Sequence record: NC_106513.1
Direction: 5' to 3' (one strand)
From: Escherichia phage vB_EcoS_ESCO30
Length of the DNA: 64,000 nucleotides
In this document: in pieces, positions 1-64,000 of the stretch
Layout: each line of letters opens with the position of its first letter
Position numbering within the stretch: position 1 is the first letter of the stretch
The notes under the pieces: model-generated
The model's database searches: none
What the model was told of the DNA's origin: nothing
Seen by the model: only the letters and a program-made list of their open reading frames with translations
Program-made: the position numbers and the translations under genes

Positions 1-19
1 CACTATAAAAATTTTTGGG

Positions 20-104
20 GTCGGATTTGCACACTACCAAAAATTGTCGGATTTGCACATACACGCCAGCACGTAACCCTTGGAGCACATGTCGGATTTG
101 CACA
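20..104. repeat. Three direct copies of 14-mer GTCGGATTTGCACA (20-33, 46-59, 91-104)
   Basis: Exact repeats read directly from the sequence; no overlapping ORF with coding support. Confidence 0.8.
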
Positions 105-109
105 AAAGC

Positions 110-127
110 GCAGGGCAATTGCCCTGC
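110..127. repeat. Perfect 18-bp palindrome GCAGGGCAATTGCCCTGC
   Basis: Self-complementary sequence read directly. Confidence 0.8.
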
Positions 128-134
128 TCGCCTG

Positions 135-285
135 AATGCGAATGATAATGAGAATCAATCTCATTTAAAAAGTGAAATGCGAATGATAATGATTCGCATT
201 TAAGAAGGGGAATGAGAACTATTCAAGAAGTGAAATGATTCTCATTTAAAAAGTGGAATGCGAATGATAATGATTCGCATTTAAA
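135..285. repeat. Cluster of short inverted repeats (AAATGCGAAT-N7-ATTCGCATTT at about 175-201 and 257-283; AATGAGAAT/ATTCTCATT variants; further copy at 619-641)
   Basis: Repeated dyad-symmetric motifs read directly; typical appearance of dimeric protein-binding sites. Confidence 0.7.
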
Positions 286-314
286 AACGGAAGTGAGAAA
301 CACTGTTATTTAAG

Positions 315-391
315 TTATCCACAGACTTATTAACAGCACGATTTGACTTGACAGAATCCTAGCCATTTTGAGGCGTTATCCACAGACTTAT
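315..391 (+). promoter_or_regulatory. Two DnaA-box consensus 9-mers (TTATCCACA at 315-323 and 376-384) within a 16-bp direct repeat TTATCCACAGACTTAT
   Basis: Exact match to E. coli DnaA box consensus TTATNCACA; protein binding not demonstrated. Confidence 0.65.
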
Positions 392-404
392 CCCCAAGTT
401 ATTC

Positions 405-424
405 TACTGTATATTTATACAGTA
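405..424. repeat. Palindrome TACTGTATA-TT-TATACAGTA (core copy again at 3671-3686)
   Basis: 9-bp arms, 2-nt spacer; second copy lies next to the reverse-oriented DnaA boxes. Confidence 0.7.
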
Positions 425-680
425 TTCCTACGCAGTGAATAGTTCTAATATAGGCCTAAAACGTCCTGAATCGCATTCTAACGCGTTTAATTTTGGTGGG
501 GATACTAAAACAAGGGCAAAATTGGAGGAGGCTTAAAAATTAATTAGCTCGCTAATGATCACACAAGGCGACACGTAACACCCTAATCATTAGCAGGCTA
601 ACCATCGCGGGCGCGGTCAAATGAGAATGATTCTCATTTGAGAATTGGGGGCACTCCCTGATAGTTGCGCCCCGTGATTA

Positions 681-875
681 TTAGTCTGGTAGTCGATGCG
701 TGATTTTTTCCTCCTCCCCGTAGGAATCGACCAAATACTGATAATAACCATCGTGATCATAAATGACTTTATCATATTCGCCCCGCTCGACCGCTTGCCG
801 GTTTTCCGGCGTATCGGGCACATAGAAAACGTCAACCATTGTGGTAGTTTTAGTTATAATAATTTTATTGCTCAT
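681..875 (-). CDS. Hypothetical pre-early protein (64 aa)
   Basis: ATG start; part of a co-oriented minus-strand gene block; the 17-bp dyad abuts the start. Confidence 0.45.
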   Translation of the reverse strand: MSNKIIITKTTTMVDVFYVPDTPENRQAVERGEYDKVIYDHDGYYQYLVDSYGEEEKITHRLPD

Positions 876-892
876 AATAACGCCCCGTTATT
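876..892. repeat. 17-bp hairpin/dyad AATAACG-CCC-CGTTATT; identical copy at 2044-2060
   Basis: Exact 17-mer found twice, each just upstream of a minus-strand start codon. Confidence 0.7.
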
Positions 893-1085
893 AGTTGGCT
901 ATCTCAAAAATAGCGTTTTCAAGTGTCGCCCTTAGAAACCCATCGCGCCCTACTACGGAATACTTGAGATCGGGTATTTTGTAACGCTCGATTGTTTTGA
1001 GTAATTGATCTTTTTGGGCTTTATATTTTTGCCCTTCTCGCGCTATCGTGTCGCCTTCGGCTTTAACGCAAATCAGTGTAACCAT
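891..1085 (-). CDS. Hypothetical protein (64 aa)
   Basis: ATG start with AGGGGG SD-like upstream; tight spacing with neighbours. Confidence 0.45.
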   Translation of the reverse strand: MVTLICVKAEGDTIAREGQKYKAQKDQLLKTIERYKIPDLKYSVVGRDGFLRATLENAIFEIAN

Positions 1086-1186
1086 AATAACCCCCTAGTA
1101 AATATAATTTTGCCAATAGTGGCGAACGTTATCGCCACCAGCGGAATCATTTGCAGCCTCAACATTACCAACGAAAATATATAATT

Positions 1187-1531
1187 TCATTGTGCCACCT
1201 TTCGAAAAGCTGTTTCAATACTATCCGCAGTGGATTGAATATATGCGCCCTTCATGATCAGGCGCTCGGTGCATACTTTGCGAAAAATATTAATAAAATC
1301 ATCTTCATTTTCTGCAATTAACGCCTCACCCATGACCTGAATATCACAAGATGCGAAGGTCAAAAATTGAAATGCCAGTTCACGGGCAACGACCGCATTA
1401 ATCTTATAATGCGCTTTTCCCTCGTAAATATTAACAACGCCCTTATATTCAGGTGAAAGCTGGTTTAAGTAGTTTGCTAGCAATGCCGGACGGCAATTAG
1501 TAACAAAGCGATTGCCCTCATAAATTACCAT
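1187..1531 (-). CDS. Hypothetical protein (about 114 aa)
   Basis: Track ORF starts at TTG (1546); internal ATG at 1531 is preceded by GGGAGG at good spacing. Confidence 0.5.
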   Translation of the reverse strand: MVIYEGNRFVTNCRPALLANYLNQLSPEYKGVVNIYEGKAHYKINAVVARELAFQFLTFASCDIQVMGEALIAENEDDFINIFRKVCTERLIMKGAYIQSTADSIETAFRKVAQ

Positions 1532-1654
1532 TTTATAACCTCCCAATCAGATAACCAGATAAAAGCATAAAAACCCCTAGTAAAAGGGGGTCATTCTTAA
1601 ATAAGGTGGCGGTAAAACCGCCAACCATTGCAAGGATAACAACAATAACGCTTT

Positions 1655-1867
1655 TCATAGTACCCCACGAAAGGCCGCGTAAAAGGTGGCAAAATATTTA
1701 ACCTTTTCAGCTATCACGTTGCCGCGCTTATCGAATTTTTTCTCGGTAACACGAAAGGCATTTTTATTACGTGCTACATATTCGATTTTACAATCTTCAC
1801 GCTCGAACGTGTTAACGTCCACCAGCTTAAAACCCTTTGAACGAGCAAGAGAAACGTTGCGGATCAT
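1655..1867 (-). CDS. Hypothetical protein (70 aa)
   Basis: ATG with AAAGGAGAA SD immediately upstream. Confidence 0.45.
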   Translation of the reverse strand: MIRNVSLARSKGFKLVDVNTFEREDCKIEYVARNKNAFRVTEKKFDKRGNVIAEKVKYFATFYAAFRGVL

Positions 1868-1869
1868 TT

Positions 1870-2016
1870 TTATTCTCCTTTATTCATGCAGCCCAGCAAA
1901 TAAGAAAAAACAGCGATACCCGCGCCAACAATAACCGCGTGAACGCCGAAAGCTATAGCAAAAAAGGATAAAATAGCGCCCAAGATACCTGCTAAAATAG
2001 CTCGAAAAATAACCAT
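1870..2016 (-). CDS. Small hydrophobic peptide (48 aa, MVIFRAILAGILGAILSFFAIAFGVHAVIVGAGIAVFSYLLGCMNKGE)
   Basis: Hand-translated; below the ORF-track size cut-off; AGGAGA SD upstream; one or two predicted TM helices. Confidence 0.35.
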   Translation of the reverse strand: MVIFRAILAGILGAILSFFAIAFGVHAVIVGAGIAVFSYLLGCMNKGE

Positions 2017-2062
2017 TTTCATTCTCCTAGTTAGCGGGGCGAAAATAACGCCCCGTTATTAC

Positions 2063-2293
2063 TTACATTAAAACAATTTTTGCAGCTTGTTTTTTAGTGC
2101 AGTGTTCAGCTTTTAGGGTATCCAGCAAAAAGCCAGCCGTTTGCTGATCAATCTTATCAGCGTTATACAATTCTTGGATGGTGTTATAAGTTTTAGCAAT
2201 GCCATATTCTTGCACCATTTCGTGAATAATAACGCGGTTAGATACCCAGCCTTGAGCGGTGAACAGATGACTAGCAGAAGAATAAGCAACCAT
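2063..2293 (-). CDS. Hypothetical protein (76 aa)
   Basis: ATG with GGAGG SD upstream. Confidence 0.5.
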   Translation of the reverse strand: MVAYSSASHLFTAQGWVSNRVIIHEMVQEYGIAKTYNTIQELYNADKIDQQTAGFLLDTLKAEHCTKKQAAKIVLM

Positions 2294-2412
2294 TTTAAGC
2301 CTCCAATTTTTTTTGGGAAATTTTCAACCGTCCTCAAACGGTGTAAAGGCATTATAACAAAAAAGGCCACCAATTATGGCGGCCTTTACAAAACTTTACA
2401 TTAAATTAGTTA

Positions 2413-3405
2413 TTACTCGCTTTCGGTGTTAACGGTAAAAGTAGAAATATCAATACCTTTCACCATTTCGTCAATCATTTCAGCGATGTTAAAACTTTGC
2501 ACCATTTCTAACATAGCCGCTTCCATAGCTGCGCCTGCTACCGCTTTCGCTTTCTGGTTATTCGGGGCGTACTGGTCAACCGCTACGCTCAGCAGGTTGG
2601 CAATAACTACCCGACCAATCGGCGTATCAATATAACCTTTAATCATAAACGGCGCTTTTTTAGCCGCTACTTTCGTGATTTGAGTTAATGCAATTTTACC
2701 CGCTTCCAGTTTTGCAGCATTTACAACAGCGGATTTATTAGCGGCAACGATGTTAGCAATCTTGGTCATGGTGTTTTTTCCTTTGTTTTCAGTAGTTTGA
2801 GTTTTAACGCTTTGAGTGTTAGAATTTACAGCACGTTTTTCTGTATTGTCAATGGGCTGATCTTCCTCTTTCCAGAAAGTAAAACCAGCCTCCTCTATTA
2901 AATCATTATATACATACGGGTATAATTCCGACGGTAGCAAAAAATTGCCGTCATCATCAAAGGCCATTACAGCCGCCAGACGATAACCGTCATAATCTGA
3001 CCGATTCCAGCCAACTGATAAATAACGCCAAAATGAATCGAGAAAGTTTTCTACGTCATAAAGATCATTATCATTAGCCTCATAGTTTTCTATTGAAAAA
3101 CCTTCTAAGCCCGCCCCAGTATCATAGGCTTTTACTGTGTTGCCTTTTACGATTATGAAATCAGTATCCGGCCCCCGACTAGTGAGCAATTGATAATCCT
3201 GATTATACAAAACAAGCGTTGCCCCTTGTTTATATAACGGTAGAAAACTATTCATATTATAAGCGTCATATTCATCAAAAAAGTTTTGATGAATAGTTTC
3301 AATATTGAAAACAAAATGCCGGATGCTGGTTGTTCTGCTACCATCCAGCAGGTTACGCAGCGCACCTTTTAAGACGGTTGCGTTATCTGGTTTATATAGC
3401 CTCAT
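2413..3405 (-). CDS. Hypothetical pre-early protein (330 aa) with Ala/Lys-rich C-terminal region
   Basis: Long ORF, ATG start, GAGAGGG SD-like upstream; no motif recognised. Confidence 0.6.
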   Translation of the reverse strand: MRLYKPDNATVLKGALRNLLDGSRTTSIRHFVFNIETIHQNFFDEYDAYNMNSFLPLYKQGATLVLYNQDYQLLTSRGPDTDFIIVKGNTVKAYDTGAGLEGFSIENYEANDNDLYDVENFLDSFWRYLSVGWNRSDYDGYRLAAVMAFDDDGNFLLPSELYPYVYNDLIEEAGFTFWKEEDQPIDNTEKRAVNSNTQSVKTQTTENKGKNTMTKIANIVAANKSAVVNAAKLEAGKIALTQITKVAAKKAPFMIKGYIDTPIGRVVIANLLSVAVDQYAPNNQKAKAVAGAAMEAAMLEMVQSFNIAEMIDEMVKGIDISTFTVNTESE

Positions 3406-3670
3406 TTGTTGGCCCTCTCGTTAATCGGTGAGTAAATGATAAGGGTAATTTTCTAGCATAGGCAAAGATTATTTTACTTTTTTATTTTCCTTGCCTAGCG
3501 CCTAGTTTTATGCTAACCGCGCAGCGGCATAGTAAAGAGCAAAACACGGCGAAGCCACCAGGGCGACGCGTTGCGGCTTTACTTTAATATTACCCTACAG
3601 CGTTTTGCTCGTTAGAAAGCGATTTAGGCCGCTTATTTTGGGCATCATTATAATATGTTTCCCATTTACC

Positions 3671-3790
3671 CTGTATATTTATACAGTAGGATAACCTGTG
3701 GATAAGTCTGTGTAAAAGTGCTATAAAGCCTTCCTATTGTGTCAATCAAATTTACAAAATGTATAAACCTGTGGATAACGTTGTGGATAA
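3671..3790 (-). promoter_or_regulatory. Palindrome CTGTATATTTATACAG plus three reverse-oriented DnaA boxes (about 3697-3705, 3770-3778, 3782-3790)
   Basis: Reverse complement gives TTATCCACA three times; mirror image of the 315-424 module. Confidence 0.65.
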
Positions 3791-3897
3791 CTTAAATGAT
3801 AGTGGTTCTCACTACAGTAAAAACTTATTAGGTAGTCTGCTAACTATTTTGTTATAATATAATAGAGATTAAACTAATAACATAAGGAAACTATAAC

Positions 3898-4425
3898 ATG
3901 GGTAAATATAAACATATTGATTATGAGACTGTTAATAAATACTTTTATTATGATGAATCATCGCCATCATTTCTAAGGTGGAAAGTAACGCGAGGAAATA
4001 AAAAGGCCGGTGATATTGCCGGATGTATTAATAACGATGGTTACTATACCGTAGGTTATGATTACGGTGTTTACAGTGTGCATCGTATCATATGGGTATT
4101 ATTTCATGGTGAAATAGATAGCGCCTTATTAATTGATCATATAGATAATAACCGGCTAAATAATAACATTAAAAACTTACGTTTAGTTGATCATATGCAG
4201 AATAATAATAATCGTGTTAATAGTAAGCGTGATAATGATTTACCTCGTTTTATTTATCGTAGTAGTAATGGCAAGCGTGATAGTAACGGACGTGATTATT
4301 TGCTGGCTCAAATTAGGATTCCTAATAGTAAGCGGCGCATTAGTAAGTCTGGTTATGATTTACCTACGTTACTAGATTGGGTGATCAAAAAATGTGCAGA
4401 GCATGGCATTCAGTATAATATTTAA
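3898..4425 (+). CDS. HNH homing endonuclease (175 aa)
   Basis: N-terminal YYDESSPSFLRWK and HRIIW motifs, DHIDNN...NLRLV HNH-type core; very AT-rich. Confidence 0.7.
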   Translation: MGKYKHIDYETVNKYFYYDESSPSFLRWKVTRGNKKAGDIAGCINNDGYYTVGYDYGVYSVHRIIWVLFHGEIDSALLIDHIDNNRLNNNIKNLRLVDHMQNNNNRVNSKRDNDLPRFIYRSSNGKRDSNGRDYLLAQIRIPNSKRRISKSGYDLPTLLDWVIKKCAEHGIQYNI

Positions 4426-4460
4426 AAGTCAAATATTTTATTTAATAAATTAACGCAATG

Positions 4461-4490
4461 CCCCTTGATTTTTATAAGTCAAGGGGTTTT
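4461..4490 (+). terminator. Rho-independent terminator-like hairpin (CCCCTTGA...TCAAGGGG + TTTT)
   Basis: GC stem followed by T-run just after the HNH stop. Confidence 0.6.
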
Positions 4491-4885
4491 CGTATTTATT
4501 TCATTTTTGCTTTTGTTAAATACTTGTTACATCGAAAATAAGCGGCCTAAAACGCCCTAGAAAGCGATAAAGTTTTCAGCCATCCCATCATAAGGGGGCA
4601 GCCCGTTTATCGTCACCTGATGGATTCTAGAAAAATCAAGTAGGGCAAGGCAAATATAAATGAAAAAATTACTTGCCTATCTGCTCGGTTTTATGGTATT
4701 CGCGCGCCCGTTTCTTTTAATTTTAGGTGAGCGCCGGACGCGGTGCGAGTATTTGCTTTCTTTACATTTCTTTACAAAAACAAGGTTGCACCTTTTTCGT
4801 TGTTTGCTATTATTTATCTCGTAGGGCGGCAATGACGAACTACACGGCGGTAAACTTCCCGCCGCGCTCTTTAAAAATTGGGTAT

Positions 4886-5164
4886 ATCTTAAAGCCTATC
4901 GGCGGTAAACTTATATATTATAAGGAATCGCAGATATGAAACAAACGCTTTTAATAACTGGTAAACCAGCTAAAAAATTGGATGGCAATACTAAAAAATT
5001 GTTGACAATAGCCCAGCAATCCGTAAAATACCGATTTGCGCAGTACAAGAAAGGCCGCCAGCAAGGTCTGGAAATGATCTGGCGCAATATTATGATCGAC
5101 CTGAAGGAAAATCATAAAAAACTGCAAAAAATAGTTTGACTTCCTAGCCGATAGGCTTTAAGAT
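4886..5164. repeat. Perfect 18-bp inverted repeat pair ATCTTAAAGCCTATCGGC (4886-4903) and its reverse complement (5147-5164) flanking ORF 4936-5139
   Basis: Read directly; right copy overlaps a TTGACT-17-TAAGAT promoter-like element. Confidence 0.7.
4936..5139 (+). CDS. Small basic protein (67 aa), flanked by the 18-bp inverted repeats
   Basis: ATG with AAGGA SD-like; Lys/Arg-rich. Confidence 0.4.
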   Translation: MKQTLLITGKPAKKLDGNTKKLLTIAQQSVKYRFAQYKKGRQQGLEMIWRNIMIDLKENHKKLQKIV

Positions 5165-5367
5165 GTACCCAGTTCGATAAGAGTGATAACTTGATAAAAT
5201 TTGACGGTCGGCACTTACCATAATGTGTCCCGCCCCCTAACTGGGATATAGCGGCCTGCGAGGAGTTCTTTAAATTGATTATAATGGCGAGTGGATTTTT
5301 TCTTATTATCTGCTACTTTCTAGCAGATAATGCGGAACAATCCGCTTAATAAACTGGAGTTTATACC

Positions 5368-5619
5368 ATGAAAAACGTTATTACCACGCCTAAAATTGGT
5401 CAATCCGTTTTCATTCCTTTCGTTACTAAAACGGACGAATTAACCGGAAAGGCCGAACGCATTAAAGGTGCGGCGCTTATGCCGTTTGATGTAATTGATG
5501 CGGTATACGCTGAAACGGAACGGAGTAACAACGGAAAAACTGTTTACAACGTTCGCGTTAAATCCGGCGACGTTGTAAAGGTTGCCCAGCGTAACGAAAA
5601 ATGGGAAGCTGTAGCGTAA
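5368..5619 (+). CDS. Hypothetical protein (83 aa)
   Basis: ATG with CTGGAG SD-like; followed by a hairpin at about 5631-5660. Confidence 0.5.
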   Translation: MKNVITTPKIGQSVFIPFVTKTDELTGKAERIKGAALMPFDVIDAVYAETERSNNGKTVYNVRVKSGDVVKVAQRNEKWEAVA

Positions 5620-5715
5620 TAGTGTTACTTTTATATGCCCCAGTAGTTCGGGGCATATAACGATTAACATTATGTTAATCTTATCCCTTAAATTAAATTA
5701 ACAGGAGCTATAATC

Positions 5716-6123
5716 ATGACTAACGTTAAAACCGCAAAATTTGCATGGAATGAAGAAAACACCCAAAAAGCTGTTTCTATGTATCAGCAATTAATCAACG
5801 AAAACGGTTTAGATTTCGCAAATAGCGACGGTTTAAAAGAGATTGCAAAAGCAGTGGGCGCGGCTTCTCCCGTGTCTGTTCGCTCAAAATTGACCAGCGC
5901 GAAAGCGTATCAGAAAAGCGATAAGCCTCGTAAAGTTGGCGGCGGTAGTTCTATCCGCAAAGCGCATTATGTGCGCGTTATTGCAAAACATGCGATCGAT
6001 TCCGGCATTATCAAAGACGCCGACGATCTGGCATCACTGGAAAGTGCAAAATTGGAAACGCTGGACGCCGTGGCGCAACTATTGGGCGTTGCCGATGAAG
6101 TAAAACAGGCCGCAGGCGAATAA
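5716..6123 (+). CDS. Putative HTH DNA-binding protein (135 aa)
   Basis: Motif EIAKAVGAASPVSVRSKLTSAK resembles the HTH module repeated in ORF 52460-53227. Confidence 0.5.
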   Translation: MTNVKTAKFAWNEENTQKAVSMYQQLINENGLDFANSDGLKEIAKAVGAASPVSVRSKLTSAKAYQKSDKPRKVGGGSSIRKAHYVRVIAKHAIDSGIIKDADDLASLESAKLETLDAVAQLLGVADEVKQAAGE

Positions 6124-6180
6124 ATTTAAATAGCGGGGAATATTCCCCGCTATAATTTCCCTTTGACTGGAGTTATTAAA

Positions 6181-6378
6181 ATGATCTTTTACCCCACTGA
6201 ATCACTAATTTTGGGCTTGTTTATTATGGCGGCCTCGTTATTGTTCGCATACTTCCAAAATGATCTGGATTCGTATTATTTTAAGCGCAAATCTAAGTTA
6301 GCGAAGCGGTTAGGCTTACTTTGTTTAATCGCCGCCGTTGTTTGCGGTGTTAGTTCTAGCCTGATGCCGATTAGTTAA
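6181..6378 (+). CDS. Small membrane protein (about 65 aa)
   Basis: Internal ATG at 6181 with CTGGAG SD; two hydrophobic segments. Confidence 0.4.
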   Translation: MIFYPTESLILGLFIMAASLLFAYFQNDLDSYYFKRKSKLAKRLGLLCLIAAVVCGVSSSLMPIS

Positions 6379-6475
6379 ATATTGCAAATTATAACGCCTA
6401 TTATTCAAGGCGTTATATCTGGCAATATTTGCCAATAACAAACGTTTTTTAATCCCTTTAACGGAGTTTATTACT

Positions 6476-8143
6476 ATGGTTATTTCCGCAGAAAAACAAT
6501 CCCAGATCATTAAACTTGCCGCTGATTTCAATTTCTATGGTAAACGTCTGCGCGCTACTAAACTGGAGGTCTGCGACGATATTTCAAAAGCGGTTTACGA
6601 TACTGCAAAATATTCCACCGCTATCTGCGACTGGTTGGAAGCAAATAAACCAGCGAAACCAAAAGCGGCGAAAGTAGCAAAAGCCATAAAAAACGACGAG
6701 CGCCCCGAAGCGGCTGGGATTGTTTCTAGTACCGTGGAACAGTGGGAAGTAAAACAAGGTAAACGCTTTATTATTACATCGATTCAGAATAATACTTTTC
6801 CTCATAAAAACTTTTTAGCCGCGCTTGAACAATATGCCCAATTTATCGGTGCTGATTTGCTGGTTAGCAAGTATATTTATAATAAAAACGGATTCCAAAA
6901 TGGTGAGGGCGCGGACGGAATCAAATATGATTCTGCGTTTGATAAATATATCTGCAATAAAAACGTGTTTTTGAATAATCGCCGTTTTGCTTTCATGGCT
7001 GAGATTAACGTGTTACCAACTGCAGATTATCCGCTGTCTGGATTCGCAGAAACTGCAACGGCTTTAAATATTGAAGGTCTGGCAATTGGTCACGCTAAAA
7101 TCACCGCCGAAAGCGTGCCAGCTTTAAAAGGTGAAGTAGTGCGCCGTATGTACTCAACCGGAACGGCGACGTTAAAAAACTACATTCAGCAGAAAGCAGG
7201 ACAAAAGGCCGAAGCGCTGCATAATTTCGGCGCGTTGATTGTCGAGTTCGATGAGGACGGTGAGTTTTTTGTTCGCCAGCTTGAAACAATGGATGAAAGC
7301 GGCATGTTTTATGATCTGAATGTTTGCGCTACTCCCGCCGGATGTTTTGAAACGTCCGATCATGTTTTAGGCTTGCAATATGGCGACATACACGCCGAAA
7401 AATTGGATGACGCTTGCGCCGTTGCGTCATGGGCTGGCGAAAATAGCTTGCTTGATATTCTCAAGCCTAAATATCAGTTTATCCATGACGTTCACGATTT
7501 TACATCGCGCAACCATCACAACCGCGCTTCTGGTGTATTCCTAGCAAAACAGTATGCCGCCGGACGTGATAAAGTTCTGGATGATCTCATCGATACCGGA
7601 CGCGTGCTGGAGTCAATGGAACGTGATTTTAGTCAAACAATCATTGTTGAATCAAACCACGATCTGGCGCTATCCCGTTGGCTGGATGATCGTAATGCTA
7701 ACATTAAAGACGACCCAGCAAACGCGGAACTATATCACCGCCTTAATGCTGCAATTTACGCGGCAATCGGTGATCATGACGATACTTTCAACGTGCTAGA
7801 TTATGCGTTGCGCAAGGTTGCAGGTTGTGAGTTTAATGCCATTTTCCTAACGACTGATCAATCTTTCAAGATTGCAGGCATTGAATGCGGCGTACACGGT
7901 CACAATGGCATAAACGGGAGCCGTGGCAATCCGAAGCAATTTAAGAAATTGGGCAAATTAAACACGGGGCACACTCATACCGCCAGTATTTACGGCGGCG
8001 TTTATACTGCTGGCGTGTCTGGTAGTCTGGACATGGGTTACAACGTTGGCGCGTCAAGCTGGACGCAAACGCATGTTATTACCTATGCAACCGGTCAGCG
8101 TACTCTGATCGACTTTAAGAATGGTAAATTTTTTGTACAGTAA
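6476..8143 (+). CDS. A1: A1-like pre-early protein, calcineurin/Mre11-type metallophosphatase nuclease (555 aa)
   Basis: Metallophosphoesterase motifs GDIHAE, ESNHD, GHTHT; size and position match my memory of T5 A1 (about 556 aa). Confidence 0.7.
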   Translation: MVISAEKQSQIIKLAADFNFYGKRLRATKLEVCDDISKAVYDTAKYSTAICDWLEANKPAKPKAAKVAKAIKNDERPEAAGIVSSTVEQWEVKQGKRFIITSIQNNTFPHKNFLAALEQYAQFIGADLLVSKYIYNKNGFQNGEGADGIKYDSAFDKYICNKNVFLNNRRFAFMAEINVLPTADYPLSGFAETATALNIEGLAIGHAKITAESVPALKGEVVRRMYSTGTATLKNYIQQKAGQKAEALHNFGALIVEFDEDGEFFVRQLETMDESGMFYDLNVCATPAGCFETSDHVLGLQYGDIHAEKLDDACAVASWAGENSLLDILKPKYQFIHDVHDFTSRNHHNRASGVFLAKQYAAGRDKVLDDLIDTGRVLESMERDFSQTIIVESNHDLALSRWLDDRNANIKDDPANAELYHRLNAAIYAAIGDHDDTFNVLDYALRKVAGCEFNAIFLTTDQSFKIAGIECGVHGHNGINGSRGNPKQFKKLGKLNTGHTHTASIYGGVYTAGVSGSLDMGYNVGASSWTQTHVITYATGQRTLIDFKNGKFFVQ

Positions 8144-8213
8144 GCCAATAAATTAAAACCTTATTTGCCTAAATCCTCCAATTAATGAGATAATATTAAT
8201 TGGAGGAATATAA

Positions 8214-8723
8214 ATGGCAAAAGAAATAGATTTTAATGAAGTTAACGAGAATGTTTATTATGATGAATCTAGCCCATCATTTTTACGATGGAAAATAAGT
8301 AAGCCCGGTGTAAAAGCGGGAAGTGTAGCGGGAACATTAAATCAGACAGGCTATTATGATGTAATGATTAACGGTGAATTATATAAAGCTCATCGTTTAA
8401 TTTGGGTTTTATTTAATAAAGAAATTAACCCTGATTTAGATATAGATCATAAAGTAATTTCTTACCCCGTTAACAACGATATAAATAATTTACGCCTAGT
8501 TACTCATGCGGTTAATATGACAAATAAGAGTGATTATAAAAGGCGTAATAAACTACCGAAATATATTTATCTTGATAAAGTTGATCCCATAGCGGGAGAA
8601 TATTACAGGGCAAAAATTAAAAACCCTATAACAAATAAATATGTTTCAAAAGGCAATTATGATTTATCTATTCTTTTAGAATGGGTTAAATCAAAGTGTA
8701 AAGAATTTAATATCCCTTATTAA
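8214..8723 (+). CDS. HNH homing endonuclease (169 aa), paralog of 3898-4425
   Basis: Shares YYDESSPSFLRWK, HRLIWVLF and NNLRLV motifs with 3898-4425; GGAGG SD. Confidence 0.7.
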   Translation: MAKEIDFNEVNENVYYDESSPSFLRWKISKPGVKAGSVAGTLNQTGYYDVMINGELYKAHRLIWVLFNKEINPDLDIDHKVISYPVNNDINNLRLVTHAVNMTNKSDYKRRNKLPKYIYLDKVDPIAGEYYRAKIKNPITNKYVSKGNYDLSILLEWVKSKCKEFNIPY

Positions 8724-8742
8724 ATTAATTGGAGTTATAAAC

Positions 8743-9138
8743 ATGGCTATTTCTAACCGTATTCCATTCGATCGCGCTCAATCCTCAATTGTTCTGGTTT
8801 ATTCTAATGGTGAACGTTACCACGTCGAGGCGGGGCACGTTATTGATGAGCTATTGGACTTTAACGACGGCTTGCAGGTTACTACCTTTGCATATACCAC
8901 GGGCAAACTATCAAGCCGCATCAAGGCGAAAGGCGTTTATATTGACACGGTGAAACAAGAAACGATTATCATCGACGCCGTAAAATCCGGCCTTGCCTTT
9001 GCAGTTGTCGCGCCTTGCCCCGCTTGCCTTGATGATCAATTGATCAGCGCAAAAGTATATACTTGTGCGGGGATTCGTTCCAGCGTATCAGGTGAGGATG
9101 TTAGTTTTATCGCTGATGCGTTAGCATATGGCCTTTGA
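8743..9138 (+). CDS. Hypothetical pre-early protein (131 aa), possible A2 equivalent
   Basis: ATG with TGGAG SD; follows A1-like gene; assignment by position only. Confidence 0.5.
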   Translation: MAISNRIPFDRAQSSIVLVYSNGERYHVEAGHVIDELLDFNDGLQVTTFAYTTGKLSSRIKAKGVYIDTVKQETIIIDAVKSGLAFAVVAPCPACLDDQLISAKVYTCAGIRSSVSGEDVSFIADALAYGL

Positions 9139-9218
9139 TAGTTGATTTATTATTGCCCGCTGATAAATAGCGGGCAATGCTGAATTAATCTAATCCCTTA
9201 AATGGAGAACGTAACAAA

Positions 9219-9953
9219 ATGAATCAAGTTAAAATGAATATTACCCGTAATTTCCCGCATATTTCCCGCGTCATGATTTGGGATCTGGACGGCACTATCA
9301 TTAATTCGTTTCATCGTGTAGCGCCTTGCTTTGATAGCGAGGGCAATTTAGATTTAAATAAGTATAAAAATGAAGCCTGCAAACATGATTTAATAATGCA
9401 AGATACACTATTGCCCCTTGTTACATATATGCGCCAGTGCATGAATGACGCAAATACTTTAAACATTATTTGCACCGCTCGACTAATGAGCAAGTCGGAC
9501 TATTATTATTTGCGTAAACAAGGGTTGCGCGGTCGTGGTGATAGTAATATCCGCGTGTTTTCCCGCGATACACTACACAAATATTTTGAGGCTGATAAAG
9601 TTAGCGAGATATACCACAGCAAAGACGCAGTTTATAAAAGTTACTATTTTGGGTTATTCAAACAATTATATCCGAACGCTGATTTTACGATGATTGATGA
9701 TCATAAAGGCGTGCTATCAGCGGCGGCATCATACGGATTTAAAACGCTGGACGCGCAAGCCGTTAACGATATTCTATCAATCGGTGTCACATTGATAGGT
9801 GAAACCTTTATTGATGAATCTCTTGAGGATGATAATGATTATCAGTTCCTAGCCGACCGCCTGCAATTATGTTGGGAAGGTATGACCGAGGAGGAACGCG
9901 CGGAATATAGTTGCAGCCCGCAACAATATATTGAGAAATTAAAAGTTGCGTAA
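9219..9953 (+). CDS. dmp: HAD-family 5'-deoxyribonucleotidase (Dmp-like, 244 aa)
   Basis: N-terminal HAD motif MIWDLDGTIINS (DxDGT); pre-early position as in T5. Confidence 0.65.
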   Translation: MNQVKMNITRNFPHISRVMIWDLDGTIINSFHRVAPCFDSEGNLDLNKYKNEACKHDLIMQDTLLPLVTYMRQCMNDANTLNIICTARLMSKSDYYYLRKQGLRGRGDSNIRVFSRDTLHKYFEADKVSEIYHSKDAVYKSYYFGLFKQLYPNADFTMIDDHKGVLSAAASYGFKTLDAQAVNDILSIGVTLIGETFIDESLEDDNDYQFLADRLQLCWEGMTEEERAEYSCSPQQYIEKLKVA

Positions 9954-9970
9954 TAATTAAAGTTGAAATT

Positions 9971-10007
9971 GTTTCACCCTGCAATTAAAATGGTTGCAGG
10001 GTGAAAC
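9971..10007. terminator. Strong 14-bp-stem hairpin GTTTCACCCTGCAA...TTGCAGGGTGAAAC between convergent genes
   Basis: Perfect inverted repeat read directly; lies between dmp (+) and the minus-strand peptide operon. Confidence 0.6.
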
Positions 10008-10117
10008 AGTTAGCATGGTAATAGTAACGGGGGTGGCGGTTAGCAGACTAAGTATTTTCGCCGGAGGCAGTGAGCACACCTTCATGTGTAATCTTATGAA
10101 ATTTCGAGATTTCCCAA

Positions 10118-10363
10118 TTAGCGCATAGAATGGTCGTCAAACCTGTGTTCTGGTCTGAACTCACGGAATCTCTTCCGCGACGCCCGAGATCCATCCGACC
10201 ACTCCCGCTCAAACTCCGCACGTTTCTCGTCAAACTTCCGCTCCCTTTCCGCAATCTCCCGCGATACTTCCGCAGTATACTTACGATGCTTGTTAATAGC
10301 CGCAGTCATTCCGAAAACTCCCGCGAGTACCCCGATAATAAAAGCAACTATAATACTAAACAT
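10118..10363 (-). CDS. Small single-pass membrane protein with charged C-terminal tail (81 aa)
   Basis: N-terminal hydrophobic helix MFSIIVAFIIGVLAGVFG; GAGAGGG SD; last gene of the coupled array. Confidence 0.5.
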   Translation of the reverse strand: MFSIIVAFIIGVLAGVFGMTAAINKHRKYTAEVSREIAERERKFDEKRAEFEREWSDGSRASRKRFREFRPEHRFDDHSMR

Positions 10364-10547
10364 CTAATTCCCTCTCAATTTGCAGAATACGGGTGCTATC
10401 ACAACGTTGCAGTAGTACTAGCTTTTCTAGAATAACTTGTTGTTGTTTCACCTGAGCCTCTAGAGTTTTTAGGCGGAGATACACGATACGAGAGACAATG
10501 AGGATTACCCAGACTAATATTACTATTAGTGTAACTGTCACTTCCAT
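10356..10547 (-). CDS. Small membrane peptide (63 aa), member of tandem family
   Basis: MEVTVTLIVILVWVILIV TM segment; start overlaps upstream stop (TAATG). Confidence 0.5.
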   Translation of the reverse strand: MEVTVTLIVILVWVILIVSRIVYLRLKTLEAQVKQQQVILEKLVLLQRCDSTRILQIERELDV

Positions 10548-10654
10548 TATTTACGTTTCTCCGATAGTAAGGTTTCGATTCTAGCTAAGTGATTATCTAA
10601 GATACATTGCCCAATAATCACAATCCCCAGTAGTGCAATAATTACCCATTCCAT
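10547..10654 (-). CDS. Small membrane peptide (35 aa, MEWVIIALLGIVIIGQCILDNHLARIETLLSEKRK)
   Basis: Hand-translated; TAATG coupling at both ends; paralog of 10654-10809. Confidence 0.4.
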   Translation of the reverse strand: MEWVIIALLGIVIIGQCILDNHLARIETLLSEKRK

Positions 10655-10809
10655 TATTTACGATCCTCTAATAAAGTTTCAATTCTAGATAATCTATTGC
10701 TCAACTGCATTAATTTAATTTCTGTTTGGGTTACAGAGGTATCTATTACACGTAAGCCTACAAAGAGAAGTACCAATAAGACGAATATGCCAATAATTAC
10801 CCATTCCAT
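10654..10809 (-). CDS. Small membrane peptide (51 aa, MEWVIIGIFVLLVLLFVGL...RIETLLEDRK)
   Basis: Internal ATG of track ORF 10654-10839; shares MEWVII start and RIETLL C-terminal motif with neighbour. Confidence 0.5.
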   Translation of the reverse strand: MEWVIIGIFVLLVLLFVGLRVIDTSVTQTEIKLMQLSNRLSRIETLLEDRK

Positions 10810-10937
10810 TAGATCCACCCCGCCATAGCTGCTAACCAAAAACCTACGAAGATTAGGAATAATACAAAACCAAATCCGTAAATGTTAACCCACGCTTCGT
10901 ACACTTCTCCGCGTCTGTTCTTTCTTTTGTTTGACAT
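10809..10937 (-). CDS. Small peptide (42 aa) with basic N-terminus and hydrophobic C-terminus
   Basis: Hand-translated (MSNKRKNRRGEVYEAWVNIYGFGFVLFLIFVGFWLAAMAGWI); stop overlaps next start. Confidence 0.35.
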   Translation of the reverse strand: MSNKRKNRRGEVYEAWVNIYGFGFVLFLIFVGFWLAAMAGWI

Positions 10938-11114
10938 ATCTTTCGTGCCCCCGTAAATGCGGTATTTTAAAATATTTTATAATTTGTGCATAACCAACCA
11001 TGCTCGTGACTTCCTAGAAGGGCTTCTCATTTTCTTGCATAGTGTTTTATGCCAGTACACCATCCAAGAAATAAAAAATTTAGTTTACTTGGATGTCTTT
11101 TTGTTTTATACTAA

Positions 11115-11381
11115 TTACAAGTAATTAGATTGTTCTAGTTTAAATTTACAATCACCATATTTAAGGTCAAACTGACTGAGATCCCACCATCCAAACTTAG
11201 TACGGAGCTGTACTACTGGAAAGCGATCTCCCTTAATACGAACTTTTTGAACCTTGAGACCGTAATGTTCTTCTCCCGCACCACCAAAAGATTTTACAAA
11301 TCCCGTGCAAAATGGTTTGGGAGCAGGTGCACAACCAGATAACATAACTGCGGCAACTAGTGCAATCACAAACTTTTTCAT
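11115..11381 (-). CDS. llp: Llp-like lytic-conversion lipoprotein (88 aa precursor)
   Basis: Signal peptide with lipobox LSGC; divergent from adjacent receptor-binding protein gene; own early-type promoter. Confidence 0.6.
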   Translation of the reverse strand: MKKFVIALVAAVMLSGCAPAPKPFCTGFVKSFGGAGEEHYGLKVQKVRIKGDRFPVVQLRTKFGWWDLSQFDLKYGDCKFKLEQSNYL

Positions 11382-11412
11382 ATTTATCTCTCCATTTCTA
11401 ATTTATGAATCT

Positions 11413-11441
11413 ATTATAGCAAAATAGAGGGATGAAAGCAA
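11413..11441 (-). promoter_or_regulatory. Sigma70 promoter TTGCTT-17-TATAAT upstream of llp
   Basis: Reverse complement of 11436-11441 gives -35 TTGCTT, of 11413-11418 gives -10 TATAAT, 17-nt spacer. Confidence 0.65.
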
Positions 11442-11466
11442 ATACATTTTTATAATAGGAGATTAT

Positions 11467-13254
11467 ATGGGTTTTTTCGCTGGAAAATATAGTGATGGTA
11501 AAACTGTATTATCGCTAAACAAAGTGAATGGTGGGGATATTAATGCCCACAAAACTCCTAATGCCAATACTATATTTCACTCTGATATGCCATTTGTTCT
11601 AGTTGAGAGTACTTATGAAAGTGCATTAAGTAGCGCTGGGAATGGTTTCTACGTATGCCAGATGCCTTCTGTGATAGCTAACCTAAAGAGTAATGATCCT
11701 GGTAGGGTTATACTAACCGCTGTTGAGATAAATGGTACGCATAGAGCTTTTCTTAATGGTACTCAATCCCAGGTTGGACAATTTCTTGCATTTTTTGAAG
11801 ATCCCCCTATTGGTAGGGCGGGTGCTGAATTAGGTCTTACGTCAGCTTTTGCATCTGGTAACAGTTTAGCACATGGTACTTATACTTATAACTCTAGTCT
11901 AGGACATGAAGAGTCAATAGCTAGACAAGGTACTGGTGGTACTATATCACAGGCTTCTGGGTTTAACTTATACAGACCTGGCGGGGCATATGCCGGTGAA
12001 GCCATAGGTAGAGCGTGGACTTTAGCAGGATTTCCAGCCGGAGCATCTAAAGTATCAATAAATAGTGGTAATGTTGACTTCTGGCACCCTAATTGGCAGG
12101 CTCCTATAGGGGCGGGAAAAAGAGGTCATAATTGGTTTTATGTTTGTAACTCCAATATACGTGGATATGCTGGTAAAAAGGGTACTACGCCAAGTAATGT
12201 TAGTGTATTATATAATTCTTCAACCTATCCAGATAAGGTTTATGTATGTAGAGGCTCGACATCTAATTTAGCATCACAGGCAGCAAAGAAGAAGTATGTT
12301 CAAGATAGTTATAATATTACTCCGACCAAGGTTATTTGGTATGTGCTGAATCTTAGATACTCTAACGGTGGTATGAGCGTTGCTAGTAATCCTTTTACTG
12401 GGTCTGATATTCGTATAAGCCCCTCTAACTTTACTATAAAAGGTGTTAGTCTTCCAAATACTAGTTACAAATTCATTAATCAGAATGCCTTTGGTAACTT
12501 ATCATCTAGACCTGATATGGAGTACATTGGTAATAACGTTGCTTATACCGGAGTCTTTGGAGACACTACAGCAAGATGCGAAATTGTAGGTTCTAATAAA
12601 GGCTCTTTATGGTCCCCTGTAAGTTACGGAGGTTCTAAGTCTCAGATAAGTATTTACAAATTCTCTGCTGGTAAACAATGGTATGTTAATTCCAATAATA
12701 ATACTATAGGTAATGAGCATGGGGTTGTTTGGGGACCTTCTTCAGTACCGTTACGATTACTACCAAATAACGTAGCTAGTACTTACATAGGTGATGACAT
12801 AAACCCTTCTTATCCAGGTACAGGGAATAAGTACGTAGCCCTATCTACAGTAGGTCTTGGATTACCTAATGCAAACTCTACAGTAATTCTAACTACTGAA
12901 GTAGTTGCCGGAAATCTTAATACAGCAGGAGGTCCTATACGAACATATGGTGGTACTGCGTGGCAGGTGCAAGGTAGAAGACAACAAAGTTATACCGGTG
13001 GTGATGGGGTATTCCATCAAATATTAACTTTACCCCCTAATCAGTTGGTGCCCTTCCATACTACAGCTTCTTATAGCTATACACAGCAGTGGGCTAGTCG
13101 ACCTGATGATTTAACATTTACTAGAAGTGGATTTATTTACACTATTAAAAATCTGGGTAACGGTAATGCTGAGTTAGGTGTAGTTATACATGCAAATGAA
13201 TCCGCTGCAGTTTTCTTACCGAGATTACGAGTAACAGTTCAACGCCTTACCTAA
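11467..13254 (+). CDS. Putative receptor-binding tail protein (pb5/Oad-like, 595 aa)
   Basis: Gly/Ser/Asn/Thr/Tyr-rich; sits divergently beside llp as in T5; no catalytic motif seen. Confidence 0.55.
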
Positions 13255-13264
13255 AGGAGGAAAT

Positions 13265-13747
13265 ATGGCAAATGATGTATTAGTACCAGATCTTATGTCC
13301 CCTGAAGGGATGGATGTGATTGAAGCTTATTTACAGTGCGGCAGCGATGTGCCTTCTGCCGCACGTAGTCTTGGAATGTCCGAAATTGCTTTCCGAGATA
13401 TTATGAATCGTAGTGAAGTTAAGAACTACTTAAACGATATTTTTATGGAGAGTGGATTCCGTAACAGAGATCGTTTGTTCGGTGTTCTAGATGAAGTTAT
13501 TAAACGTAAGCTAGAAGAGCTAGAAGAAACTGGCATGGGTTCTGACCAGGATATTATGGATATTCTATGGAAGGCACACAAAATGAAGATGGAAGAAATG
13601 AAAATGATGGTAGAGTTAGAAAAAGCTAAAGCTGCCGTTCGAGCTCCTGCTAATCAGACCAATATCCAGAATAACATTATTGCTGGAGCTGGGGATCAAA
13701 ACTACATGGACTTAATCACTTCCCTAGCTACTGGAGGTAAAAAGTAA
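13265..13747 (+). CDS. Terminase small subunit (160 aa)
   Basis: AGGAGG SD; HTH-like [19 protein letters not shown]; stop overlaps terminase large start. Confidence 0.55.
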
Positions 13748-15063
13748 TGGAAGTATCAAGACCCTACGTTAACACAGTAGATGTTATTGATTTCGGAATA
13801 GACAAACGTTTCTTCCGTCTACCTGTTTCTGGAATACTAGCACAAGAGGGTATTACACCTAATGGCCCTCAAATAGCAATTATCAATGCCCTAGAAGACC
13901 CTAGACATCGTTTTGTAACGGCGTGTGTATCACGCCGTGTAGGTAAATCTTTTATAGCATACACACTTGGGTTCCTAAAATTGCTGGAACCTAATGTGAA
14001 GGTACTAGTAGTTGCCCCTAACTACTCACTGGCCAATATCGGATGGTCTCAGATTCGTGGTCTTATTAAGAAGTATGGCCTGCAAACCGAACGTGAAAAC
14101 GCTAAAGATAAAGAGATTGAGTTAGCTAATGGTTCTCTATTTAAACTAGCTTCTGCGGCTCAGGCTGACTCCGCAGTTGGACGTTCATATGATTTTATCA
14201 TCTTTGATGAGGCGGCAATTTCTGATGTGGGTGGTGATGCCTTCAGGGTTCAGCTGCGTCCTACCCTAGATAAACCTAATTCTAAGGCTCTATTTATTTC
14301 CACCCCTCGTGGAGGTAACTGGTTTAAAGAGTTTTACGCCTACGGATTTGATGATACGTTGCCTAACTGGGTATCTATTCATGGTACATATCGTGATAAC
14401 CCACGTGCTGACTTGAATGATATTGAGGAAGCACGCCGTACAGTTAGTAAAAACTACTTCCGCCAAGAATACGAGGCTGACTTCTCCGTATTCGAAGGCC
14501 AGATCTTTGATACCTTTAATGCTATCGATCATGTTAAAGACCTCAAAGGTATGCGTCACTTCTTTAAAGATGATGAAGCATTCGAAACGTTGCTCGGTAT
14601 TGACGTTGGTTATCGTGATCCTACAGCAGTTCTTACTATTAAATATCATTACGATACGGATACCTACTATGTGTTAGAAGAATACCAGCAGGCGGAAAAA
14701 ACTACAGCTCAGCATGCTGCTTATATTCAGCACTGTATAGATCGTTATAAAGTTGATCGTATTTTTGTTGACTCTGCGGCAGCTCAGTTCCGCCAGGACT
14801 TAGCTTATGAGCATGAAATCGCATCGGCTCCAGCTAAAAAATCTGTCCTGGATGGTCTAGCATGTTTGCAAGCGTTATTCCAGCAGGGCAAGATTATTGT
14901 AGATGCTTCATGTTCCTCATTAATCCATGCATTGCAGAACTATAAGTGGGATTTCCAAGAAGGTGAAGAGAAATTATCGCGTGAAAAACCACGTCATGAT
15001 GCTAACTCTCACCTTTGTGATGCGCTGCGCTATGGAATTTACTCTATTTCCCGTGGTAAATAA
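13747..15063 (+). CDS. Terminase large subunit (438 aa)
   Basis: Walker A-like RRVGKS, Walker B-like IIFDEAAI, C-terminal nuclease-like region. Confidence 0.8.
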   Translation: MEVSRPYVNTVDVIDFGIDKRFFRLPVSGILAQEGITPNGPQIAIINALEDPRHRFVTACVSRRVGKSFIAYTLGFLKLLEPNVKVLVVAPNYSLANIGWSQIRGLIKKYGLQTERENAKDKEIELANGSLFKLASAAQADSAVGRSYDFIIFDEAAISDVGGDAFRVQLRPTLDKPNSKALFISTPRGGNWFKEFYAYGFDDTLPNWVSIHGTYRDNPRADLNDIEEARRTVSKNYFRQEYEADFSVFEGQIFDTFNAIDHVKDLKGMRHFFKDDEAFETLLGIDVGYRDPTAVLTIKYHYDTDTYYVLEEYQQAEKTTAQHAAYIQHCIDRYKVDRIFVDSAAAQFRQDLAYEHEIASAPAKKSVLDGLACLQALFQQGKIIVDASCSSLIHALQNYKWDFQEGEEKLSREKPRHDANSHLCDALRYGIYSISRGK

Positions 15064-15234
15064 ATAAGTATAGGATGGGATACTACTCAGTTGGTATCCC
15101 ATTCCTGCATTTTAAAATCCCCTTTACAAATTCGATACGATTATGTATACTATATTCATTGATCGGGAGAACTTCTCCCATAATAGAACGTAAACAAGAA
15201 AAATTAATGCTCTACATGAGGTGTAGGAGATTCT

Positions 15235-15915
15235 ATGGGTCGACAAAAGCTAACAATAAAAGATATAAATATTAGATTAGCTGATCGTGGAATCCAAATT
15301 GTCGGTGAATATGTAAACCAACGTACAAAAACAGTATTTAAATGCCAGAGAGCACACGTTTGGGAAGCAACACCACATTCTATACTCCATATGAGGAGAG
15401 GTTGTCCACACTGCTCCAATAATACAATATCGTTAGATGAAGTTAGTAACAGAATATCTAGTATAGGATATACTCTGTTAAGCAGCTATACTAATGCTAA
15501 AACAAAATTACATCTACGCTGCAATAACGGGCATGACTGTTTCATTACCTTAGATGGATTGACTCAAGGTAAAAGATGTCCTTATTGCTCTCTTAAGTGG
15601 GAGAATGGCGGATTCCTCTATATCATGTCCTCCTCTAGCGGTACTAAAGTAGGCATAAGCTTATACCCTGAGAAACGGTTGAATGAAGTTAAAAGAGAAT
15701 CTGGATTTTCTGACCTGTACTTGTTCACCATGTATCATCTACCTGATAGAGAGACTGCTTTAGATTTAGAAAAGGAAGTTCACAGAGAATATTATAATAA
15801 AAACTGTGGGTTTTCTAATTTTACAGGAAGCACGGAATTTTTTAATGTTGCTCCTGAGGATATAGTAATCTTTCTAAGTAGCTTTGGATTGGAGGATTAT
15901 GGCCACCAATACTAA
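15235..15915 (+). CDS. T5orf172-domain protein with two N-terminal zinc-ribbon repeats (226 aa)
   Basis: Repeats KCQRAHVWE...GCPHCS and RCNNGH...KRCPYCS; C-terminal GFLYIMSS...KVGIS resembles T5orf172/GIY-YIG-like fold. Confidence 0.55.
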   Translation: MGRQKLTIKDINIRLADRGIQIVGEYVNQRTKTVFKCQRAHVWEATPHSILHMRRGCPHCSNNTISLDEVSNRISSIGYTLLSSYTNAKTKLHLRCNNGHDCFITLDGLTQGKRCPYCSLKWENGGFLYIMSSSSGTKVGISLYPEKRLNEVKRESGFSDLYLFTMYHLPDRETALDLEKEVHREYYNKNCGFSNFTGSTEFFNVAPEDIVIFLSSFGLEDYGHQY

Positions 15916-16336
15916 ATATAAACGTGATGCTATTTCCATAATGAGAGATGGTATAAAATCTAGGTATAGTAAGGATGGTTGCTGTGCTATATGTGGTAGT
16001 AGTGAAGACCTAGAACTTCATCACTATCATACTATATCTCAGCTAATAAAAAAATTTGCTAAAGAACTCCAGCTGGATTTCACTGATGAGAATATCGTCC
16101 TTTCAAATAGGGAAGCATTCTACAAGAAATATGAGCATGAGTTAGTTAGGGACGTGGTAACATTGTGCCAGCACCATCACCAATTATTACATAAGGTTTA
16201 CACAAAAGAACCTCCTTTATTTTCTGCTAATAAGCAAAAAGTGTGGGTTCAAAAGCAGAAAGACAAATTACAGAATCCTCAAGAAAAGACACAAGTCAAG
16301 ACTGAAACAAAATCAGGATTCGCAAGGTTCTTATAA
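15899..16336 (+). CDS. HNH endonuclease (about 145 aa)
   Basis: CCAICG...LELHHYH...CQHHHQLLH; start re-picked at ATG 15899 after GGAGG. Confidence 0.6.
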   Translation: MATNTKYKRDAISIMRDGIKSRYSKDGCCAICGSSEDLELHHYHTISQLIKKFAKELQLDFTDENIVLSNREAFYKKYEHELVRDVVTLCQHHHQLLHKVYTKEPPLFSANKQKVWVQKQKDKLQNPQEKTQVKTETKSGFARFL

Positions 16337-17553
16337 TGGGTTTTAAAAGCTGGATTACTGAAAAGCTAAATCCGGGTCAACGTATTATAAGAGACATGGA
16401 ACCAGTTAGTCATCGCACTAACCGTAAGCCTTTTACCACTGGACAAGCCTACAGTAAAATTGAGATTCTCAATAGAACTGCTAATATGGTTATAGATAGT
16501 GCGGCGGAGTGTTCTTATACTGTCGGAGATAAATATAATATTGTCACGTATGCCAATGGCATCAAGGCAAAGACTCTAGACACTCTCTTAAATGTACGAC
16601 CTAATCCATTCATGGATATAAGCACATTCCGTAGACTTGTAGTCACTGACCTACTTTTTGAAGGTTGTGCATACATCTATTGGGATGGCACAGCACTTTA
16701 TCATGTCCCTGCTGCATTAATGCAAGTAGAGGCAGATGCCAATAAGTTTATCAAAAAATTTATATTTAATAACCAGATAGACTATCGCGTAGATGAGATT
16801 ATCTTTATAAAGGATAACAGTTACGTGTGTGGCACAAATTCTCAAATTTCTGGACAATCTCGTGTTGCTACTGTTATTGATTCTCTCGAGAAGCGTTCTA
16901 AAATGCTTAACTTTAAAGAGAAGTTCCTCGATAACGGAACCGTGATTGGTCTTATTCTTGAGACGGATGAAATCCTGAACAAGAAATTGCGTGAGCGTAA
17001 ACAAGAAGAATTACAACTCGATTATAATCCTAGTACTGGTCAGTCTTCTGTCCTGATTCTAGATGGTGGTATGAAAGCTAAACCGTACTCCCAAATATCC
17101 TCTTTTAAAGATCTAGACTTTAAGGAAGACATCGAAGGATTTAATAAATCTATTTGTCTAGCCTTTGGAGTTCCGCAAGTACTGCTTGATGGTGGTAATA
17201 ATGCGAATATTCGACCAAACATCGAATTGTTCTATTATATGACTATCATTCCTATGCTGAACAAACTGACTAGTTCTCTTACTTTCTTTTTTGGTTATAA
17301 GATTACCCCTAATACTAAGGAGGTAGCTGCATTAACACCAGATAAAGAAGCTGAGGCTAAACATTTAACCTCATTGGTTAATAATGGTATTATGACTGGT
17401 AACGAAGCTCGTTTAGAGCTGAACCTTGAACCTTTAGATGATGAGCAGATGGATAGGATTCGTATTCCTGCTAACGTTGCTGGTTCTGCAACAGGTGTAT
17501 CTGGTCAAGAAGGTGGTAGACCTCAAGGTTCCACCGAGGGAGATAAAGAATGA
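16336..17553 (+). CDS. Portal protein (405 aa)
   Basis: Position after terminase, size, start coupled to upstream stop. Confidence 0.65.
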   Translation: MGFKSWITEKLNPGQRIIRDMEPVSHRTNRKPFTTGQAYSKIEILNRTANMVIDSAAECSYTVGDKYNIVTYANGIKAKTLDTLLNVRPNPFMDISTFRRLVVTDLLFEGCAYIYWDGTALYHVPAALMQVEADANKFIKKFIFNNQIDYRVDEIIFIKDNSYVCGTNSQISGQSRVATVIDSLEKRSKMLNFKEKFLDNGTVIGLILETDEILNKKLRERKQEELQLDYNPSTGQSSVLILDGGMKAKPYSQISSFKDLDFKEDIEGFNKSICLAFGVPQVLLDGGNNANIRPNIELFYYMTIIPMLNKLTSSLTFFFGYKITPNTKEVAALTPDKEAEAKHLTSLVNNGIMTGNEARLELNLEPLDDEQMDRIRIPANVAGSATGVSGQEGGRPQGSTEGDKE

Positions 17554-18041
17554 TTGATTATAGTGGTCTAAAGACCATTTTTGGTGAAAAACTACCAGAA
17601 CCTCATATCTTCTTTGCTACGGTTGCTGCGCATAAATATGTTCCTAGCTATGCTTTTCTGCGTAGAGAACTAGGGCTTTCATCTGCGCATACTAACCGTA
17701 AGGTATGGAAGAAATTTGTAGAGGCTTATGGTAAAGCAGTTCCTCCTGCTCCACCGGCTCCACCATTAACTCTTTCTAAAGATTTAACTGCTAGCATGTC
17801 AGTTGAAGAGGGAGCAGCATTAACTCTTTCTGTTACTGCAACTGGTGGTACTGGTCCATATACTTATGCATGGACTAAAGATGGTTCTCCTATTCCTGGT
17901 GCTTCAGGGGCTACCTATACTAAGCCTACAGCAGCAGCTGAGGATTCTGGAGTCTATAAAGTAACGATAACAGATAGCAAGAAAGTTAGTAAGGATTCTA
18001 CTGCGTGTACTGTGACAGTTAACCCTGGGGTTGGAGGCTAA
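17550..18041 (+). CDS. Ig-like domain capsid decoration protein (163 aa)
   Basis: Pro/Ala linker then Ig-like segment LTLSVTATGGTGPYTYAWTKDG...GVYKVTITD. Confidence 0.55.
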   Translation: MIDYSGLKTIFGEKLPEPHIFFATVAAHKYVPSYAFLRRELGLSSAHTNRKVWKKFVEAYGKAVPPAPPAPPLTLSKDLTASMSVEEGAALTLSVTATGGTGPYTYAWTKDGSPIPGASGATYTKPTAAAEDSGVYKVTITDSKKVSKDSTACTVTVNPGVGG

Positions 18042-18044
18042 TAA

Positions 18045-18677
18045 ATGACACAAGCTGCTATTGACTATAACAAGTTAAAATCAGCACCGGTTCATTTAGA
18101 TGCTTATATTAAATCTATTGATAGCGAATCCAAAGAGGGTGTTGTAAAAATCCGTGGATTCGCTAATACAATTAGTAAAGATCGCGCTGGTGATGTAATT
18201 CCTGCTTCTGCATGGAAAACATCTAATGCACTTACTAACTACATGAAAAACCCGATTATTCTTTTCGGACACGATCATCGTCGTCCAATCGGTAAGTGTA
18301 TTGATCTTAACCCTACTGAAATGGGTCTTGAAATCGAATGTGAGATCTATGAAAGTTCCGATCCGGCTATCTTTTCACTAATTAAAAACGGTGTACTGAA
18401 AACTTTTAGTATCGGATTCCGCTGCCTAGATGCAGAGTGGGATGAAGCTACTGATATATTTATTATTAAAGATTTAGAACTATACGAAGTTTCGGTAGTT
18501 TCTGTACCTTGTAATCAGGACTCAACATTCAATCTCGCTAAGAGCATGAACGGTCATGATTACACTGAATGGCGCAAATCTTTTACTGCAATAAGTTCTA
18601 AAGCTGTCCCAGCTCAAGAACGTAATCTTTCTGAACTAGAAAAACTTGCGATAGCTTTAGGCTACGTTAAAGAATAA
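18045..18677 (+). CDS. Prohead protease (210 aa)
   Basis: GGAGG SD; position between portal and capsid; conserved His-containing segment FGHDHRRPIGK. Confidence 0.6.
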   Translation: MTQAAIDYNKLKSAPVHLDAYIKSIDSESKEGVVKIRGFANTISKDRAGDVIPASAWKTSNALTNYMKNPIILFGHDHRRPIGKCIDLNPTEMGLEIECEIYESSDPAIFSLIKNGVLKTFSIGFRCLDAEWDEATDIFIIKDLELYEVSVVSVPCNQDSTFNLAKSMNGHDYTEWRKSFTAISSKAVPAQERNLSELEKLAIALGYVKE

Positions 18678-18694
18678 CGGAGAATTATTTAAAA

Positions 18695-20071
18695 ATGACT
18701 ATTGATATTAATAAGCTGAAAGAAGAACTTGGTCTGGGTGATCTGGCTAAATCTCTGGAAGGTCTGACCGCTGCTCAGAAAGCTGCTGAAGCTGAACGTA
18801 TGCGTAAAGAGCAGGAAGAAAAAGAACTGGCTCGTATGAATGACCTGGTTTCTAAAGCAGTTGGCGAAGATCGTCAGAAACTGGAACAAGCTCTGGAACT
18901 GGTTAAGTCTCTGGATGAAAAATCTAAGAAGAGCGCTGAACTGTTTGCACAGACTGTAGAAAAACAGCAGGAAACTATTGTTGGTCTTCAGGATGAAATT
19001 AAATCTCTGCTAGCAGCTCGTGAAGGTCGTTCCTTCGTTGGTGATAGCGTAGCTAAAGCACTGTACGGTACTCAGGAAGCTTTTGAAGATGAAGTTGAAA
19101 AACTAGTTCTTCTGTCTTATATGATGGAGAAGGACGTATTTGAAACTGAACATGGTAAAGCCCACGTTAAGGCTGTCAATGGTTCTTCTTCCGTTTCTAT
19201 GTCTAGCGAAGCATACGAAACTATCTTCTCCACTCGTATTATCCGTGACCTGCAGAAAGAATTAGTAGTTGGCGCACTGTTCGATGAACTGCCAATGTCC
19301 AGCAAAATTCTTACTATGCTCGTTGAACCAGAAGCTGGAAAAGCTACTTGGGTGGATGCTTCCAAATTCGGTACTGACGAAACTGTTGGTGACGAAGTTA
19401 AAGGTACTCTGACTGAAATCAGCTTCAAAACTTACAAGCTGGCTGCTAAGTCCTTCATCACTGATGAAACTGAAGAAGATGCAATCTTCTCCCTACTGCC
19501 TCTGCTGCGTAAGCGTCTGATCGAAGCACATGCCGTTTCTATCGAAGAAGCGTTTATGACTGGTAATGGTACTGGTCAGCCGAAAGGTCTGTTGACTCTG
19601 GCTAGTGAAGATAGTGCTAAAGTTACCACTGAAGCTAAAGCTGATGGTTCTGTACTAGTAACTGCTAAAACCATTTCTAAACTGCGTCGTAAACTGGGCC
19701 GTCATGGTCTAAAACTGAGCAAACTGGTACTGATCGTATCTATGGATGCTTATTACGATCTGCTGGAAGATGAAGAATGGCAGGATGTTGCACAGGTTGG
19801 TAACGATGCTGTTAAACTGCAAGGTCAGGTTGGTCGTATTTATGGTCTGCCGGTTGTAGTTTCTGAGTACTTCCCAGCTAAAGCAGCAGATAAAGAGTTC
19901 GCAGTTATTGTTTATAAAGATAACTTCGTAATGCCGCGTCAGCGTGCTGTTACTGTTGAACGTGAGCGCCAAGCTGGTAAACAGCGTGACGCGTACTACG
20001 TTACTCAGCGTGTTAACCTGCAACGTTACTTTGCAAATGGTGTTGTATCCGGTGCTTACGCTACCGCTTAA
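18695..20071 (+). CDS. Major capsid protein precursor with N-terminal scaffold-like coiled coil (458 aa)
   Basis: Charged coiled-coil N-terminus then HK97-like core; strongly biased codon usage; terminator follows. Confidence 0.8.
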   Translation: MTIDINKLKEELGLGDLAKSLEGLTAAQKAAEAERMRKEQEEKELARMNDLVSKAVGEDRQKLEQALELVKSLDEKSKKSAELFAQTVEKQQETIVGLQDEIKSLLAAREGRSFVGDSVAKALYGTQEAFEDEVEKLVLLSYMMEKDVFETEHGKAHVKAVNGSSSVSMSSEAYETIFSTRIIRDLQKELVVGALFDELPMSSKILTMLVEPEAGKATWVDASKFGTDETVGDEVKGTLTEISFKTYKLAAKSFITDETEEDAIFSLLPLLRKRLIEAHAVSIEEAFMTGNGTGQPKGLLTLASEDSAKVTTEAKADGSVLVTAKTISKLRRKLGRHGLKLSKLVLIVSMDAYYDLLEDEEWQDVAQVGNDAVKLQGQVGRIYGLPVVVSEYFPAKAADKEFAVIVYKDNFVMPRQRAVTVERERQAGKQRDAYYVTQRVNLQRYFANGVVSGAYATA

Positions 20072-20091
20072 TACAGGCTTTTCAGCCGATA

Positions 20092-20116
20092 AGGAGAGCT
20101 TCGGCTCTCCTTTTTT
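20092..20116 (+). terminator. Rho-independent terminator GGAGAGCTTCGGCTCTCC + T-run
   Basis: Perfect 7-bp GC stem, 4-nt loop, TTTTTT. Confidence 0.7.
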
Positions 20117-20130
20117 ATTGGGAAAAATAA

Positions 20131-20643
20131 ATGCAAATCATCACAGCCGAAGATTATAGATTATATGGTGGTTTAAAACGACCTGAATTAGAGTCTGGTG
20201 TAGAAATGATGATTACTGCTGCCAATGCGCTGATTACGAGCCTTCTAGGCATGGATGATGCTGATGCGGTAGACCAGTTAATCAATACAAAACCTACACG
20301 TAGGAAATATTTTCTGAGCTCACCTTCTGCTACCTCCGTAACTAAAGTGACGATTAACGATAATGAGATTGATCCAGAGCAGTATAAGCTATACTCTGAT
20401 GGTGTTATCCTCCTAAAGTTTAATCCTCCAGAAGGTTATATGGATGTAGCATATACACAAGGTGGATTTAACCCAGTGCCTGAAGATCTCAAACTTGCAG
20501 CGTGTATGCTAGTAGATCATTGGCATAAACAAGATTATCGCCAAGCTAAAACAATTGGTGGTGAAACAGTAACCTTCAACAGCACTAAGTCTGGTATTCC
20601 AGAGCATATTCGTACTATTATTGAAGTATATAGGAGAGTATAA
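20131..20643 (+). CDS. Head completion/connector protein (170 aa)
   Basis: Position after capsid gene; preceded by TATTGGGAAAAATAA motif instead of a classical SD. Confidence 0.45.
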   Translation: MQIITAEDYRLYGGLKRPELESGVEMMITAANALITSLLGMDDADAVDQLINTKPTRRKYFLSSPSATSVTKVTINDNEIDPEQYKLYSDGVILLKFNPPEGYMDVAYTQGGFNPVPEDLKLAACMLVDHWHKQDYRQAKTIGGETVTFNSTKSGIPEHIRTIIEVYRRV

Positions 20644-21410
20644 TGTCTCTTTCCGATCTAGCTAAACAAATTATTAAAGAGCAGCTAGATACTGCAGGAC
20701 GATCTGAAAATAATAAGAATACTGTTGTGTACTCTGTTGAGACAGGGTTAAAAGATCCTACCAGAGATGGTACTATTGCTCAAGTATCTTTTAAGTTTTC
20801 AAAACCCGTATCACAAGATCTTCTTGATGTTAGAACAGCCTCCATACTAAAAGCTGTATCCTCTAGTTTAGATCTTTCGGGAGATTTAGGTGCTCTAGAA
20901 AATCTTATACAGGCAACCGCAGGTAAAAAATCTGCTGTAGGTAAAAAACGTTCTACAGGCAGAGTAGAGGTAAACTTTGGAGATCCTAAAGACGTAGAGG
21001 ATGGATACTCAGGTGCAATAACAGGTGCTTCCGGACGTTTCGTGTCTAATAGCAATATGAAAGTTATACTAGAGATAGTTGCTAAAGAGTACTTAATAAA
21101 GGATATGAAAAAGACAGGAGCGCCATTAAAATTTAGAACCGGTCGCTTTGCAAATTCTCTAAAAATTAAAGATGTTATGCTTAGAGACGCAGAGACTAGT
21201 AAAGGTTCTCCTGAATTGAACGTAACATATAATTATATGACTCGTCCATATTCTGTGTTCAACCCCGCAGTATCTACATATAGAAGATTATCTCTACGAC
21301 CTTATCCTGGCGCTAGAAACCCACAAAAACTTATTGGTGAGGCTATAGCAAAAGCTGCAAGAGACCTGATTCACTCCAGATATAAAATTAAGGTTAATCA
21401 AGGAACCTAA
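20643..21410 (+). CDS. Putative neck/tail-attachment protein (255 aa)
   Basis: AGGAG SD, start coupled to upstream stop. Confidence 0.4.
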   Translation: MSLSDLAKQIIKEQLDTAGRSENNKNTVVYSVETGLKDPTRDGTIAQVSFKFSKPVSQDLLDVRTASILKAVSSSLDLSGDLGALENLIQATAGKKSAVGKKRSTGRVEVNFGDPKDVEDGYSGAITGASGRFVSNSNMKVILEIVAKEYLIKDMKKTGAPLKFRTGRFANSLKIKDVMLRDAETSKGSPELNVTYNYMTRPYSVFNPAVSTYRRLSLRPYPGARNPQKLIGEAIAKAARDLIHSRYKIKVNQGT

Positions 21411-21413
21411 TAA

Positions 21414-21899
21414 ATGGACCATAGAACAAGTATTGCACAAGCTATGGTTGACCGAATCTCTAAACAAATGGATGGTTCTCAACCTGACGAATATTTTAAT
21501 AACCTATACGGAAACGTTTCTCGTCAAACTTATAAATTTGAGGAAATACGAGAGTTTCCTTATGTGGCAGTTCATATCGGAACTGAAACTGGGCAGTATC
21601 TTCCTTCGGGCCAACAGTGGATGTTTTTAGAACTTCCAATCCTGGTGTACGATAAAGAGAAAACAGACATTCAAGAGCAACTTGAAAAACTCGTAGCGGA
21701 TATAAAAACCGTTATTGACACAGGTGGAAATTTAGAATATACTGTTAGTAAACCTAATGGATCGACCTTCCCATGTGAGGCAACTGATATGATCATTACA
21801 TCAGTTAGTACAGATGAGGGTCTACTGGCCCCATATGGTTTAGCAGAAATAAATGTAACAGTGAGGTATCAGCCTCCACGTAGGTCACTTCGCAGATAA
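21414..21899 (+). CDS. Putative tail completion protein (161 aa)
   Basis: Position and size only. Confidence 0.4.
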   Translation: MDHRTSIAQAMVDRISKQMDGSQPDEYFNNLYGNVSRQTYKFEEIREFPYVAVHIGTETGQYLPSGQQWMFLELPILVYDKEKTDIQEQLEKLVADIKTVIDTGGNLEYTVSKPNGSTFPCEATDMIITSVSTDEGLLAPYGLAEINVTVRYQPPRRSLRR

Positions 21900-21925
21900 G
21901 TTACAGATTAGGAGAAAATAATTAA

Positions 21926-23317
21926 ATGTCTTTACAACTATTACGTAATACTCGAATCTTCGTGTCTACGGTTAAGACTGGTCATAATAAGACCAACACG
22001 CAAGAGATTCTAGTTCAGGATGATATTTCTTGGGGTCAGGACAGTAACTCAACAGATATTACTGTTAATGAAGCTGGTCCGCGTCCAACTCGTGGTTCTA
22101 AACGTTTTAACGACTCTTTAAACGCAGCTGAGTGGAGTTTTTCTACTTACATCCTACCGTATAAAGATAAAACTACTAGCAAACAAATTGTTCCTGACTA
22201 TATGTTATGGCATGCACTTTCTAGTGGTAAAGCTATTAACTTAGAAGGTAATACAGGGGCACACAATAACACAACTAACTTCATGGTTAACTTCAAAGAT
22301 AACTCCTATCATGAGTTAGCAATGTTACATATTTATATTCTGACTGATAAAGCATGGAGTTATATTGATTCCTGTCAGATTAATCAGGCAGAGGTTAACG
22401 TTGATATCGAAGATATTGGCCGTGTAACTTGGTCTGGTAATGGTAATCAGCTTATTCCTCTGGATGAGCAACCATTTGATCCGGATGAAATAGGTATTGA
22501 TGATGAAACTTATATGACTATCCAGGGTTCTTATATTAAGAACAAACTAACGATCTTGAAGATCAAGGACATGGATACCAATAAGTCTTATGACATACCG
22601 ATTACCGGTGGTACTTTTACTATTAACAACAACATTACTTATTTAACACCTAATGTAATGTCCCGTGTTACTATTCCAATTGGTTCCTTTACCGGTGCTT
22701 TTGAATTAACTGGTTCATTAACTGCTTATCTGAATGATAAATCTCTTGGTTCTATGGAACTGTATAAAGATCTTATCAAAACTCTGAAGGTAGTTAACCG
22801 CTTCGAAATCGCTTTAGTACTTGGTGGCGAATACGATGATGAACGTCCTGCAGCTATTCTGGTAGCTAAACAAGCGCACGTTAATATTCCTACTATTGAA
22901 ACTGATGATGTACTTGGTACTTCAGTAGAGTTTAAAGCTATTCCATCTGATCTGGATGCTGGTGATGAGGGTTACTTAGGATTTTCTAGTAAATATACCA
23001 AAACAACTATTAATAACTTGATTGTTAATGGTGATGGTGCTACTGATGCTGTAACCGCAATTACTGTTAAATCTGCCGGTGATGCTACTTCTGTTCGGAC
23101 TGGACAAACTCTTCAGATGAGTGTTGAAGTTACTCCTTCTTCCGCAAGGAATAAGGATGTTACCTGGGCTATCACTGCCGGTGATGCAGCTACTATCAAT
23201 GCAACAGGACTATTAACAGCACATGCTAGTAAAACTGGTGCAGTAACTGTAGAAGCTACTGCTAAAGATGGTTCTGGAGTTAAAGGTACTAAACAGATTA
23301 CTGTAACAGGTGGTTAA
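21926..23317 (+). CDS. Major tail tube protein with C-terminal Ig-like (Big_2-type) domain (463 aa)
   Basis: C-terminal segment ITVKSAGDATSVRTGQTLQMSVEVTP...VTVEATAKDGSG typical of Big_2; position before chaperone and tape measure genes. Confidence 0.65.
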   Translation: MSLQLLRNTRIFVSTVKTGHNKTNTQEILVQDDISWGQDSNSTDITVNEAGPRPTRGSKRFNDSLNAAEWSFSTYILPYKDKTTSKQIVPDYMLWHALSSGKAINLEGNTGAHNNTTNFMVNFKDNSYHELAMLHIYILTDKAWSYIDSCQINQAEVNVDIEDIGRVTWSGNGNQLIPLDEQPFDPDEIGIDDETYMTIQGSYIKNKLTILKIKDMDTNKSYDIPITGGTFTINNNITYLTPNVMSRVTIPIGSFTGAFELTGSLTAYLNDKSLGSMELYKDLIKTLKVVNRFEIALVLGGEYDDERPAAILVAKQAHVNIPTIETDDVLGTSVEFKAIPSDLDAGDEGYLGFSSKYTKTTINNLIVNGDGATDAVTAITVKSAGDATSVRTGQTLQMSVEVTPSSARNKDVTWAITAGDAATINATGLLTAHASKTGAVTVEATAKDGSGVKGTKQITVTGG

Positions 23318-23321
23318 TTAA

Positions 23322-24218
23322 ATGTTTTATTCTCTCATGCGAGAGTCTAAAATAGTTATTGAGTACGATGGTAGGGGGTATCATTTCGATGCCCTCTCTA
23401 ATTATGATGCTAGTACGTCTTTTCAAGAGTTTAAGACTCTTAGACGTACTATCCATAATCGTACTAACTATGCAGACTCTATTATTAATGCTCAAGATCC
23501 TTCATCTATTTCATTGGCAATAAATTTCAGTACTACGCTTATTGAATCTAATTTCTTTGATTGGATGGGATTCACGCGTGAGGGAAATTCTTTATTTTTG
23601 CCAAGAAATACTCCCAATATTGAACCTATTATGTTCAATATGTATATTATTAATTATAATAATAGCTGTATTTATTTCGAAAACTGTTATGTATCAACAG
23701 TTGATTTTTCTCTAGATAAGAGTGTACCAATTCTAAATGTTGGTATTGAGTCTGGAAAATTCTCTGAAGTATCTACTTTCCGTGATGGATATACAATTAC
23801 ACAAGGTGAAGTACTTCCGTATAGTCCTCCAGCTGTGTATACTAATAGCGCGCCGCTGCCGGCATTAATTTCAGCATCTATGTCCTTCCAACAACAATGT
23901 TCTTGGAGAGAAGATAGAAGTATATTTGATATAAACAAAGTTTATACTAATAAACGAGCTTATGTCAATGAAATGAATGCTTCCGCAACACTAGCTTTCT
24001 ATTACGTTAAGAGATTGGTAGGAGATAAGTTCTTGAATCTAGACCCTGAAACAAGAACTCCACTAATTATTAAAAATAAGTATGTTTCTATAACATTCCC
24101 TTTAGCACGTATTTCAAAACGCCTAAACTTCTCAGATTTGTATCAGGTAGAGTATGATGTAATTCCTACTGCTGATTCAGATCCTGTAGAAATAAACTTC
24201 TTTGGAGAAAGAAAATAA
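23322..24218 (+). CDS. Hypothetical tail protein (298 aa)
   Basis: AGGTGG SD; late-operon context. Confidence 0.4.
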   Translation: MFYSLMRESKIVIEYDGRGYHFDALSNYDASTSFQEFKTLRRTIHNRTNYADSIINAQDPSSISLAINFSTTLIESNFFDWMGFTREGNSLFLPRNTPNIEPIMFNMYIINYNNSCIYFENCYVSTVDFSLDKSVPILNVGIESGKFSEVSTFRDGYTITQGEVLPYSPPAVYTNSAPLPALISASMSFQQQCSWREDRSIFDINKVYTNKRAYVNEMNASATLAFYYVKRLVGDKFLNLDPETRTPLIIKNKYVSITFPLARISKRLNFSDLYQVEYDVIPTADSDPVEINFFGERK

Positions 24219-24622
24219 TGATTAACTTAAAAGATATTACTCTAGAAACTCGTACTGTCACTCTTTCATACCCAGGTATGCCGAACTTTAAGCTAGAGCT
24301 TAATTATATGTCTCGTGCTACTTCTAAACGAGTTATCACCTCTGCTAAGCGTGACGAGTGGGTTAATGGTACTTTGATTCAGGTACAAGATGATGATAAG
24401 TTTATTGAAGCTTTCGTTGATGCTGCGATTAAAGGTTGGACTGGTTTGACTGTAGGTGACGTTGAAAAACTGATGCTGATCGAAACAGATGCTGATCCTG
24501 CTACTGAAGTTCCATTTAGTCGTGATAATGCTGTAATGCTTATGCAGAACTCTGCTGCGTTTGATTCTTGGATCAACCAGACAGTGTTCCACTTAGACAC
24601 TTTTCGTAGCTCAAAAGCGTAA
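24218..24622 (+). CDS. Putative tail assembly chaperone (134 aa)
   Basis: Canonical position between tail tube and tape measure genes. Confidence 0.45.
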   Translation: MINLKDITLETRTVTLSYPGMPNFKLELNYMSRATSKRVITSAKRDEWVNGTLIQVQDDDKFIEAFVDAAIKGWTGLTVGDVEKLMLIETDADPATEVPFSRDNAVMLMQNSAAFDSWINQTVFHLDTFRSSKA

Positions 24623-24683
24623 AGAATTACTAGATGCTGTTGCTGACTTTGCTGATAAGTGTATTAAAAGCTCAGCATCTAAA

Positions 24684-25052
24684 ATGACTAAACAACAATA
24701 TTTAATACTTTGTGAATCAATGGGTATAGAGCCTGATCCTAAGGCTATGCCTGTTGAACTTGAAGACTTTCCACCTATTGTAGCTATTAGTATGAATATT
24801 TATAATAGTCTAGTTGACTGTTTCATACCTGGTGACTTCCCTATTTTTATAGGTAAAGATAAAGCTGCTTTAGGTGTTTTATTTGATATTTATGGGATTA
24901 CTGATCCTATAGAGAAAGAATTTGTTCTACACATTATCAATATATTTGATGCTAAAGCTGTAGACGCTGCACGTAAACGTGCTGAGAAGCATAAGCCGCA
25001 AAATGGTAGAATACCTAACGTTAAGCCACATGCCAAATCTCGAGCACGGTAA
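24684..25052 (+). CDS. Putative chaperone extension ORF (122 aa; frame open from about 24597)
   Basis: No SD before the ATG; reading frame overlaps the end of the upstream ORF in the +1 frame. Confidence 0.4.
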   Translation: MTKQQYLILCESMGIEPDPKAMPVELEDFPPIVAISMNIYNSLVDCFIPGDFPIFIGKDKAALGVLFDIYGITDPIEKEFVLHIINIFDAKAVDAARKRAEKHKPQNGRIPNVKPHAKSRAR

Positions 25053-25087
25053 AAGTTTCCTCCAATGGGCGTTCCACGATGAGGCTT

Positions 25088-25118
25088 GGCTCTGGGTGAT
25101 TTGCCCAGAGCCTTTTTT
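25088..25118 (+). terminator. Rho-independent terminator GGCTCTGGG...CCCAGAGCC + T-run
   Basis: 9-bp stem followed by TTTTTT. Confidence 0.7.
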
Positions 25119-25135
25119 ATTGGGAAAAATAAAAT

Positions 25136-28100
25136 ATGACTGATAAGCTAATACGAGAATTATTAATAGACGTTAAGCAGAAGGGGGCAACTCGTACTGC
25201 AAAGTCTATTGAAAACGTATCTGATGCGTTAGAAAACGCTGCTGCTGCTTCCGAACTGACAAATGAGCAGTTAGGTAAAATGCCCAAAACCCTTTACTCC
25301 ATTGAGAGGGCAGCAGATAGAGCAGCAAAAAGTCTTACTAAAATGCAAGCTAGTAGGGGCATGGCTGGTATCACTAAATCCATTGATGGTATTGGTGATA
25401 AGCTAGATTACCTGGCTATCCAACTTATTGAAGTAACAGATAAACTAGAAGTTGGATTCGATGGAGTTTCTAAATCTGTTAAAGCAATGGGTAATGATGT
25501 TGCCGCTGCAACGGAGAAAGTTCAAGATAGGCTGTATGATACTAATAGAGCCTTAGGTGGTACAGCTAGAGGTTTTAATGATACTGCTGGTGCCGCTGGT
25601 AGAGCTTCTAGAGCTATTGGTAATACTTCTGGTTCAGCACGTGGTGCAACTCGTGATTTTGCAGCAATGGCTAAGATAGGTGGTAGTTTACCTATTATGT
25701 ACGCAGCTCTTGCTTCCAACATCTTCGTTTTGCAATCTGCATTCGAACAACTTAAATTAGGTGACCAGTTAAATCGTCTAGAAAAATTTGGGGTTATAGT
25801 AGGTACTCAGACAGGTACTCCTGTTCAGTCCCTTGCTAGATCACTACAAGAAGCTGCTGGATATGCTATTTCTTTTGAAGAAGCAATGAGACAGGCATCT
25901 TCAGCGTCTGCTTATGGATTTGATGCCGAACAACTTAATAAATTTGGTTTAGTAGCTCGTCGTGCTGCTGCTGTTCTTGGCGTTGATATGACTGACGCAC
26001 TTAACCGTGTAATTAAGGGTGTATCTAAACAAGAAATCGAACTTCTGGATGAACTTGGTGTTACTATTCGTCTTAACGATGCTTATGCTGATTACGTTAA
26101 ACAGTTAAATGCTGCAAACACGGGTATAACATATAATATTAATAGCCTTACTACCTTCCAGAAACAGCAAGCGTATGCTAATGCTGTTATAGCAGAATCT
26201 ACTAAGCGTTTTGGTTACTTAGATGAAGTTTTACGTGCTACTCCATGGGAGCAATTTGCTGCTAACGCAGATGCTGCACTAAGAACAATACAACAAGCCG
26301 CTGCTAAATACCTAGGGCCAGTAATTGATGCTATCAACACAGTATTTTATACTTCTCAGGCTTCTGTATCTGCTGAAGCAGCTAGAGCTCAAGAAAAAAC
26401 TAATAGACAGATAGATCCTACTAACGTTGGTGCTGTTGCTTTAAGTTTGGCTGCTTCTGAAGAAGGGTATAATAAAGCTCTAGATATGTATAAGGAATCT
26501 CTTGATAAGCGTAATAAGCTAAAATCTGAGTTCGATAAACGAATGGAACAAGCAGATTTCTATACAAAATTAGCTATACGTCAAGTTGGTGAGGGTATTC
26601 CTGTTGGTCTTGCAGCAGCAGGTGCTTCGGAAGCTAATAAACAATTTGTAGCAGAAACTGCCGCTATGGGACTACAAGTAGCACGCTTGGATAAAGAAGT
26701 TACTGATTCTACAGAGAATCTCAATGCTTGGAAATCAGCGTATCAAGCTGCTGGGGCTGCTGCTGCAAAGGCTAGTCCAGAGTTTCAGAAGCAAATTAAT
26801 CTACAGAGAGATACTACTGATCCTGGTGCTGTATACGATTTTAACTCTACTGTATTAAAAGGTCTAACTGAGCAGCAGAAAGCGTACAATCAGACTAAGA
26901 AAACTGCTAGTGACTTAGCTAATGATATACAGAACGTTGCTCAGAGTACAGATACTGCTGCTAAAACTAGTGCTACCTTAGCAGATGCTATAAAAAACAT
27001 AGAATCTCTATCTCTAGGTACTGGTAAGAGTGCTGATGAGTACGTTAAAAATCTTAACCTAGGCTACAATACTCTGTCTGAAATGAAAACTGCGTCTCAG
27101 GCCTTATCTGAGTACGTTAGACTAACTGGTAATGAGACTAAGAACCAGTTAGCAGTCCAACAGAAGATAGCCGATGTATATAACCAAACTAAGGATAAAG
27201 AAAAAGCACAGGAAGCTGGTAGGCGTTTAGAACTCCAACAGTTAGAAGAGCAAGAAGCTGCTTTACGCCGTGTTCTTCAAACAAACCAGGGAAATAAAGC
27301 TGTTGAGAAAGAAATTGAAAAAATTCAGCTGGAGAAACTTAAACTTACCAATCAGGGTATGGAGGCTCAGAAGAAGGTTAAGGATTATACAGATAAAATT
27401 CTTGGTGTAGACCGTGAGATAGCTCTTCTGAATGACCGTACTATGACTAGCACTCAGTATAGATTAGCACAGTTAAAGTTAGAACTAACTATAGAGGAAG
27501 AAAAATACGAGTGGTACTTAAAACAAGCGGATAAACAAAAAGAGGCAGAACAGTCTAGACGTGCTCAAGCACAGATAAGCAGAGAGTTATGGGAAGCAGA
27601 GAAACAAGCTACTGCTACTCATGTATCCGCCCTTATGGATGCCTTAGAGGTTAGCCAAACGCAGAGAAATGTCACTGGTCAGTCCCAGATTCTCACTGAA
27701 AGGTTATCTATTCTGCAGCAGCAGCTGGAGCTGTCTAAAGGTAATACTGAAGAAGAAATTAAATATCGTAATGAGATTTATAAAACTTCGGCAGCCTTAG
27801 AACAGCTTAAAAAGCAAAGAGAGGATCAAACGTACAAATCAGTCATATCCTCACTAGGGGGTACATTCACTCCTACCAATGGATTATCTGGTGATGATAA
27901 AGAGTTTGCTGATTTTGAGAATAGAATGTCTATGTATGATCAGGCTATAGCTAAGATGTCAGAAGTGGATTCTGCCTCTACAGCATTGGCTAACAGCATA
28001 GGTAATTTCTCCTTAGCAGTGGTGGCTAATGCACAAGATAGCTTGGATAGTATAACAACCATATCTGCAGGTATGCAGATGGTGGGACAGATGATGGCAT

Positions 28101-28816
28101 ATTCCGCTAACCAGCAAATAAGTGCAATAGACCAGGCTATTGCAGCAGAACAGAAGCGTGATGGTAAATCTGAGGAATCTAAAGCTAAAATCAAGAAGTT
28201 GGAGGCAGAAAAGACTAAGATACAGCAGCGAGAAGCTAAAAAGCAAATAATCATATCTACAGCCGTAGCTATGATGAACGCTGCAGCTACCCGTCCATTC
28301 TTACCATTAGGGTTAACGATGATGGCCACTGCGGCTGCTGCAGGCGCACTATCCTTAGCCTCTGCTTCTAGTGCATCCTCTATACCCTCTGTGGATTCTG
28401 GAGCAAATACAACTAGTTACTTAACATTAGGAGAGCGTCAAAAGAATATAGATGTGTCCATGTCTGCTAACGCAGGTGAATTATCTTATATCAGAGGCGA
28501 TAAAGGTATAGGTAGTGCTAACTCTTTCGTTCCTCGTGCTGAGGGTGGTAATATGTACCCAGGGGTTAGTTACCAAATGGGTGAACATGGTACAGAAGTA
28601 GTTACCCCTATGGTTCCTATGAAAGCTACACCTAATGATGAGCTAAAAGCCTCATCTAACTCAACTTCAGGAAGACCTATCATCTTGAATATTAGTGCTA
28701 TGGATGCTGCAAGTTTTAGAGAGTTTGCTTCTAGTAATAGTAGTGCTCTAAGAGACGCAGTAGAATTAGCTCTGAATGAGAACGGTGCTAGTCTGAAAAC
28801 ATTAGGAAATTCTTAA
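25136..28816 (+). CDS. Tape measure protein (pb2-like, 1226 aa)
   Basis: Very long, Ala/Gln-rich coiled-coil protein with hydrophobic segments near the C-terminus; canonical position. Confidence 0.85.
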   Translation: MTDKLIRELLIDVKQKGATRTAKSIENVSDALENAAAASELTNEQLGKMPKTLYSIERAADRAAKSLTKMQASRGMAGITKSIDGIGDKLDYLAIQLIEVTDKLEVGFDGVSKSVKAMGNDVAAATEKVQDRLYDTNRALGGTARGFNDTAGAAGRASRAIGNTSGSARGATRDFAAMAKIGGSLPIMYAALASNIFVLQSAFEQLKLGDQLNRLEKFGVIVGTQTGTPVQSLARSLQEAAGYAISFEEAMRQASSASAYGFDAEQLNKFGLVARRAAAVLGVDMTDALNRVIKGVSKQEIELLDELGVTIRLNDAYADYVKQLNAANTGITYNINSLTTFQKQQAYANAVIAESTKRFGYLDEVLRATPWEQFAANADAALRTIQQAAAKYLGPVIDAINTVFYTSQASVSAEAARAQEKTNRQIDPTNVGAVALSLAASEEGYNKALDMYKESLDKRNKLKSEFDKRMEQADFYTKLAIRQVGEGIPVGLAAAGASEANKQFVAETAAMGLQVARLDKEVTDSTENLNAWKSAYQAAGAAAAKASPEFQKQINLQRDTTDPGAVYDFNSTVLKGLTEQQKAYNQTKKTASDLANDIQNVAQSTDTAAKTSATLADAIKNIESLSLGTGKSADEYVKNLNLGYNTLSEMKTASQALSEYVRLTGNETKNQLAVQQKIADVYNQTKDKEKAQEAGRRLELQQLEEQEAALRRVLQTNQGNKAVEKEIEKIQLEKLKLTNQGMEAQKKVKDYTDKILGVDREIALLNDRTMTSTQYRLAQLKLELTIEEEKYEWYLKQADKQKEAEQSRRAQAQISRELWEAEKQATATHVSALMDALEVSQTQRNVTGQSQILTERLSILQQQLELSKGNTEEEIKYRNEIYKTSAALEQLKKQREDQTYKSVISSLGGTFTPTNGLSGDDKEFADFENRMSMYDQAIAKMSEVDSASTALANSIGNFSLAVVANAQDSLDSITTISAGMQMVGQMMAYSANQQISAIDQAIAAEQKRDGKSEESKAKIKKLEAEKTKIQQREAKKQIIISTAVAMMNAAATRPFLPLGLTMMATAAAAGALSLASASSASSIPSVDSGANTTSYLTLGERQKNIDVSMSANAGELSYIRGDKGIGSANSFVPRAEGGNMYPGVSYQMGEHGTEVVTPMVPMKATPNDELKASSNSTSGRPIILNISAMDAASFREFASSNSSALRDAVELALNENGASLKTLGNS

Positions 28817-28822
28817 AACTGG

Positions 28823-28850
28823 AGGAGGACTTTGAGTCCTCCTTTTCTTT
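28823..28850 (+). terminator. Terminator hairpin GGAGGAC...GTCCTCC + T-rich run
   Basis: Stem-loop then TTTTCTTT just after the tape measure stop. Confidence 0.6.
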
Positions 28851-28925
28851 ATGGAAAAATAAAAATTTCTTGATAAAATTTTCTAATACTATTATAATAT
28901 TGTTATTAAAGAGGAGAAATTAACT

Positions 28926-29540
28926 ATGAGATTACCAGACCCATACACGAATCCAGAACTTTCAGGATTAGGATTCGAAAGTGTTAACCTGATTGATAAT
29001 GACCCAGTAATTCGTGATGAGTTACCAAATGGTAAAGTTAACGAAGTTAAGGTATCTGCTCAATACTGGGGTATAAATATTTCTTATCCAGAATTATTTC
29101 CAGATGAATATAGTGTTTTAGATGCTTTTATTCTAGAATATAAAAGGACTGGTAGTTATATAGATGTTATATTACCCCAATACGAAGCTTTTAGAGTTAG
29201 AGGTAATACTAGTCTAGTAAATATACCTGCTGGACAGAAGGGTTCTAATATAACTATGGATACAAAAGGACTTCTCACAGGTATTCCAAAACCAGGGGAT
29301 CTATTTAAGCTATCTAACCATCCAAAAGTATATAAAATAACATCATTCAATAAATCAGGCAATACGTGGTCTATAAACTTATACCCTGATTTATTTATAA
29401 CTACTACTGGGGCTGAGAAACCAGTGTTTAACGGAATACTATTTAGAACAAAACTCATGAATGGTGATGCTTTCGGATCTACATTAAATAATAACGGAAC
29501 ATATTCCGGCATCTCATTAAATTTACGGGAAAGTTTATGA
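28926..29540 (+). CDS. Distal tail protein (Dit-like, 204 aa)
   Basis: Position directly after tape measure gene; AGAGGAG SD. Confidence 0.6.
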   Translation: MRLPDPYTNPELSGLGFESVNLIDNDPVIRDELPNGKVNEVKVSAQYWGINISYPELFPDEYSVLDAFILEYKRTGSYIDVILPQYEAFRVRGNTSLVNIPAGQKGSNITMDTKGLLTGIPKPGDLFKLSNHPKVYKITSFNKSGNTWSINLYPDLFITTTGAEKPVFNGILFRTKLMNGDAFGSTLNNNGTYSGISLNLRESL

Positions 29541-32386
29541 AGAAAATACTAGATAGTGCTAGAAACTACTTAAAAAATAATAGCAGAATAAAAACTGCTA
29601 GTCTAATTTCCCTAGAATTACCTGGCTCTACTGGTACTAATACTGCTTTTATTTATTTAACGGATTATTTTAGAGATGTACTATATAATGGTATTTTGTA
29701 CCAGGCCGGTAAAGTTAAGTCTATTAGCACACATAAACAAAATAGAGATTTATCTATTGGTAGTCTATCTTTTACTATTACTGGTACAGCGCAGGATGAA
29801 GTACTAAAATTAGTGCAGAATGGTGTGTCCTTTTTAGATAGAATAGTATCAATCCACCAAGCAATTATTACAGAGGATGGTTCTATTTTACCTGTAGACC
29901 CAGACACAAATGGCCCTTTATTATATTTTAGAGGGAGAATTACCGGTGGGGGTATTAAGGACAACATTAGTACTTCTGGGGTTGGAACTTCCACAATTAC
30001 TTGGAATTGTTCTAACCAATTCTATGATTTTGATAGGGTTAATGGTAGATTTACTGATGATGCTTCTCATAGGGGGCTTGAGGTTGTAGCAGGACAATTA
30101 GTTCCATCTAACGGGGCTAAAAGACTTGAGTACCAAGAAGATTATGGGTTCTTTCACGCTAATAAAAGTATCTCTATTCTAGCAAAGTATCAGGTACAGG
30201 AAGAAAGATACAAGCTAAAGTCTAAGAAAAAGCTATTTGGACTATCTAGAAGTTATAGTCTTAAAAAGTATTATGAGACTGTTACTAAAGAAGTAGATAT
30301 AGATTTTAACCTTGCTGCTAAGTATATACCAGTAGTTTATGGTGTACAGAAAATACCGGGAATACCTATTTTTGCGGATACGGAATTACACAATCCTAAT
30401 ATAGTTTACGTAGTATATGCTTTTGCTGAAGGAGAGATAGACGGTTTTCTTGACTTTTCCTTTGGTGATAACCCTATGATTTGTATGGACTCTAATGATA
30501 GCTCTGCTAGAACCTGTTTCGGTGTTAAAAAAGTAGCAGGAGACACCATGCAAAGAATAGCATCAGGAATATCTTCTAGTAGTCCTTCTGTGCATGGCCA
30601 GGAATATAAATATAACGATGGTAATGGTGATATAAGGATTTGGACTTATCATGGAAAAGCTGATCAAACGGCTTCTGAAGTATTAGTAAATATAGCGAAG
30701 GAACGTGGGTTCTATCTCCAAAATATGAATGGCAATGGCCCTGAATACTGGGATGCTAGATATAAGCTACTAGATACTGCTTATGCCGTAGTACGTTTTA
30801 CTATTAATGAAAATAGAACTGAGATTCCAGAAGTTAGTGCTGAAATTCAAGGTAAAAAAGTAAAAGTCTATCATTCTGATGGTAGAGTAACTGCTAATAG
30901 TACTAGTTTAAATGGTATTTGGCAAACACTTGATTACTTAACCTCTGATAGATATGGCGCTAATATTACCATTGATCAGTTCCCTCTTCAGCAACTAATA
31001 CAGGAAGCAGCTATTTTAGATATTATAGATGAATCCTATCAGGTATCTTGGCAGCCATATTGGAGATACGTTGGGTGGACTGATCCACTAGCAGAAAATA
31101 GACAAATAGTACAAATGAATACTATTCTGGATACATCTGAATCAGTATTTAAAAATGTGCAAGGTTTGTTAGAGTCCTATGGTGGGGCTATTAACAATTT
31201 ATCTGGCCAGTATAGGGTTACTGTAGAAAAATACTCTAATACTCCATTAGAGATTAATTTTCTAGATACTTACGGTGATTTGGAGCTATCAGATACTACT
31301 GGTAGAAATAAATTTAACTCAGTTCAAGCATCTATCGTAGATCCCGCCCTTAGCTGGAAAACTAATTCCATTACATTCTATAACTCCAGGTATAAGGAAC
31401 AGGATAAGAACCTAGATAAAAAATTACAACTATCTTTTGCTAATATTACTAATTACTATACTGCAAGAAGTTTTGCTGATAGGGAACTTAAGAAATCCAG
31501 ATACTCAAGAACACTTTCTTTCTCATTGCCATATCAATTCATTGGTATTGAGCCTAATGACGCTATTGCATTTACATACGACCGTTATGGGTGGGATAAG
31601 AAGTACTTCCTAGTAGACGAAGTGGAAAACTCCAGGGAAGGAAAGATAAATGTTACCCTACAGGAGTATGGAGAAGATGTATTCATCAACTCCGAGCAGG
31701 TTGATAATAGTGGTAATGATATTCCTGATATTAGTAATAATGTCCTTCCTCCTAGAGACTTTAAATATACCCCTACTCCTGGCGGTTTAGTAGGCTCTAT
31801 AGGTAAAAATGGTGAGTTATCCTGGCTTCCGAGTCTAACCAATAATGTAGTTTATTACTCTATTGTGCACTCAGGCCATGCCGAACCTTACATAGTACAA
31901 CAGTTAGAGACCAATCCTAACGAACGTATGATCCAAGAAATAATTGGAGAACCAGCAGGTCTGGCTATATTTGAGATAAGGGCAGTAGATATTAATGGTA
32001 GAAGAAGTTCTCCAGTGACTCTGTCCATAGAACTTAACTCCGCTAAAAACCTTAGTGTAGTATCTAATTTTAGAGTAACTAATACTGCTTCTGGAGATGT
32101 AACTGAGTTTGTTGGCCCAGATGTGAAACTAGCCTGGGATAAGATACCTGAGGAAGAAATAATTCCAGAAATTTATTATACCCTAGAAATACATGATTCT
32201 CAGGATAGAATGCTTCGTAGTATTAGGATAGAGGATGCCTATACTTATGACTATCTATTAACATATAATAAGGCGGATTTTGCTTTGCTGAACTCAGGTG
32301 CTCTAGGTATCAATCGTAAATTACGATTTAGAATACGGGCTGAAGGAGAAAGCGGAGAACAATCTGTTAGTTGGGCCACTATTTAA
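29537..32386 (+). CDS. Baseplate hub / tail-associated protein (pb3-like, 949 aa)
   Basis: Size and position; start overlaps upstream stop (ATGA). Confidence 0.7.
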   Translation: MKKILDSARNYLKNNSRIKTASLISLELPGSTGTNTAFIYLTDYFRDVLYNGILYQAGKVKSISTHKQNRDLSIGSLSFTITGTAQDEVLKLVQNGVSFLDRIVSIHQAIITEDGSILPVDPDTNGPLLYFRGRITGGGIKDNISTSGVGTSTITWNCSNQFYDFDRVNGRFTDDASHRGLEVVAGQLVPSNGAKRLEYQEDYGFFHANKSISILAKYQVQEERYKLKSKKKLFGLSRSYSLKKYYETVTKEVDIDFNLAAKYIPVVYGVQKIPGIPIFADTELHNPNIVYVVYAFAEGEIDGFLDFSFGDNPMICMDSNDSSARTCFGVKKVAGDTMQRIASGISSSSPSVHGQEYKYNDGNGDIRIWTYHGKADQTASEVLVNIAKERGFYLQNMNGNGPEYWDARYKLLDTAYAVVRFTINENRTEIPEVSAEIQGKKVKVYHSDGRVTANSTSLNGIWQTLDYLTSDRYGANITIDQFPLQQLIQEAAILDIIDESYQVSWQPYWRYVGWTDPLAENRQIVQMNTILDTSESVFKNVQGLLESYGGAINNLSGQYRVTVEKYSNTPLEINFLDTYGDLELSDTTGRNKFNSVQASIVDPALSWKTNSITFYNSRYKEQDKNLDKKLQLSFANITNYYTARSFADRELKKSRYSRTLSFSLPYQFIGIEPNDAIAFTYDRYGWDKKYFLVDEVENSREGKINVTLQEYGEDVFINSEQVDNSGNDIPDISNNVLPPRDFKYTPTPGGLVGSIGKNGELSWLPSLTNNVVYYSIVHSGHAEPYIVQQLETNPNERMIQEIIGEPAGLAIFEIRAVDINGRRSSPVTLSIELNSAKNLSVVSNFRVTNTASGDVTEFVGPDVKLAWDKIPEEEIIPEIYYTLEIHDSQDRMLRSIRIEDAYTYDYLLTYNKADFALLNSGALGINRKLRFRIRAEGESGEQSVSWATI

Positions 32387-34489
32387 ATGATTTCAAATAA
32401 TGCACCAGCTAAAATGGTTCTAAATAGCGTCTTAACTGGATATACGTTGGCGTATATCCAGCATTCTATTTACTCAGATTATGACGTTATAGGCAGATCT
32501 TTTTGGCTAAAAGAAGGTAGTAACATTACTCGTAGAGACTTCACGGGTGTGGATACTTTCTCTGTAACTATTAATAATCTAAAACCTACAACAACTTATG
32601 AAGTTCAGGGTGCATTTTATGATTCCATAATAGACTCTGAACTTCTTAATGCACAGATAGGTATTAATCTATCTGATAAACAAACTTTTAAAATGAAATC
32701 AGCACCTAGAATCACGGGTGCTCGATGCGAGTCAGAACCAGTAGATGTTGGTGTTGGAGCACCAATAGTTTATATAGACACTACAGGGGAGGCCGATTAT
32801 TGTACTATCGAGTTAAAAAATAATTCTAATGCTAATAACCCGTGGGTTAAATATTACGTTGGTGCGCTAATGCCAACTATTATGTTTGGCGGTGTACCAA
32901 TTGGATCCTATAAGGTAAGAATTTCTGGTCAAATAAGCCTACCAGACGGTGTTACTATTGATTCGTCTGGGTACTATGAGTATCCTACTGTTTTTGAAGT
33001 TAATTATAATTTTGTTCCTCCTACCGCACCTACTAATATTGAATTTAAAGCAGCGCGTATTGCAGATGGTAAAGAACGCTATGATTTGCGTGTTCAGTGG
33101 GATTGGAATAGGGGTGCAGGTGCTAATGTTCGTGAGTTTGTTCTATCCTATATAGATTCAGCAGAATTTGCTAGAACTGGATGGACTAAGGCACAAAAAA
33201 TTAACGTGGGTGCTGCTCAATCAGCAACAATTATATCATTCCCATGGAAAGTAGAGCATAAATTTAAAGTGTCATCTATTGCCTGGGGACCCGGTGCTCA
33301 AGATGTTACTGATTCCGCAGTACAGACATTTATATTAAATGAGAGCACACCGTTAGATAATAGTTTTGTTAATGAAACTGGTATAGAAGTAAATTACGCG
33401 TACATTAAGGGTAAGATCAAAGACGGCTCTACTTGGAAACAAACTTTCCTGATAGATGCTGCTACTGGTGCAATTAACATTGGACTTCTAGATGCCGAAG
33501 GAAAAGCACCAATATCTTTTGACCCTATTAAAAAGATAGTTAACGTTGATGGAAGTGTAATAACTAAAACCATTAATGCTGCGAACTTTGTCATGACTAA
33601 TTTGACTGGTCAAGACAACCCTGCAATCTATACTCAAGGTAAGACTTGGGGAGATACAAGGTCTGGTATCTGGATGGGCATGGATAATACTACTGCCAAA
33701 CCAAAGCTAGATATCGGTAATGCTACACAATATATCCGCTACGATGGTGATACTCTAAGAATTTCTAGTGGGGTTGTGATTGGTACACCTAATGGCGACA
33801 TTGATATAGCAACAGGTATACAGGGTAAGCAAACAGTATTTATTTATATTCTAGATACTTCATTACCTGCTAAACCAACAAGCCCTGCATACCCACCTTC
33901 TGGTTGGTCTAAAACTCCACCGAATAGAACATCTAATACTCAGAATATTTACTGTTCTACTGGTACTCTGGACCCTGTTACTAATCAATTAGTATCGGGA
34001 ACTAGTTGGTCAGACGTAGTTCAGTGGAGTGGTACAGAAGGTGTTGATGGTAGGCCTGGAGCAGACGGTAAACCAGGTGCCGATGGCAGGCCAGGAGATA
34101 CAGGACAACGTGGTCCTGGAATGTATTCTCTTGCTATCGCTAATTTAACAGCATGGAATGATTCACAAGCTAATTCATTCTTTACATCTAACTTTGGTAC
34201 TGGCCCTGTTAAATATGATGTATTAACCGAGTATAAAAGTGGGGCACCAGGAACAGCGTTTACTAGGCAGTGGAATGGTTCAGCATGGGCTAGCCCTGCA
34301 ATGGTTTTACATGGTGACATGATAGTTAATGGTACAGTAACTGCTAGTAAAATTGTTGCTAATAACGCTTTCTTATCACAAATTGGTGTAAATATTATAT
34401 ATGATCGTGCAGCAGCACTATCCTCTAATCCAGAGGGATCTTACAAAATGAAGATAGACCTGCAAAACGGGTATATCCATATAAGGTAA
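32387..34489 (+). CDS. Tail tip protein (pb4-like, 700 aa) with a collagen-like G-X-Y stretch
   Basis: [27 protein letters not shown] at about 34041-34120; position. Confidence 0.6.
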
Positions 34490-34493
34490 AATA

Positions 34494-34916
34494 ATGAGTA
34501 CAGAAAATAGAGTTATTGATTTAGTAGTAGATGAGAACGTACCTTATGGTTTACTTATGCAATTTATGGATGTAGATGATAGTGTTTATCCTGCTACATC
34601 TAAGCCAGTAGATCTTACTGGCTTCTCTCTTAGAGGGAGTATTAAAAGTAGCTTAGAAGATGGAGCTGAAATTTTAGCATCCTTTACCACTTCTATTGTG
34701 GATGCTAGACAAGGTGTAGCGTCTATAAGTCTACCTGTTAATGCTGTAACTACTATTGCATCTAAAGCATCTAAAGAAAGAGATAGATATAACCCTAGAC
34801 AAAGGTTGGCTGGATACTATGATGTAATTATTACTAGAACAGCTGTTGGTAGCGCTACTAGTTCTTTCCGCATTATGGAAGGCAAGGTTTATATTAGTGA
34901 TGGGGTAACTCAATAA
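34494..34916 (+). CDS. Collar/fibre-attachment protein (140 aa)
   Basis: Size and position immediately upstream of the long tail fibre gene. Confidence 0.5.
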
Positions 34917-37900
34917 TGGCTATAACTAAAATAATTTTACAGCAAATGGTCACTATGGACCAGAATAGCATAACTGCAAGTAAGTATCCTAAATATACAG
35001 TTGTGCTTTCTAATTCCATTAGCTCTATTACGGCAGGAGAACTAACTACTGCTATAGAATCCTCTAAAGCTTCTGCTGCAGCAGCTAAACAATCAGAGAT
35101 TAATGCTAAACAGTCAGAGCTAAACGCTAAAGACTCTGAGAATGAAGCAGAAATTTCCGCAGCATCTTCCCAGCAATCTGCAACTCAGTCTGCATCTTCT
35201 GCTACTGCTTCTGCTAATAGCGCTAAAGCTGCTAAGACTTCTGAGACTAATGCAAAAGCTAGTGAGACGGCTGCAAAAACTTCAGAAACCAATGCAAAGG
35301 CTAGTGAAACAGCGGCTAAAACTTCTGAGACCAATGCTAATAGTAGCAAAACTGCTGCTGCTGCATCTGCTTCCGCAGCAAAAACCTCAGAAACTAATGC
35401 TGCTGCATCTGCTTCTGCCGCTAAAACCTCTGAAACTAACGCTAATAGTAGTAAAACTGCTGCTGCTAACAGTGCTAGTGCTGCTAAAGCATCAGAAACC
35501 AATGCTAAGACCTCAGAAACTAATGCGGCTGCTTCTGCTACTAAAGCTGAAAACGCAGCTTCCGGTATGCGTGATTCTATAGGTTTAGGTAATGCCCCCC
35601 GTAATTGTCCTGATATTTCTGGTAATCCTTCTGCGTATATTGGCTTTATGCGTATCATGAGTACTGCGGTAGGCTTTCCATCAATAGCCTCTGGAGAAAG
35701 TAGTCTTACAGGATTTATTAGTCAAGTGGATGGTAGTCCAGCGTACACTGGTGTTTTCCAAGGATGGGCGTCCCGCTCATTATATACATATCGTTGGGCA
35801 AGCAACATAGGCCCACAGTGGACACGTCATGCTCGTAAGAATGAGGTTGATAAGCTCGTCCAACTAAGTTCTGAGACCCACCTATTAAACCCGGGTGATA
35901 ATGCTAAAATAATTATTACTTCCAATAAACTCTGGGGAGCTTATGATATAGAGAATAGGACATACATACCTCTTGCAGTAGGACAGGGAGGTACCGGGGG
36001 TAGATCAGCTGCTGAAGCAAGAGCTAATCTACAGCTAAACCGCTTCCAACGTTCCAGTGATACAAGAACCATCGTTTGTTCAACAGATGTTCAGGCGGAT
36101 GGCTGTTATTTACAGGTTGATGCTAGTGGTCAGTGGGGCGCATTTAATCCTATAACTGGTAAATGGCAACCTCTCGCAATAGCTCAGGGTGGCACTGGTG
36201 CTCTTAATACTTCTGACGCACGTAGAAATCTGGAAGTAATGTATCGTAGATTTTCTACCTTAACAGACCAGAACTTGAATGATCTTACGGGTGAGTCTAC
36301 AGGTTTCTACTACCAGGGTCTATCTGCTAATGCAACTGCAGCCCGTAATTATCCTATTCAAGAAGCGGGAAACTTAATGGTACTACAAAATGGTGCTAAT
36401 GGGGTTGCTGGATGTTGTCAAATATACATTACCTTTAGTACTAATAGGATATACGAACGTAGTTATAACCCAGGTACCTCAACATGGTCTGCCTGGGGAT
36501 CTATCCTTAATAGTTATGATCCTAGCTACTGTAGACAGCTTATTGAGCTAGGTTCCCAGCATGCACCATTATTTGCTGGTCTAGCATTAACTGGATATAG
36601 TAATAGTACGGTAGCTGCTGGAGGTATTATTAATAGCTATCTAAGAGCTACAGATGGTACTCAAAGGGTACGTATGCGCTTATATCCAGAGAAACTTGCT
36701 GATGGGGTTGCGGCTGCAACGCTACAGGTTATGGGGGAAGATACTGGTCCATCTTATAAAACATTCCATTTTAAACACAATGGCCAATTATACGTACCAA
36801 ATGAAATAAATACGGAGACTATATCTGTTAGGGATCTTACTGTAACCCAACGAAATTTAGGTATACCTACTACTGGATTTATGGGTGATTACCAGACTAT
36901 CAATGCACCCGCAGGTGCTGTAGATGGAAAATACTACCCAGTTATATTCTATACTGGAGGTACCAGTGGTTATGGTATTACGCCTGTACCTATATTTGTG
37001 CGTACTCCTGGTAGATCTGCATCCCATGAGATGAACAATAATGTTTTCTCTGGATATGTAGCTTGTGGGGGTTGGAGTGATAGTCCCACTATGGCACACG
37101 GCATGTTTACAACATACGATCCTAATGAACTAGGGATCTTATGTATAAAGGGTAGTAACAAAGACTACTCTCAGCATATAGCAGTGTATGTACACTATAA
37201 GGCATTCCCTGTAAATATTATGACAGACCCTAAGGTTGTGATAACTGTTCCAACTGAGGATTATGTATTGGGTACTAACGGTGTTAAATTTAAGTTTGGG
37301 GTAACAGATGCGGGTGATGGGAACACAGAAGGTAATGTGAGTAATATTCTAAACTTTACTGGTGGTGGTTCTGGTTACTACTCTACCCATCCTTTCCGCC
37401 AGGGATTATCTAATAATTTTGCCCTAACTAATAACCTTAGTACTGGAGATGCTTTTTCTGCTACTGCACCTTCTTTTACTTTTAATGGTAGTGTTGTCGG
37501 TGCTAATAGTTATTCTGCTAGAGGTGATGCTGTAACAAAAAATACGTATATATCTCAACTGGTAAATAGTGCCGATAACATAGTAGGACAGAGTGAGTTT
37601 AGGGCAACCGAAGAAGCAGGACAAATTATTGTTAGGGATATGACTAGTTCTGCTAGTCATAAATTCTTTAATTTTAATAAGGATGGGACCTTTTCAGCTC
37701 CTTCCGGTATTTTATCCTCTACTGGTATAGACTGGAATACACAACATAATATTATCAATAAGTTTTATGGTATTGCTGGTCAAGTTAATAGTCCTGAAAA
37801 CAATGTTGTTTTTGGTGGTGTACATATAGGTTTTAGTGGTAACTTTGCTACTCAACTAGCCGGTAGGGGTAGTAGATATTACCTGAGAAGTATTGAATCT

Positions 37901-38845
37901 GGCACTATAGGTGCATGGAATCGTATAATTACGGATCAATATGCTGATTTTAAAGCACAAATTTTTGCTAACAAAAATGGCGAAGCTATAACCATTAAAT
38001 CGACAGTGAATGACAACTCGGAATCTGGATATATCGCTGGTAGAAATAATACCAATACCCGTTTATGGTACGTAGGAAAATCCGGTCCTCAAGAAACTGT
38101 GGTTATCCGTAATGAGATGAACGGAAACCAAATACTATTAAGGGATGGTGCTGGCGATATAAGCTTGGATACAAAGGGTGGGAATAAGGTCGTATACGCA
38201 AACGCGTCGAACTTTAGGCTTATTAATAGTAACGGAAAGTATACAAGATTAGTAACATCCGGAACTTCAACTCATGCAATTAGCCTGGATAACTGGGGTA
38301 CAACTACAAGACCAACTGTATTTGAATGTAAGTACGAAAATCCTTCTACTTCTGCTAACGTTGGTTGGATATTCTATGGTCAAGTAAATACCGATGGATC
38401 TAGAGTATTTCAAGTTAATGGTGCCGTTAACTGTGTAACTTTAAATCAAAGTTCCGACCGTGATCTTAAAGACAATATTAAACCAATCAAAGACGCAACA
38501 AATGCTTTGCGGAAAATGAATGGTTATACATATACACTTAAAGAAGACGGCTTACCTTATGCGGGTGTTATTGCTCAGGAAGTGATGGAGGCTCTACCTG
38601 AAGCTGTAAGTGGATTTACAAAATATACAGATCTTGAGGGACCTACTCTTACTGGAGAACAATTAGTTGGTGAAGAAAGATTCTACTCAGTAGACTATGG
38701 AGCAATTACCGGGTTATTAGTACAGGTAAGTAGGGAATCTGATAGTAGGATCACAGCTCTAGAATCAGAAGTATCTGATCTTAAAAAGCAAATTGCAGAC
38801 CTAACTCTAGTAGTTAACTCTTTGTTAGCAAATAGGGCACAGTAA
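34916..38845 (+). CDS. L-shaped tail fibre (pb1-like, 1309 aa) with C-terminal intramolecular chaperone (peptidase S74-like) domain
   Basis: C-terminal SDRDLKDNIKPI...GYTYTLKEDG...AGVIAQEV matches the auto-cleaving chaperone motif; N-terminal Ala/Ser/Thr tandem repeats. Confidence 0.8.
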   Translation: MAITKIILQQMVTMDQNSITASKYPKYTVVLSNSISSITAGELTTAIESSKASAAAAKQSEINAKQSELNAKDSENEAEISAASSQQSATQSASSATASANSAKAAKTSETNAKASETAAKTSETNAKASETAAKTSETNANSSKTAAAASASAAKTSETNAAASASAAKTSETNANSSKTAAANSASAAKASETNAKTSETNAAASATKAENAASGMRDSIGLGNAPRNCPDISGNPSAYIGFMRIMSTAVGFPSIASGESSLTGFISQVDGSPAYTGVFQGWASRSLYTYRWASNIGPQWTRHARKNEVDKLVQLSSETHLLNPGDNAKIIITSNKLWGAYDIENRTYIPLAVGQGGTGGRSAAEARANLQLNRFQRSSDTRTIVCSTDVQADGCYLQVDASGQWGAFNPITGKWQPLAIAQGGTGALNTSDARRNLEVMYRRFSTLTDQNLNDLTGESTGFYYQGLSANATAARNYPIQEAGNLMVLQNGANGVAGCCQIYITFSTNRIYERSYNPGTSTWSAWGSILNSYDPSYCRQLIELGSQHAPLFAGLALTGYSNSTVAAGGIINSYLRATDGTQRVRMRLYPEKLADGVAAATLQVMGEDTGPSYKTFHFKHNGQLYVPNEINTETISVRDLTVTQRNLGIPTTGFMGDYQTINAPAGAVDGKYYPVIFYTGGTSGYGITPVPIFVRTPGRSASHEMNNNVFSGYVACGGWSDSPTMAHGMFTTYDPNELGILCIKGSNKDYSQHIAVYVHYKAFPVNIMTDPKVVITVPTEDYVLGTNGVKFKFGVTDAGDGNTEGNVSNILNFTGGGSGYYSTHPFRQGLSNNFALTNNLSTGDAFSATAPSFTFNGSVVGANSYSARGDAVTKNTYISQLVNSADNIVGQSEFRATEEAGQIIVRDMTSSASHKFFNFNKDGTFSAPSGILSSTGIDWNTQHNIINKFYGIAGQVNSPENNVVFGGVHIGFSGNFATQLAGRGSRYYLRSIESGTIGAWNRIITDQYADFKAQIFANKNGEAITIKSTVNDNSESGYIAGRNNTNTRLWYVGKSGPQETVVIRNEMNGNQILLRDGAGDISLDTKGGNKVVYANASNFRLINSNGKYTRLVTSGTSTHAISLDNWGTTTRPTVFECKYENPSTSANVGWIFYGQVNTDGSRVFQVNGAVNCVTLNQSSDRDLKDNIKPIKDATNALRKMNGYTYTLKEDGLPYAGVIAQEVMEALPEAVSGFTKYTDLEGPTLTGEQLVGEERFYSVDYGAITGLLVQVSRESDSRITALESEVSDLKKQIADLTLVVNSLLANRAQ
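35185..35560 (+). repeat. In-frame low-complexity tandem repeats (KTSETNA/ASASAAK units) inside the tail fibre gene
   Basis: Repeated nucleotide units read directly; they generate spurious antisense ORFs. Confidence 0.75.
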
Positions 38846-38852
38846 AAAAGAA

Positions 38853-38885
38853 ACCCCAGTGGACAAAATCCACTGGGGTTTTTTC
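38853..38885. terminator. Bidirectional terminator CCCCAGTGGA...TCCACTGGGG flanked by A-run and T-run
   Basis: 10-bp stem between convergent late (+) and early (-) blocks. Confidence 0.75.
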
Positions 38886-38887
38886 TA

Positions 38888-39151
38888 TTATTCGCTTCTA
38901 CAACCTTCTATAATACCAAGATTATAAATAGTTAATAGTATTTTTAAATGCTCATTGTCGTTATTAGTACAAAGTTCCACAAAACCTTCAGGATCCCAGA
39001 AAATAACATTACCCTCTTTATCTGTTTTTAGTACAACCATTTCTGGTTCAGTAGTTTTAATCTGATAAGTTGACGCATTAGTATCAATACCTACCATATT
39101 AGGATCAACAAAATTACTTGCTTCCTGAGCTTCCAAATCCACCTTCTCCAC
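38888..39151 (-). CDS. Hypothetical small protein (up to 87 aa)
   Basis: ORF overlaps dUTPase start by about 38 nt; start uncertain. Confidence 0.3.
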   Translation of the reverse strand: MEKVDLEAQEASNFVDPNMVGIDTNASTYQIKTTEPEMVVLKTDKEGNVIFWDPEGFVELCTNNDNEHLKILLTIYNLGIIEGCRSE

Positions 39152-39560
39152 GAATAGTCTCCCCTAGTTCGTCAACGATTTCAAAATTATGAGTTGAGTA
39201 GTGTGGTACTACTACTAGCTGACAAAGTCTTTCAAAATTTTCCAGAGTTTGAATTTCAGAACCATAGTTATAAAGGTTCATCTTAATAGTTCCACGATAG
39301 TCTGAGTCAATCACTCCTGCGGTGTTTGCAATCATCAGATGACGCTTACCTAAGGAGCTACGAGGGACCACCAAACCGAACCAACCTCGCGGAATTTCTA
39401 CCGCGACACCGGTGTCAATCATAAGAGATTTGCCTGGTGCAATAGCACGTAAATCTGCAGCAGGATTAGTACCAAAGAATGCTCGCAGATCCATACCTGC
39501 TGCATCTTCGGAACCAATCTTAGGCATACAATCTGGATGGGTTAATTTAATTTTAATCAT
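39114..39560 (-). CDS. dut: dUTPase (148 aa)
   Basis: dUTPase motifs AGMDLRA and GVIDSDYRG, C-terminal RGEGGFGSSG. Confidence 0.85.
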   Translation of the reverse strand: MIKIKLTHPDCMPKIGSEDAAGMDLRAFFGTNPAADLRAIAPGKSLMIDTGVAVEIPRGWFGLVVPRSSLGKRHLMIANTAGVIDSDYRGTIKMNLYNYGSEIQTLENFERLCQLVVVPHYSTHNFEIVDELGETIRGEGGFGSSGSK

Positions 39561-40432
39561 TGTCCTGCAATCTCCAAAATATCTTTTGTAAATTTATCTA
39601 ATACATCTTGACCTACCGCAGCAATAGCATCCACACAGTAGGTAGGTAAATCAACCAGAATTAGGTTTCGATAAAGCAATTCTTCTGAAGCATTTAAATT
39701 CTGTATATATTTCTGTTTTCCAGGCAGTGGAAGCTGATCAATAATATCCAGAACGTTACCAAATTCACGAATAATGTTATATCCGCGCTTTGCCCCAATA
39801 CCTTCAACACCTCGGATATTATCTCCTAAATCACCCATAATTGCTTTCAGGGAGATGAACTGCTCTACATCGTCAACATTATGATGCTCATACATATCAC
39901 GAAGATGATATTCACGACGTGTTGTGAAAGAGAAGCGAGAAACTTTGTCAGTTAATAAAGTATCCCAGTCACCATCGGTAGAAATTAGCCAAACATGATC
40001 ATATAGATGCCCAATCAGCTTAACAATATAAGCTGCCATGTCGTCTGCTTCTACGCCCCGAATAGTGAAAGTTGGGAATGTAGTTTCACATAACTCGAAA
40101 GCATCTTTCAAATATTCGAAGAACTGCTCATCTAACGCTTTCTCCTCTTCCGTACGCTGCGAGTATTTCTCATCTCGGTTCCCTTTATACTCGGGGAGAT
40201 GCTCTAGGCGGAATGCGGACTTCCCTTTATCTCCTAAAACTATTGTAGTTCTAGCAGAATAAGATTTTGCTAGAGACTGAATAGTGGAAACATAACTTGA
40301 GGCAAATGGTTTTTTACTATTGTTATGCTTGAAGCGAAAGCCTAAGTTAGTTCCATCGACAATCATTAGGTTACGACGGGAAGCCATTTCAGCTTCCTCT
40401 TCTTCAATAAATTTTCCCCAGGATTTACTCAT
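39557..40432 (-). CDS. Flap endonuclease / 5'-3' exonuclease (291 aa)
   Basis: PIN-like N-terminal domain (LMIVDGTNLGFR) and H3TH region (GVEGIGAKRG); size matches my memory of T5 D15. Confidence 0.85.
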   Translation of the reverse strand: MSKSWGKFIEEEEAEMASRRNLMIVDGTNLGFRFKHNNSKKPFASSYVSTIQSLAKSYSARTTIVLGDKGKSAFRLEHLPEYKGNRDEKYSQRTEEEKALDEQFFEYLKDAFELCETTFPTFTIRGVEADDMAAYIVKLIGHLYDHVWLISTDGDWDTLLTDKVSRFSFTTRREYHLRDMYEHHNVDDVEQFISLKAIMGDLGDNIRGVEGIGAKRGYNIIREFGNVLDIIDQLPLPGKQKYIQNLNASEELLYRNLILVDLPTYCVDAIAAVGQDVLDKFTKDILEIAGQ

Positions 40433-40914
40433 TATTTAATTAAGTCCTCAACAGATGCATGATGTAGCCACGGCTCAAATAAACCAATTACGATTTCCAT
40501 GTCTTTCTTATTTAACACCATATGGGTACGACTCATTAAGTTGTCAACCATCGGGTCTGAGCTATCCAAAGCTATTAACCACTGTCCTCTGTCTTTTTTG
40601 AATATTAATGCAGGTTTGGAGTTCATCTGCTCACCTTCACGTGAGCACTGCTGCCACCACTTCTCTAGAGTGGATTCACCAACATTAAATAAATTACTTG
40701 ATATATTATCATCTTTATACCACTTAACTTCGAAGCAGTATTTACTAATGTGTCCGCTTTGTGGTGGAAGGTAGATGTCGCCCTTCAGTCCGTGGCTCTG
40801 GCCAAAAGCACCAGAGCCGGGAACACGTTCCCACTCAAGACCTGTACGCTCACGTAAAATATCTCTTACCTGATATTCACCACGTTTACCTTTCTCTCTA
40901 CTATCTACAGCCAT
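40432..40914 (-). CDS. Putative PD-(D/E)xK nuclease, possible junction resolvase (160 aa)
   Basis: GDIY...FEVK pattern consistent with the D...E-x-K catalytic core. Confidence 0.45.
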   Translation of the reverse strand: MAVDSREKGKRGEYQVRDILRERTGLEWERVPGSGAFGQSHGLKGDIYLPPQSGHISKYCFEVKWYKDDNISSNLFNVGESTLEKWWQQCSREGEQMNSKPALIFKKDRGQWLIALDSSDPMVDNLMSRTHMVLNKKDMEIVIGLFEPWLHHASVEDLIK

Positions 40915-40917
40915 GTT

Positions 40918-42756
40918 TTATTCTAAGTAGGAAAATCCTTCTGCATCTTTTTTGACAGTAATCTTATGAGCTAATGGATGCGTATGCCCATGAGAAACAA
41001 TGATAGAATTTAGACTTTCTTCCTCATTTAATAGTTCAACGAGAGTATCAAGTCCTTTCGTATCAATAAAGCTAATTACTTCATCAAGGAATAGAAGATT
41101 AATATTAACTTTACTAATAGATGTTAACAGCATCCGAATAGCTAACAGGGTTGCTAGATTAATTCTACTTTGCTGACCAGTAGAGCAGTTCTCCATACTG
41201 GTACGATTTCCATCATTGAAGATTACTACTTGTAATTTCGTTTCATCAAGTTCAAACCCAAGTGCGAATTTACCACCAGTCATAATGGAAAGGTATTTAT
41301 TAATTAGTTCTTCAAATACTTTCACACTATGCTCTAGTTTATACCCCACCAGATTTTTCAAAGCAGCAATTAGAATATCAAGATCAGCTACAGCTTCTGA
41401 TACTCCATCAAGTTTGGAAGTAATTTCAGTCATTTCTGCTTCAGCTTTCTCAATCTGTTCTAGTTTCGCTTTATATTTTGCATTAGCTAATTCGACATTT
41501 GCATTATGCTCTTTGGCAATTGCAACCTTAGAGCGGCCATCAGCGATTTCCTGTTCTAATTGTCGGATTTGCACCTGTAGGATTTGCACATTGAGTTCTT
41601 CAAAAGAAGCATCACTCATTGAATTTTTGAACTCGTCTCTAGCTACCACTGCTTTATCCAAAGCATCCTTTGCTCTAGAATACGCAATGTACTCAAGTTG
41701 TTCTTTTTTCAACTGTCCTAGCTTAGCTTCAAGGGATTGCTTCTCTTTGAACAGAGGATCATATTCTACTCTAGCCATATCCATTGCTTTTTGAGCAGCA
41801 GTTGTATCCAGGTGAGTACCACAAGTAGGGCATTCAGTATTTGAAGCCTCTTGCTTGAACTTCTGATAACGTTTCTTAACTTCGCTCGCACGTGAGGTCA
41901 CAATCGTTAGGTCACGCGTAACACTCGAGATCTCTTCATTTTGGTCGGTGGGCGCGGGCAAATTTTTGAAAGGTTCAAAAGATTGTTCGGCAACTTGTAC
42001 AGCTTTGTCCAAATTACGCAACTTAGTAATATTAGCCTCTTGAGACTTGGCTAATGCCGCCTTAATTTTCGATTCAGTAAGTTCTTGTGCTAATGGCTCT
42101 TCATCAAACTCCGGCACCTCTACAGGTTCCTGCAAAGTTCCTAGATTATTTTTTCCATTAAGGATTTTCGTAATTACAGCCATTTGGCCCTGCAAATTAT
42201 TTAAGGTATTTGCTATTTCTTTACGGTCGGCCTTAATAGTTTCCGACATTTCTTTGTATTGTTCTTGGTTGAACAAGTTAACAAGAAAAGCCTTACGTGT
42301 TGCATCTGTTGCTTTTAGAAAATCTAGATTAGAACCCACTGATTGATAAATCAGTTTGGTGAATGTTTGAAAGTCACCACCCATAATTTCTTCAATCATC
42401 TTATATGTTTGGGTTGCCGTATGCCCACTAATATCTTCTCCATTCTTAATGAGTGTAACCTTAGCAGTTGATTTAACTACTTTATGCAATTCATACTCAT
42501 CTTCATCTTTTGAGAAGTAAGCGTGCATATCATACTCTTTTTTCGGAGAAGACCAAGAGAACAGAGCATCCTTCTTAATACCACGTGAGTTCTTATTATA
42601 GAACAGCTCTTCTATAACCGTGGCGATGGTAGATTTCCCTAGCCCATTGCCCCCGATTAGTTGAGTAACTGGATTCTTATCGAAATGAATTACGATATCC
42701 TTACCGTAAGACATAACGTTACTAAATTTTAGTGTCTTAATTGTAATCTTTGACAT
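40918..42756 (-). CDS. SbcC/Rad50-like ATPase (about 612 aa)
   Basis: N-terminal Walker A GGNGLGKST, long coiled coil, C-terminal signature/Walker B LFLDEVISFID; start re-picked at MSKITIK. Confidence 0.8.
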   Translation of the reverse strand: MSKITIKTLKFSNVMSYGKDIVIHFDKNPVTQLIGGNGLGKSTIATVIEELFYNKNSRGIKKDALFSWSSPKKEYDMHAYFSKDEDEYELHKVVKSTAKVTLIKNGEDISGHTATQTYKMIEEIMGGDFQTFTKLIYQSVGSNLDFLKATDATRKAFLVNLFNQEQYKEMSETIKADRKEIANTLNNLQGQMAVITKILNGKNNLGTLQEPVEVPEFDEEPLAQELTESKIKAALAKSQEANITKLRNLDKAVQVAEQSFEPFKNLPAPTDQNEEISSVTRDLTIVTSRASEVKKRYQKFKQEASNTECPTCGTHLDTTAAQKAMDMARVEYDPLFKEKQSLEAKLGQLKKEQLEYIAYSRAKDALDKAVVARDEFKNSMSDASFEELNVQILQVQIRQLEQEIADGRSKVAIAKEHNANVELANAKYKAKLEQIEKAEAEMTEITSKLDGVSEAVADLDILIAALKNLVGYKLEHSVKVFEELINKYLSIMTGGKFALGFELDETKLQVVIFNDGNRTSMENCSTGQQSRINLATLLAIRMLLTSISKVNINLLFLDEVISFIDTKGLDTLVELLNEEESLNSIIVSHGHTHPLAHKITVKKDAEGFSYLE

Positions 42757-43714
42757 ATTTTGCAGCTCTAGCCAAGATTCTATCAATGTCGCCTTGAGAT
42801 AGCTTCTCGACTTCACGGAAGTAAAGTTCAAGTTCGCCCAACATATCAAGATCAACAAGATTTAACTTAGCATCTTTAGTAACTCGATGGTTAATCTTCT
42901 TATCTAATAAATCAGAGTCTTTAATAGACTTTAATTGAACAACGTCACCAGTAACTTCATAGACTACACGATCATAATCACTAGGTTCCATCTCTTCACC
43001 TGCTCCGATTGTTTTACGAATCAGTTGTGGTAAATCACCTAGTTCAATCCATTCTACTTTTAATGTGTCGGTATCAATGATAAAGCAACCATTTGTACCT
43101 TTTGTGCGTTCTCTATGGAACGATGTAGTTAATGGAGACCCTGGGTAGAGAAGTCTAGTAGATCCGATAGTCTGGCTATTAGTATAAGAATGTAAATCTC
43201 CAGCAATTACAGTATCATAACAGTTGTACTTAGTTAGATCAATTTCTGGTTTTACATGTGGAGGGATTTCACCACGAACATGCGTGAAACATAGTTTTGA
43301 TTCAGCAGGTTTCCACTTGGGTTTATGAATCTCATCATATGGGACAATATCAAATTCAGGGGAACGATATGGTTTGGTAATTACTTCCCACTTCCCACTA
43401 GTTACTTTATTAATAACTCCCGCATAATGGTATAGACATGAAATGGTTTTAGTTAACATTTCATGATTTCCAGTAAAGATTTTGCCTGGATGGTCAAGTC
43501 TTGACATGAACTGTTCAAGCAGTTCTATTTCTTCTGACGACGGGTCGGCAACATCAAGTATATCACCACCAGCAATATGAAGATCACAGTTATGATTATG
43601 GAATATATCATTTAACCGTTCTCCTAGCATCAGGAAGCGACGCTTCTGCCATTCCTTTGGAACTTTATCTTGTCCTAGTTTGATATGATGATCAGCACTA
43701 AATAATATTCTCAT
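42737..43714 (-). CDS. SbcD/Mre11-like metallophosphatase nuclease (325 aa)
   Basis: Phosphoesterase motifs ADHH, GDILD, GNHE; adjacent to SbcC-like gene. Confidence 0.8.
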   Translation of the reverse strand: MRILFSADHHIKLGQDKVPKEWQKRRFLMLGERLNDIFHNHNCDLHIAGGDILDVADPSSEEIELLEQFMSRLDHPGKIFTGNHEMLTKTISCLYHYAGVINKVTSGKWEVITKPYRSPEFDIVPYDEIHKPKWKPAESKLCFTHVRGEIPPHVKPEIDLTKYNCYDTVIAGDLHSYTNSQTIGSTRLLYPGSPLTTSFHRERTKGTNGCFIIDTDTLKVEWIELGDLPQLIRKTIGAGEEMEPSDYDRVVYEVTGDVVQLKSIKDSDLLDKKINHRVTKDAKLNLVDLDMLGELELYFREVEKLSQGDIDRILARAAKYVKDYN

Positions 43715-43715
43715 T

Positions 43716-43745
43716 GGTTAAAAAGAAAGGGGCCGAAGCCCCTCT
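43716..43745 (-). terminator. Terminator hairpin AGGGGCTTCGGCCCCT + T-run on minus strand
   Basis: GC stem with loop then TTTCTTTTT in minus-strand reading. Confidence 0.6.
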
Positions 43746-43750
43746 ATTTA

Positions 43751-44524
43751 TTAGTCATCCAGATCGCTTGCAGCTTCCTGGTCAATACCTTTCTGGGAAC
43801 CAGCATTGCTGTTACCAGATTTGGCATCATCATCTTTATTCTCACGACCTTCCATGAAGGCTAGAATTGCTTCTTTCTGCTCTTCATAGGTAGGAACCGG
43901 ATAGGTTTGTTCCAGAGAAGGAACTTTTTCGAACTTAATGATGTCGCCATCTTCATCACACATAGCTTCACCGATCAGATCTACATCCGCAGCATATTGC
44001 TTAGATTCCGCACTGTTAGGATCTTGCAGCTTAATCTGGAACTGCATAGCAGCAATCTGCTGTACATCATACTCAGTATCGAAACCTTTACCTTTTTTCT
44101 CGATAGAAATATCAATATCAAACGGAGTTGCCAGGTTCAACTGCTTCATGATAGACTGGATGCCTTTCAGAATAGTAGCCTTGACTTCCATTACTTTCAG
44201 TTTGTTATCAGAACGGTCAATAACAAAGGCGATATAGTTTTTCTTCGGTTTCAGCGGAACACGATTACCATCTTTATCCAGCTCTTTCTCGAAGAAGCCC
44301 ATCTCATGAACCGGATCAGCTTTACCACGAACAAAGCTCTCTTTGTCACGGTTAAAACGGAGACATTCGAAAGGAGCTACGTTACCCTCTTTATTAGTCA
44401 GCCAATAGACATAACGTGGAAGAACACCAGAAACGATACGAACACGAGTGATACCGTTGTTGAACTTCAGGAATTCGATTTTATCGTTAGAACCGCCAGT
44501 AGTTTCGCCCCAAGACTTAGCCAT
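43751..44524 (-). CDS. Putative ssDNA-binding protein with acidic C-terminal tail (257 aa)
   Basis: Acidic C-terminus ...QEAASDLDD as in phage SSBs; replication-gene context. Confidence 0.45.
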   Translation of the reverse strand: MAKSWGETTGGSNDKIEFLKFNNGITRVRIVSGVLPRYVYWLTNKEGNVAPFECLRFNRDKESFVRGKADPVHEMGFFEKELDKDGNRVPLKPKKNYIAFVIDRSDNKLKVMEVKATILKGIQSIMKQLNLATPFDIDISIEKKGKGFDTEYDVQQIAAMQFQIKLQDPNSAESKQYAADVDLIGEAMCDEDGDIIKFEKVPSLEQTYPVPTYEEQKEAILAFMEGRENKDDDAKSGNSNAGSQKGIDQEAASDLDD

Positions 44525-44801
44525 ATTTTATTTCCTCTTTAAAGATTAATTTCGATTTGTTAATTGCGATTAGTGGGTTAGTGTCGATTACTAAACGTGG
44601 TATCCATACTGGAACATATTGTATGTCCAAACTGGGATCGTTTGTAAACTTGTATTCGGCATAATTTCGTAGACTTAAAATTCCTAGATATTCTGCCAGT
44701 TGTCTATTAGACAATTTATTTGGATTATCAACTATTGTTGATTCATTCAAAATGAATGAGGAACCTACCAATAATTGGTGAGCATCAGGCTCTGTAAGCA
44801 T
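44517..44801 (-). CDS. Hypothetical protein (94 aa)
   Basis: Downstream of two tandem early promoters; weak SD. Confidence 0.35.
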   Translation of the reverse strand: MLTEPDAHQLLVGSSFILNESTIVDNPNKLSNRQLAEYLGILSLRNYAEYKFTNDPSLDIQYVPVWIPRLVIDTNPLIAINKSKLIFKEEIKYG

Positions 44802-44908
44802 TCTTTTGAATAGCTTAATAATTAGGTCGGAATTTCCTCTAGCTAGTAAGTATAGCTTTTCATAATCGAAGAATTTAATTTTTGTTTTCTCCTCGAATTT
44901 ATGTATAT

Positions 44909-44938
44909 ATTATACTAGATTTCGAGAGAATTTAGCAA
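44909..44938 (-). promoter_or_regulatory. Sigma70 promoter TTGCTA-18-TATAAT
   Basis: Minus-strand reading of 44909-44938. Confidence 0.55.
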
Positions 44939-45009
44939 CTAAAATTTTTATTTTTCTGCTTCGGACTTTCTTATCAATCCGAAACTTTCTCTCTCAAATT
45001 TATGTATAT

Positions 45010-45038
45010 ATTATACATCATTTATGAGCTGTTGCCAA
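45010..45038 (-). promoter_or_regulatory. Sigma70 promoter TTGGCA-17-TATAAT (tandem with 44909-44938)
   Basis: Minus-strand reading; shares downstream ATAAATTTGAGAGAG box with the 58030 promoter. Confidence 0.6.
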
Positions 45039-46374
45039 ATGCAATTTTAGCTAATTGAACTGCTTTCTCAGGAGTCATGGTAATAGTTTTCCACCCATTG
45101 TTACGATATACTGCCATCCGTCCAGAAGCCTGCCTTAGTCCAGTGCCACCTTTCATAATTAGATCTACAACAATAGGGTCGAGTTTACCATCGACAATAC
45201 GTTGAACACGTCCTGCAAGCTGTTCAATGAGAGATTCATTATTAATGAGGCTTCCCATTATTAAACAAGACAGCTCATTAAGGGAAATACCTTCAGAGAA
45301 GATACTTTGAGCTGCTGCAAGTACACAAGGCCCACCTTTTGCTATATCTTCCTGAATTTTTAATCGGTCATCCAAGTGGGTTGCCCCTATAATTTCATAT
45401 GTTGTAACACCACGCTGTGCAAGAGCTTCTAGTACTGTTTGGATTAACTCTGTTCTATCACTTACAATGAGTACTTTATGCCCCATATTCACATATAGAT
45501 GTGCTAGGTTTATAATAGTCTCTCGGTATTCAGGATGGTTATACACATCGTTAGCACGTAATGCCCACGGTACGTTTTGGTTCCCTGATAACTCAACAGG
45601 TACGGAGTATCTATGGATTGTAGGTGCAACAGTATTATTAACCGGTGGGCTAAAGATATTATATCCAAAGAAATCTTTGAACATAACTTGTAGACCATCT
45701 TTACGTTTTAATGTTCCAGATAGCCCAATCTTATAGCGAGCACATGATATTTCTAGGAAGTTAGTGAAAGTTGTAGCCACACAATGGTGAACTTCATCAA
45801 CTATAACAGTACCGAATACTTTAGAAAGATTATTCGCATGTTTATTCACTGTTTGAATATTACTGACCACAATTGGTGGATCAATATTGTATTTTCCAGA
45901 ACCTATGATACCTGGTTCAAACCCAAACCATTTACGAACTTCTGCTGCCCACATCTCACGAATAGATGTGTTAGTACAAATTACCAGAGTTTTCTGGCCA
46001 AATTTATACGCAAGTGCAAGGGCTAGGATAGTTTTGCCAAATCCAGGCTTACCATTAATAATACAGGTATCATCGCATTCTTCGTATATTGGAAGCTGGT
46101 CTTCTTCACGCAGCTTGAACTTAGGTTTTGGTATTTCTACCGGAGCTAATGTGCGTTTATCTACTAATTCGTACTTTACTCCTTTAGCATCTAGTAAATC
46201 CAGACGCGTAATAGGAATCCACTTAATCTCTTTGGCGACAACACCACTATTCTTATACATAATAGGGTATTTACTAGTCATTGTCTCGATGTGATAAGTG
46301 GTTTGTTTACTACAATAATCCCAAAGTTCATCATCGGGCTTGAAATAGGCTTTATTAGATATAACAACCTTCAT
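45022..46374 (-). CDS. SF2 DEAD/DEAH-box-type helicase (450 aa)
   Basis: Motif I GKPGFGKT, motif II VIVDEVHH, motif VI QLAGRVQR. Confidence 0.8.
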   Translation of the reverse strand: MKVVISNKAYFKPDDELWDYCSKQTTYHIETMTSKYPIMYKNSGVVAKEIKWIPITRLDLLDAKGVKYELVDKRTLAPVEIPKPKFKLREEDQLPIYEECDDTCIINGKPGFGKTILALALAYKFGQKTLVICTNTSIREMWAAEVRKWFGFEPGIIGSGKYNIDPPIVVSNIQTVNKHANNLSKVFGTVIVDEVHHCVATTFTNFLEISCARYKIGLSGTLKRKDGLQVMFKDFFGYNIFSPPVNNTVAPTIHRYSVPVELSGNQNVPWALRANDVYNHPEYRETIINLAHLYVNMGHKVLIVSDRTELIQTVLEALAQRGVTTYEIIGATHLDDRLKIQEDIAKGGPCVLAAAQSIFSEGISLNELSCLIMGSLINNESLIEQLAGRVQRIVDGKLDPIVVDLIMKGGTGLRQASGRMAVYRNNGWKTITMTPEKAVQLAKIAFGNSS

Positions 46375-46868
46375 AATTTTATTCTAAGTCTAGGAATTTC
46401 AGGCTCCTCTTGATGGACTTGATAAATAACAGGGCTATTATTTACCAGAATATAGCTTATATAAGCTGGAACATAGGATAATACAAATGGATATGGAACT
46501 TTAGCTACATAGCATTGGTATTTTCCGTTATAAATTCTAGCTGAATGCAAAACTTTAGAGGTGACAACATCATAGAACGTAGTTTTCTTCCAGTTAATAA
46601 GATTTCCATCAGAATCTATAAATTGGCTACGCTTTGACCCAACTAATTGAGACAACATTGATATTCTACCTCTAATAGGGTAGAGCTTGTATGGTAATTC
46701 TTTCCGTTTCTCAAATAGGATAAGCCTACGTTGAGAAAACGTGCCAGGCAACTTCCTGTTATCTAGCACATATTTATTATATCTTGTTGTAATTACGGAA
46801 TAATCACCTTCTTGCTCAATTGATACAAACGCCCGTAAAGCATATACGGGCAATTTGAAATCAAGCAC
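46371..46868 (-). CDS. Hypothetical protein (165 aa)
   Basis: Non-ATG start in track; coupled to polymerase stop. Confidence 0.4.
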   Translation of the reverse strand: MLDFKLPVYALRAFVSIEQEGDYSVITTRYNKYVLDNRKLPGTFSQRRLILFEKRKELPYKLYPIRGRISMLSQLVGSKRSQFIDSDGNLINWKKTTFYDVVTSKVLHSARIYNGKYQCYVAKVPYPFVLSYVPAYISYILVNNSPVIYQVHQEEPEIPRLRIKL

Positions 46869-49428
46869 CGAGAATCCTTCTCACGTTATCCAAATCTTTA
46901 CATACAGCAATAAACTTATCATCCTTGTATTTGCTATGATCTGGATGCTCTTTATCCATTGCAGCTAGTTTCTTATACTCGAATTCTGCATCAAGTAATA
47001 CACCCTTGACATAACGAGTGTATTCATCATCATCAATACAAGCGATTGATGGATGCTGCTTCTTCATCTTACCACAAGAGTAGTCACGAGAACCTCCAGC
47101 TTCAGAATCAGAATCAATACCAATCGGACAACCAGGAATACTGATACCACGGTCTTTCTGAATATTACGAATCAGGATTTCATTGTATTGGTCGATCAAG
47201 TCTTCACGAACAATAGCAACTACGGAGTCATGAACCAGCATAACAATCTTCATCTCTTGTTCTAGGCCAAGAGAAATGATCTCATTATCTGTATCTACAG
47301 CACCTAAAAGGAGACTATCAGAAGAAGCAGACTGAATGATTGCGTTAAATCCAGAACGGATTTCTTCACCCTGAACACCACGGTCTTCGGAGTGGATATT
47401 ATGCAGACGACGTTTACGACCAAAGTGACTGTAGATAAATCCATGATTCTTGATCTGATCGTGGCACTTATCAATCCAACGCTTAAGCTGCGGGAACTGA
47501 CCGAAGTAAGTTTCAATGTACTCTTTAGCATCTGCAACAGTACACTCCACAAACGGTTCACCTGTCTTAGCAGCTTGTTCCAGAAGAGCTTCATTAACAG
47601 AATGAGCTACTTTAGCCGGGCCAGAACCGTACAAAATACCGAAGGTGATTGCTTTAGCTGCTTGACGCAGAGCTGGGAATAACTTTTTAACATCACGAGG
47701 CTCGCACTGGAGCTTAAATACCATGTGTGCGATGTTAGAGTGGAAGTCAGGATATTTATCAGGTTCATTTCTCATGTTGATAAATACTTGTTGCATATTT
47801 CTATCCCCAGATAGAACAGCAGCATAATAAACTTCCGCAGTTGTTAAGTCCCATGCGATTACACGATACCGGGGAGGAGCTACTACACAACCCTTGATAA
47901 TAGATTCATCACGAGGTAACTGTTGAAGGTTCAGTTTACCAGAAGAACTCAGACGACCAGAAGTAGTCATGTGTTCGTGGAAGCCAGTACGAATGCAACC
48001 ATCAGCATCAATGCTCAGAAGAATCTTCTCAACGTAAGTAGAGATCAGCTTAGTCAGCTTACGAATCTCTAGCAGAGTTTTAGCAATTGGATGCTGCGTA
48101 GACAGTTCGTTCAGAGCTTCTGCATCTGTAGAGTCCGCTCCAGTATCTGTCAATTTACCTGTTGGAGTTAAGCCAACATAATCAAACAGAAGAACACGCA
48201 GCTGCTTAACAGAGTTTGGGTTAAACGCCTCGTTCTGGTCTTTTTCTAGCTGAACGACTTCTGGATAAGTATACAGTTTCTCACGAGCCTTATTCAGGTT
48301 ATGGGTTAACTGGTACTGTGCTTCTTTCAAGCGATCAATAGAAATTGGTACACCACGATCTTCAACACGTTGCAGGAACACGCAACCAGGCATCAAAACA
48401 TCGTAGTATAGACTGCAAAGTTTTTCATTCTTCTCAATTTTTGGTAAGAAGAAGTTGTGCAAACGTATGGTTGCATCGGTATCTTTTGCAGCGTAAGGCC
48501 ACATAATATCAAACGGAATTAAATCATAGGTGAAATCTTCTTTCTTGATTTTATGTGCTTTGCAGTAATCATCCTTGAACTTATCTAGTTCAAAGTCATA
48601 GTCACCCATATCGGTGTACTTCATTGCTAGAGATTTCAAGCCGTGAGTACCACGACGTTCATCTAGAACATAATGCTGCAACATTGTATCATGGAGCCTG
48701 CGTTCTTTATGTGCTTTATCAAAAGTAAGTCCCAGATGGTACTTATAAAAGTGCATATCAAACTTCAAGTTGTGAAAAACAATAGTGTGGTTTTCACTAT
48801 CCAGAATTTTCTGGAGATAATATACTGCAACCTCTGTGAGACAATCAGAATCGATATACACACCCTGATACTCTTGGTGAGACATAGAAACACCAAGCAG
48901 ATAACCATCTCGACAGTATAGTGCTGAGGTTTCGGAGTCGAATGCTACAGGTCCGATAACCATATTATACACCATCTTGATATATTCTTCCGCCTCGTCA
49001 GGGTCAGTAATAGGGCGGTAATCACCAGCTTTTGCAATCTTCTCGCGACCATTGATAATATCGTGGATATTCTCTACTGTTGCATCAAAAACTGGTTTCA
49101 TTTCAGGCTTAAAGTGTAACTGGGCTGGGCTGATACTCGCAATCCAGTTAGCATATCCATTATACTCTACACGTTTACCAGTATAGTCACCAATGCCTTT
49201 CTTACCTGCGAAGTACAGGAAAGGTTCAGCACCTACTAGTATAACAAAATCGTAATCATTCGGATCAAATGGGTTTTCTGGTGTTCCAATAGTAATATGC
49301 TTTTTAAGCAAACGACCAGATAACTTCTCGTTACACATATGGAATACATCAACTTCCTCGCCGTATAGCTGGAAATGTTTATCGTAACGAGTGTTGTTTA
49401 GCGCTTTATCAACTACTGCGATTTTCAA
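46861..49428 (-). CDS. Family A DNA polymerase with 3'-5' exonuclease domain (855 aa)
   Basis: Exo motifs (AFDSETS), PolA motif B RQAAKAITFGILYG, motif C LVHDS; size equals my memory of T5 polymerase. Confidence 0.9.
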   Translation of the reverse strand: MKIAVVDKALNNTRYDKHFQLYGEEVDVFHMCNEKLSGRLLKKHITIGTPENPFDPNDYDFVILVGAEPFLYFAGKKGIGDYTGKRVEYNGYANWIASISPAQLHFKPEMKPVFDATVENIHDIINGREKIAKAGDYRPITDPDEAEEYIKMVYNMVIGPVAFDSETSALYCRDGYLLGVSMSHQEYQGVYIDSDCLTEVAVYYLQKILDSENHTIVFHNLKFDMHFYKYHLGLTFDKAHKERRLHDTMLQHYVLDERRGTHGLKSLAMKYTDMGDYDFELDKFKDDYCKAHKIKKEDFTYDLIPFDIMWPYAAKDTDATIRLHNFFLPKIEKNEKLCSLYYDVLMPGCVFLQRVEDRGVPISIDRLKEAQYQLTHNLNKAREKLYTYPEVVQLEKDQNEAFNPNSVKQLRVLLFDYVGLTPTGKLTDTGADSTDAEALNELSTQHPIAKTLLEIRKLTKLISTYVEKILLSIDADGCIRTGFHEHMTTSGRLSSSGKLNLQQLPRDESIIKGCVVAPPRYRVIAWDLTTAEVYYAAVLSGDRNMQQVFINMRNEPDKYPDFHSNIAHMVFKLQCEPRDVKKLFPALRQAAKAITFGILYGSGPAKVAHSVNEALLEQAAKTGEPFVECTVADAKEYIETYFGQFPQLKRWIDKCHDQIKNHGFIYSHFGRKRRLHNIHSEDRGVQGEEIRSGFNAIIQSASSDSLLLGAVDTDNEIISLGLEQEMKIVMLVHDSVVAIVREDLIDQYNEILIRNIQKDRGISIPGCPIGIDSDSEAGGSRDYSCGKMKKQHPSIACIDDDEYTRYVKGVLLDAEFEYKKLAAMDKEHPDHSKYKDDKFIAVCKDLDNVRRILGA

Positions 49429-49489
49429 ATTTAATCTCCTCTTGGTAAGTAAGTATAACTTCAGTGTTTCTTCTCTAACTTACCAATAT

Positions 49490-49519
49490 ATTATACCAAA
49501 TCTTTAAGCGATTCAGCAA
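49490..49519 (-). promoter_or_regulatory. Sigma70 promoter-like TTGCTG-18-TATAAT upstream of polymerase gene
   Basis: Minus-strand reading; embedded in the 3' end of the primase ORF. Confidence 0.45.
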
Positions 49520-50381
49520 CTAAAATTTCAATACGTTTTGCTAACATATCAATTTCATCTTTGTTTAAATCACCCGGATCTTTACCTTCAGGCAGAAGAA
49601 AGTTAGCAACTACAGGTATTAAACGCGTTTTTGTACGAATTAACTTGGCCAACGCTTGTGCAGCCTTATTACCAGAAGCATCATTATCTAGTAAGATAAC
49701 AACAACTTTTACACCAGCAATAATATAAGGGCTGAACTTATCCGCAATGTTATCCGAAGTAAACTGATGTGTACCAAAGCAGCAAGAAGCGTAGTCTATA
49801 CCACTATCTTCTAGATTCAGCATATCAAAGATACCCTCAACTAGAATAAGAACTGGAGTATTATATCGTACAGGAAAAATTGGTGGTGAAACTTGTTTTG
49901 GTTTTACTAAGTATTTAGGAGGGGCAGAACTGTTTATAGAACGACCCAAAAATAGGATATTGCGTCCAACAGCATCTGTGATTGGGAATACAATTCTGCC
50001 TTCCCAGTCTGCTTGGTGTTGGAAAGCAAAATATTTCTTCAAGGTCTTAGAACTTATACCTCGGAAATCACCTTCGAAAAGGTAAGCAGATTCAGGAATT
50101 GCAAGATTCGTTGATCCATTCCTAATCTCTGAAATCTTTTTACGTACTTGCGATAGCCTTGGGGACTGTCGGTACTGAGTCTCATTAAAATAATGGTAAA
50201 TGCTCGGTATACCTTTACCGAAGCCACAACTCAAGCAGTGCATAATACCTGTTTCAGGGTCAATACGCAAACTTGGGTGTTTATCGTCATGATCTGGATT
50301 TAAGCAACAGATTAAAATATCTCCACCAGTATCTTTATACTCAATTCCCTTAAGATCAAGTAATTCTGTTATTCTACTCAT
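49491..50381 (-). CDS. DnaG-like primase (296 aa)
   Basis: Zinc-binding CCLNPDH...CLSCGFGKG, TOPRIM-like acidic motifs. Confidence 0.65.
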   Translation of the reverse strand: MSRITELLDLKGIEYKDTGGDILICCLNPDHDDKHPSLRIDPETGIMHCLSCGFGKGIPSIYHYFNETQYRQSPRLSQVRKKISEIRNGSTNLAIPESAYLFEGDFRGISSKTLKKYFAFQHQADWEGRIVFPITDAVGRNILFLGRSINSSAPPKYLVKPKQVSPPIFPVRYNTPVLILVEGIFDMLNLEDSGIDYASCCFGTHQFTSDNIADKFSPYIIAGVKVVVILLDNDASGNKAAQALAKLIRTKTRLIPVVANFLLPEGKDPGDLNKDEIDMLAKRIEILVAESLKDLV

Positions 50382-50908
50382 GAATTTAGCTCCTCCAGTG
50401 AAGGATACTTAGTTGGATCAAAGATCTCTTGAACAGCATTTTCTCCATGTAATTGTAGACGTAGTTCATTGGCTTTAGTGACTGCAAGCTTTAGATCTGC
50501 GTAATTAAAGAGCCCACCGTGAACTTTTTCTCCCGTAGAATTTACTACTCTTACATGCCATTTGTGATCCCGCTTAAACCAGAAAACTCCCAAGTATCCA
50601 GATTTACTTCTAGCTGTTTTATTTCTACTATTTTCTTGCCGGGTGGATGGCCTAATATTAATCCATCTATTATCCCAAGTAATTCGATTAATATGGTCTA
50701 CTTCCTCTGGCATATATCCTTCCATATATAGGAAGGCTAGTTGGTGTGCAAAGTATAATTTTCTATCTACCTTTATCCGTATGTATCCACTATCTAGAGT
50801 ACCCGCAATACTACCAGCTTTCTGATTGCCTCTAGATACTTTTCTAGTAAACTCCCCAGTCTCTGGGGAGTAGTCAAACAGTTCTTTTAGTCGTTCCTGT
50901 GTTATCAT
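50378..50908 (-). CDS. HNH-AP2-type homing endonuclease (176 aa)
   Basis: HQLAFLYMEG...VDHINR...NIRPSTRQEN and AP2-like YLGVFW; inserted between primase and helicase. Confidence 0.65.
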   Translation of the reverse strand: MITQERLKELFDYSPETGEFTRKVSRGNQKAGSIAGTLDSGYIRIKVDRKLYFAHQLAFLYMEGYMPEEVDHINRITWDNRWINIRPSTRQENSRNKTARSKSGYLGVFWFKRDHKWHVRVVNSTGEKVHGGLFNYADLKLAVTKANELRLQLHGENAVQEIFDPTKYPSLEELNS

Positions 50909-52428
50909 ATATCGCTGGCCTGTTCACCTGTTGAATTTTCAGTTTTGTCTTTCTTAGCACGTTTAGGTTGAGCCGGCTTATCCTTCTCAATAGGGATAAC
51001 GAACTCAGCTTCCATTTGAGATATATCTTCCATTGCTAGGTTGGTAGTGTTATCCATTCGCAGAGTTTCCCAGTTCATCTTAGGCATAAACTTCACGCTA
51101 TCAGAAGAACGAGTTTTAACGAAGTCAAACATAATAGCACCTTGGCCATTATCAGCTTTTGCAGCATTAAGATTAGCAGCCATGTCTGCAGAATCAAGAA
51201 TCCCCTTTGACATACGTGTTCTACCATCTTGATCGATCTGGTAAGGAGCTACGCCAGCCACGTTATGTTTCTGGCAGATAGATTTGAAAGACGAGCTAAC
51301 AACCATCTGTTCTTTCCAGTCATACATATCAATGGTTTTAGAATCTGGAAGTCGGGTTTGGTTAATATAGTCCAGTAAAGCTACTGTAACTTTATCACCA
51401 TATCTAGCAACTAATTTATTTAGTTCTACGTCAACTGTTGTAATGGACAGCTCAGGATCATAAACAATAATCATAGGAGTATGTAGTTCATATCCCTCTA
51501 TTAGCTTACTCTCCATATCGTAGAAATCACTCATCTTAGCCATTGTGTACTGTTTAACGAAGTTATCAAAAAGCTCTTCACCTCCATTAAACATTCTAGC
51601 TCTAGTTCTGGCCAATCTCAACAGAGCTGCACCTTCTAGAGTATTATTACGCATTGCTAATGCTGATACACCAGCTAACATGGCTAGATTACGTCTAAAT
51701 ACTTCATGTTCTTTCATCTCAATTGAGAAGTATGGAGCAATATCTCCATTCAAATATTGCTGAACCTGTATGTTTGAACAGATAATGGATTTACCAGTAC
51801 CACGCCAACCACCAAGCAGTAACGTTTCTGTGCGAGCTAAACCGATTTGAGCGTCGAACTCATTACAAATACCAAGAGCGATTAAGTTCAGTTTGGTATC
51901 TTCTTCTCTCTGGAAAATACGCATGTTATCTGCGTTGAATACTTTTCCAGTATTCGTTACTTTCTCTTCTAATTTTAAGTGAAGGGAGGCAACTCGGTTG
52001 AGAATTTCTCCCTGATCCAGCATTGTTAAATCTTGAAGCACGTCTGTTTCTAGAAGCTTCAGGAATAAATCCTGTGTATATTCGGCTTCTAGGACTTCAA
52101 GTGCCTGTTCCATGCTCACTTCTGGAATTTGAGTGTTAGCTAAGACGACTAGAGCTTGAGAAAGGCGGGCGTTCCTATTAGCTTCAAGCATAAGTGCGTC
52201 AATGGACGGCATTGTGTTATATTTTTTATAATAATTCTGGACGGCTTGGTAAATTGAGGAGAAAGCGTCATTAAAATGATCTTTATGCAGTTTTGAGAAT
52301 GTTTCCAATGCTATTTGCTTCTGTTCGGAAGCTAGAAGCATCTTCAACACTACAGCTTGCACGTTAAACAAGGTCATTCTCCTTTGCACGCTTTCGTGCC
52401 TTCTAAATGCAAAAAGGGGAAGGAGCAT
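50905..52428 (-). CDS. DnaB-like replicative helicase (507 aa)
   Basis: RecA-like core with GTGKS P-loop; GGGGAGGGGG SD-like upstream. Confidence 0.65.
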   Translation of the reverse strand: MLLPLFAFRRHESVQRRMTLFNVQAVVLKMLLASEQKQIALETFSKLHKDHFNDAFSSIYQAVQNYYKKYNTMPSIDALMLEANRNARLSQALVVLANTQIPEVSMEQALEVLEAEYTQDLFLKLLETDVLQDLTMLDQGEILNRVASLHLKLEEKVTNTGKVFNADNMRIFQREEDTKLNLIALGICNEFDAQIGLARTETLLLGGWRGTGKSIICSNIQVQQYLNGDIAPYFSIEMKEHEVFRRNLAMLAGVSALAMRNNTLEGAALLRLARTRARMFNGGEELFDNFVKQYTMAKMSDFYDMESKLIEGYELHTPMIIVYDPELSITTVDVELNKLVARYGDKVTVALLDYINQTRLPDSKTIDMYDWKEQMVVSSSFKSICQKHNVAGVAPYQIDQDGRTRMSKGILDSADMAANLNAAKADNGQGAIMFDFVKTRSSDSVKFMPKMNWETLRMDNTTNLAMEDISQMEAEFVIPIEKDKPAQPKRAKKDKTENSTGEQASDI

Positions 52429-52459
52429 AGCCCCCTCCCCTTAGGTTTAATTTACCAGA

Positions 52460-53227
52460 TTATTCAGCAGCCGCAGCTTTTGCATCCAGTTTAGCACGCT
52501 TAGCGGCACCATCATAGTCCTTAGCAACCAGACCACGACGAGACAGCATAGATTTAACACCGCGCTCAGATTTACCAGTTTTCTCAGCGATCTCAGCAAC
52601 AGTCATGTTAACCAGATCCAGGCCTTCTAACAGATCTTCACGAGTTTTAGCACTTGAGGTTTCCTGTACCGGCATAGCAGCGATACGACCTTCACGAAGC
52701 AGACTCAGAGCTTTACCGCGGATCTGCTTGATATTACGACCGAAGTGAGCAGCGATAGCTTCAATAGTAGCACCAGCAACAACCTGATTAACAAAATCAG
52801 TTTCTTCATCCGGAGTGAAGGAACGAACAGCAGCAGCTTTTTCGGTTGGCTTAACAGAAGCGGTCATTTCCAGACTCAGGATCTTACCCTGTACCTGTTT
52901 AGCACCGAACTGACCACCAGCTACAGCAGCAGCGATTTCAGCATAGGTATACTGACCAGCATGAGCATTCAGGAAATCAACCAGTTCAGCTTCCTGCTCA
53001 GGAGTCCACGGGGATTTCTGTACTTCGTTAGCTTTTTGTACTTCGAAACCTTCTTTACGCAGCTTAGAGCCAACAGAGCGAGCGGTAACGTCTTTGCCAG
53101 TTTCAGCAGCCAGTTCAGCGGCGATAGCAGCTACTTGTTCTTGAGAGATTACATCAACACCCAGAGCAGTGGCTTTTGCTTTCAGAGACTCGGTTACACC
53201 TTCTACGTTCCAGTTCAGTTTAGACAT
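52460..53227 (-). CDS. DNA-binding protein with four tandem HTH (sigma region-4-like) repeats (255 aa)
   Basis: Four repeats of about 45 aa matching T-P-E/D-x-E...AEIAA...G...K.LSL...G read from the translation. Confidence 0.55.
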   Translation of the reverse strand: MSKLNWNVEGVTESLKAKATALGVDVISQEQVAAIAAELAAETGKDVTARSVGSKLRKEGFEVQKANEVQKSPWTPEQEAELVDFLNAHAGQYTYAEIAAAVAGGQFGAKQVQGKILSLEMTASVKPTEKAAAVRSFTPDEETDFVNQVVAGATIEAIAAHFGRNIKQIRGKALSLLREGRIAAMPVQETSSAKTREDLLEGLDLVNMTVAEIAEKTGKSERGVKSMLSRRGLVAKDYDGAAKRAKLDAKAAAAE

Positions 53228-53999
53228 TATTATTTTTCTCCAATAGTTCTTTAATCGACAGGATTTCTATCCCATTCGTTTCGGCTTTCTTATAAGATGA
53301 GGAAGAACGCTTCGATTCATCCTCACAGATTAGGTATTTGACGTCTTTGGTAACGGATTTCTTAACCGTATATCCTAGACCTTCTAAATAGTTTGTTGCA
53401 TCCGTTCTATTTGCAAAATCTTGCAAAGATCCGGTAATACACACCGTGATTCCATTTGGCTGGGCAACTAATTCATCTGTAATGATGTCAGCTTTAGCAC
53501 CCTTAATACCATTTGAGAATTTCCACGGTAGTTCGATAACATCCTTGCCTTGTGGGGAACTTAGCCAGGCTTTATAATTTTCTCCAGCCTTGCCGTCAGC
53601 CTTCACATCGTGGAAGCTAGTGCAATTTTGGGATAATTTCTTTGCTGCAACCTCTCCAATTAGAGGGATTCCTAAAGAACCGAGAACTGAACCAAAGTCA
53701 ATGTCTCCGCGAACTTTAGTATTTAATTCGCTAATTAACTTAGCGGCAACCTTGCTACCCACGGCTCTAACCAAATCTTCTTCGGTTAGGTAAAACAGTT
53801 CTGAAATCTTCGTCAGCTCCAGCTTCTCAATAGTTTTTGGGCCAAAGCCCTTTAACTTCATTTTTGAACAGAAGTTCTCAATTAACTTACTTGATTGCGC
53901 TGGACAGTTGGACTTATTCCGACAGAATAATTGTCCGTTGACAAGATCTAGCTTAGAACCACAAGAGGGACATTGTGTTGGAATTTCGATTTTCATCAA
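53220..53999 (-). CDS. NAD-dependent DNA ligase, C-terminal subunit (Zn finger, HhH, BRCT; 259 aa)
   Basis: CPSCGSKLD...CRNKSNCPAQ zinc finger, GFGPKTIEKL HhH; adjacent to adenylation subunit. Confidence 0.7.
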   Translation of the reverse strand: MMKIEIPTQCPSCGSKLDLVNGQLFCRNKSNCPAQSSKLIENFCSKMKLKGFGPKTIEKLELTKISELFYLTEEDLVRAVGSKVAAKLISELNTKVRGDIDFGSVLGSLGIPLIGEVAAKKLSQNCTSFHDVKADGKAGENYKAWLSSPQGKDVIELPWKFSNGIKGAKADIITDELVAQPNGITVCITGSLQDFANRTDATNYLEGLGYTVKKSVTKDVKYLICEDESKRSSSSYKKAETNGIEILSIKELLEKNNNV

Positions 54000-54026
54000 A
54001 TTTCTTCCTTATCAATTTATATAAAT

Positions 54027-54055
54027 ATTATAGCAAGTATTTAAGCATTTAGCAA
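54027..54055 (-). promoter_or_regulatory. Sigma70 promoter TTGCTA-17-TATAAT upstream of ligase C-terminal subunit
   Basis: Minus-strand reading. Confidence 0.6.
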
Positions 54056-54119
54056 CTACAATTTTAACTAACTTTGCTTACCCTCGCCATAACTTTCTAT
54101 CCCTCAACTGAATGATAAT

Positions 54120-54148
54120 AGTATATACCTAAGCGGCGAAAATGTCAA
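54120..54148 (-). promoter_or_regulatory. Sigma70 promoter TTGACA-17-TATACT
   Basis: Minus-strand reading; consensus -35. Confidence 0.55.
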
Positions 54149-54198
54149 TAACCACTTTATAATTCCGATATGGTAGATGGGTAGCAAAGGGTTATGTA

Positions 54199-55170
54199 TT
54201 AATCGTATACTCTCTCTACTATGCACGGGATTACACCACCAGCACGAATCACTCGAATCTGGCAACCGATCTCTAGATCAAGAGAGTTAATATAATCAAC
54301 GTTATTAAGAGTCGCTTTAACAATTGTAGCATCATCAATAATTACCGGTTCGAAATAACCAACTGGAGTTACTTTACCAGAAGCCCCTACCTGCCATTCA
54401 ACTTTAGTAAGAGTTGTAATCTCGCCTTCTTCATCCTCTTTAATAGCGAATGCCCCGCGAGGGAATTTATTAGTCCAGCCTTCTCGGAAGAATTTGTTGT
54501 TGTCATTAATACGAACAACTTTACCATCCGTCGGAATCCATTTAAAGAAGGAACGCACATTAACAACTGTTAAGAAGTTCTCATTCTCTAGCCAGAGCAT
54601 ATCTTTTAAATACGATTCTGTAATACCTACAGATTCAGCAGAACATTGGATACCGTATGCAACGAAGATTAAACCACCTTCCCCGATACGTTGTGCGAAA
54701 TCATCGCTATCTTTGAGGTTAATAGCACCAGAGGCAAAGTTACGTTTATTTTCTACTTCTTTTGTAATTAGAACTTCACCAGTGATTTGAGTAGGTACTT
54801 TTTGGGAAATCTTTTTAGGGATGTTCAGCAATCTTACGTTGCTTGTGACATCATTCCCTAGAATACCATTACCACGAGTTAGCGCTTGAACAAATTCGCC
54901 ATTAATATATAACAGAGAAATCGCACAACCATCTAACTTATCAGTTTCTACCTGACCTAATGGGTTAAACGGAGGTTTATCTCCACGATTATAATAAACT
55001 TTCTGTAAAGAATACATACGATACAGATGTGGAATATCACCCTTAGGCCCGATCTCTTCCTCTAATGGGAAGCGTTTTACCAGGCGATCATATTCTTCAT
55101 CAGAGATTAAAGACATGCCTTGATAATATGCTTCTTGACAGCGTTTAATAAATTCTTTTACATTGGTCAT
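54199..55170 (-). CDS. NAD-dependent DNA ligase, N-terminal adenylation/OB subunit (323 aa)
   Basis: Adenylation motif KLDG (TDKLDGCAI); LigA-like N-terminal region. Confidence 0.75.
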   Translation of the reverse strand: MTNVKEFIKRCQEAYYQGMSLISDEEYDRLVKRFPLEEEIGPKGDIPHLYRMYSLQKVYYNRGDKPPFNPLGQVETDKLDGCAISLLYINGEFVQALTRGNGILGNDVTSNVRLLNIPKKISQKVPTQITGEVLITKEVENKRNFASGAINLKDSDDFAQRIGEGGLIFVAYGIQCSAESVGITESYLKDMLWLENENFLTVVNVRSFFKWIPTDGKVVRINDNNKFFREGWTNKFPRGAFAIKEDEEGEITTLTKVEWQVGASGKVTPVGYFEPVIIDDATIVKATLNNVDYINSLDLEIGCQIRVIRAGGVIPCIVERVYD

Positions 55171-55201
55171 TTATTTATATCTCTCATTAATTTATATAAA
55201 T

Positions 55202-55230
55202 ATTATATAACAAAACTGAGTTGAAAGCAA
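55202..55230 (-). promoter_or_regulatory. Sigma70 promoter TTGCTT-17-TATAAT upstream of ligase adenylation subunit
   Basis: Minus-strand reading; A/T-rich upstream region. Confidence 0.65.
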
Positions 55231-55236
55231 ATACAT

Positions 55237-55548
55237 TTATTCTTTTTCCGCCAGGCGTCTAGCTTCTTTTTCTACTTCTAATAAAACCTCACTATTAGAC
55301 AATATTTTAGTAAATGCCTTAAATAAATGAGATGTTGTTTCTAGAGTGTATGGCATACTGAATCCACTTTTTGTTGGAAACCATTCGCCTTCTATATCTT
55401 GGAGCCAGTACCTAATTCCTAAGTATAGATTCCCCCTAAACTCAGATACAGTTAGCCTAACCTGTTGGCCATCTTCTCTTTCCCAGATAACTATGGACTG
55501 ATCATCTACATGCCCAACATAATCCTGATTTACATTATCTCCCGACAT
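55237..55548 (-). CDS. PC4-like ssDNA-binding protein (103 aa)
   Basis: Segment RLTVSEFRGNLYLGIRYW...PTKSGFS resembles the PC4/p15 fold signature. Confidence 0.45.
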   Translation of the reverse strand: MSGDNVNQDYVGHVDDQSIVIWEREDGQQVRLTVSEFRGNLYLGIRYWLQDIEGEWFPTKSGFSMPYTLETTSHLFKAFTKILSNSEVLLEVEKEARRLAEKE

Positions 55549-56195
55549 TTTATTGCTCCCTGACTTAGGAGATATTCCTCTGCCTCCTCTGGTTGAATAT
55601 TAAAAAACTCAGTAGAACCATCAAATATTGATTCTGTAAATATCTGTGTAGTACTAAAAAATCTATGAGCTTTATTTTCTAGATTATACGCTGACTCATC
55701 ATAAGAGTATACTCCATGTATACTCAAGTCCTCCAGATTAGAGTCTTTTTTGATCTCTAAAAGTCTTCTATCTGGACTTTTAGATGTTCCTATTTTTGTT
55801 CCTAACCGTGGACTATAGAATATATACAAATAGCTTGTAGTTACACAAATAGGACAAGACCTTCCTGCATTTTTAACTTTATCCACGCTACTAGTCCACC
55901 TATGCCCCTCTGCACACTCGAATACTGCTTGACTATGTGCATTGATATAGGGAGGTATAAGTTTTATGCCTCTATTGGCTAATTGTTGATTTATTTGCTC
56001 TATAGTAAGTTTAGCTTTACCGCTACAATGTGGGCAACCACTGCCTTTTCTTATATTATTTAGGTATGCCTTCCACTGGTGGCCTTTTGAGCATCTAAAT
56101 ATGGCGGGTGTTCTTATGTTAATCCACTCACTTACTATACTAAAACCTCGCGGCTCTAATTCTTTATTTATTTGCTTTACTGTTAACTTTTTCAC
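55530..56195 (-). CDS. T5orf172-domain protein with two N-terminal zinc-ribbon repeats (221 aa)
   Basis: RCSKGHQWK...GCPHCS and ECAEGHRW...SCPICV repeats; C-terminal YLYIFYSPRLGTKIGTS; paralog of 15235-15915. Confidence 0.55.
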   Translation of the reverse strand: MKKLTVKQINKELEPRGFSIVSEWINIRTPAIFRCSKGHQWKAYLNNIRKGSGCPHCSGKAKLTIEQINQQLANRGIKLIPPYINAHSQAVFECAEGHRWTSSVDKVKNAGRSCPICVTTSYLYIFYSPRLGTKIGTSKSPDRRLLEIKKDSNLEDLSIHGVYSYDESAYNLENKAHRFFSTTQIFTESIFDGSTEFFNIQPEEAEEYLLSQGAIKCREIM

Positions 56196-56214
56196 TATAA
56201 CCCATATACAGCAA

Positions 56215-56232
56215 AGGAGAGCCGAAGCTCTC
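56215..56232. repeat. Hairpin GGAGAGCCGAAGCTCTCC; its reverse complement is identical to the capsid terminator stem at 20092-20109
   Basis: Read directly; T-run on plus strand only. Confidence 0.6.
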
Positions 56233-56242
56233 CTTTTCTTTA

Positions 56243-56533
56243 TTATTTTTTGCCTACTGGCGTAGCTCTATCAAGTTCACTAGACAATGAAGTGATACGT
56301 TTCACCTTATTTACAGGAATAAATCGGAAGCTGTCATTAGTGCGACTAAACACTAGAATTTCGTCATCTTTTGGTTGACGGATACGCTCCTGAGCAAAAC
56401 GTTTACTTAGGTACTTATCAGAAAAATCCATAGTACCCTGAAGGTACGTAGTACCTTTTTGGCGTAGTTTCTCATAATGAAGGTAGAACTCATTATGGGC
56501 TTCACATGCGGAGATAATTTCTTGTTTGTTCAT
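56243..56533 (-). CDS. Hypothetical protein (96 aa)
   Basis: ORF in early operon; no motif recognised. Confidence 0.4.
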   Translation of the reverse strand: MNKQEIISACEAHNEFYLHYEKLRQKGTTYLQGTMDFSDKYLSKRFAQERIRQPKDDEILVFSRTNDSFRFIPVNKVKRITSLSSELDRATPVGKK

Positions 56534-56547
56534 GTATAATCTCCCTA

Positions 56548-56958
56548 TTACTTAGTGATAGCTCGGATCGCTTCTGCCAGATGAGCAGCCGCTTTACCGG
56601 TCAGTTTGTCGATAATTGCATCATCCAGAAAATCTGGTGCTAAGCCAGCATCAGAGAATGCTGAACGAAGGTCGGCATGGGCTTGAGCTTTGGAGGTACG
56701 AGAGCCACCGGAAGCTTTTTCTCCAGTAGATGCGCTAGATTTAGAAGCAGAACCAGCAGCTTTCTTAATATACAAGCCCGCTTTAGTCAGCTTCATACGA
56801 AAACCGTTCGGAGTTACACCATTTTCCTGGGCAATTTCGCTAACAATTTCCATGCTAACACTCGGACGTTCATCCTCTGGGAATTGCTCCATACGAGCAA
56901 CGTATTCGGAAGACATTTTTTCGAACAGTTCATCAGTCCACTGAGTTGGAGTAGTCAT
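56548..56958 (-). CDS. Putative HTH DNA-binding protein (136 aa)
   Basis: Single copy of the EIAQENGVTPNGFRMKLTKAG module seen in ORF 52460-53227. Confidence 0.45.
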   Translation of the reverse strand: MTTPTQWTDELFEKMSSEYVARMEQFPEDERPSVSMEIVSEIAQENGVTPNGFRMKLTKAGLYIKKAAGSASKSSASTGEKASGGSRTSKAQAHADLRSAFSDAGLAPDFLDDAIIDKLTGKAAAHLAEAIRAITK

Positions 56959-57015
56959 ATTTTATATTTCCTTAATTAAGAATTAAACAGAATAGTTCTT
57001 TCAAACTATGAGAAT

Positions 57016-57044
57016 ATTATATCAAGAATTGTAGGATTAAGCAA
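57016..57044 (-). promoter_or_regulatory. Sigma70 promoter TTGCTT-17-TATAAT
   Basis: Minus-strand reading, upstream of ORF 56548-56958. Confidence 0.65.
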
Positions 57045-57064
57045 CTGAAATTTTTCGGTAATTG

Positions 57065-57325
57065 CTACACGTCTAGCTCAACAATCTCCCAATCATCCGC
57101 TAGAGCTTCATCTAGAGTTAATTCAACCTCTTCATCACTGGGCAGCAGCGTAGTATCTGAAGGCATCCACACGTACTGGCGTACAGTATTGCTGTCTACG
57201 TCAAATTTCAATAGTACAGTATACTCTCTATTATTTTCCCAGCTATCCCGCTGGAGATATTTTACTTCCCCATCTTTAAGTAAATCAGTTAGTCTACTCA
57301 CGGCGTTTTCCTTTTTCTTTATCAA
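57065..57325 (-). CDS. Hypothetical acidic protein (86 aa)
   Basis: ORF only. Confidence 0.4.
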   Translation of the reverse strand: MIKKKENAVSRLTDLLKDGEVKYLQRDSWENNREYTVLLKFDVDSNTVRQYVWMPSDTTLLPSDEEVELTLDEALADDWEIVELDV

Positions 57326-57998
57326 GTTTCAAGGCGGCCTTAACAGCTTCGTTAATCAACGTAATGACTTCTTCCCGAGTCCACTTATACCCCAGAGACT
57401 TTACATCAACCCCTAACTTTTCCAGGTGTTTAACAGAAGCCAGTTCATAATTCATATAATGAACGTTCTGTTGTTTGCCTTCTGATAGAAGCCATACACG
57501 GTAACAACCAACAGGGTTATCCATTGCTTTTTTGATTTCACCGATACACTGGTATCCAGGAACCCAAACAAGCTCACCTACCTCAAATTCTTCTGCTACA
57601 GCATCGTCAGGAATAATTGGTGGATTCAATGGATCTACAATATCGTTCAAACGAAGTAGAGCACCATATCGTTCCAGAACAGATTTAACCATTGCTACAG
57701 AGCGATAATTACGATCGGCAATCTCTTCAAAAGAATCACCAGATAAATACTGCTCAATAACGTTGGCTAACTCAATGCCTTCAATGAGTGTGCCACGTTT
57801 CTTTTTCTTCATCTCGGCAACTTGAATTTGGCGATCTTGCCACTCTTCAATCATCCTTTCCATAGTTGGATTGGAGGATACTCCGAGCATTTCACATGCT
57901 GCTTTCTTAGTACCACCGTTCTCCAGATGCTCTATAACTTTTTTAAAGACTTCATCCGGGATTTCATGGATATGTTTCTTTCTGCGAGAACCAGCCAT
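57294..57998 (-). CDS. Putative HTH-containing early regulator (234 aa)
   Basis: HTH-like GTKKAACEMLGVSSNPTMERMI; first gene downstream of the P_N25-like promoter. Confidence 0.55.
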   Translation of the reverse strand: MAGSRRKKHIHEIPDEVFKKVIEHLENGGTKKAACEMLGVSSNPTMERMIEEWQDRQIQVAEMKKKKRGTLIEGIELANVIEQYLSGDSFEEIADRNYRSVAMVKSVLERYGALLRLNDIVDPLNPPIIPDDAVAEEFEVGELVWVPGYQCIGEIKKAMDNPVGCYRVWLLSEGKQQNVHYMNYELASVKHLEKLGVDVKSLGYKWTREEVITLINEAVKAALKLDKEKGKRRE

Positions 57999-58029
57999 AT
58001 TTAAACTCCTCTCTCAAATTTATGAATCT

Positions 58030-58058
58030 ATTATACAGAAAAATTTTCCTGAAAGCAA
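58030..58058 (-). promoter_or_regulatory. Strong sigma70 early promoter TTGCTT-17-TATAAT with A/T-rich UP-like region (matches my recollection of T5 P_N25)
   Basis: Minus-strand reading gives AAATTTATTTGCTTTCAGGAAAATTTTTCTGTATAATAGATTCATAAATTTGAGAGAGGAG; identity to P_N25 is from memory. Confidence 0.75.
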
Positions 58059-58066
58059 ATAAATTT

Positions 58067-58300
58067 TTACGATTCCTTGAGCAAAGAAGAAAGTTCAGCA
58101 TATACTTTATCTAATTCAAACCCTATGCGAAGAGATACGTTAGTCCTCCGTTGTTTAAGTAACCACTCGGATATGTTAGGGATGCCAGCTAGTCTGTGTG
58201 GTACCACCCTACATAGCTTTTCCGAAGTATCGTAAGCAGGAACTTTACGCTCTTTTACTGGAAACTTCCTTGTTTCCCATTTTTTATTCTTCACTGTCAT
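58067..58300 (-). CDS. Hypothetical basic protein (about 77 aa)
   Basis: Track ORF trimmed to internal ATG at 58300 with GGAGAG SD to limit overlap with the HNH gene. Confidence 0.35.
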   Translation of the reverse strand: MTVKNKKWETRKFPVKERKVPAYDTSEKLCRVVPHRLAGIPNISEWLLKQRRTNVSLRIGFELDKVYAELSSLLKES

Positions 58301-58814
58301 ATCTCTCCGAGGGATTAAATTCACCAAACAGCTCTTTAACTCCCCTAAGGTATAGCTGATGGGCTTCTTCCGGGGTATCTCGTCTACCAAAAATATGCTG
58401 CTTTCCATCGCAGTAAGCGTAGGCCATATACCTATTACCTCGTTTTACAACTCCAGTGAATCCGGTAGAATTAGTAGAACACTTCTTATTCTTTCCATTT
58501 TCGGAATAGGTAGCCTTACGTAAATTATCCCACAAGTTATTTAAACTATCACCGTCTTTATGGTCGATAGTTTTATCTCCAGGATCTTCGCCTGTCTTTA
58601 TAAACCAGATTATTCTATGGGCTAAGTAAGCTGTCCGCTCCCCATTTATCGTAAACTCTAGTTGTCTCCCAGTTTTCATTTTGGAGCCCGCTACCTTTCC
58701 CTTCCTTGGGCCAGATAACCAAATTAAGTCCCCAGTACTTTCGTCATACCTAAGCTTTTCTAGGATAAATGCCATAGGAGGCATTGGTTTATGCGTCTTC
58801 ATTAGTTGCTCCAA
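58284..58814 (-). CDS. HNH-AP2-type homing endonuclease (176 aa)
   Basis: AHRIIWF...IDHKDGD...NLR and AP2-like GFTGVVKRGNRYMAYA. Confidence 0.65.
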   Translation of the reverse strand: MEQLMKTHKPMPPMAFILEKLRYDESTGDLIWLSGPRKGKVAGSKMKTGRQLEFTINGERTAYLAHRIIWFIKTGEDPGDKTIDHKDGDSLNNLWDNLRKATYSENGKNKKCSTNSTGFTGVVKRGNRYMAYAYCDGKQHIFGRRDTPEEAHQLYLRGVKELFGEFNPSERYDSEE

Positions 58815-61575
58815 GTTCTGACAGTACTTCTTCTGCCATAGCCTTCTCTTCCTCTGTCATGAATTTGAAAGGAATCGGCATACACTCGATTTTACAATAG
58901 GTTCTGTACCAGTCTACTATATTTTCAGTGTTCATATCCTTACCAATACCCATCATACCAAGATACATTCTAGCATATTTTGGGTTAGCACTCTGACCTG
59001 TTTTAAGGAAGAAGTCTTTCTTCTTACCTTTCAGAGCTTCTATGAAGGGTTTAATGGTTACATTTGAACACTTCTTAATGTCTTCCCAGAACATCTCGTG
59101 CATCTTATGGAAGAATGCAGCTCGATCGTTCGGCTTATCTTTGATATATTGTTCAACATGCTCAACTGTTACATCTTTAATAGACTCAAGATGATAATAG
59201 CGAACAAGAAGTAGTTTAGCTTCATACGCATCCGCATGACGTGGAGCACAATAATCTGGAGTTGAATGCAGAATAGCTTTGATTCGCTCTTCTGTGTACT
59301 CTTTACCAGCACCTTCGATAGTTCCCCAGCTTTCACTGAAAATATCAATAGTTGCACCTTGATCAAGTAAGTAATAACGTAAAGTACTAGTATAGTTCCT
59401 AGATTCCAGCTCCCTGCGACGTGCGTATAATTGCTGTGCTAATTCCAGCCAGCCTTCATCAATATTATATTGTTCAGAACCTGCGGAGAATCCACTCGTA
59501 GATTTATCAATAAAATAATAGATGTTCTGGGCACCACGGTCGCGCCTGATTGCTTGGAAACGCATGTTCGGCGCTTGATTACTGGTTCTAGTAATAACAA
59601 ATACGTTATCAAAATAGTTGAAGTCAACGCCACTCGTTACGGATGGACTACATAATAAACAGTCAATCTGTTGGTCAATTAGCTCATTAGTTGTATAATC
59701 CAGAATACGTCGAATATCCACATCTGAGGTGGAGTTTGAATGGATTTCCTTAACTAACGCACCAGTATTACGACGTAGTGCCATACCCTTCTCATTCAGC
59801 TCATCAGGGCCACAATCAGATACCAGAATAGATTTCTCACCCATCTCTAGAGAAGTCTGAAGTGCAACCCAAATACTGGATTCATCAGGGAACTCATAAG
59901 CATGAGCTTTTGACAGCATCTTACGGTGATGATTATAGAATGCAACTGGTTTATCGAACTCAATCAAAGAACCATATGCTTCAATTGTTTCCGCACTAAT
60001 ATCACCATCGGATAGTATAATGATTTTTGCAGTTGCAAGAATATCCCGAAGAACCTGAATACACTCGCGACGTTGCTTAACAACCGGGGCGAATAATAGG
60101 TCATTCATTACTGCATCACATTCATCAATAAAGATTGCATCAATTTGACCAATAAAACTTTTGAACTTATGTAAAGAGTGAATAGTTGTGGACATACGAT
60201 CAATAGCACCACGCTTGAAATTAAGCATATCTACAGACTTATCATATTGTCCTGCACTAAATTTCTTGGCATTTGAAGATACCAGTGCTCTAGTATTTGT
60301 AATTGCTAAGAAATTACCTTTAATAACCCCTGAATCTAACCAACGCACAACCGCCGTGGTTTTACCTGTGCCTAGACTTGCTTTTACAAAAGTCATATGA
60401 CCTTCTGGTGGCACAGTGTTTAATTTCAAGAAATTATCTGTTTCTAGAGAGTTAGTTTCTAGCTTTTTAAGTGGAATACCTTTTAAAACATCAGGTATAT
60501 CACGTTTAGAATTATTAACAAATGCTTTCAGAGCCTGTTTTCGACCGTTATTAAAGTAATCTTGAATATTACGACTATTATCTTTAGTTGCAATATACTC
60601 AGATAAAGCTGGGCGGATCTCCTTCTCTAGCCAACCAAAATCTACACCATCCTCTAACGCTCGGTGATAGAGTTTAGGAATAATACGTAGATACACTCCA
60701 TCTTCAGCTTCTTCTAGTTCGCTGATAGTTTCCTCTACTTTATCAGAGGCAGCTTTTTTACCTTTAATTTGATCGAGTAAAGAGTAGAATTCCTCTTTAA
60801 ACTCTCCTCTAGTTGTTTCATAGTCAACTAGATTATTAGGTAAATTTACTTTTGAGCCTTTAACAAATACCAGACGTGAAGCACCATCCGCTTTAAACGG
60901 ATCAACTATACCATCAGTAAATAAAGGATCTGCAAAATAGTGGAGCTGTACTGAAGAGTAATAAGCTAAGTCGGCAATATCAAAACCATACTTTTGTCTA
61001 CTACTTTCGTTGATAGATGTAAATAAGAACTTGATCTGACCCTGTGTAACTTTAACATTAGATTCTAGTATTAAGTGCATTCGGATACCTGGTTTTAGTC
61101 CAGCCGAAGACGATGCATGAGCAATAAACCCTGCATCAAGAGGAAACATATCCTCACTAATACTATTCAACATCCTAATAATATGACGCGCCATGCCAAC
61201 AAGATCAAACTTGTTACAACCTCCTGTATCTACAATACCATCCACATCCATTGCGATTATATGACTTGGATTAGATACATTAAAGTTGCCCTTCTTACGT
61301 CGCACATTATTTTTAGGTGCAAGACATCGACCTCGTACCACAACGATATGAGGGTCAGACGTTAAACGTCTCATAAGAGGAAGCATTTCTACTAGGGTTT
61401 GAGGATCAACTTCATCAATTACATCAAACTTGAAGGGCATTGAAGCTGGTTTACCTTCAGGATGCTTTGAGGAAAATCTTTTAGCAAAAAGATAATCTTC
61501 TGCTTTAACTTCTCGCCAATTGCCTGTGGCTAAATCGCGATGAAATCCTGCATGACCTTGTAGGATTGAAAACAC
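58789..61575 (-). CDS. Large SF2-type helicase, replication-origin-binding-protein-like (about 929 aa)
   Basis: Walker A SLGTGKTTAV, DExD-like IFIDECD; start re-picked at GTG 61575 after AGGAG (track start is TTG). Confidence 0.65.
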   Translation of the reverse strand: MFSILQGHAGFHRDLATGNWREVKAEDYLFAKRFSSKHPEGKPASMPFKFDVIDEVDPQTLVEMLPLMRRLTSDPHIVVVRGRCLAPKNNVRRKKGNFNVSNPSHIIAMDVDGIVDTGGCNKFDLVGMARHIIRMLNSISEDMFPLDAGFIAHASSSAGLKPGIRMHLILESNVKVTQGQIKFLFTSINESSRQKYGFDIADLAYYSSVQLHYFADPLFTDGIVDPFKADGASRLVFVKGSKVNLPNNLVDYETTRGEFKEEFYSLLDQIKGKKAASDKVEETISELEEAEDGVYLRIIPKLYHRALEDGVDFGWLEKEIRPALSEYIATKDNSRNIQDYFNNGRKQALKAFVNNSKRDIPDVLKGIPLKKLETNSLETDNFLKLNTVPPEGHMTFVKASLGTGKTTAVVRWLDSGVIKGNFLAITNTRALVSSNAKKFSAGQYDKSVDMLNFKRGAIDRMSTTIHSLHKFKSFIGQIDAIFIDECDAVMNDLLFAPVVKQRRECIQVLRDILATAKIIILSDGDISAETIEAYGSLIEFDKPVAFYNHHRKMLSKAHAYEFPDESSIWVALQTSLEMGEKSILVSDCGPDELNEKGMALRRNTGALVKEIHSNSTSDVDIRRILDYTTNELIDQQIDCLLCSPSVTSGVDFNYFDNVFVITRTSNQAPNMRFQAIRRDRGAQNIYYFIDKSTSGFSAGSEQYNIDEGWLELAQQLYARRRELESRNYTSTLRYYLLDQGATIDIFSESWGTIEGAGKEYTEERIKAILHSTPDYCAPRHADAYEAKLLLVRYYHLESIKDVTVEHVEQYIKDKPNDRAAFFHKMHEMFWEDIKKCSNVTIKPFIEALKGKKKDFFLKTGQSANPKYARMYLGMMGIGKDMNTENIVDWYRTYCKIECMPIPFKFMTEEEKAMAEEVLSELGATNEDA

Positions 61576-62074
61576 AACAATACTCCTGTGTTGGAAATGA
61601 AATAAATTTTCTTTAGGACTATTCAGAAAGAATAGAACAACTGTTACTGTCAATTTCTCAACAAATTAATCGCAAATACTGAAGTGGGGTGGCAACTTCC
61701 ACTTTCACGCTACACTGCCGCTTCACTATACCGCACAAATCCTTGAGGATGGCCGCTAAGCCAGATTTGCTCACCTAATGCTTCATGTACTAGCTCATAC
61801 TAGATGTAGTATACCTTACGTCATCACTTCTCAGAGTTTTTCACTCTTCCCGTCTCACTTCACAACCACCTCACACTAGGTTGCTTCGAGGCCTTACCAG
61901 GGTTCCTACGGGATGTAGATCGCTAAGTATTCTATTAATTATTTGTTTAAAAACTAACACGTAACAGTTAAAACAACCCTTAATGGGGCAGCCTAACTGT
62001 TCCGTATCGCGGATTGTAAACAAGAAAAATTAGCAAAATCAATTTTTACTAATGTCTCTCAATTCAATATAAAT

Positions 62075-62103
62075 ATTATATCAAGATTTTGAGCATCGTG
62101 CAA
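62075..62103 (-). promoter_or_regulatory. Sigma70 promoter TTGCAC-17-TATAAT heading a roughly 500-nt leader
   Basis: Minus-strand reading. Confidence 0.55.
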
Positions 62104-62179
62104 GTAAATTTTTAAAGAGAATGCTATCATTGGTCTTGAGTACGGATAAAACCGAGCCAAAATGACTCGGTTACGTGGA

Positions 62180-62377
62180 TTAGACACTTAAAATACTTCT
62201 AATCTCTTCTATATACTTATCTACTTTTTTAGCATCTACTTTGCTTAGTTTTTCTATATCAAAATTAGGATCAGTAAACATTCTAGCTATCTCTATCTCT
62301 AGAGACTTACTAATTTTCCCTGTAGTATTCCACTTAGAAATCTTCCCTTTTATTTTCCAAAATTCCTTATTCATCAT
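62180..62377 (-). CDS. Hypothetical protein (65 aa)
   Basis: ORF only. Confidence 0.35.
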   Translation of the reverse strand: MMNKEFWKIKGKISKWNTTGKISKSLEIEIARMFTDPNFDIEKLSKVDAKKVDKYIEEIRSILSV

Positions 62378-62759
62378 TTAATCCCGGAACATAAATCCCA
62401 ACACGATTTAATTGTTCTTTAGCTTCTGCGAGAATATCTGGAGTGTACTCCCAAATATCATTTTCCACCTGTAAAAGATGGGGCGAACAACCGTCATCAG
62501 GCACACGACATATGGCCAAACCACGTGGATGGAACAAAGAGAAATTTAGTGCAACAATTAAACCCATAGCAGACAACTCATTCCAATCCAATTCCCATTC
62601 CCTAGCGTAGCCTGATAGGAAAACACCAATACAGGGATAGTCTATTTGCTGCTTCGGAAAAGTGAAGGAAGCTTGTCTTACCCCCAACCAACGTTGTAGC
62701 AGCTTCTCCGCACGCTTCACCAAACTAGGATCAATCTGACGCCAATATACTTGTTCCAT
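62367..62759 (-). CDS. Hypothetical protein (130 aa), paralog of 62769-63197
   Basis: Shares PCIG...W.EL...GL..ALN..LF.P...PGL pattern with neighbour. Confidence 0.45.
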   Translation of the reverse strand: MEQVYWRQIDPSLVKRAEKLLQRWLGVRQASFTFPKQQIDYPCIGVFLSGYAREWELDWNELSAMGLIVALNFSLFHPRGLAICRVPDDGCSPHLLQVENDIWEYTPDILAEAKEQLNRVGIYVPGLNDE

Positions 62760-62768
62760 TGTGCCCCC

Positions 62769-63197
62769 TTAGGCAGTTAAACCAGGAATCTGATAACCAA
62801 AACGACGAAGTTTCTGGATACCATCATTTACCTCTTCCGGCGAGTAAGACCAACCGTAGTGTTCATTAACTTGAAAGCCCGGAGATTCACTGGTTTTATA
62901 ATTAACAACAATACGGTGTTTATTGGGCATAAATAGCTTATAGTTTAATGCAAAAACCAATCCCATTTCATCCAGCTCTTTCCATCCGACAATCTCTTCA
63001 AGACCATCCTCTACCTGCACAATTAAACCAATACAGGGAGCCTCTTCAATCTCACCTTTAAAAGCAAAGGAGATTTCATTATTCTCACACCATATTTTCA
63101 GAGCATTAATAGCCTCGTTGTACAGGTTGGCTGGAAGAGTACGCCAAAAATTAACCAATATTGGGTTAGCTTCTTTAGAAAATACATTATTGAACAT
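62769..63197 (-). CDS. Hypothetical protein (142 aa), paralog of 62367-62759
   Basis: Tandem duplicate by motif comparison. Confidence 0.45.
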   Translation of the reverse strand: MFNNVFSKEANPILVNFWRTLPANLYNEAINALKIWCENNEISFAFKGEIEEAPCIGLIVQVEDGLEEIVGWKELDEMGLVFALNYKLFMPNKHRIVVNYKTSESPGFQVNEHYGWSYSPEEVNDGIQKLRRFGYQIPGLTA

Positions 63198-63199
63198 AT

Positions 63200-63706
63200 T
63201 TACACCTTAAATTGTTGTAGGGCTTTACACATTTCAAGATCTGGACTAAATTCTAACATATAGCTAACAGCTCTTAAATCTTGAAGATTTATTCCAGTCC
63301 TACCGTTGACTATAACCGTTGGATACTGATACATCATAGCACCCGCATCATCAAGCACACACCAATGTTTGAGCTTATGCTTTTCAACGAAACGAAGAAC
63401 AGAATTACCCCTAGATAATCCACCCCCAGTAAAATCCGTTGTACCAAGAAAACGATCGATAAGACCTAATCCGGTCATAATCTGAACGTTCTCCATCTCA
63501 TTTCTGACAGAGAACCAAGATGATACTCCAACAATCATTATCGGAGAAGGACGAATAAAGTCCTGAAAAGCCTTGAGAAGCGGTTTAAAAACCCAGTCAC
63601 TTCCAAAGAAAATCTTTTCATCATCAGGTGCATGGTGATGAGAGATGCTCGAGTTGAGTACCCCATCAATATCTAGAAAAATAATTGGAGTATTACTTAT
63701 TTCCAT
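63200..63706 (-). CDS. HAD-superfamily phosphatase-like protein (168 aa)
   Basis: N-terminal IIFLDIDGVLN (DxDGV) motif. Confidence 0.5.
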   Translation of the reverse strand: MEISNTPIIFLDIDGVLNSSISHHHAPDDEKIFFGSDWVFKPLLKAFQDFIRPSPIMIVGVSSWFSVRNEMENVQIMTGLGLIDRFLGTTDFTGGGLSRGNSVLRFVEKHKLKHWCVLDDAGAMMYQYPTVIVNGRTGINLQDLRAVSYMLEFSPDLEMCKALQQFKV

Positions 63707-63875
63707 TTTTGTCCCTTTCTAAGAACGTATCATACTCAACCGTATCAACATATATGACACCATAGTCATCAGATTTATAGTCCATTTCCCATAGCTCACA
63801 TCGATAACACCAACTACCATCCGCCCATACAAATATATCATCGGGATGTGTATATACAGATTTAACTATGGACAT
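63693..63875 (-). CDS. Hypothetical small protein (60 aa)
   Basis: ORF only. Confidence 0.3.
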   Translation of the reverse strand: MSIVKSVYTHPDDIFVWADGSWCYRCELWEMDYKSDDYGVIYVDTVEYDTFLERDKNGNK

Positions 63876-64000
63876 ATCTGTTTCCCCTCATCTCCGGTAC
63901 ATAAGGTCTACCCTCTAGATGGGCTTCTACACGAGCAATAAAATCAGGGTCACTGAAAGCATCTACCGCACCTTTACTCCAGTAAGGGATACCGCGTTCT
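63861..64000 (-). CDS. 3' end of a gene truncated by the window edge
   Basis: Open frame running into the window end, stop near 63861. Confidence 0.3.

Follow-up and report, generated by a model that had tools for sequence, protein, structure and literature searches.

Introduction

Why does the DNA of phage T5 stop after 8% of it has entered the cell, and how does its transfer restart? This has been a puzzle since the 1960s. Repeat Region 3 of T5 (AY587007 9194-10409; Heusterspreute 1987; Wang 2005; Davison 2020) is generally accepted as the candidate seat of the injection stop signal (iss), the cis-acting element that brings first-step transfer to an end (Davison 2020), and papers of 2023-2026 still view it as a candidate; Davison's own model leaves the palindromes without explanation. 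In the present study we analysed a 64-kb stretch of DNA (64,000 nucleotides, hereafter the window), at whose start a sequence-only reading had noticed a dense set of repeats, and we asked what this region is and which proteins its elements may serve.

Identity and genome position of the repeat region

Sequence searches assigned the window to a Tequintavirus-type (T5-like) phage, as the sequence-only reading had implied, with Escherichia phage HildyBeyeler as the top match (91.5%) and hundreds of further relatives among Salmonella and Escherichia phages; the same searches returned no plasmid similarity. When T5 AY587007 9238-9789 is read in reverse complement, positions 1 to about 520 are collinear with it at 90% identity, the alignment pairing 1-516 with T5 9238-9776, and the two sequences diverge after ~520; positions 1-700 are covered to at least 80% in 213 phage records. 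The T5 features DRD, nick 1/palJ, DRC/DRE, DRB (the DnaA boxes) and palD could all be mapped onto the window, in identical order. Judged by this homology, positions 1 to ~680 are the inner non-coding end of a T5-like long terminal repeat, orthologous to Repeat Region 3. The repeat region is already known, having been described in 1987 and annotated in GenBank, and the present finding is a correct rediscovery of it.

The terminal repeat was placed by homology to the annotated direct terminal repeats (DTRs) of Kenya-K15 and T5, whose inner end (T5 10139; Kenya-K15 9489) would lie ~350 bp upstream of window position 1, which explains why the window edge truncates the DRD array. For the right-hand repeat copy, the inner repeat boundary coincides with the right end of the DNA molecule in the virion. 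The suggestion that the repeats lie near a genome terminus or a packaging/injection control site was therefore well founded, the region being both ~350 bp from the inner boundary and the counterpart of the T5 candidate iss. The gene context is as follows.

5716-6123: A2
6476-8143: A1
9219-9953: dmp

Beyond dmp lie receptor-blocking and receptor-binding genes (a dmp-A1-A2...oad context). This order agrees with the right end of relatives in which both repeat copies are annotated, so that the window represents either the right genome end, in reverse complement, or a single repeat copy into which the two were collapsed. Repeat Region 3 itself follows the rightward pre-early operon on its downstream side and sits just within the inner boundary of the repeat.

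The region had also been described as lacking a convincing ORF, and this holds: the ORFs in 1-680, including short ones across the repeats, gave no Pfam match, the homologous T5 stretch is annotated as non-coding, and searches of positions 1-700 for Rfam families, tRNA, tmRNA and coding potential found none. The part of the spacer without a T5 counterpart carries one further feature, listed without a strand.

544-601: inverted repeat TTAGCTCGCTAATGAT / ATCATTAGCAGGCTAA

Apart from these points, two DnaA-box pairs, a LexA-type box, a nick motif and an inverted partner 3.25 kb away had been overlooked in the sequence-only reading.

Direct repeats, nick motif and palJ

The first 127 positions hold the following elements (no strand is given where none is assigned).

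19-33, + strand: DRD 15-mer (G/T)GTCGGATTTGCACA, T5 'direct repeat D' copy 3, polar
45-59, + strand: DRD 15-mer, copy 2, polar
90-104, + strand: DRD 15-mer, copy 1, polar
108-115, - strand: T5 nick motif CCCTGCGC, corresponding to 'major single-stranded nick 1, 7.9%' of T5 (99.5% for the right-hand copy)
110-127: palJ, a perfect 18-bp palindrome GCAGGGCAATTGCCCTGC, T5 palJ, overlapping nick 1

Both the three 14-mer repeats and the perfect 18-bp palindrome of the sequence-only reading are present where it had seen them. The 14-mer GTCGGATTTGCACA has just these three copies in 64 kb (20-33, 46-59, 91-104); the T5 region has nine DRD copies, six of which would fall beyond window position 1. Nicks 1-3 of T5 all have the sequence CCCTGCGC, which occurs a single time in the 64-kb window, within palJ. 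On the minus strand, palJ could form a terminator-like hairpin (7-bp stem with 6 GC pairs, tail GCTTTTGTGC) with a short T-run; it carries no terminator annotation in T5, and in Epseptimavirus the stem is retained with a different loop.

What might the DRD repeats serve? It is conceivable that a phage protein, e.g., the small terminase, recognises DRD and possibly the nick/palJ, sets the inner repeat boundary and starts packaging from the right end, a reading that concerns mainly positions 1-127. Since the left end is injected first, the right end would be the one packaged first. The annotated repeat boundary of T5, Kenya-K15 and My1 falls in a gap of the DRD array, with two to three copies outside and four to six inside, and the copies are polar and vary less between genera than any other element. 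Among the sites of a Vibrio T5-like phage, moreover, the host-type boxes are unchanged and DRD reads GATTTCGCACT, a drift that would be expected of a co-evolving phage partner. This reading has to contend with two facts, namely that no terminase recognition site is known for T5 and that a further tandem DRD pair lies within a gene at 41561-41590, as in T5 exo2, far from any end. As an account of the region, packaging or terminal-repeat processing is thus possible though doubtful, and it is compatible with the landing pad for host proteins discussed below. For the DRD copies themselves, our best guess, based on the boundary pattern, the polarity and the divergence in the Vibrio phages, is that they more likely serve a phage-encoded protein at the repeat boundary, terminase or concatemer processing being the candidates.

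The resemblance of DRD to a weak DnaA box (ATTTGCACA, 8/9) was considered separately and rejected, given that DRD drifts to GATTTCGCACT in the Vibrio phage in which the true DnaA boxes are exact.

Fur-box-type dyads

Downstream of palJ lies an array of dyads, and a single dyad stands further in; none of the dyad elements has an assigned strand.

135-300: Fur-box-type dyad array, equal to the T5 DRC copies, palE-I and the 66-bp DRE repeat (153-218 / 234-299)
135-165: dyad unit; GATAATGAGAATCAATCTC at 144-162 fits the Fur consensus 16/19
175-201: dyad unit of the array
211-246: dyad unit of the array, split
257-282: dyad unit of the array
290-299: half-site of the array
617-641: isolated Fur-box-type dyad TCAAATGAGAATGATTCTCATTTGA, a perfect 12+12 palindrome, lying ~40 nt beyond the last pre-early ORF, on its downstream side
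681-875, - strand: the pre-early ORF just named

The dyad family had been seen beforehand, with one further member at 619-641, and it stands up to a control. With both strands of the 64 kb counted, there are 11 copies of the half-site AATGMGAAT, nine of them within 135-638, against an expectation of 1.84 (sd 1.47), and none of 100 shuffles reached that number; the dyad at 617-641 is perfect. This isolated dyad is missing in T5 and present in Kenya-K15, Sugarlandvirus and Epseptimavirus, and in the Vibrio phage VCPH it keeps the flank GGGCGCGGTCAAATGAGAA.

The likeness of the dyads to Fur boxes, at first our presumption, was tested in three ways. With the 19-bp Fur consensus GATAATGATAATCATTATC, as used in PMC4506495 and other papers, the 64 kb gave 53 matches of at least 13/19, of which 130-300 holds six and 617-641 two; 0.21 would be expected by a Markov control that takes its composition from the region itself, and the best real match is the 16/19 at 144-162. 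Matches of 14-16/19 lie at 138, 144, 179, 185, 260, 266 and 623, and they are ~40 times denser in 130-300 than window-wide.

The exact dyad AATGAGAATNATTCTCATT was then found at no fewer than 120 loci in bacterial genomes, for a chance expectation that we roughly estimate at ~17. About 110 of the 121 occurrences among the matches listed are intergenic, and many are in GC-rich Betaproteobacteria. From these listed matches, 20 downstream genes were chosen by position and size alone, and at least 14 of the 20 belong to classes of the iron-uptake type: five TonB-dependent receptors, two FeoB, four FecI-type ECF sigma factors, one FTR1, one PepSY_TM and one SBP_bac_6-type binding protein; one more has the Plug domain only.

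In the reciprocal direction, a matrix was built from 12 phage dyads, picked for self-symmetry only, and run against 24 kb of sequence from E. coli K-12. Of its eight top matches, seven fell in the Fur-controlled divergent promoters fepA-fes, fepD-entS and fepB-entC, which make up 3% of that sequence, and all three promoters were matched within the top four; an equal performance was reached by 3 of 1000 column-permuted matrices of the same composition and symmetry. A BLAST search of the dyad array against E. coli genomes gave nothing useful, as expected for such short sites. Taken as sequences, the phage dyads are of the Fur-box type and match the operators of iron-uptake genes. It counts against the Fur reading that the phage half-sites are GAGAAT/GCGAAT where the consensus has GATAAT.

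The classical reading of the region is structural: hairpins or cruciforms, aided by the nick at 108-115, would block passage in the capsid, in the tail or at the membrane. Single-strand folding is indeed strong (z = -7.8 for 100-300 and -3.1 for 300-440), although these z-scores do not discriminate between protein-bound dyads and hairpins; the nick motif lies within palJ, and secondary structure has been named in the literature as one possible block. The dyads themselves speak otherwise. They keep a specific Fur-type consensus instead of covarying freely, some of their arms are imperfect (e.g., T5 GCAAAT...ATTCTC), and the same sequences lie in the promoters of bacterial iron-uptake genes. T5 mutants devoid of the nicks are viable. 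Ejection in vitro, according to Davison, is complete. Altogether, a purely structural plug appears quite improbable to us.

DnaA boxes, LexA-type box and inverted partner

Between the dyad array and the spacer lie two DnaA-box pairs and a further palindrome, and part of this arrangement recurs further in (again, strand is given only where assigned).

315-335, + strand: DnaA-box pair 1, TTATCCACA-gac-TTATTAACA, T5 DRB copy 2, in IRC'
376-396, + strand: DnaA-box pair 2, TTATCCACA-gac-TTATCCCCA, T5 DRB copy 1, in IRD'
405-424: LexA (SOS)-box-type palindrome TACTGTATATTTATACAGTA, T5 palD, 19/20 to the consensus and the best in 64 kb
3669-3818: inverted partner copy, T5 Repeat Region 2, IRC-spacer-IRD
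3669-3688: LexA-type box in the partner, 17/20
3697-3717 and 3770-3790: DnaA pairs in the inverted partner copy
3795-3813: weak Fur-like site in the inverted partner copy

DnaA boxes were defined as clustered TTWTNCACA. The perfect box TTATCCACA occurs five times in the window, at 315, 376, 3697, 3770 and 3782, against 0.63 expected, and all five fall in two ~130-bp patches. Each of those at 315 and 376 is followed 3 bp on by a box with one or two mismatches.

For the LexA box, the consensus used was TACTG(TA)5CAGTA, i.e., CTGT-N8-ACAG with an AT-rich centre. It is matched 19/20 at 405 and 17/20 at 3669, and at most 15/20 in the rest of the window. Across genera the arms CTGT/ACAG do not change, and the centre is TTT in some and AAA in others. 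The LexA-type 16-mer is common in prophage-like contigs, where it precedes a UmuD-like gene and anti-repressor-like genes; Pfam left the downstream genes mostly blank, and PHROGs returned one UmuD-like protein and a recurrent family similar to anti-repressors.

The partner arms, 287-422 and 3671-3818, are 73-80% complementary, and the DnaA and LexA modules recur, inverted, 3.25 kb further in. Pairing of DnaA boxes at a distance of 3 bp is as Davison (2020) describes, and Davison likewise described Repeat Region 2 as the inverted partner of Repeat Region 3. With these elements added, the repeats fit the operator consensus of three host DNA-binding proteins, so that the multi-site protein-binding array proposed by the sequence-only reading gains support at the level of sequence.

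Paired consensus DnaA boxes together with iteron-like direct repeats, as in oriC and plasmid origins, naturally bring a replication origin to mind, and Davison pointed out the resemblance to oriC. Davison, however, cites literature that maps the T5 origins near the genome centre and places the replication genes outside the first-step DNA, and no plasmid similarity accompanies the boxes. An origin at this site is hence extremely improbable.

Comparison across phages

A comparison of motifs across T5-like genomes, which the sequence-only reading had proposed, bears out its expectation: the order DRD, AAAAGCGC/palJ, dyads, DnaA pairs, LexA-type box is kept in Tequintavirus, Epseptimavirus and Sugarlandvirus, and the Myunavirus My1 retains DRD and dyads. 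In the Vibrio T5-like phage, the two DnaA pairs, the box of LexA type and the isolated dyad are preserved nearly letter for letter, and the main dyad array is swapped for about twelve unrelated repeats of the type CAACAGTTG. Elements that are identical across phages of different hosts suggest recognition by conserved host proteins, and drifting elements suggest a phage-encoded partner.

Similar dyads also cluster in ~1 kb non-coding gaps of two unrelated virulent myoviruses, ukendt and CR3. As these myoviruses have no known two-step injection, it can be argued that the stop is not what the Fur module specifically serves. When 200 ORFs of the window, which amounts to about half of a phage genome, were searched by tblastn against the ukendt genome, none had a meaningful homologue there, and a phage-encoded dyad binder shared by these phages seems unlikely.

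The pre-early DNA-binding protein A2 was tried as the common binder of the dyads and is disfavoured, its homologues occurring in T5-like phages only and the dyads also in two myovirus lineages.

The myovirus clusters also fit a different role, in which the sites would act as a sponge for host regulators or as a sensor of the host state, by titrating Fur, DnaA and LexA or by placing a local promoter under iron/SOS control, with no relation to the stop. The LexA-type box of the partner (3669-3688) overlaps promoter-like hexamers upstream of a pre-early gene for 330 aa (2413-3405, - strand), and T5 gene 011 is preceded by a pre-early promoter that has been characterised. Beside the main array, on the other hand, there is no clear promoter, only 9/12 matches, and such a role leaves unexplained both why the sites lie exactly where first-step transfer (FST) passes into second-step transfer (SST) and why they are duplicated, inverted, over a long range. 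We therefore regard a sponge or sensor unrelated to the stop as unlikely.

Discussion

That the region is identical with that of T5, how its elements are laid out and conserved, and that its sequences are of the Fur-, DnaA- and LexA-box type are matters of observation; beyond them, we infer that DnaA, Fur and LexA occupy these sites and have a causal role in the stop. On balance, we find it somewhat probable that the repeats of the iss region serve as a landing pad on which host DNA-binding proteins assemble where first-step transfer gives way to second-step transfer. As first-step transfer ends and the region reaches the cytoplasm, the abundant proteins DnaA (in part membrane-bound), Fur and LexA could load onto it and build a bulky complex at the channel exit, possibly tethered to the membrane through DnaA and looped with the partner copy. 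Until the pre-early proteins A1 and A2 come into action, such a complex may mark the boundary or hold the DNA there. Ejection in vitro with FhuA proteoliposomes is complete, according to Davison, and the stop would thus need something from the cell.

Two points speak against this reading. Soluble cytoplasmic proteins on DNA that has already entered would not obviously halt transfer unless they are anchored. In the Vibrio phage, besides, an unrelated repeat stands in the place of the main array.

More tentatively still, the palindromes may be genuine operators of the host Fur and LexA proteins, and with the DnaA boxes they would turn the boundary of the two transfer steps into a place where three host regulators land or are soaked up; this is a possibility that we entertain with some reserve. 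Were it true, two-step injection or the early programme would be coupled to the iron and SOS state of the host; for example, cleavage of LexA after the A1-driven breakdown of host DNA could help to lift the block. The Fur-box clusters in unrelated virulent myoviruses would then point to a general and hitherto unrecognised strategy of recruiting or titrating Fur.

Our literature search linking T5 or the iss to Fur or LexA found nothing relevant, and Davison's text mentions neither protein; the Fur-type and LexA-type identity of the iss palindromes, as proposed here from sequence, is apparently unreported. The same proposal may also show that virulent phages exploit the sites of host regulators more broadly. 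Should the dyads prove to be operators of the Fur type, and palD one of the LexA type, the host-factor model of the stop becomes testable in a concrete and cheap manner. T5 growth is not known to depend on fur or lexA, which counts against that model.

Comparison with known systems

Among known systems, T5 Repeat Region 3 is the closest, sharing with the window the same element order, the inverted Repeat Region 2 partner and the place inside the repeat boundary. The window differs from T5 in lacking one 23-bp DRC unit, in having a perfect TTATCCACA in both DRB copies where T5 has it in one, and in carrying an additional dyad, the isolated one at 617-641, at the place taken in T5 by the palC terminator.

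The dyad array resembles the Fur operators of fepA-fes, fepD-entS and fepB-entC in its overlapping dyads of the hexamer and 7-1-7 type, which fit the 19-bp iron box. Unlike these operators, it has no adjacent iron gene or clear promoter, its half-sites favour GAGAAT/GCGAAT, and it packs four to six sites into 170 bp of the terminal repeat of a virulent phage.

The DnaA boxes, with the consensus TTATCCACA in close pairs and eight boxes per terminal repeat, recall the clusters of oriC and datA, but they are not at a mapped origin and form two 130-bp modules, inverted relative to each other and separated by 3.25 kb. The LexA-type box, finally, is like those of the E. coli SOS genes and of prophage anti-repressor/umuD genes, with CTGT-N8-ACAG, an AT-rich centre and a 19/20 match; unlike them, the box in Repeat Region 3 is situated downstream of an operon and beside no evident promoter, and a LexA box in a strictly virulent phage is in itself unusual.

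Fur-box-type dyads in other phages and within dmp

Clusters of Fur-box-type dyads (symmetric repeats resembling the 19-bp Fur consensus) were also observed in Escherichia phage ukendt (Phapecoctavirus; segment L128 1455-1590, at ~27.7 kb of the record) and Cronobacter phage CR3 (Certrevirus; segment L129 1450-1590), which represent two unrelated lineages of virulent myoviruses. Each cluster comprises 3-4 dyads inside a gene-free gap ~1-1.5 kb long, and ukendt carries one more dyad at record position 39024. We found no relevant proteins common to the T5-like window and these two phages. Within the window itself, two overlapping matches to the Fur consensus (16/19; GAGGATGATAATGATTATCAGTTCC) lie in the interior of the dmp gene at 9825-9849, close to the terminal repeat's outer end.

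LexA-type sites and other features

The LexA-type arms CTGT-N8-ACAG occur twice more in the window, at 51435 and 51766. Neither site reaches 15/20 when scored on the full LexA consensus, so these sequence matches are probably due to chance. A gene of ~90 aa (phrog_450) recurs in the prophage-like IMG/VR contigs L028, L046, L081 and L009, where its start lies tens of bases or less from an exact LexA-type 16-mer, CTGTATATTTATACAG; the gene, which weakly resembles an anti-repressor family, may act as a prophage switch under SOS control. Additionally, the minus strand at 58024-58058 reads TTGCTTTCAGGAAAATTTTTCTGTATAATAGATTC, identical over 35 nt to the classic T5 PN25 promoter core, as used in expression vectors.

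Comparison with T5 and a Vibrio relative

Away from the terminus, direct repeat D (DRD) recurs as a pair:

41561-41590, tandem pair of DRD cores TTGTCGGATTTGCACCTGTAGGATTTGCACA, within a coding region

Its orthologue in T5 is the pair of direct repeat D copies 11/12, which lie within exo2, ~370 bp from nick 4. Directly adjoining the partner repeat region, an ORF of 175 aa with HNH-like motifs (3898-4425) recalls the HNH endonuclease insertion that divides T5 Repeat Regions 1 and 2. Beyond ~520 the window and T5 diverge (window 520-680; T5 segment L002 1740-1800): the palC terminator of T5 gives way, in the window and in most other relatives, to an inverted repeat (544-601) and the isolated Fur-type dyad. 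In addition, one 23-bp unit of T5 direct repeat C is missing from the window. In Vibrio phage VCPH (segment L125 240-410), the Fur-type dyad array of the enterobacterial T5-like phages is replaced by about twelve tandem 15-bp units that include the palindrome CAACAGTTG.

Follow-up and report, generated by a model that had tools for sequence, protein, structure and literature searches.

Paired DnaA boxes and a predicted LexA operator in each arm of the T5-type first-step-transfer inverted repeat of Escherichia phage vB_EcoS_ESCO30

Introduction

Phage T5 halts once 8% of its genome has been injected and later restarts; how it does so has been an open question since the 1960s. For the stop, the only molecular proposal is a published hypothesis, in which host DnaA, bound to the membrane, occupies DnaA boxes in this region and arrests injection (10.1101/866236; PMC10644984).

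The boxes lie in the T5 inverted repeats, IRC-spacer-IRD (T5 6022-6152) and IRD'-spacer-IRC' (T5 9332-9462), which go back to Heusterspreute 1987 and Wang 2005 as cited in Davison 2020 (10.1101/866236). Repeats of this kind, in which eight DnaA or DnaA-like boxes form four pairs, each with a 3-bp gap, have been described in 25 T5-like phages (10.1101/866236). Thus, the box and inverted-repeat architecture and the idea of DnaA arrest are previously published, and the element is a known one. The terms LexA and SOS have 0 occurrences in the same description (10.1101/866236), and a LexA reading of the palindrome is not mentioned in the searchable literature.

[quoted passage not shown]

Results

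Two modules are homologous to the T5 arms

The window contains two related modules in opposite orientation.

287..424, plus strand: module 1, homologue of T5 IRD'-spacer-IRC' with palindrome (alignment; inverted-repeat pairs)
3669..3818, minus strand: module 2, homologue of T5 IRC-spacer-IRD with palindrome (alignment)

A first-pass annotation had suggested that these modules could be the equivalent of the DnaA-box region near the T5 injection stop and had asked for an alignment to the T5 terminal repeat; its idea of a host-DnaA-dependent control region coincides with the published hypothesis. The alignment bears the equivalence out, with module 1 being 94% identical to T5 (L128) over 201 nt and module 2 88% identical over 175 nt. 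At its full length, module 2 is matched at more than 86% by none of the phage records compared. The module 1 homologue in T5 falls inside the annotated injection stop signal, iss (9140-10149), and module 2 lies between divergent pre-early promoters, as does T5 IRC-spacer-IRD. The annotation of T5 and SPC35 is syntenic with the window: one arm falls in the iss region, and the other is flanked by gene 011 and the hegG/A2 side. Position in a T5-like terminal repeat, element order, homology to the T5 arms, and eight DnaA or DnaA-like boxes in four pairs with a 3-bp gap are thus all shared with T5. Judged by sequence, the conserved inverted repeat of T5-type first-step-transfer (FST) DNA is present here, with the two modules as its arms. 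From the element order, the palindrome of module 1 is probably palD in the Wang/Davison naming.

The arms are true inverted repeats, in which 348-422 pairs with 3671-3745 (75 nt, 73%) and 287-336 pairs with 3769-3818 (50 nt, 80%). The offset between the arms is due to a 12-nt insertion in module 2, which duplicates one box unit and is absent from every other phage compared. Consequently, the pair-to-pair distance is 61 nt in module 1, the same as in T5, and 73 nt in module 2. These distances were measured between box pairs, whereas the 52-bp constant spacer of Davison rests on Davison's own arm boundaries. Module 2 therefore differs from its T5 counterpart in having an extra box unit and three boxes at its outer end.

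Further repeat families occupy the segment 1..300, which is collinear with T5 9540-9860, also inside the annotated iss.

20-33, 46-59 and 91-104, plus strand: three copies of GTCGGATTTGCACA
110-127: palindrome GCAGGGCAATTGCCCTGC
153-218 and 234-299, plus strand: two 66-nt direct repeats
Within 1..300: AAATGCGAATGATAATGATTCGCATTT palindromes

DnaA boxes are exact, paired and confined to the modules

The five exact DnaA 9-mers claimed by the first-pass annotation, two direct and three reverse, are all present, and each cluster adjoins one copy of the palindrome. The exact sequence TTATCCACA occurs at 315-323 (+), 376-384 (+), 3697-3705 (-), 3770-3778 (-), and 3782-3790 (-), and these are the only copies in the 64-kb window. 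In shuffled sequences 0.63 copies are expected, and 0 of 100 shuffles reach 5. Every exact box sits in a pair with a gap of 3 bp; the boxes at 3770 and 3782 pair together.

315..335, plus strand: box pair A, TTATCCACA at 315-323, gap gac, TTATTAACA at 327-335 (two mismatches)
376..396, plus strand: box pair B, TTATCCACA at 376-384, gap gac, TTATCCCCA at 388-396 (one mismatch)
3697..3717, minus strand: box pair C, TTATCCACA at 3697-3705, TTTTACACA at 3709-3717 (fits TTWTNCACA)
3758..3790, minus strand: box triple D with a 12-nt period, degenerate TTATACATT at 3758-3766, TTATCCACA at 3770-3778, TTATCCACA at 3782-3790

One unit of triple D is the 12-nt insertion, and 3758-3766 is a degenerate ninth unit. 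The first box of pair A is exact in 24 of 30 T5-like phages. Six of the nine TTWTNCACA matches in 64 kb fall in the modules, the clustering characteristic of a DnaA-binding locus.

Other DnaA-box clusters are found at datA and DARS, and as transcription blocks such as that at asnC/mioC. The modules resemble these in being non-origin clusters that combine R-type consensus 9-mers with weaker neighbours, and differ from them in having no IHF consensus site, and in the 12-bp head-to-tail period, the duplication as an inverted repeat, and the LexA operator predicted beside each cluster (see below). The clustering and phasing, and the 14 exact boxes within 3.3 kb of a metagenomic relative (L215), would also suit a DnaA-dependent origin or a datA-like locus that titrates DnaA. 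Nevertheless, we consider such a function extremely improbable: T5 origins lie in the central part of the genome and FST DNA does not express the replication genes (10.1101/866236), no IHF consensus site is present in or near the modules (the consensus WATCAANNNNTTR has no match in the first 23 kb, which is not what an oriC-like origin would show), and no unwinding element was identified.

The palindrome matches the LexA operator

Exact copies of the palindrome CTGTATATTTATACAG lie at 407-422 and 3671-3686; 0.08 matches are expected when up to 2 mismatches are allowed. Extended by two nucleotides on each side, it has the form CTGT-N8-ACAG and matches the LexA consensus TACTG(TA)5CAGTA at both sites.

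405..424: LexA-type operator TACTGTATATTTATACAGTA, 19/20 to the consensus, 0 matches expected
3669..3688: LexA-type operator CCCTGTATATTTATACAGTA, 17/20 to the consensus, 22.4 bits

In a position weight matrix built from a non-curated set of 29 E. coli operators, TACTGTATATTTATACAGTA scores 25.0 bits, higher than all 29 operators in the matrix. The next-best site in the window scores 17.1 bits, and a 64-kb sequence is expected to contain 0.01 sites scoring 20 bits or more. The operator of module 1 begins 8 nt past box B2, with its CTG core 10 nt past; likewise, the CAG core of CCCTGTATATTTATACAGTA ends 10 nt ahead of box C1. The palindrome of each module is a predicted canonical LexA operator, and DnaA and LexA probably bind the modules.

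The sites are similar to E. coli SOS boxes in scoring as high as, or higher than, the strongest chromosomal operators used, and in keeping the CTGT and ACAG ends while the centre varies among relatives. They differ in that conserved promoter overlap is absent, and in that they lie beside DnaA boxes in the first-injected DNA of a virulent phage.

Boxes and operator are conserved in relatives

In an alignment of module 1 from 30 T5-like phages, column entropy is 0.13-0.29 bits in the boxes and the LexA 20-mer, versus 0.37-0.48 bits in the spacers and outer flanks. The operator of module 1 scores at least 22.9 bits in 30 of 30 close relatives; in module 2, TTG replaces CTG in four close phages.

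In distant relatives (Proteus, three Vibrio lineages, and metagenomic contigs; A1 identity of 31-44%), the flanks no longer align. Exact TTATCCACA boxes are kept there, with changed number and orientation. The operators keep CTGTAT...ATACAG, while the centre varies and loses its symmetry (CTGTATATCCATACAG, CTGTATAAACATACAG, CTGTATATAATTACAG), a pattern that fits recognition by LexA and not a hairpin. Among 16 distant loci, 20 of the 24 strong LexA-type sites lie no more than 35 bp from a DnaA box, compared with 4.8% expected by chance. Some lineages (L225 and L219) keep the DnaA boxes and have no LexA operator. The distant loci were anchored on proteins, as a scan of viral contigs with TTATCCACAGACTTAT mostly returned unrelated contigs. 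Covariation of the LexA motif with host class, sought among phages of other bacterial classes with an A1 homologue, was set aside, because the Rhizobium phage in that comparison has no FST-like layout and the comparison is therefore inapplicable.

The same motifs could be recognised by phage proteins, with the palindrome a target of the nuclease A1, the DNA-binding protein A2, or both. Of the pre-early genes, only A1 and A2 are essential for second-step transfer (10.64898/2026.04.02.716235), and the 'A1 restriction enzyme' idea of Davison takes palindromes of the region, including palD, as candidate cleavage sites that free the paused DNA (10.1101/866236). Vibriophage A2, at 40% overall identity, keeps the basic core SVRSKL...RKVGGGSS.RK.YVR, which makes a conserved specificity possible. 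However, recognition by phage proteins would require two coincidences, namely that the sites match both the highest-affinity DnaA 9-mer and the LexA consensus, and the transfer pause precedes any phage protein (established T5 biology; 10.64898/2026.04.02.716235). The modelled A2 is an ordinary helical protein, and no structure matches it significantly (best PDB E = 0.67). On balance this reading is unlikely. A2 as a mimic of LexA was considered separately and rejected: A2 has no Pfam or PDB sequence hit, its AlphaFold model (pLDDT 85) matches no fold significantly, and LexA comes only at rank 24 of the structure search, with E = 4.4.

The bracketed block is an accessory operon and is inverted in some relatives

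The modules bracket a minus-strand gene block.

681..3405, minus strand: accessory pre-early operon, eight ORFs homologous to T5.011-T5.017 (tblastn to T5, 64-97% identity)
3412..3490, minus strand: homologue of the T5 promoter upstream of gene 011 (T5 6411-6489; collinear sequence, T5 annotation)
3898..4425, plus strand: hegG-like HNH homing endonuclease, beside module 2 as in T5 (Pfam HNH_3 6.9e-15, PHROG 99)

The first-pass annotation counted seven ORFs in the block, the number annotated in T5; eight are supported by homology here (330, 76, 50, 70, 41, 114, 64, and 64 aa). The 330-aa ORF is a DUF7566 protein, and the 70-aa ORF belongs to PHROG 4227, annotated as an endonuclease that nicks abasic sites made by host Ung. 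An Rfam search of 1-4500 for structured RNA gave only sub-threshold hits, at a terminator.

One possible use of the sites is as ordinary operators, with LexA and DnaA repressing pre-early promoters so that 011-017 or the hegG/A2/A1 side answers to SOS or DnaA. Module 2 lies between divergent promoters, and the block encodes products that damage DNA or are toxic, namely the PHROG 4227 endonuclease and the products of genes 011 and 015, which are toxic if expressed alone (10.64898/2026.04.02.716235). The module 2 operator is also overlapped by weak promoter-like matches (3716-3688 and 3677-3650, minus strand). However, such matches are not enriched (17 found versus 12.9 expected) and the alignment shows no conservation of the overlapping ones, so a promoter reading of the operator was set aside. 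The T5 promoter upstream of gene 011 is described as experimentally characterised (10.64898/2026.04.02.716235), and its homologue lies ~180 bp from the operator of module 2 rather than overlapping it. Module 1 is downstream of the operon, past its terminator, where no promoter is known. Ordinary repression is thus very unlikely to account for the sites.

In two Klebsiella-type relatives (L160 and L163), the homologues of T5.011 (37% identity) and of the 114-aa protein lie between the modules on the opposite strand, indicating that the whole block is inverted. The modules are 1.7 to 4.1 kb apart in close relatives, and the two arms remain alike within each genome. These observations would be expected if the repeats were kept mainly as recombination substrates for inversion or exchange of the accessory cassette, the resemblance to protein sites being secondary. 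Homology anchors, however, need no exact 9-mers, and the same two motifs persist in vibriophage modules that cannot be aligned with T5. Neither the eight block proteins nor the HNH gene next to them belongs to a recombinase family. Such a role, which is compatible with docking of host proteins rather than exclusive of it, is quite unlikely to be the main one.

Invertible segments such as Mu G and P1 C are likewise bracketed by inverted repeats and found in both orientations among relatives. In contrast to these, the block has no invertase gene in or beside it, its two orientations are seen only between distant lineages rather than inside one population, and its genes are transcribed from a promoter inside the block.

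A viable T5 mutant lacking hegG-017 is deleted for 5390-9160, which includes module 2 (10.64898/2026.04.02.716235). Module 2 is therefore dispensable in the laboratory, and the two modules are not an obligatory pair. Together with the block inversion in a sister lineage, the deletion narrows the question to module 1.

Discussion

The reading that we favour takes each arm as a combined docking site for DNA-binding proteins of the host, which are already there before phage gene expression begins. An arm has two 12-bp-phased DnaA box pairs ~40 bp apart, a short linker, and one predicted canonical LexA operator facing the operon. The DNA enters dmp end first, from high to low window coordinates, so that module 2 enters at ~6 kb and module 1 last, roughly 100-200 bp ahead of the transfer-pause point. 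DnaA, oligomerising from exact boxes to weaker partners, would load module 1 together with a LexA dimer, yielding a stable complex of protein and DNA where the injection stop signal has its inner edge. This complex may help in holding the end of the FST DNA or in marking it, either as an anchor or by blocking transcription into un-injected DNA, with module 2 as an auxiliary copy. We give this explanation as a whole a probability of roughly 0.5. A role in the transfer pause is suggested more tentatively than binding by DnaA and LexA.

A canonical SOS operator no more than ~10 bp from DnaA boxes has been retained from coliphages to vibriophages, which suggests that both proteins would bind the DNA that enters last, ahead of the pause. 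The host chromosome, and the cell's own LexA and DnaA sites with it, is destroyed by A1; occupancy of the phage sites could then report host-DNA breakdown and contribute to timing the hold and the restart. That host LexA, with DnaA, is in this way a working part of the T5-type FST control region is a possibility that we still hold to be doubtful.

Cleavage of LexA as an obligatory restart trigger was rejected on the ground that T5 grows on recA cloning strains; if it does, cleavage cannot be an obligatory step. It also speaks against the docking model that there is no obvious way for proteins bound on the cytoplasmic side to stop DNA from entering.

To the known DnaA-box architecture, this phage adds only one more member, with a duplicated box. 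The LexA reading adds a new, testable host-factor view of the element, as it names a second, easily purified host protein and a defined 20-bp target that can be mutated, now that T5 genomes can be engineered.

Inverted modules correspond to the T5 repeat

Megablast aligns window positions 1-3813 with the reverse strand of the left terminal repeat of T5-like phages (e.g., SPC35 9211-5394). The T5 record contains a leftward pre-early operon (dmp, A1, A2 ... hegG) and a rightward operon (T5.011-T5.017), with divergent promoters at 5938-6012 and 6411-6489, a terminator, and the 'injection stop signal (iss)' at 9140-10149. Module 1 (287-424) is located inside the iss, and module 2 (3669-3818) is located between the divergent promoters, adjoining the HNH endonuclease, in the same way as in T5. 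In a four-way alignment, module 1 and the reverse-complemented module 2 run collinear with the two T5 repeats, which bears out the suggestion of the first-pass annotation that the region is the T5 equivalent near the injection stop.

Features of the pre-early region of the window
315-323 and 376-384, plus strand: exact TTATCCACA DnaA boxes
3697-3705, 3770-3778 and 3782-3790, minus strand: exact TTATCCACA DnaA boxes
Pair A, plus strand: 315 TTATCCACA, then 327 TTATTAACA
Pair B, plus strand: 376 TTATCCACA, then 388 TTATCCCCA
Pair C, minus strand: 3697 TTATCCACA, then 3709 TTTTACACA
Pair D, minus strand: 3770 TTATCCACA, then 3782 TTATCCACA
681-3405, minus strand: block of T5.011-T5.017 homologues, eight homology-supported ORFs
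5716-6123: A2
6476-8143: A1
9219-9953: dmp

The DnaA-box clusters and adjoining palindrome are present as first described, with five exact boxes and two exact 16-mers. The five boxes are the only exact copies of TTATCCACA in the 64 kb window (mean chance expectation of 0.63; five never reached in dinucleotide-preserving shuffles), and, as read from the sequence, all are paired with a 3-bp gap between partners. The 16-mer palindrome CTGTATATTTATACAG occurs exactly at 407-422 and 3671-3686, with a chance expectation of 0.08 matches even when two mismatches are allowed. The observation is far beyond chance. The modules are genuine inverted repeats of ~140-150 nt: a repeat finder matches 348-422 to 3671-3745 (75 nt, 73% complementary) and 287-336 to 3769-3818 (50 nt, 80% complementary). 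The two central bases of the palindrome are TT or AA, differing from phage to phage and from arm to arm; in the window, both arms have TT on the plus strand, and therefore the centre departs from inverted-repeat symmetry. At their outer ends (287-313 and 3791-3818), the modules carry GAAGTGAGAAACACTnTTATTTAAG and its complement, a strongly conserved element that hardly varies across 30 phages, can still be recognised in a Proteus phage, and is not assigned to any known motif.

The bracketed minus-strand gene block is also present; the count of seven ORFs was too low, since homology supports eight. Among its products are a DUF7566 protein and a 70-aa protein belonging to PHROG 4227, with an annotation as an endonuclease that nicks abasic sites generated by host Ung. 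Terminator-like hairpins are enriched in window 1-4000 (13 versus 3.6 expected), one of them at 2362-2387, after a 330-aa gene.

Exactly this structure is covered by the Davison preprint 'Phage T5 two-step injection' (10.1101/866236), which describes a 131-bp inverted repeat in T5 (IRC-spacer-IRD, 6022-6152; IRD'-spacer-IRC', 9332-9462), kept in 25 T5-like phages, with eight DnaA or variant boxes 'always in pairs separated by 3 bp'. According to the same preprint, the first of these boxes was reported in 1987, and membrane-bound DnaA at the boxes is proposed to arrest injection. The description has been taken up in later papers (PMC10644984, PMC13250531). Thus, the element is a previously described feature of T5-like phages, and the DnaA interpretation in the first-pass annotation is a standing published hypothesis, neither confirmed nor refuted.

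The window copy is one more member of this element, with a duplicated box. Specifically, module 2 contains a 12-nt insertion, ACGTTATCCACA (module 1 orientation), which is absent from the 29 other aligned phages and copies one box-plus-gap unit within 3758-3793, so that the outer end reads degenerate box, exact box, exact box with a period of 12 nt, and the pair-to-pair distance is 73 nt instead of 61. Because the same end of T5 has only a degenerate box and one exact box, the window phage has in effect regained the eighth good box. The phage collection contains no full-length module 2 match above 86% identity, and none of the full-length matches has the insertion.

The palindrome is a predicted LexA operator

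With flanks, the palindrome of module 1 (TACTGTATATTTATACAGTA) matches the E. coli SOS-box consensus TACTG(TA)5CAGTA at 19/20 positions and that of module 2 (CCCTGTATATTTATACAGTA) at 17/20, where no such matches are expected by chance. On an approximate LexA weight matrix built from 29 E. coli operators in the literature, the two sites score 25.0 and 22.4 bits, compared with 12.7-23.4 bits for the 29 operators on their own matrix. Random sequence of the same composition yields 0.01 sites per 64 kb at 20 bits or above. The palindrome is therefore a predicted LexA operator. Four sites in the window reach at least 15 bits (0.23 expected), two being the module sites. The others, 48259-48278 (17.1 bits, inside an 855-aa ORF, 46861-49428) and 16437-16456 (15.6 bits), are probably non-functional.

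'LexA' and 'SOS' have zero mentions in the Davison preprint (10.1101/866236), and full-text literature searches for LexA with T5, T5-like or taxon names returned nothing relevant; papers of 1987, 2005 and 2015 may mention it. What is new is that the palindrome reads as a predicted LexA operator and that, across the family, it is coupled to DnaA boxes.

Both motifs are conserved while surrounding sequence is not

We aligned both modules from 40 loci around A2 homologues, representing ~29 distinct phages. Mean column entropy in module 1 is lower for the boxes (0.13-0.29 bits) and the LexA 20-mer (0.14) than for the spacer (0.37) and the 3' flank (0.48). In module 2, the spacer (0.58 bits) and flanks (0.58-0.63) likewise exceed the 20-mer (0.19) and boxes C1-D1 (0.15-0.42). 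All 30 sequences have a module 1 operator scoring 22.9 bits or more. Variants in relatives (CTGG, CTGTAC, centre TT/AA) are also found among genuine operators. An exception to the conservation is TTG in place of CTG in module 2 of four close phages. The distance between modules ranges from 1.7 to 4.1 kb in close relatives.

Six distant Demerecviridae were reached through A1 (Klebsiella, Erwinia, Proteus and three Vibrio lineages; A1 identity 72% to 31%), and further viral contigs were gathered with an A1 profile. Gene layout is unchanged across all distant loci, and the module positions hold the two or three best LexA-matrix hits per 13-26 kb locus, with flanks that no longer align to T5. Exact TTATCCACA 9-mers are kept, varying in number and orientation (back-to-back in Vibrio phage D51). 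The operators retain CTGTAT...ATACAG with an altered centre and lost symmetry (CTGTATATCCATACAG, CTGTATAAACATACAG, CTGTATATAATTACAG, CTGTTTATTTATACAG), and the gap from CTG to the nearest box is 8-12 nt throughout. In 16 distant loci (279 kb), 24 sites score 19 bits or more, and 20 of these have a DnaA box (one mismatch or none) within 35 bp, which is true of only 4.8% of positions; the nominal binomial P of 4e-23 is overstated because the loci share ancestry. As exceptions, some lineages (L225, L219) keep boxes without an operator. A metagenomic viral contig (L215) has 14 exact TTATCCACA boxes in a 3.3-kb stretch (4443-7740) of its presumed first-step-transfer region, many more than T5 has.

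Our main argument is that consensus motifs are kept while surrounding sequence and hairpin symmetry are not, which points to both motifs as predicted protein-binding sites matched to host factors.

The bracketed block is inverted in Klebsiella-type phages

Klebsiella-type phages carry homologues of T5.011 (37% identity) and of a 114-aa protein on the opposite strand, between the same modules and in preserved transcriptional order.

Inverted accessory pre-early block, relative to T5 and the window
Klebsiella-type locus L160: 5349-6284
Klebsiella-type locus L163: 6751-8966

The entire inter-repeat segment has therefore undergone at least one inversion; the Davison account is limited to 'ORFs read in the opposite direction' with no DNA homology. 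The repeats could alternatively be maintained as recombination anchors for this accessory cassette.

A 2026 preprint (10.64898/2026.04.02.716235) reports that a T5 mutant without 'hegG to 017' is viable with small plaques. The primers for its junction align to T5 5361-5389 and 9161-9186, and the deletion therefore takes out T5 module 2 (boxes at 6121 and 6194 and the palindrome) while module 1 stays. Thus, module 2 is dispensable and two-arm pairing cannot be essential. The block inversion and the mapping of this deletion are also new.

Other motifs in the iss

The iss repeat GTCGGATTTGCAC(A) is another putative conserved protein-binding motif. Three copies lie at the window start (20-33, 46-59, 91-104) and two adjacent copies ~41.5 kb away (41562-41574 and 41577-41589); T5, Klebsiella and Erwinia relatives have 9-10 same-strand copies, and some Vibrio phages (A1 ~31% identity) have 1-2. 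The iss palindromes AATGCGAATGATAATGATTCGCATT and AATGAGAATGATTCTCATT (134-300, 617-640) resemble the Fur box GATAATGATAATCATTATC. With at most five mismatches, seven matches lie in 138-641 and 18 in the whole window (4.3 expected), 15/18 in the first 10 kb; the best (9825-9849, three mismatches, both strands) is inside dmp. The resemblance is weak, and a different protein may be involved.

Possible role of the modules

Since uninfected cells already contain plentiful LexA and DnaA, and the pause is independent of phage protein, the modules are probably docking sites for these host proteins. We put LexA and DnaA binding at a probability of 0.6-0.7. Recognition by A1 or A2 is an alternative: the basic core of A2 is conserved in vibriophages, but A2 matches no family or PDB sequence, and a confident model (pLDDT 85) shows a generic helical protein without any significant fold match. 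The LexA-type sites could also be ordinary operators, but they are probably not conventional repressor sites: ~180 bp separate the operator from the homologue of the mapped 011 promoter (3412-3490), promoter-like matches show no enrichment, the ones that overlap the operator lack conservation, and module 1 is downstream of the operon. An origin or a titration locus is a further, improbable alternative; no IHF consensus site is present in the region. An Rfam search found nothing.

DNA enters dmp end first; module 1 comes in as operator, proximal box pair, spacer and distal box pair, followed by the iss repeats, where transfer pauses. Docked LexA and DnaA would assemble into a stable complex at the inner iss edge. 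A role of this complex in the transfer pause is rather doubtful. Such a complex may anchor the DNA, as Davison proposed, may keep RNA polymerase from entering un-injected DNA and pulling on it, or may report that LexA and DnaA are being freed as the host chromosome is degraded.

Follow-up and report, generated by a model that had tools for sequence, protein, structure and literature searches.

Probable homing-endonuclease genes and a conserved T5-type nicking endonuclease in Escherichia phage vB_EcoS_ESCO30

The nuclease genes of Escherichia phage vB_EcoS_ESCO30 are very probably of two kinds: six mobile homing-endonuclease genes, and a single conserved T5-type nicking endonuclease. The stretch of DNA analysed here (64,000 nucleotides, hereafter the window) encodes proteins that match this T5-like phage exactly, and the seven predicted ORFs are all real, at or very near their predicted coordinates. 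The six mobile genes are ordinary, previously annotated selfish nuclease genes, gained and lost among related phages. Most of the seven ORFs are already named endonucleases in the public vB_EcoS_ESCO30 record, and the names found in annotation include "HNH homing endonuclease", "Nicking site-specific endonuclease", hegG/P-TflVII, hegI/P-TflIX and hegJ_2/P-TflX. The first-pass annotation had counted five HNH and two T5orf172-type genes; four HNH_3 and both T5orf172 genes stand, and the fifth HNH gene is the nicking endonuclease. The load of homing genes, which it had called high, is not unusual. T5 has been credited with nine HNH homing endonucleases and phage Stitch with none (PMC4319617), homing genes combining T5orf172 and CapR are abundant in T5-like phages, often near terminase genes (PMC10448857), and T5-like genomes are described as differing from one another chiefly through their homing endonucleases (PMC10644984).

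3898..4425, plus strand: HNH1, free-standing HNH_3 homing-endonuclease gene (Pfam HNH_3 E 7e-15; PHROG 99)
8214..8723, plus strand: HNH2, free-standing HNH_3 homing-endonuclease gene (Pfam HNH_3 E 4e-6, 26.7 bits)
15235..15915, plus strand: T5orfA, T5orf172-type (GIY-YIG-fold) homing-endonuclease gene with tandem zinc fingers
15899..16336, plus strand: T5-type nicking endonuclease (His-Me/HNH), conserved, not mobile (PDB 9QGV/9QGX E 5e-95)
50378..50908, minus strand: HNH4, free-standing HNH_3 homing-endonuclease gene (Pfam HNH_3 E 3.5e-12; junction sequences)
55530..56195, minus strand: T5orfB, second T5orf172-type homing-endonuclease gene (Pfam DUF4379, MUG113, CapR, T5orf172)
58284..58802, minus strand: HNH5, free-standing HNH_3 homing-endonuclease gene, ortholog of T5 hegI (P-TflIX) (Pfam HNH_3 E 1.4e-12)

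Assignment to HNH_3 required a score above the Pfam gathering cutoff (24.8 bits). It was passed by 3898-4425, 8214-8723, 50378-50908 and 58284-58814 (E 7e-15 to 4e-6), barely so by HNH2 (26.7 bits), and all four retain the invariant D-H...N...N...N motif. The HNH_3 proteins had no sequence match in PDB and no family in NCBIfam. T5orfA and T5orfB, which are 35% identical, both match T5orf172/MUG113 together with the DUF4379/CapR zinc fingers in Pfam. No further paralogs or fragments of the HNH_3, T5orf172 or nickase families were found in the 64 kb window.

Insertion sites and occupancy among related phages

Each of the six mobile genes is a base-precise indel at a gene junction when compared with T5, BF23, NR01, NBSal005 and HdH2. 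We surveyed same-site occupancy in 29 close relatives (25 for the HNH1 site, site 1) and found presence/absence polymorphism at the identical site for six of six, with BF23 empty at all of them. The earlier proposal that the nuclease genes are inserted between conserved genes is thus borne out for these six, while 15899-16336 is a conserved resident. Internally deleted and truncated copies are common among the relatives. Judged from sequence comparison, the six appear to behave as free-standing homing-endonuclease genes, and the pattern of occupancy supports this reading.

Two of the genes are represented in relatives mainly by other alleles. HNH1 falls within the inferred terminal repeat, among the divergent promoters of the pre-early region, with indel boundaries at 3814/3819-4423/4428, and is absent from BF23. 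Of 25 close relatives, 13 have a gene at this site, every copy being below 80% amino acid identity; the T5 copy, hegG (P-TflVII), is 62% identical, and PH204 and H8 are the only phages with copies at least 99% identical. The junction sequences place HNH4 exactly in the ATGA where the stop and start codons of the DnaB-like helicase and primase genes overlap. This site (site 4) is empty in BF23 and in 20/29 relatives, and the nine occupied copies all represent a 65-71% identical allele of T5 type. An ortholog 98.9% identical to HNH4 is annotated hegJ_2/P-TflX in phage mar003J3, and GenBank holds 10 records at 80% identity or more and 109 at 60-80%. Taken together, the genes that relatives carry at sites 1 and 4 share only 51-71% identity with the window copies; turnover and replacement at these sites are part of the picture, beyond simple presence or absence.

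HNH2 is located between A1 and a homolog of T5 ORF153 (8743-9138). The latter had been labelled the A2-position ORF, a label that must be corrected, since A2 is 5716-6123, upstream of A1. BF23 and NR01 lack HNH2 and have a junction gap of 40-49 bp in its place; it is carried by 4/29 close relatives, and 17 GenBank records contain it at 90% identity or more. The view that the two pre-early genes are AT-rich paralogs was confirmed: HNH1 and HNH2 share 47% amino acid identity over their full length, and at 33.0% and 29.0% GC they fall below both the window (39.0%) and the pre-early genes beside them (44-47%). HNH2 is the 520-bp stretch of lowest GC in the whole 64 kb. Recent acquisition, also proposed earlier, agrees with the conservation of HNH2 DNA among carriers (96-100% identity per 100-bp bin, flanks 76-97%).

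The origin-binding-protein gene has HNH5 at its 3' end, and the final 17 nt of HNH5 equal the final 17 nt of the BF23 origin-binding-protein gene. HNH5 probably starts at the ATG at 58802, which gives the T5 length of 519 bp; a start at the TTG at 58814 is less likely. T5 hegI is 98.8% identical, 22 GenBank records reach at least 95%, and the same-site copies of T5 and phiAPCEc03 are 96-100% identical at the DNA level; NR01 and BF23 lack the gene. Among the 29 relatives three carry HNH5, and three more carry another HNH gene at the same site. HNH2 and HNH5 are far more conserved than their flanks, which would fit recent horizontal spread. Of the T5orf172-type genes, T5orfA is present in 8/29 close relatives, with two additional remnants. 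T5orfB, flanked by a PC4-like gene and an ORF of 96 aa, corresponds to an indel at 55533-56313 and is missing from T5 and BF23; 3/29 relatives and 10 GenBank records (at least 80% identity) contain it.

Diverged flanks and the role of the mobile genes

Sharply bounded, diverged flank blocks accompany three of the mobile genes, namely T5orfA, T5orfB and HNH5.

15900..16180, plus strand: diverged block linked to T5orfA, nickase codons 1-94 (catalytic) (identity per 100-bp bin)
55237..55548, minus strand: diverged allele of the PC4-like gene, left flank of T5orfB (identity bins)
56243..56548, minus strand: diverged allele of the 96-aa ORF, right flank of T5orfB (identity bins)
58800..58880, minus strand: diverged last ~27 codons of the origin-binding-protein gene, linked to HNH5 (identity comparison)

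Nucleotide identity in the first block is 72-79% in every genome without T5orfA and 92-100% in carriers, except SP01 (76-83%), and it rises to at least 95% from 16180 onward. Codons 1-94 of the nickase gene gave dS 1.53 and dN 0.19, and codons 95-145 gave 0.23 and 0.025, respectively. We found no description in the literature of this linkage of T5orfA to the diverged 5' part of the nickase gene. Beside T5orfB, the left block has 55-80% identity per 20-bp bin in genomes without the gene and 97-100% per 100-bp bin in carriers, and the right block 60-89% per 20-bp bin in genomes without it, returning to 94-100% from about 56560. The block next to HNH5 is 66-70% identical where HNH5 is absent and 96-98% in the carriers T5 and phiAPCEc03, with at least 93% from 58880.

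It is possible, but rather unlikely, that these blocks reflect ordinary modular recombination between phage lineages and lie beside nuclease genes by coincidence. T5-like genomes are mosaic in general, the block boundaries at the T5orfB site are gene boundaries (the PC4-like block stops at the gene end), and one genome without T5orfB has a carrier-type right flank. Against this stands the near-perfect linkage at the nickase gene, where 10 of 10 genomes with T5orfA or a remnant of it encode a nickase of 88-100% amino acid identity, and 18 of 19 lacking T5orfA one of 81-86%. Moreover, three independent sites behave alike, the blocks always directly abut the mobile gene, and phage homing genes at the boundaries of genetic exchange are described with this pattern (PMC10448857).

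Our results favor intron-less homing. We infer that in vB_EcoS_ESCO30 the enzyme of a mobile gene would nick or cut, near the insertion site, the genome of a co-infecting relative in which that site is empty, and recombinational repair from the carrier genome would then copy the gene and part of its flank into that relative. Such homing would produce a patchy distribution, near-identical copies in diverged phages, internally deleted remnants and bounded, diverged flank blocks. The six genes could instead have been domesticated and mainly serve the phage, for example by excluding the alleles of co-infecting relatives or by attacking, soon after infection starts, the DNA of competitors or of the host, with the pre-early copies as the strongest candidates. 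Two copies do lie in the first-step-transfer region, the first to be expressed, and in T4 and T6 homing endonucleases are reported to play a part in competition between phages and in evading immunity (PMC2330249; PMC13096335). We nevertheless consider domestication improbable: each mobile gene is dispensable, as close relatives lack it, and the common truncated or internally deleted copies fit a selfish cycle of gain, decay and loss.

The nicking endonuclease and virion DNA nicks

The protein encoded by 15899-16336, a conserved gene of the morphogenesis module, is about 98% identical to the "Nicking endonuclease" of PDB 9QGV/9QGX, with three of 145 residues differing. His42 is among the three, being Gln or Ala in the deposited chains, which are probably engineered mutants. 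The protein belongs to the 90% cluster of T5p149 (UniRef name "Nicking site-specific endonuclease"), and the BF23 gene is annotated "nicking endonuclease". Pfam returned no significant match for it (HNH_2 E=0.58), and a primary paper behind the name or the two PDB entries was not found in the literature.

Two nick-site sequences annotated in T5 are retained in the window.

108..115, minus strand: T5 major nick 1/5 site sequence (CCCTGCGC on the T5 plus strand; T5 AY587007 feature "major single-stranded nick 5")
41952..41958, minus strand: T5 major nick 4 site sequence (CCCGCGC), inside the D13 gene (T5 feature "major single-stranded nick 4")

The nick 1/5 site and its flanks match T5 exactly, and the surroundings of nick 4 are 99.5% identical to T5 over 207 bp. 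The suggestion that some of the HNH genes account for T5-type nicks therefore holds for 15899-16336 only, which is a candidate for making the site-specific nicks in virion DNA, because BF23, which has none of the six mobile genes at these sites, reportedly carries nicks like T5 (PMC10644984) and keeps the sequences of both nick 1/5 and nick 4. It is thus very improbable that the mobile HNH_3 enzymes, whose family includes nicking enzymes, are responsible for any of these nicks. The T5 HNH enzymes F-TflI, II and IV are described as site-specific endonucleases where PMC2330249 cites Akulenko 2004 (they map to the tRNA region, outside the window), but each mobile gene is present in only a minority of T5-like phages, and a dedicated, conserved nickase exists.

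The original reading of all five HNH genes as mobile can be dismissed for 15899-16336, even though it adjoins a clearly mobile T5orf172 gene and has a His-Me type CxxC...HH...CxHHH motif, since it lies between terminase and portal in 41/41 scorable related contigs, including relatives with terminases only 53-60% identical, resembles none of the other four HNH ORFs in sequence, and is nearly identical to a solved nicking endonuclease.

Comparison with known systems

Small HNH proteins of the HK97 gp74 type are encoded beside the terminase and portal genes in the packaging module, and the window nickase is placed alike; unlike them, it has been named and solved as a nicking endonuclease. In comparison with the bacteriophage T5 enzyme (T5p149/T5.153; 9QGV, 9QGX), the window protein keeps His42 and the Cys/His cluster. 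It represents the haplotype linked to T5orfA, and BF23 the other haplotype (77% amino acid identity over residues 1-94).

T5orfA and T5orfB share tandem treble-clef/CapR zinc fingers and a C-terminal T5orf172/GIY-YIG-fold domain with the homing endonucleases described by Barth, Dunham & Seed 2023 (PMC10448857). Those genes likewise favor sites adjacent to terminase or replisome genes and are associated with boundaries of genetic exchange; the window members differ in belonging to an Escherichia T5-like phage. The T4-type free-standing endonucleases of intron-less homing (Seg, Mob; SegB, PMC2330249) offer a further parallel, being free-standing genes between conserved genes, patchy in distribution and co-inherited with flanking markers. 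The enzyme families are different, those of the window being HNH_3 and T5orf172.

The putative HNH homing endonucleases of T5 (hegG/P-TflVII, hegI/P-TflIX) and hegJ_2/P-TflX of mar003J3 are of the same HNH_3 family and occupy the same genomic sites as those of the window, with F-TflI, II and IV (Akulenko et al. 2004) as relatives. At the terminal-repeat site of hegG the window carries a diverged allele, HNH1, and the same is true of HNH4, to which the T5 site-4 copy is about 66% identical. T5 has no intact counterpart of 8214-8723, which is of the type carried by phages Shivani, SHSML-45 and HdH2.

The high load of homing-endonuclease-like genes in this genome is real, but it is ordinary and has been annotated before; the way it was interpreted has to be corrected for one of the seven genes, one gene label and the origin of the T5-type nicks.

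Six mobile nuclease genes and a core nickase gene

The phage is a member of the Demerecviridae, and its T5-like segment in the window has more than 560 related phage records by megablast, the top relatives being 92-95% identical across 90-97% of two large test regions. Gene order is reversed relative to the T5 reference, with the pre-early genes at the start.

Gene layout of the window
5716-6123: A2, upstream of A1
6476-8143: A1, pre-early
8743-9138: T5 ORF153 homolog, hypothetical protein, downstream of A1
9219-9953: dmp, pre-early
after the pre-early genes and before the terminase genes: llp/pb5
13265-15063: terminase genes
15899-16336 (+): nickase gene
16336-17553: portal, then head and tail genes
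after the head and tail genes: replication genes, minus strand

The first-pass annotation listed five HNH genes and two T5orf172-type genes, and the seven ORFs are all present. Four of the five, HNH1, HNH2, HNH4 and HNH5, match the Pfam family HNH_3 with 54.9, 26.7, 46.2 and 47.5 bits, respectively (gathering cutoff 24.8 bits). Residues D80, H81, N89, N93, N102 and N105, which make up a D-H...N...N...N motif, are unchanged across the four proteins, and the general base (D-H), the Asn and the metal-binding Asn of the His-Me motif are all kept. HNH5 probably starts at the ATG at 58802 rather than at 58814, which would make it equal in length to the 519-bp T5 gene. The fifth ORF, 15899-16336, is an unrelated nickase: it gave neither an HNH_3 match nor any other significant Pfam match, and no similarity to the four HNH_3 proteins was found.

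Both T5orf172-type genes were correctly called. T5orfA scores 36.2 bits for MUG113 and 35.4 bits for T5orf172, and T5orfB 40.2 and 25.3 bits (Pfam cutoffs 22.3 and 20 bits), and the nuclease domain is of the GIY-YIG-like fold type. Each protein has two CapR and two DUF4379 stretches by Pfam, in a layout of two treble-clef/CapR zinc fingers followed by a C-terminal T5orf172/MUG113 domain; in the zinc-finger test of this gene type, BLAST detected an internal repeat (residues 2-60 against 59-117, 39% identity).

A scan of all seven proteins against NCBIfam gave no meaningful family, the sole match being a zinc-ribbon far under cutoff, and a sequence search of the PDB with HNH4 returned nothing at E≤1. 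Further homing-gene copies or fragments in the window were found neither by self-tblastn (E≤10) nor when the other larger ORFs were compared with Pfam. The public record of the phage contains each of the seven proteins without a single residue changed, and it already labels them as "HNH homing endonuclease", "HNH endonuclease" and "putative endonuclease", among other names. The D14 homolog at 40432-40914 is also a nuclease-fold gene (Pfam PDDEXK_15, "phage putative PDDEXK endonuclease", E 2e-47), but a conserved one outside the mobile set.

The two pre-early HNH genes are, as first proposed, AT-rich paralogs. HNH1 and HNH2 share 47% amino acid identity, and their GC contents are 33.0% and 29.0%, lower than in the adjacent genes (44-47%) and than across the window (39.0%); HNH2 is the lowest-GC 520-bp stretch of the 64 kb. 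The ORF following HNH2 had been placed at the position of A2, a label that does not survive, since 8743-9138 is the ORF153 homolog and the real A2 lies on the other side of A1. By homology to T5 and BF23 annotation, the long terminal repeat would end near 10070, and both pre-early HNH copies would thus occur twice per virion genome. The window begins at a point ∼360 bp in from the right end of T5, and in its sequence the terminal repeat seems to be placed beside the late genes.

Other features were observed along the window. The NAD-dependent DNA ligase is encoded by two genes (53220-53999 and 54199-55170), one with the adenylation and OB domains and the other with the zinc-finger, HhH and BRCT domains, separated by a ∼200-bp spacer that in T5 contains promoters; the split ligase is a known T5 feature. 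Neighbouring paralogs with two DUF7415 stretches apiece (62367-62759 and 62769-63197) precede a HAD-family gene (63200-63706), and 34916-38845 encodes a 1309-aa L-shaped tail-fibre-like protein whose N-terminal part has a long series of near-repeats (SETNAKASETAAKT and similar).

Insertion sites and their occupancy

Insertion between conserved genes, as the first-pass annotation described it, holds for the six mobile genes, which show junctions, base-precise indels and presence/absence polymorphism at the same sites among relatives; it fails for the nickase gene. Indels were mapped by BLASTN of the window against T5, BF23, NR01, NBSal005 and HdH2.

Insertion sites, indel edges, occupancy among 29 close relatives (terminase identity ≥95%), and orthologs by tblastn in ∼560-600 T5-like GenBank records, with GenBank/RefSeq duplicates counted
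Site 1: HNH1, 3898-4425 (+), HNH_3 gene; edges 3814/3819-4423/4428; occupied in 13/25 relatives, every occupant a diverged or truncated HNH copy; 2 records
Site 2: HNH2, 8214-8723 (+), HNH_3 gene; edges 8135-8700/8717; 4/29 relatives; 17 records
Site 3: T5orfA, 15235-15915 (+), T5orf172-type gene; edges 15159-15898; 8/29 full copies plus 2 internally deleted remnants; 80 records
Site 4: HNH4, 50378-50908 (-), HNH_3 gene; edges 50381-50905; 9/29, allele 65-71% identical; 10 records
Site 5: T5orfB, 55530-56195 (-), T5orf172-type gene; edges 55533-56313; 3/29 relatives; 10 records
Site 6: HNH5, 58284-58802 (-), HNH_3 gene; edges 58304-58799; 3/29 plus 3 relatives with a different HNH; 22 records

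All six sites are empty in BF23. The GenBank-wide counts are consistent with the occupancy data, every mobile gene being present in a minority of T5-like phages, and the HNH genes belong to three lineages at site 1 and two at site 6. The insertions are closely fitted to their surroundings: HNH4 sits exactly within the ATGA stop/start overlap of helicase and primase, which is re-formed on either side, and the 3' end of HNH5 reuses the last 17 nt of the BF23 origin-binding-protein gene.

Near-identical copies point to a recent spread of HNH2 and HNH5. Carriers of HNH2 share 96-100% identity in each 100-bp bin of the gene, with more diverged flanks (76-97%), and the copies of HNH5 in T5 and phiAPCEc03 match that of the window at 96-100%; the bin at 58800, next to HNH5, is 73-85% identical in genomes without the gene. 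Phage PH204 carries an HNH1 identical to that of the window and a site-4 HNH that is 71% identical.

Several relatives differ in other ways. A short ORF of the ORF154 type (∼260-280 bp) separates A1 from the ORF153 homolog in T5 and NBSal005; that of T5, which shows weak alignment (60-75% nt) with part of HNH2, may be a decayed homing-gene remnant. Two contigs (L014, L023) hold a T5orfA copy that is ∼320 bp shorter through internal deletion, with the nickase haplotype of T5orfA carriers retained, which looks like a selfish gene decaying in place. NR01 has an additional HNH gene directly after dmp (L004, 8169-8705), and an additional ORF of 189 bp separating ligA from the PC4-like gene (L006, 10661-10849); the window has neither, and further insertion sites thus exist that are empty here. 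In the T5 record AY587007 (L007, 5882-6410) a 225-bp ORF111 alone is annotated between primase and helicase, where tblastn with the site-4 HNH recovered 123 aa, against a full 176-aa match in a T5-derived contig (L071); the mismatch reflects either a difference between the strains or a frameshift from sequencing.

The nickase gene and the T5-type nicks

The gene at 15899-16336 lies between terminase and portal in 41/41 scorable contigs, including relatives with terminases only 53-60% identical, and it is therefore a core, non-mobile gene. In the PDB its product has 142/145 residues in common (E 5e-95) with 9QGV and 9QGX, both titled "Nicking endonuclease". The window protein keeps His42, where the deposited chains have Gln or Ala; we infer these chains to be engineered catalytic mutants. 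The protein shares a 90%-identity UniRef cluster, named "Nicking site-specific endonuclease", with T5p149; homologs are called nicking endonuclease in BF23 (BF23_00167) and several other records, and the T5 counterpart is T5.153. Literature searches for the original description of the T5 nicking endonuclease, or for 9QGV/9QGX, found nothing relevant. Packaging-associated HNH proteins of the HK97 gp74 type stimulate terminase cleavage; the nickase is like them in gene position only.

It had been suggested that some of the HNH genes account for the site-specific nicks of T5-type DNA. Our results favor this for the nickase and speak against it for the six mobile genes. BF23 is reported to carry specific nicks like T5 (PMC10644984), and it has both nick-site sequences and none of the six genes, so that the mobile genes are unlikely nick makers. 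In the window, the T5 major nick 1/5 sequence CCCTGCGC is kept at 108-115 and the major nick 4 sequence CCCGCGC at 41952-41958, within the D13 gene. Matches to a loose GCGC(N)GGG pattern number only 4 in 64 kb, the other two being at 11633 (+) and 1925 (-). T5-type nicks are thus explicable without mobile HNH genes.

Diverged flanks and known systems

At three sites (T5orfA, T5orfB and HNH5) sharply bounded, diverged flanks are co-inherited with the mobile gene. The pattern is most distinct in the nickase gene. In every genome without T5orfA, codons 1-94 (15900-16180) show 72-79% DNA identity per 100-bp bin, and identity is at least 95% from 16180 onward, whereas T5orfA carriers are 92-100% identical throughout the gene, with the exception of SP01 (76-83%). 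The corresponding dS is 1.53 in the block of codons 1-94 and 0.23 in the rest, and with a dN/dS of ∼0.13 both nickase haplotypes look functional. At the protein level, identity is 88-100% in 10/10 T5orfA carriers or remnants and 81-86% in 18/19 genomes without T5orfA. Beside T5orfB, the entire PC4-like gene and an entire 96-aa ORF are at 55-89% per 20-bp bin in non-carriers, with block edges that coincide with gene ends; one genome is a recombinant exception to the linkage. Beside HNH5, the 3'-terminal ∼80 bp of the origin-binding-protein gene are 66-70% identical in genomes without HNH5.

Linked flank blocks are the expected outcome of cleavage by the mobile nuclease within the adjacent gene, followed by co-conversion of the interval, and nuclease genes have been reported at genetic-exchange boundaries (PMC10448857). 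Ordinary modular recombination is a possible alternative source of such blocks. Different nick-site specificities of the two nickase haplotypes are unlikely, as both nick-site sequences are also kept in BF23, which has the other haplotype. We tentatively propose, at somewhat less than even odds, that T5orfA cuts the nickase gene of non-carriers near 16180 and always brings its own version of the first 94 nickase codons, including the whole catalytic core. Two ancient haplotypes (dS ∼1.5) would then be maintained at frequencies set by the selfish element and not by nickase function, and the same logic would apply to a three-gene cassette with T5orfB and to the origin-binding-protein 3' end with HNH5.

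Only one element of the analysis is modestly new, the tight linkage of T5orfA to the diverged half of the nickase gene that encodes the catalytic core. Little else is changed, the proteins being already deposited and named and the structure of the nicking enzyme already solved; the practical value is corrective, in that one conserved nickase is set apart from six selfish genes and the A2 label is fixed. The linked haplotype blocks do lead to testable cut-site predictions for three enzymes, most clearly at the nickase block, and these, if true, would be a small and tidy addition to how selfish nucleases shape phage mosaicism.

In conclusion, the mobile set fits what is known of T5-like phages. 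Nine HNH homing endonucleases have been attributed to T5 and none to the T5-like phage Stitch (PMC4319617), and homing endonucleases have been named the main contributor to T5-like genome differences (PMC10644984). CapR-bearing T5orf172 homing genes are reported to be abundant in these phages and frequent near terminase genes (PMC10448857). Two of the window HNH genes are at sites that in T5 hold hegG/P-TflVII and hegI/P-TflIX, and the HNH4 ortholog of phage mar003J3 is annotated hegJ_2/P-TflX.

Follow-up and report, generated by a model that had tools for sequence, protein, structure and literature searches.

Gene content and organization of the pre-early locus

The 64,000-nucleotide stretch of DNA that we analyzed (hereafter, the window) comes from ESCO30, a T5-like phage (Demerecviridae) with ~92% identity to the closest relatives that have been sequenced. 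The region of interest, at 6476–9953, is the distal part of a T5-like pre-early (first-step-transfer) operon into which an HNH gene has been inserted after A1 (Table 1). On the + strand the complete operon reads 007, A2, 005, A1, HNH, 002 and dmp, and the order annotated in T5 is 007-A2-005-A1-003-002-dmp. The placement of A1 between 005 and the 003/002/dmp segment agrees with the orders in T5, LVR16A, HdH2 and smaug.

The original prediction of a pre-early host-takeover module was borne out, as an A1 orthologue, an orthologue of the HAD-type Dmp and an inserted HNH gene are all present and the four open reading frames from A1 to dmp lie where they had been called. Protein alignment with T5, which had been set beforehand as the test, gave 93.5% identity for A1 (over 526 aa) and 99.6% identity for Dmp (over 244/244 aa), decisively excluding an absence of similarity. 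Gene order and strand agree between the two phages throughout the region, protein identities are 92–99.6%, and T5 likewise has both intergenic hairpins (palindromes A and B), a terminator downstream of dmp and promoters located near hdi; at the DNA level, identity is only about 84–98% per gene. The start of gene 005 was placed at ATG 6181 in preference to TTG 6163 because the T5 alignment begins at residue 7 of the reading frame and because the leader motif described below (here at 6159–6183) ends on this ATG.

A scan for sigma-70-type promoters returned two sites that overlap the hdi orthologue (4936–5139), a 67-aa reading frame matching phrog_4718. The characterized T5 promoters P_H22 and P_D/E20 also overlap hdi, and based on this shared position the two sites are probably the promoters of the pre-early operon. 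The hairpin that follows dmp is probably a bidirectional terminator closing the operon, with a T5 terminator annotated at the equivalent place. Transcription of the operon would run along the + strand between these two points. The boundary of the terminal repeat, as transferred from T5 coordinates, maps to ~10076, ~65 nt beyond the hairpin.

Table 1. Features of the ESCO30 pre-early region (window coordinates).
Feature	Position	Strand	Evidence
Sigma-70-type promoter-like sites: TTGACA-16-TAAAAT, 5002–5029 (11/12); TTGACT-17-TAAGAT, 5136–5164 (9/12)	5002–5164	+	Consensus scan
Gene 007 orthologue, first gene of the operon, 83 aa, DUF7177	5368–5619	+	94% identity to T5 9.2-kDa protein; Pfam DUF7177 1.1e-42
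A2, 135 aa, binds DNA and is essential for second-step transfer; outside the interval first noted	5716–6123	+	T5 annotation
Gene 005 orthologue, small membrane protein	6181–6378	+	92% identity to T5 65-aa protein; phrog_4820
A1 orthologue, 555 aa, calcineurin-like metallophosphoesterase	6476–8143	+	
HNH leader, 14-bp hairpin burying SD GGAGGA; core 8174–8186/8195–8207	8160–8222	+	Perfect 13-nt inverted repeat
Free-standing HNH (HNH_3) homing-type endonuclease gene, 169 aa	8214–8723	+	Pfam HNH_3, phrog_99
Gene 002/ORF153 orthologue, 131 aa, function unknown	8743–9138	+	91.6% identity to T5 ORF153; phrog_4576
Intergenic hairpin between 002 and dmp (T5 "palindrome A")	9142–9188	+	Inverted repeat; -28.0 kcal/mol, z -5.7; T5 annotation
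dmp orthologue, 244 aa, predicted HAD-superfamily 5'-deoxyribonucleotidase	9219–9953	+	Near-identity to T5 Dmp, motifs, fold
18-bp hairpin after dmp	9967–10011	.	Inverted repeat 94% complementary; -30.8 kcal/mol, z -6.8

A1 is a probable metallophosphoesterase-type DNase

In addition to its similarity to T5 A1, the 555-aa product matches phrog_1745 ("DNA transfer protein"; E 1.9e-242) over residues 9–553. Searches against Pfam and NCBIfam profiles (at E 0.01 or 1) and against the PDB (phmmer) gave no match beyond noise, including none to Pfam Metallophos, and the kinship of A1 to the metallophosphoesterases is visible only in its motifs and fold. In an alignment of 64 sequences we located the metallophosphatase motifs DxH / GDxxD / GNH(D/E) / H / GHxH at D304/H306, H337-D338..D341, S393-N394-H395-D396, H474-G475(-H476) and G498-H499-x-H501, with every one either invariant or conserved at 90% or more. 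The protein has the beta-sandwich phosphoesterase fold, and its best structural matches include the DNA exo/endonucleases DP1, SbcD and Mre11. A1 differs from Mre11, SbcD and archaeal PolD DP1 in that sequence identity is only 13–17% and in having an additional N-terminal helical region and a conserved region at 90–290; the locus also carries no gene for a Rad50/SbcC partner.

A1 is probably the DNase that destroys host DNA, and as an enzyme of the Mre11/SbcD/PolD-DP1 type it would most likely cut the host chromosome directly by means of a two-metal center. In T5, A1 is needed for second-step DNA transfer as well as for degradation of host DNA. Alternatively, the DNase could be a host nuclease activated by A1, which would then be a phosphoesterase or a regulator acting primarily on DNA transfer and RNA polymerase. 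We consider this unlikely, since the metal-binding and catalytic motifs are all invariant across homologs at 41–93% identity, which argues that A1 is catalytic; moreover, DNA nucleases are among its closest structural matches and A1 alone degrades the E. coli chromosome. In vivo, A1 has been reported to be both necessary and sufficient for the degradation of host DNA (Annor et al., 2026, preprint). With the probable direct nuclease retained as our reading, the expectation of a protein of the T5 A1 type with metallophosphatase motifs holds, but its description as a "Mn-dependent nuclease" exceeds the evidence.

Dmp is a HAD-superfamily enzyme

The dmp product had been expected to be a 5'-deoxyribonucleotidase on account of a HAD DxDGT motif; the motif is present, and the product is nearly identical to the biochemically defined Dmp of T5. 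HAD motifs I–IV (D22-L-D24-G-T26, T86, K140 and D160-D161) are invariant in 42 sequences. As with A1, profile searches were uninformative: Pfam and NCBIfam (at E 0.01 or 1) and the PDB (phmmer) returned nothing beyond noise. Homologs of Dmp do carry precomputed matches to PF26880, a more recent Pfam family. The top 50 Foldseek matches in the PDB to the AF2 model of the protein (pLDDT 83.1) belonged without exception to the HAD superfamily (probability 1.00; best E 3.6e-4), among them the phosphatase of T4 PNKP and the human cytosolic deoxyribonucleotidase. Dmp has the Rossmann-like HAD core and motifs I–IV in common with human cdN, AphA and the T4 PNKP domain (Foldseek probability 0.98–1.00), whereas its identity to these proteins is 10–19% and the TM-scores are modest, at 0.33–0.45. 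It also differs from its HAD relatives in having an acidic, helical C-terminal tail of ~55 residues, which is modeled at low confidence. The near-identity to T5 Dmp suggests that the ESCO30 protein is a dNMP phosphatase, which would strip the 5'-phosphate from dNMPs released out of host DNA, so that host DNA would exit the cell as nucleosides.

A2 lies upstream of A1 and the 131-aa reading frame is gene 002

The 131-aa reading frame between the HNH gene and dmp had been placed at the A2 position, and this assignment has to be withdrawn, as the product matches ORF153 of T5 and the true A2 gene is located upstream of A1. The A2 product is 99.3% identical to T5 A2 over 135/135 aa and matches phrog_1725 ("DNA binding protein", 4.3e-52); searches with it against Pfam and NCBIfam (E 0.01 or 1) and the PDB (phmmer) gave nothing beyond noise. 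That the 131-aa protein is nevertheless the equivalent of A2 is suggested by its similar size and by the position of its reading frame next to A1, but the two proteins belong to different PHROG families, blastp found no match between the 131-aa protein and T5 A2, and the T5 order puts A2 between 007 and 005 whereas this reading frame is downstream of A1. We therefore regard the equivalence as having virtually no chance of being correct.

As the orthologue of gene 002, the 131-aa reading frame would be a dispensable accessory gene; T5 from which gene 002 has been deleted is viable. Its product had no matches in Pfam or NCBIfam at E 0.01 or 1, and a weak PDB match to PARP1 zinc-finger-3 (E 0.06) was treated as chance. 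From the T5 literature, A1 and A2 would together let the remainder of the phage genome enter the cell.

The HNH gene is a sporadic insertion

The product of the HNH gene matches Pfam HNH_3 over residues 57–102 (26.7 bits, above the cut-off of 24.8) and phrog_99 at 9.3e-37, and the HNH residues read from the sequence are D78-H79, N92 and H98/N101. The original prediction had the gene between the A1-like and A2-position genes; it is real and is inserted there, but its downstream neighbor is gene 002. Comparison with an empty site allowed us to map the junctions of a cassette of ~570 bp, flanked by the final codons of A1 on one side and by the gene 002 leader on the other. In X5 the slot holds only a hairpin, and in T5 it holds gene 003 (92 aa, phrog_23906, function unknown), which is replaced here by the unrelated HNH gene. 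We also considered whether T5 gene 003 might be a remnant of the HNH gene and rejected this, as it shows no similarity and belongs to a family of its own.

Of 517 related records, 17 contain the gene; ~97% of related phages, T5 included, lack it. The tblastn results were bimodal, with these 17 records at 90% identity or above and all others below 60%. Across phages, DNA identity of the HNH gene is 98.4–99.2%, in contrast to 83.6–90.6% for A1, 73.7–86.7% for gene 002 and 85.2–92.8% for dmp. Shivani, LVR16A and smaug (Salmonella), HdH2 (Escherichia) and SHSML-45 (Shigella) carry the same cassette with the same junctions at 96–99% DNA identity, whereas their flanking genes are 8–26% different from those of ESCO30; the existing annotations of all five already name the insert between A1 and 002 as an HNH or homing endonuclease. 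These comparisons show the cassette to be a mobile element that has been spreading recently and whose junctions are defined, and the gene would represent a selfish, free-standing homing endonuclease outside the takeover machinery.

The leader of the HNH gene folds into a hairpin (MFE -22.9 kcal/mol, z -5.6) that none of 200 shuffled sequences equaled in stability. The promoter scan also found a promoter-like sequence, TTGCCT-18-GATAAT with an upstream TG (8165–8194, a 9/12 consensus match), inside the hairpin. In smaug the hairpin is kept with one G-U change, and an 11-nt duplication gives rise to a second, unpaired SD before the gene. No such hairpin was found at the ribosome-binding site of the second HNH gene of the window (3898–4425; z +1.6). 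The arrangement resembles that of T4-type homing genes (I-TevI, I-TevII, I-TevIII, segB and Aeh1 mobE), in which a consensus SD ~6–8 nt before the AUG is likewise buried in a stable hairpin and a promoter-like site is likewise placed so that its transcripts would omit the 5' arm, although the phage family and the host-RNAP promoter type differ from those of the ESCO30 gene. By analogy, the hairpin may control translation of the HNH gene in the T4 style.

Alternatively, the HNH gene could itself serve the takeover by encoding a pre-early nuclease that attacks host DNA together with A1; it does lie within the pre-early operon and is encoded on its strand. In further support, HegG, a related pre-early HNH protein of T5, is toxic and compacts the nucleoid, and the second HNH gene of the window, which occupies the hegG slot, is 47% identical to the inserted one. 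Expression of T5 HegG, however, causes no DNA degradation. In addition, the inserted gene is missing from nearly all related phages, is near-identical in divergent backgrounds, does not have the common leader of the operon and, with its SD buried in the hairpin, should not be translated from operon transcripts that read into it. We consider a takeover function improbable and favor the selfish cassette.

A leader motif shared by the pre-early genes

A distinctive TGGAGTT-type ribosome-binding context had been predicted for the pre-early genes. The exact heptamer occurs in the operon at 5355, 6168 and 8730, upstream of 007, 005 and 002; A1 is preceded by CGGAGTT and dmp by TGGAGAA, leaving 002 as the only gene named in that prediction to have it. 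The window contains 21 copies of TGGAGTT, most of them not at the start of a gene, and on both counts we rejected the heptamer as a distinctive signal, the prediction being only approximately right. A broader leader does exist, since the pattern CCCTT-N2-14-GGAG-N5-12-ATG has five matches in the 64-kb window, as compared with 0.57 expected, and all are at gene starts of the operon (A2, 005, A1, 002 and dmp), with a variant at 007.

We tentatively suggest, as a possibility that is less likely than not, that this leader, a GC-core hairpin followed by the pattern above, is a class-specific cis element of the pre-early operon that is kept across T5-like phages 10–25% different in DNA and that could be a shared signal for RNA processing or translational control, with the inserted HNH gene standing apart in having its own RBS-sequestering hairpin. 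The leader might, for instance, be what is targeted when pre-early protein synthesis is shut off in an A1-dependent manner, and the action of T4 RegB/RegA on early leaders would follow a comparable logic. Our literature search found no earlier description of a pre-early leader or Shine-Dalgarno sequence of this kind in T5, and it may nonetheless have been described.

Implications

Taken as a whole, we consider it very likely that the locus is a T5-like pre-early operon in which A1 is a probable direct nuclease, Dmp a HAD phosphatase, 002 an accessory gene and the HNH gene a selfish cassette. Orthology, motifs, folds, gene order and, for the HNH gene, sporadic distribution and excess identity were shown here, and what A1, A2 and Dmp do in vivo is drawn from the T5 literature; beyond these, we infer the direct nuclease chemistry of A1, its metal, homing by the HNH gene and hairpin control of its translation.

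The locus carries little weight as a discovery, being the textbook host-takeover operon of T5, already described for that phage, and carrying an HNH insertion that the annotations of about a dozen relatives already include. Two points are new, though minor: the conserved leader and the hairpin, T4-like in style, in which the ribosome-binding site of the HNH gene is buried. The placement of A2 is corrected to 5716–6123 from 8743–9138, and the folds of A1 and Dmp, which sequence profiles fail to recognize, independently support an Mre11/SbcD/DP1-like metallophosphoesterase in the one case and a HAD enzyme in the other.

Organization of the Pre-early Locus

Megablast of 5300-10200 against GenBank phages returned 517 records, nearly all of them T5-like Demerecviridae with ~83–91% identity. 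A 12-kb tail-gene segment (20000-32000) was at most ~92% identical to any record, with the Salmonella phages ABTNLsp9, PHB06, and GSP044 as best matches, and because of this ceiling we consider that the phage is probably a previously undescribed relative of T5 at roughly the level of species.

The original prediction of a pre-early module at 6476-9953 describes a real feature and is largely correct in its interpretation, as all four of its plus-strand ORFs were present in our ORF list with exactly the same limits (see table). Annotated T5 genes (AY587007) were translated and compared with the window ORFs, and these alignments supported the A1 and Dmp assignments. The 131-aa ORF that had been placed at the A2 position is instead gene 002, based on its match to T5 ORF153, not A2, and on the T5 gene order, which in the orientation of the window is 007-A2-005-A1-003-002-dmp and is the same in LVR16A, HdH2, and smaug. 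The true A2 is upstream of A1, outside the predicted interval. Gene 002 is dispensable in T5, and its orthologue was assigned to phrog_4576 (unknown function). The sole functional lead for this protein is a weak phmmer match (E 0.06) between residues 72–110 (8956-9072), around CPAC...C, and zinc finger 3 of PARP1; this match is probably due to chance.

The hdi orthologue (4936-5139) is overlapped by two promoter-like sites (5002-5029 and 5136-5164), an arrangement shared with the characterised T5 promoters, and dmp is followed by an 18-bp hairpin (9967-10011, −30.8 kcal/mol) where T5 has an annotated terminator. Downstream of dmp (9954-13254) are small minus-strand ORFs, then the llp and pb5-like genes. 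The T5 terminal-repeat boundary maps to ~10076, and since llp and the pb5-like gene are beyond it, the window copy is in a right-repeat or collapsed-repeat context and does not represent the left end, the first part to be injected.

Features of the pre-early locus and adjacent region
Feature	Position	Strand	Remarks
A2 orthologue	5716-6123		135 aa; 99.3% identity to T5 A2
A1 orthologue	6476-8143	+	555 aa; 93.5% identity to T5 A1
HNH endonuclease gene	8214-8723	+	169 aa
Gene 002 (ORF153) orthologue	8743-9138	+	131 aa; 91.6% identity to T5 ORF153
Dmp orthologue	9219-9953	+	244 aa; 99.6% identity to T5 Dmp
Leader regions	5631-5718, 6130-6183, 6377-6478, 8714-8745, 9142-9221		Hairpin and leader pattern
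llp (Llp-like lipoprotein gene)	11115-11381	-	
pb5-like receptor-binding protein gene	11467-13254		

A1 and Dmp

A1 was not recognized in Pfam, NCBIfam, or PDB sequence searches. The metallophosphatase motifs claimed for it were borne out by a 64-sequence alignment (41–93% identity), in which those of the calcineurin-like metallophosphoesterases were all invariant or nearly so (G303-D304-x-H306, H337-D338-x-x-D341, S393-N394-H395-D396, H474-G475-H476, and G498-H499-x-H501). The AlphaFold2 model was confident (pLDDT 90.8, pTM 0.82), and its Foldseek matches to the PDB were weak (best E 0.075), with metallophosphoesterases recurrent among them. These results agree with Annor et al., and we regard the label of Mn-dependent nuclease as reasonable but putative, rather than as established fact. 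Three observations support 6476, the long start, for A1: M1 is invariant, the N-terminal helices are confident, and a conserved leader ends on that ATG. The window has a Leu at the start of the shorter 527-aa form annotated in one T5 record. Helix-turn-helix Pfam domains (PF13384, PF04218, PF02796, PF13560) were found in the distant A1 homologs P0072, P0074, P0078, P0090, and P0097 (about 46% identity, ~87% query coverage), which suggests that the N-terminus of A1 is an exchangeable DNA-binding module.

The HAD DxDGT motif predicted for Dmp is present as D22-L-D24-G-T26, and motifs II (T86), III (K140), and IV (D160-D161) are likewise invariant among 42 homologs. The Dmp model (pLDDT 83.1) matched only HAD proteins in the PDB (probability ~1.0), including the T4 PNKP phosphatase domain, AphA, and human cytosolic deoxyribonucleotidase. 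Because the protein is nearly identical to the T5 enzyme, whose function is to convert dNMPs from host DNA to nucleosides that are then excreted, that function can, judging from sequence, be carried over. T5 Dmp is non-essential and increases virulence.

A Mobile HNH Cassette

The predicted HNH gene was confirmed by Pfam HNH_3 (26.7 bits; threshold 24.8) and a phrog_99 match; it does follow A1, as predicted, but its downstream neighbor is gene 002. Of the 517 related records, only 17 (from about 11 distinct phages) carry its DNA, without exception between A1 and gene 002, and by tblastn the family is bimodal, with 17 records at ≥90% identity and all remaining records at <60%. The HNH gene is 98.4–99.2% identical in DNA to those of LVR16A, HdH2, and smaug, versus 83.6–90.6% for A1, 73.7–86.7% for gene 002, and 85.2–92.8% for dmp, a disparity in DNA identity that bears the mark of recent lateral spread.

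The junctions were mapped by alignment to the empty site of phage X5, in which a 65-nt spacer with a hairpin separates A1 from gene 002. The cassette extends from the last A1 codons and stops immediately upstream of the conserved leader TATCCCTTATTAAATTAATTGGAGTT, part of which is contributed by the last HNH codons, and A1 ends in FVQ-stop in HNH-carrying phages versus FA-stop in HNH-free phages. T5 differs in having the unrelated gene 003 (phrog_23906), present in <15% of Demerecviridae, in the same slot. The HNH gene fits a putative free-standing homing endonuclease gene. A second HNH_3 gene (175 aa) is present at the T5 hegG slot (3898-4425); the two are 47% identical, and their similar N-terminal YYDESSPSFLRWK regions suggest that they are paralogous cassettes.

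The HNH Shine-Dalgarno sequence (SD) GGAGGA (8202-8207) is within a perfect 13–14-bp hairpin whose outer stem pairs codons right after the AUG. This leader (8160-8222) folds at −22.9 kcal/mol (z −5.6), which none of 200 shuffles equaled. The 5′ arm and loop contain a promoter-like site (8165-8194; TTGCCT, 18-nt spacer, TG-n-GATAAT) whose −10 is of the extended type, and transcripts from this putative promoter would begin inside the 3′ arm, leaving the SD free. Such hairpin and promoter regulation of the HNH gene would resemble the translational control of T4 I-TevI and segB and of mobE; the same layout is known for T4 I-TevI, I-TevII, I-TevIII, and segB and Aeh1 mobE (Edgell et al., 2010). Phage smaug has kept the hairpin with one A-to-G change (giving a G-U pair), but an 11-nt duplication (attggaggatt; record L004, 4355-4425) provides a second, unpaired SD that may let HNH escape sequestration. 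No comparable hairpin was found at the ribosome-binding site (RBS) of the second HNH gene.

A Conserved Leader of the Pre-early Genes

A TGGAGTT-type RBS had been proposed as distinctive of these genes. Within the operon, the exact heptamer is upstream of genes 007, 005, and 002, but A1 has CGGAGTT, dmp TGGAGAA, and A2 CAGGAGC, and its 21 occurrences in the window are mostly unconnected with gene starts. What the genes do share is a broader leader, CCCTT-N2-14-GGAG-N5-12-ATG, with five matches on both strands of the 64 kb versus 0.57 expected (no shuffle gave five). All five coincide with gene starts, namely those of A2, 005, A1, 002, and dmp, with none elsewhere in the window; the pattern scan found none at the HNH gene, and gene 007 has a CCGCTT variant where T5 has the motif unaltered. 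Six relatives (T5, LVR16A, HdH2, smaug, GSW6, and X5) have the sites at orthologous positions, and a stable GC-core hairpin (z between −4 and −6) precedes every one of them. Our literature search on T5 pre-early leaders found no prior description of this leader, which may be an element for RNA processing or translational control that is specific to this class of genes.

The corrections to the original prediction concern the location of A2, the strength of the Mn-dependent nuclease label, and the wording of the RBS motif. The biology of the locus is already known: it is the T5 pre-early operon, with a mobile HNH insertion that has been annotated before. The conserved pre-early leader and the hairpin at the HNH gene are minor leads.
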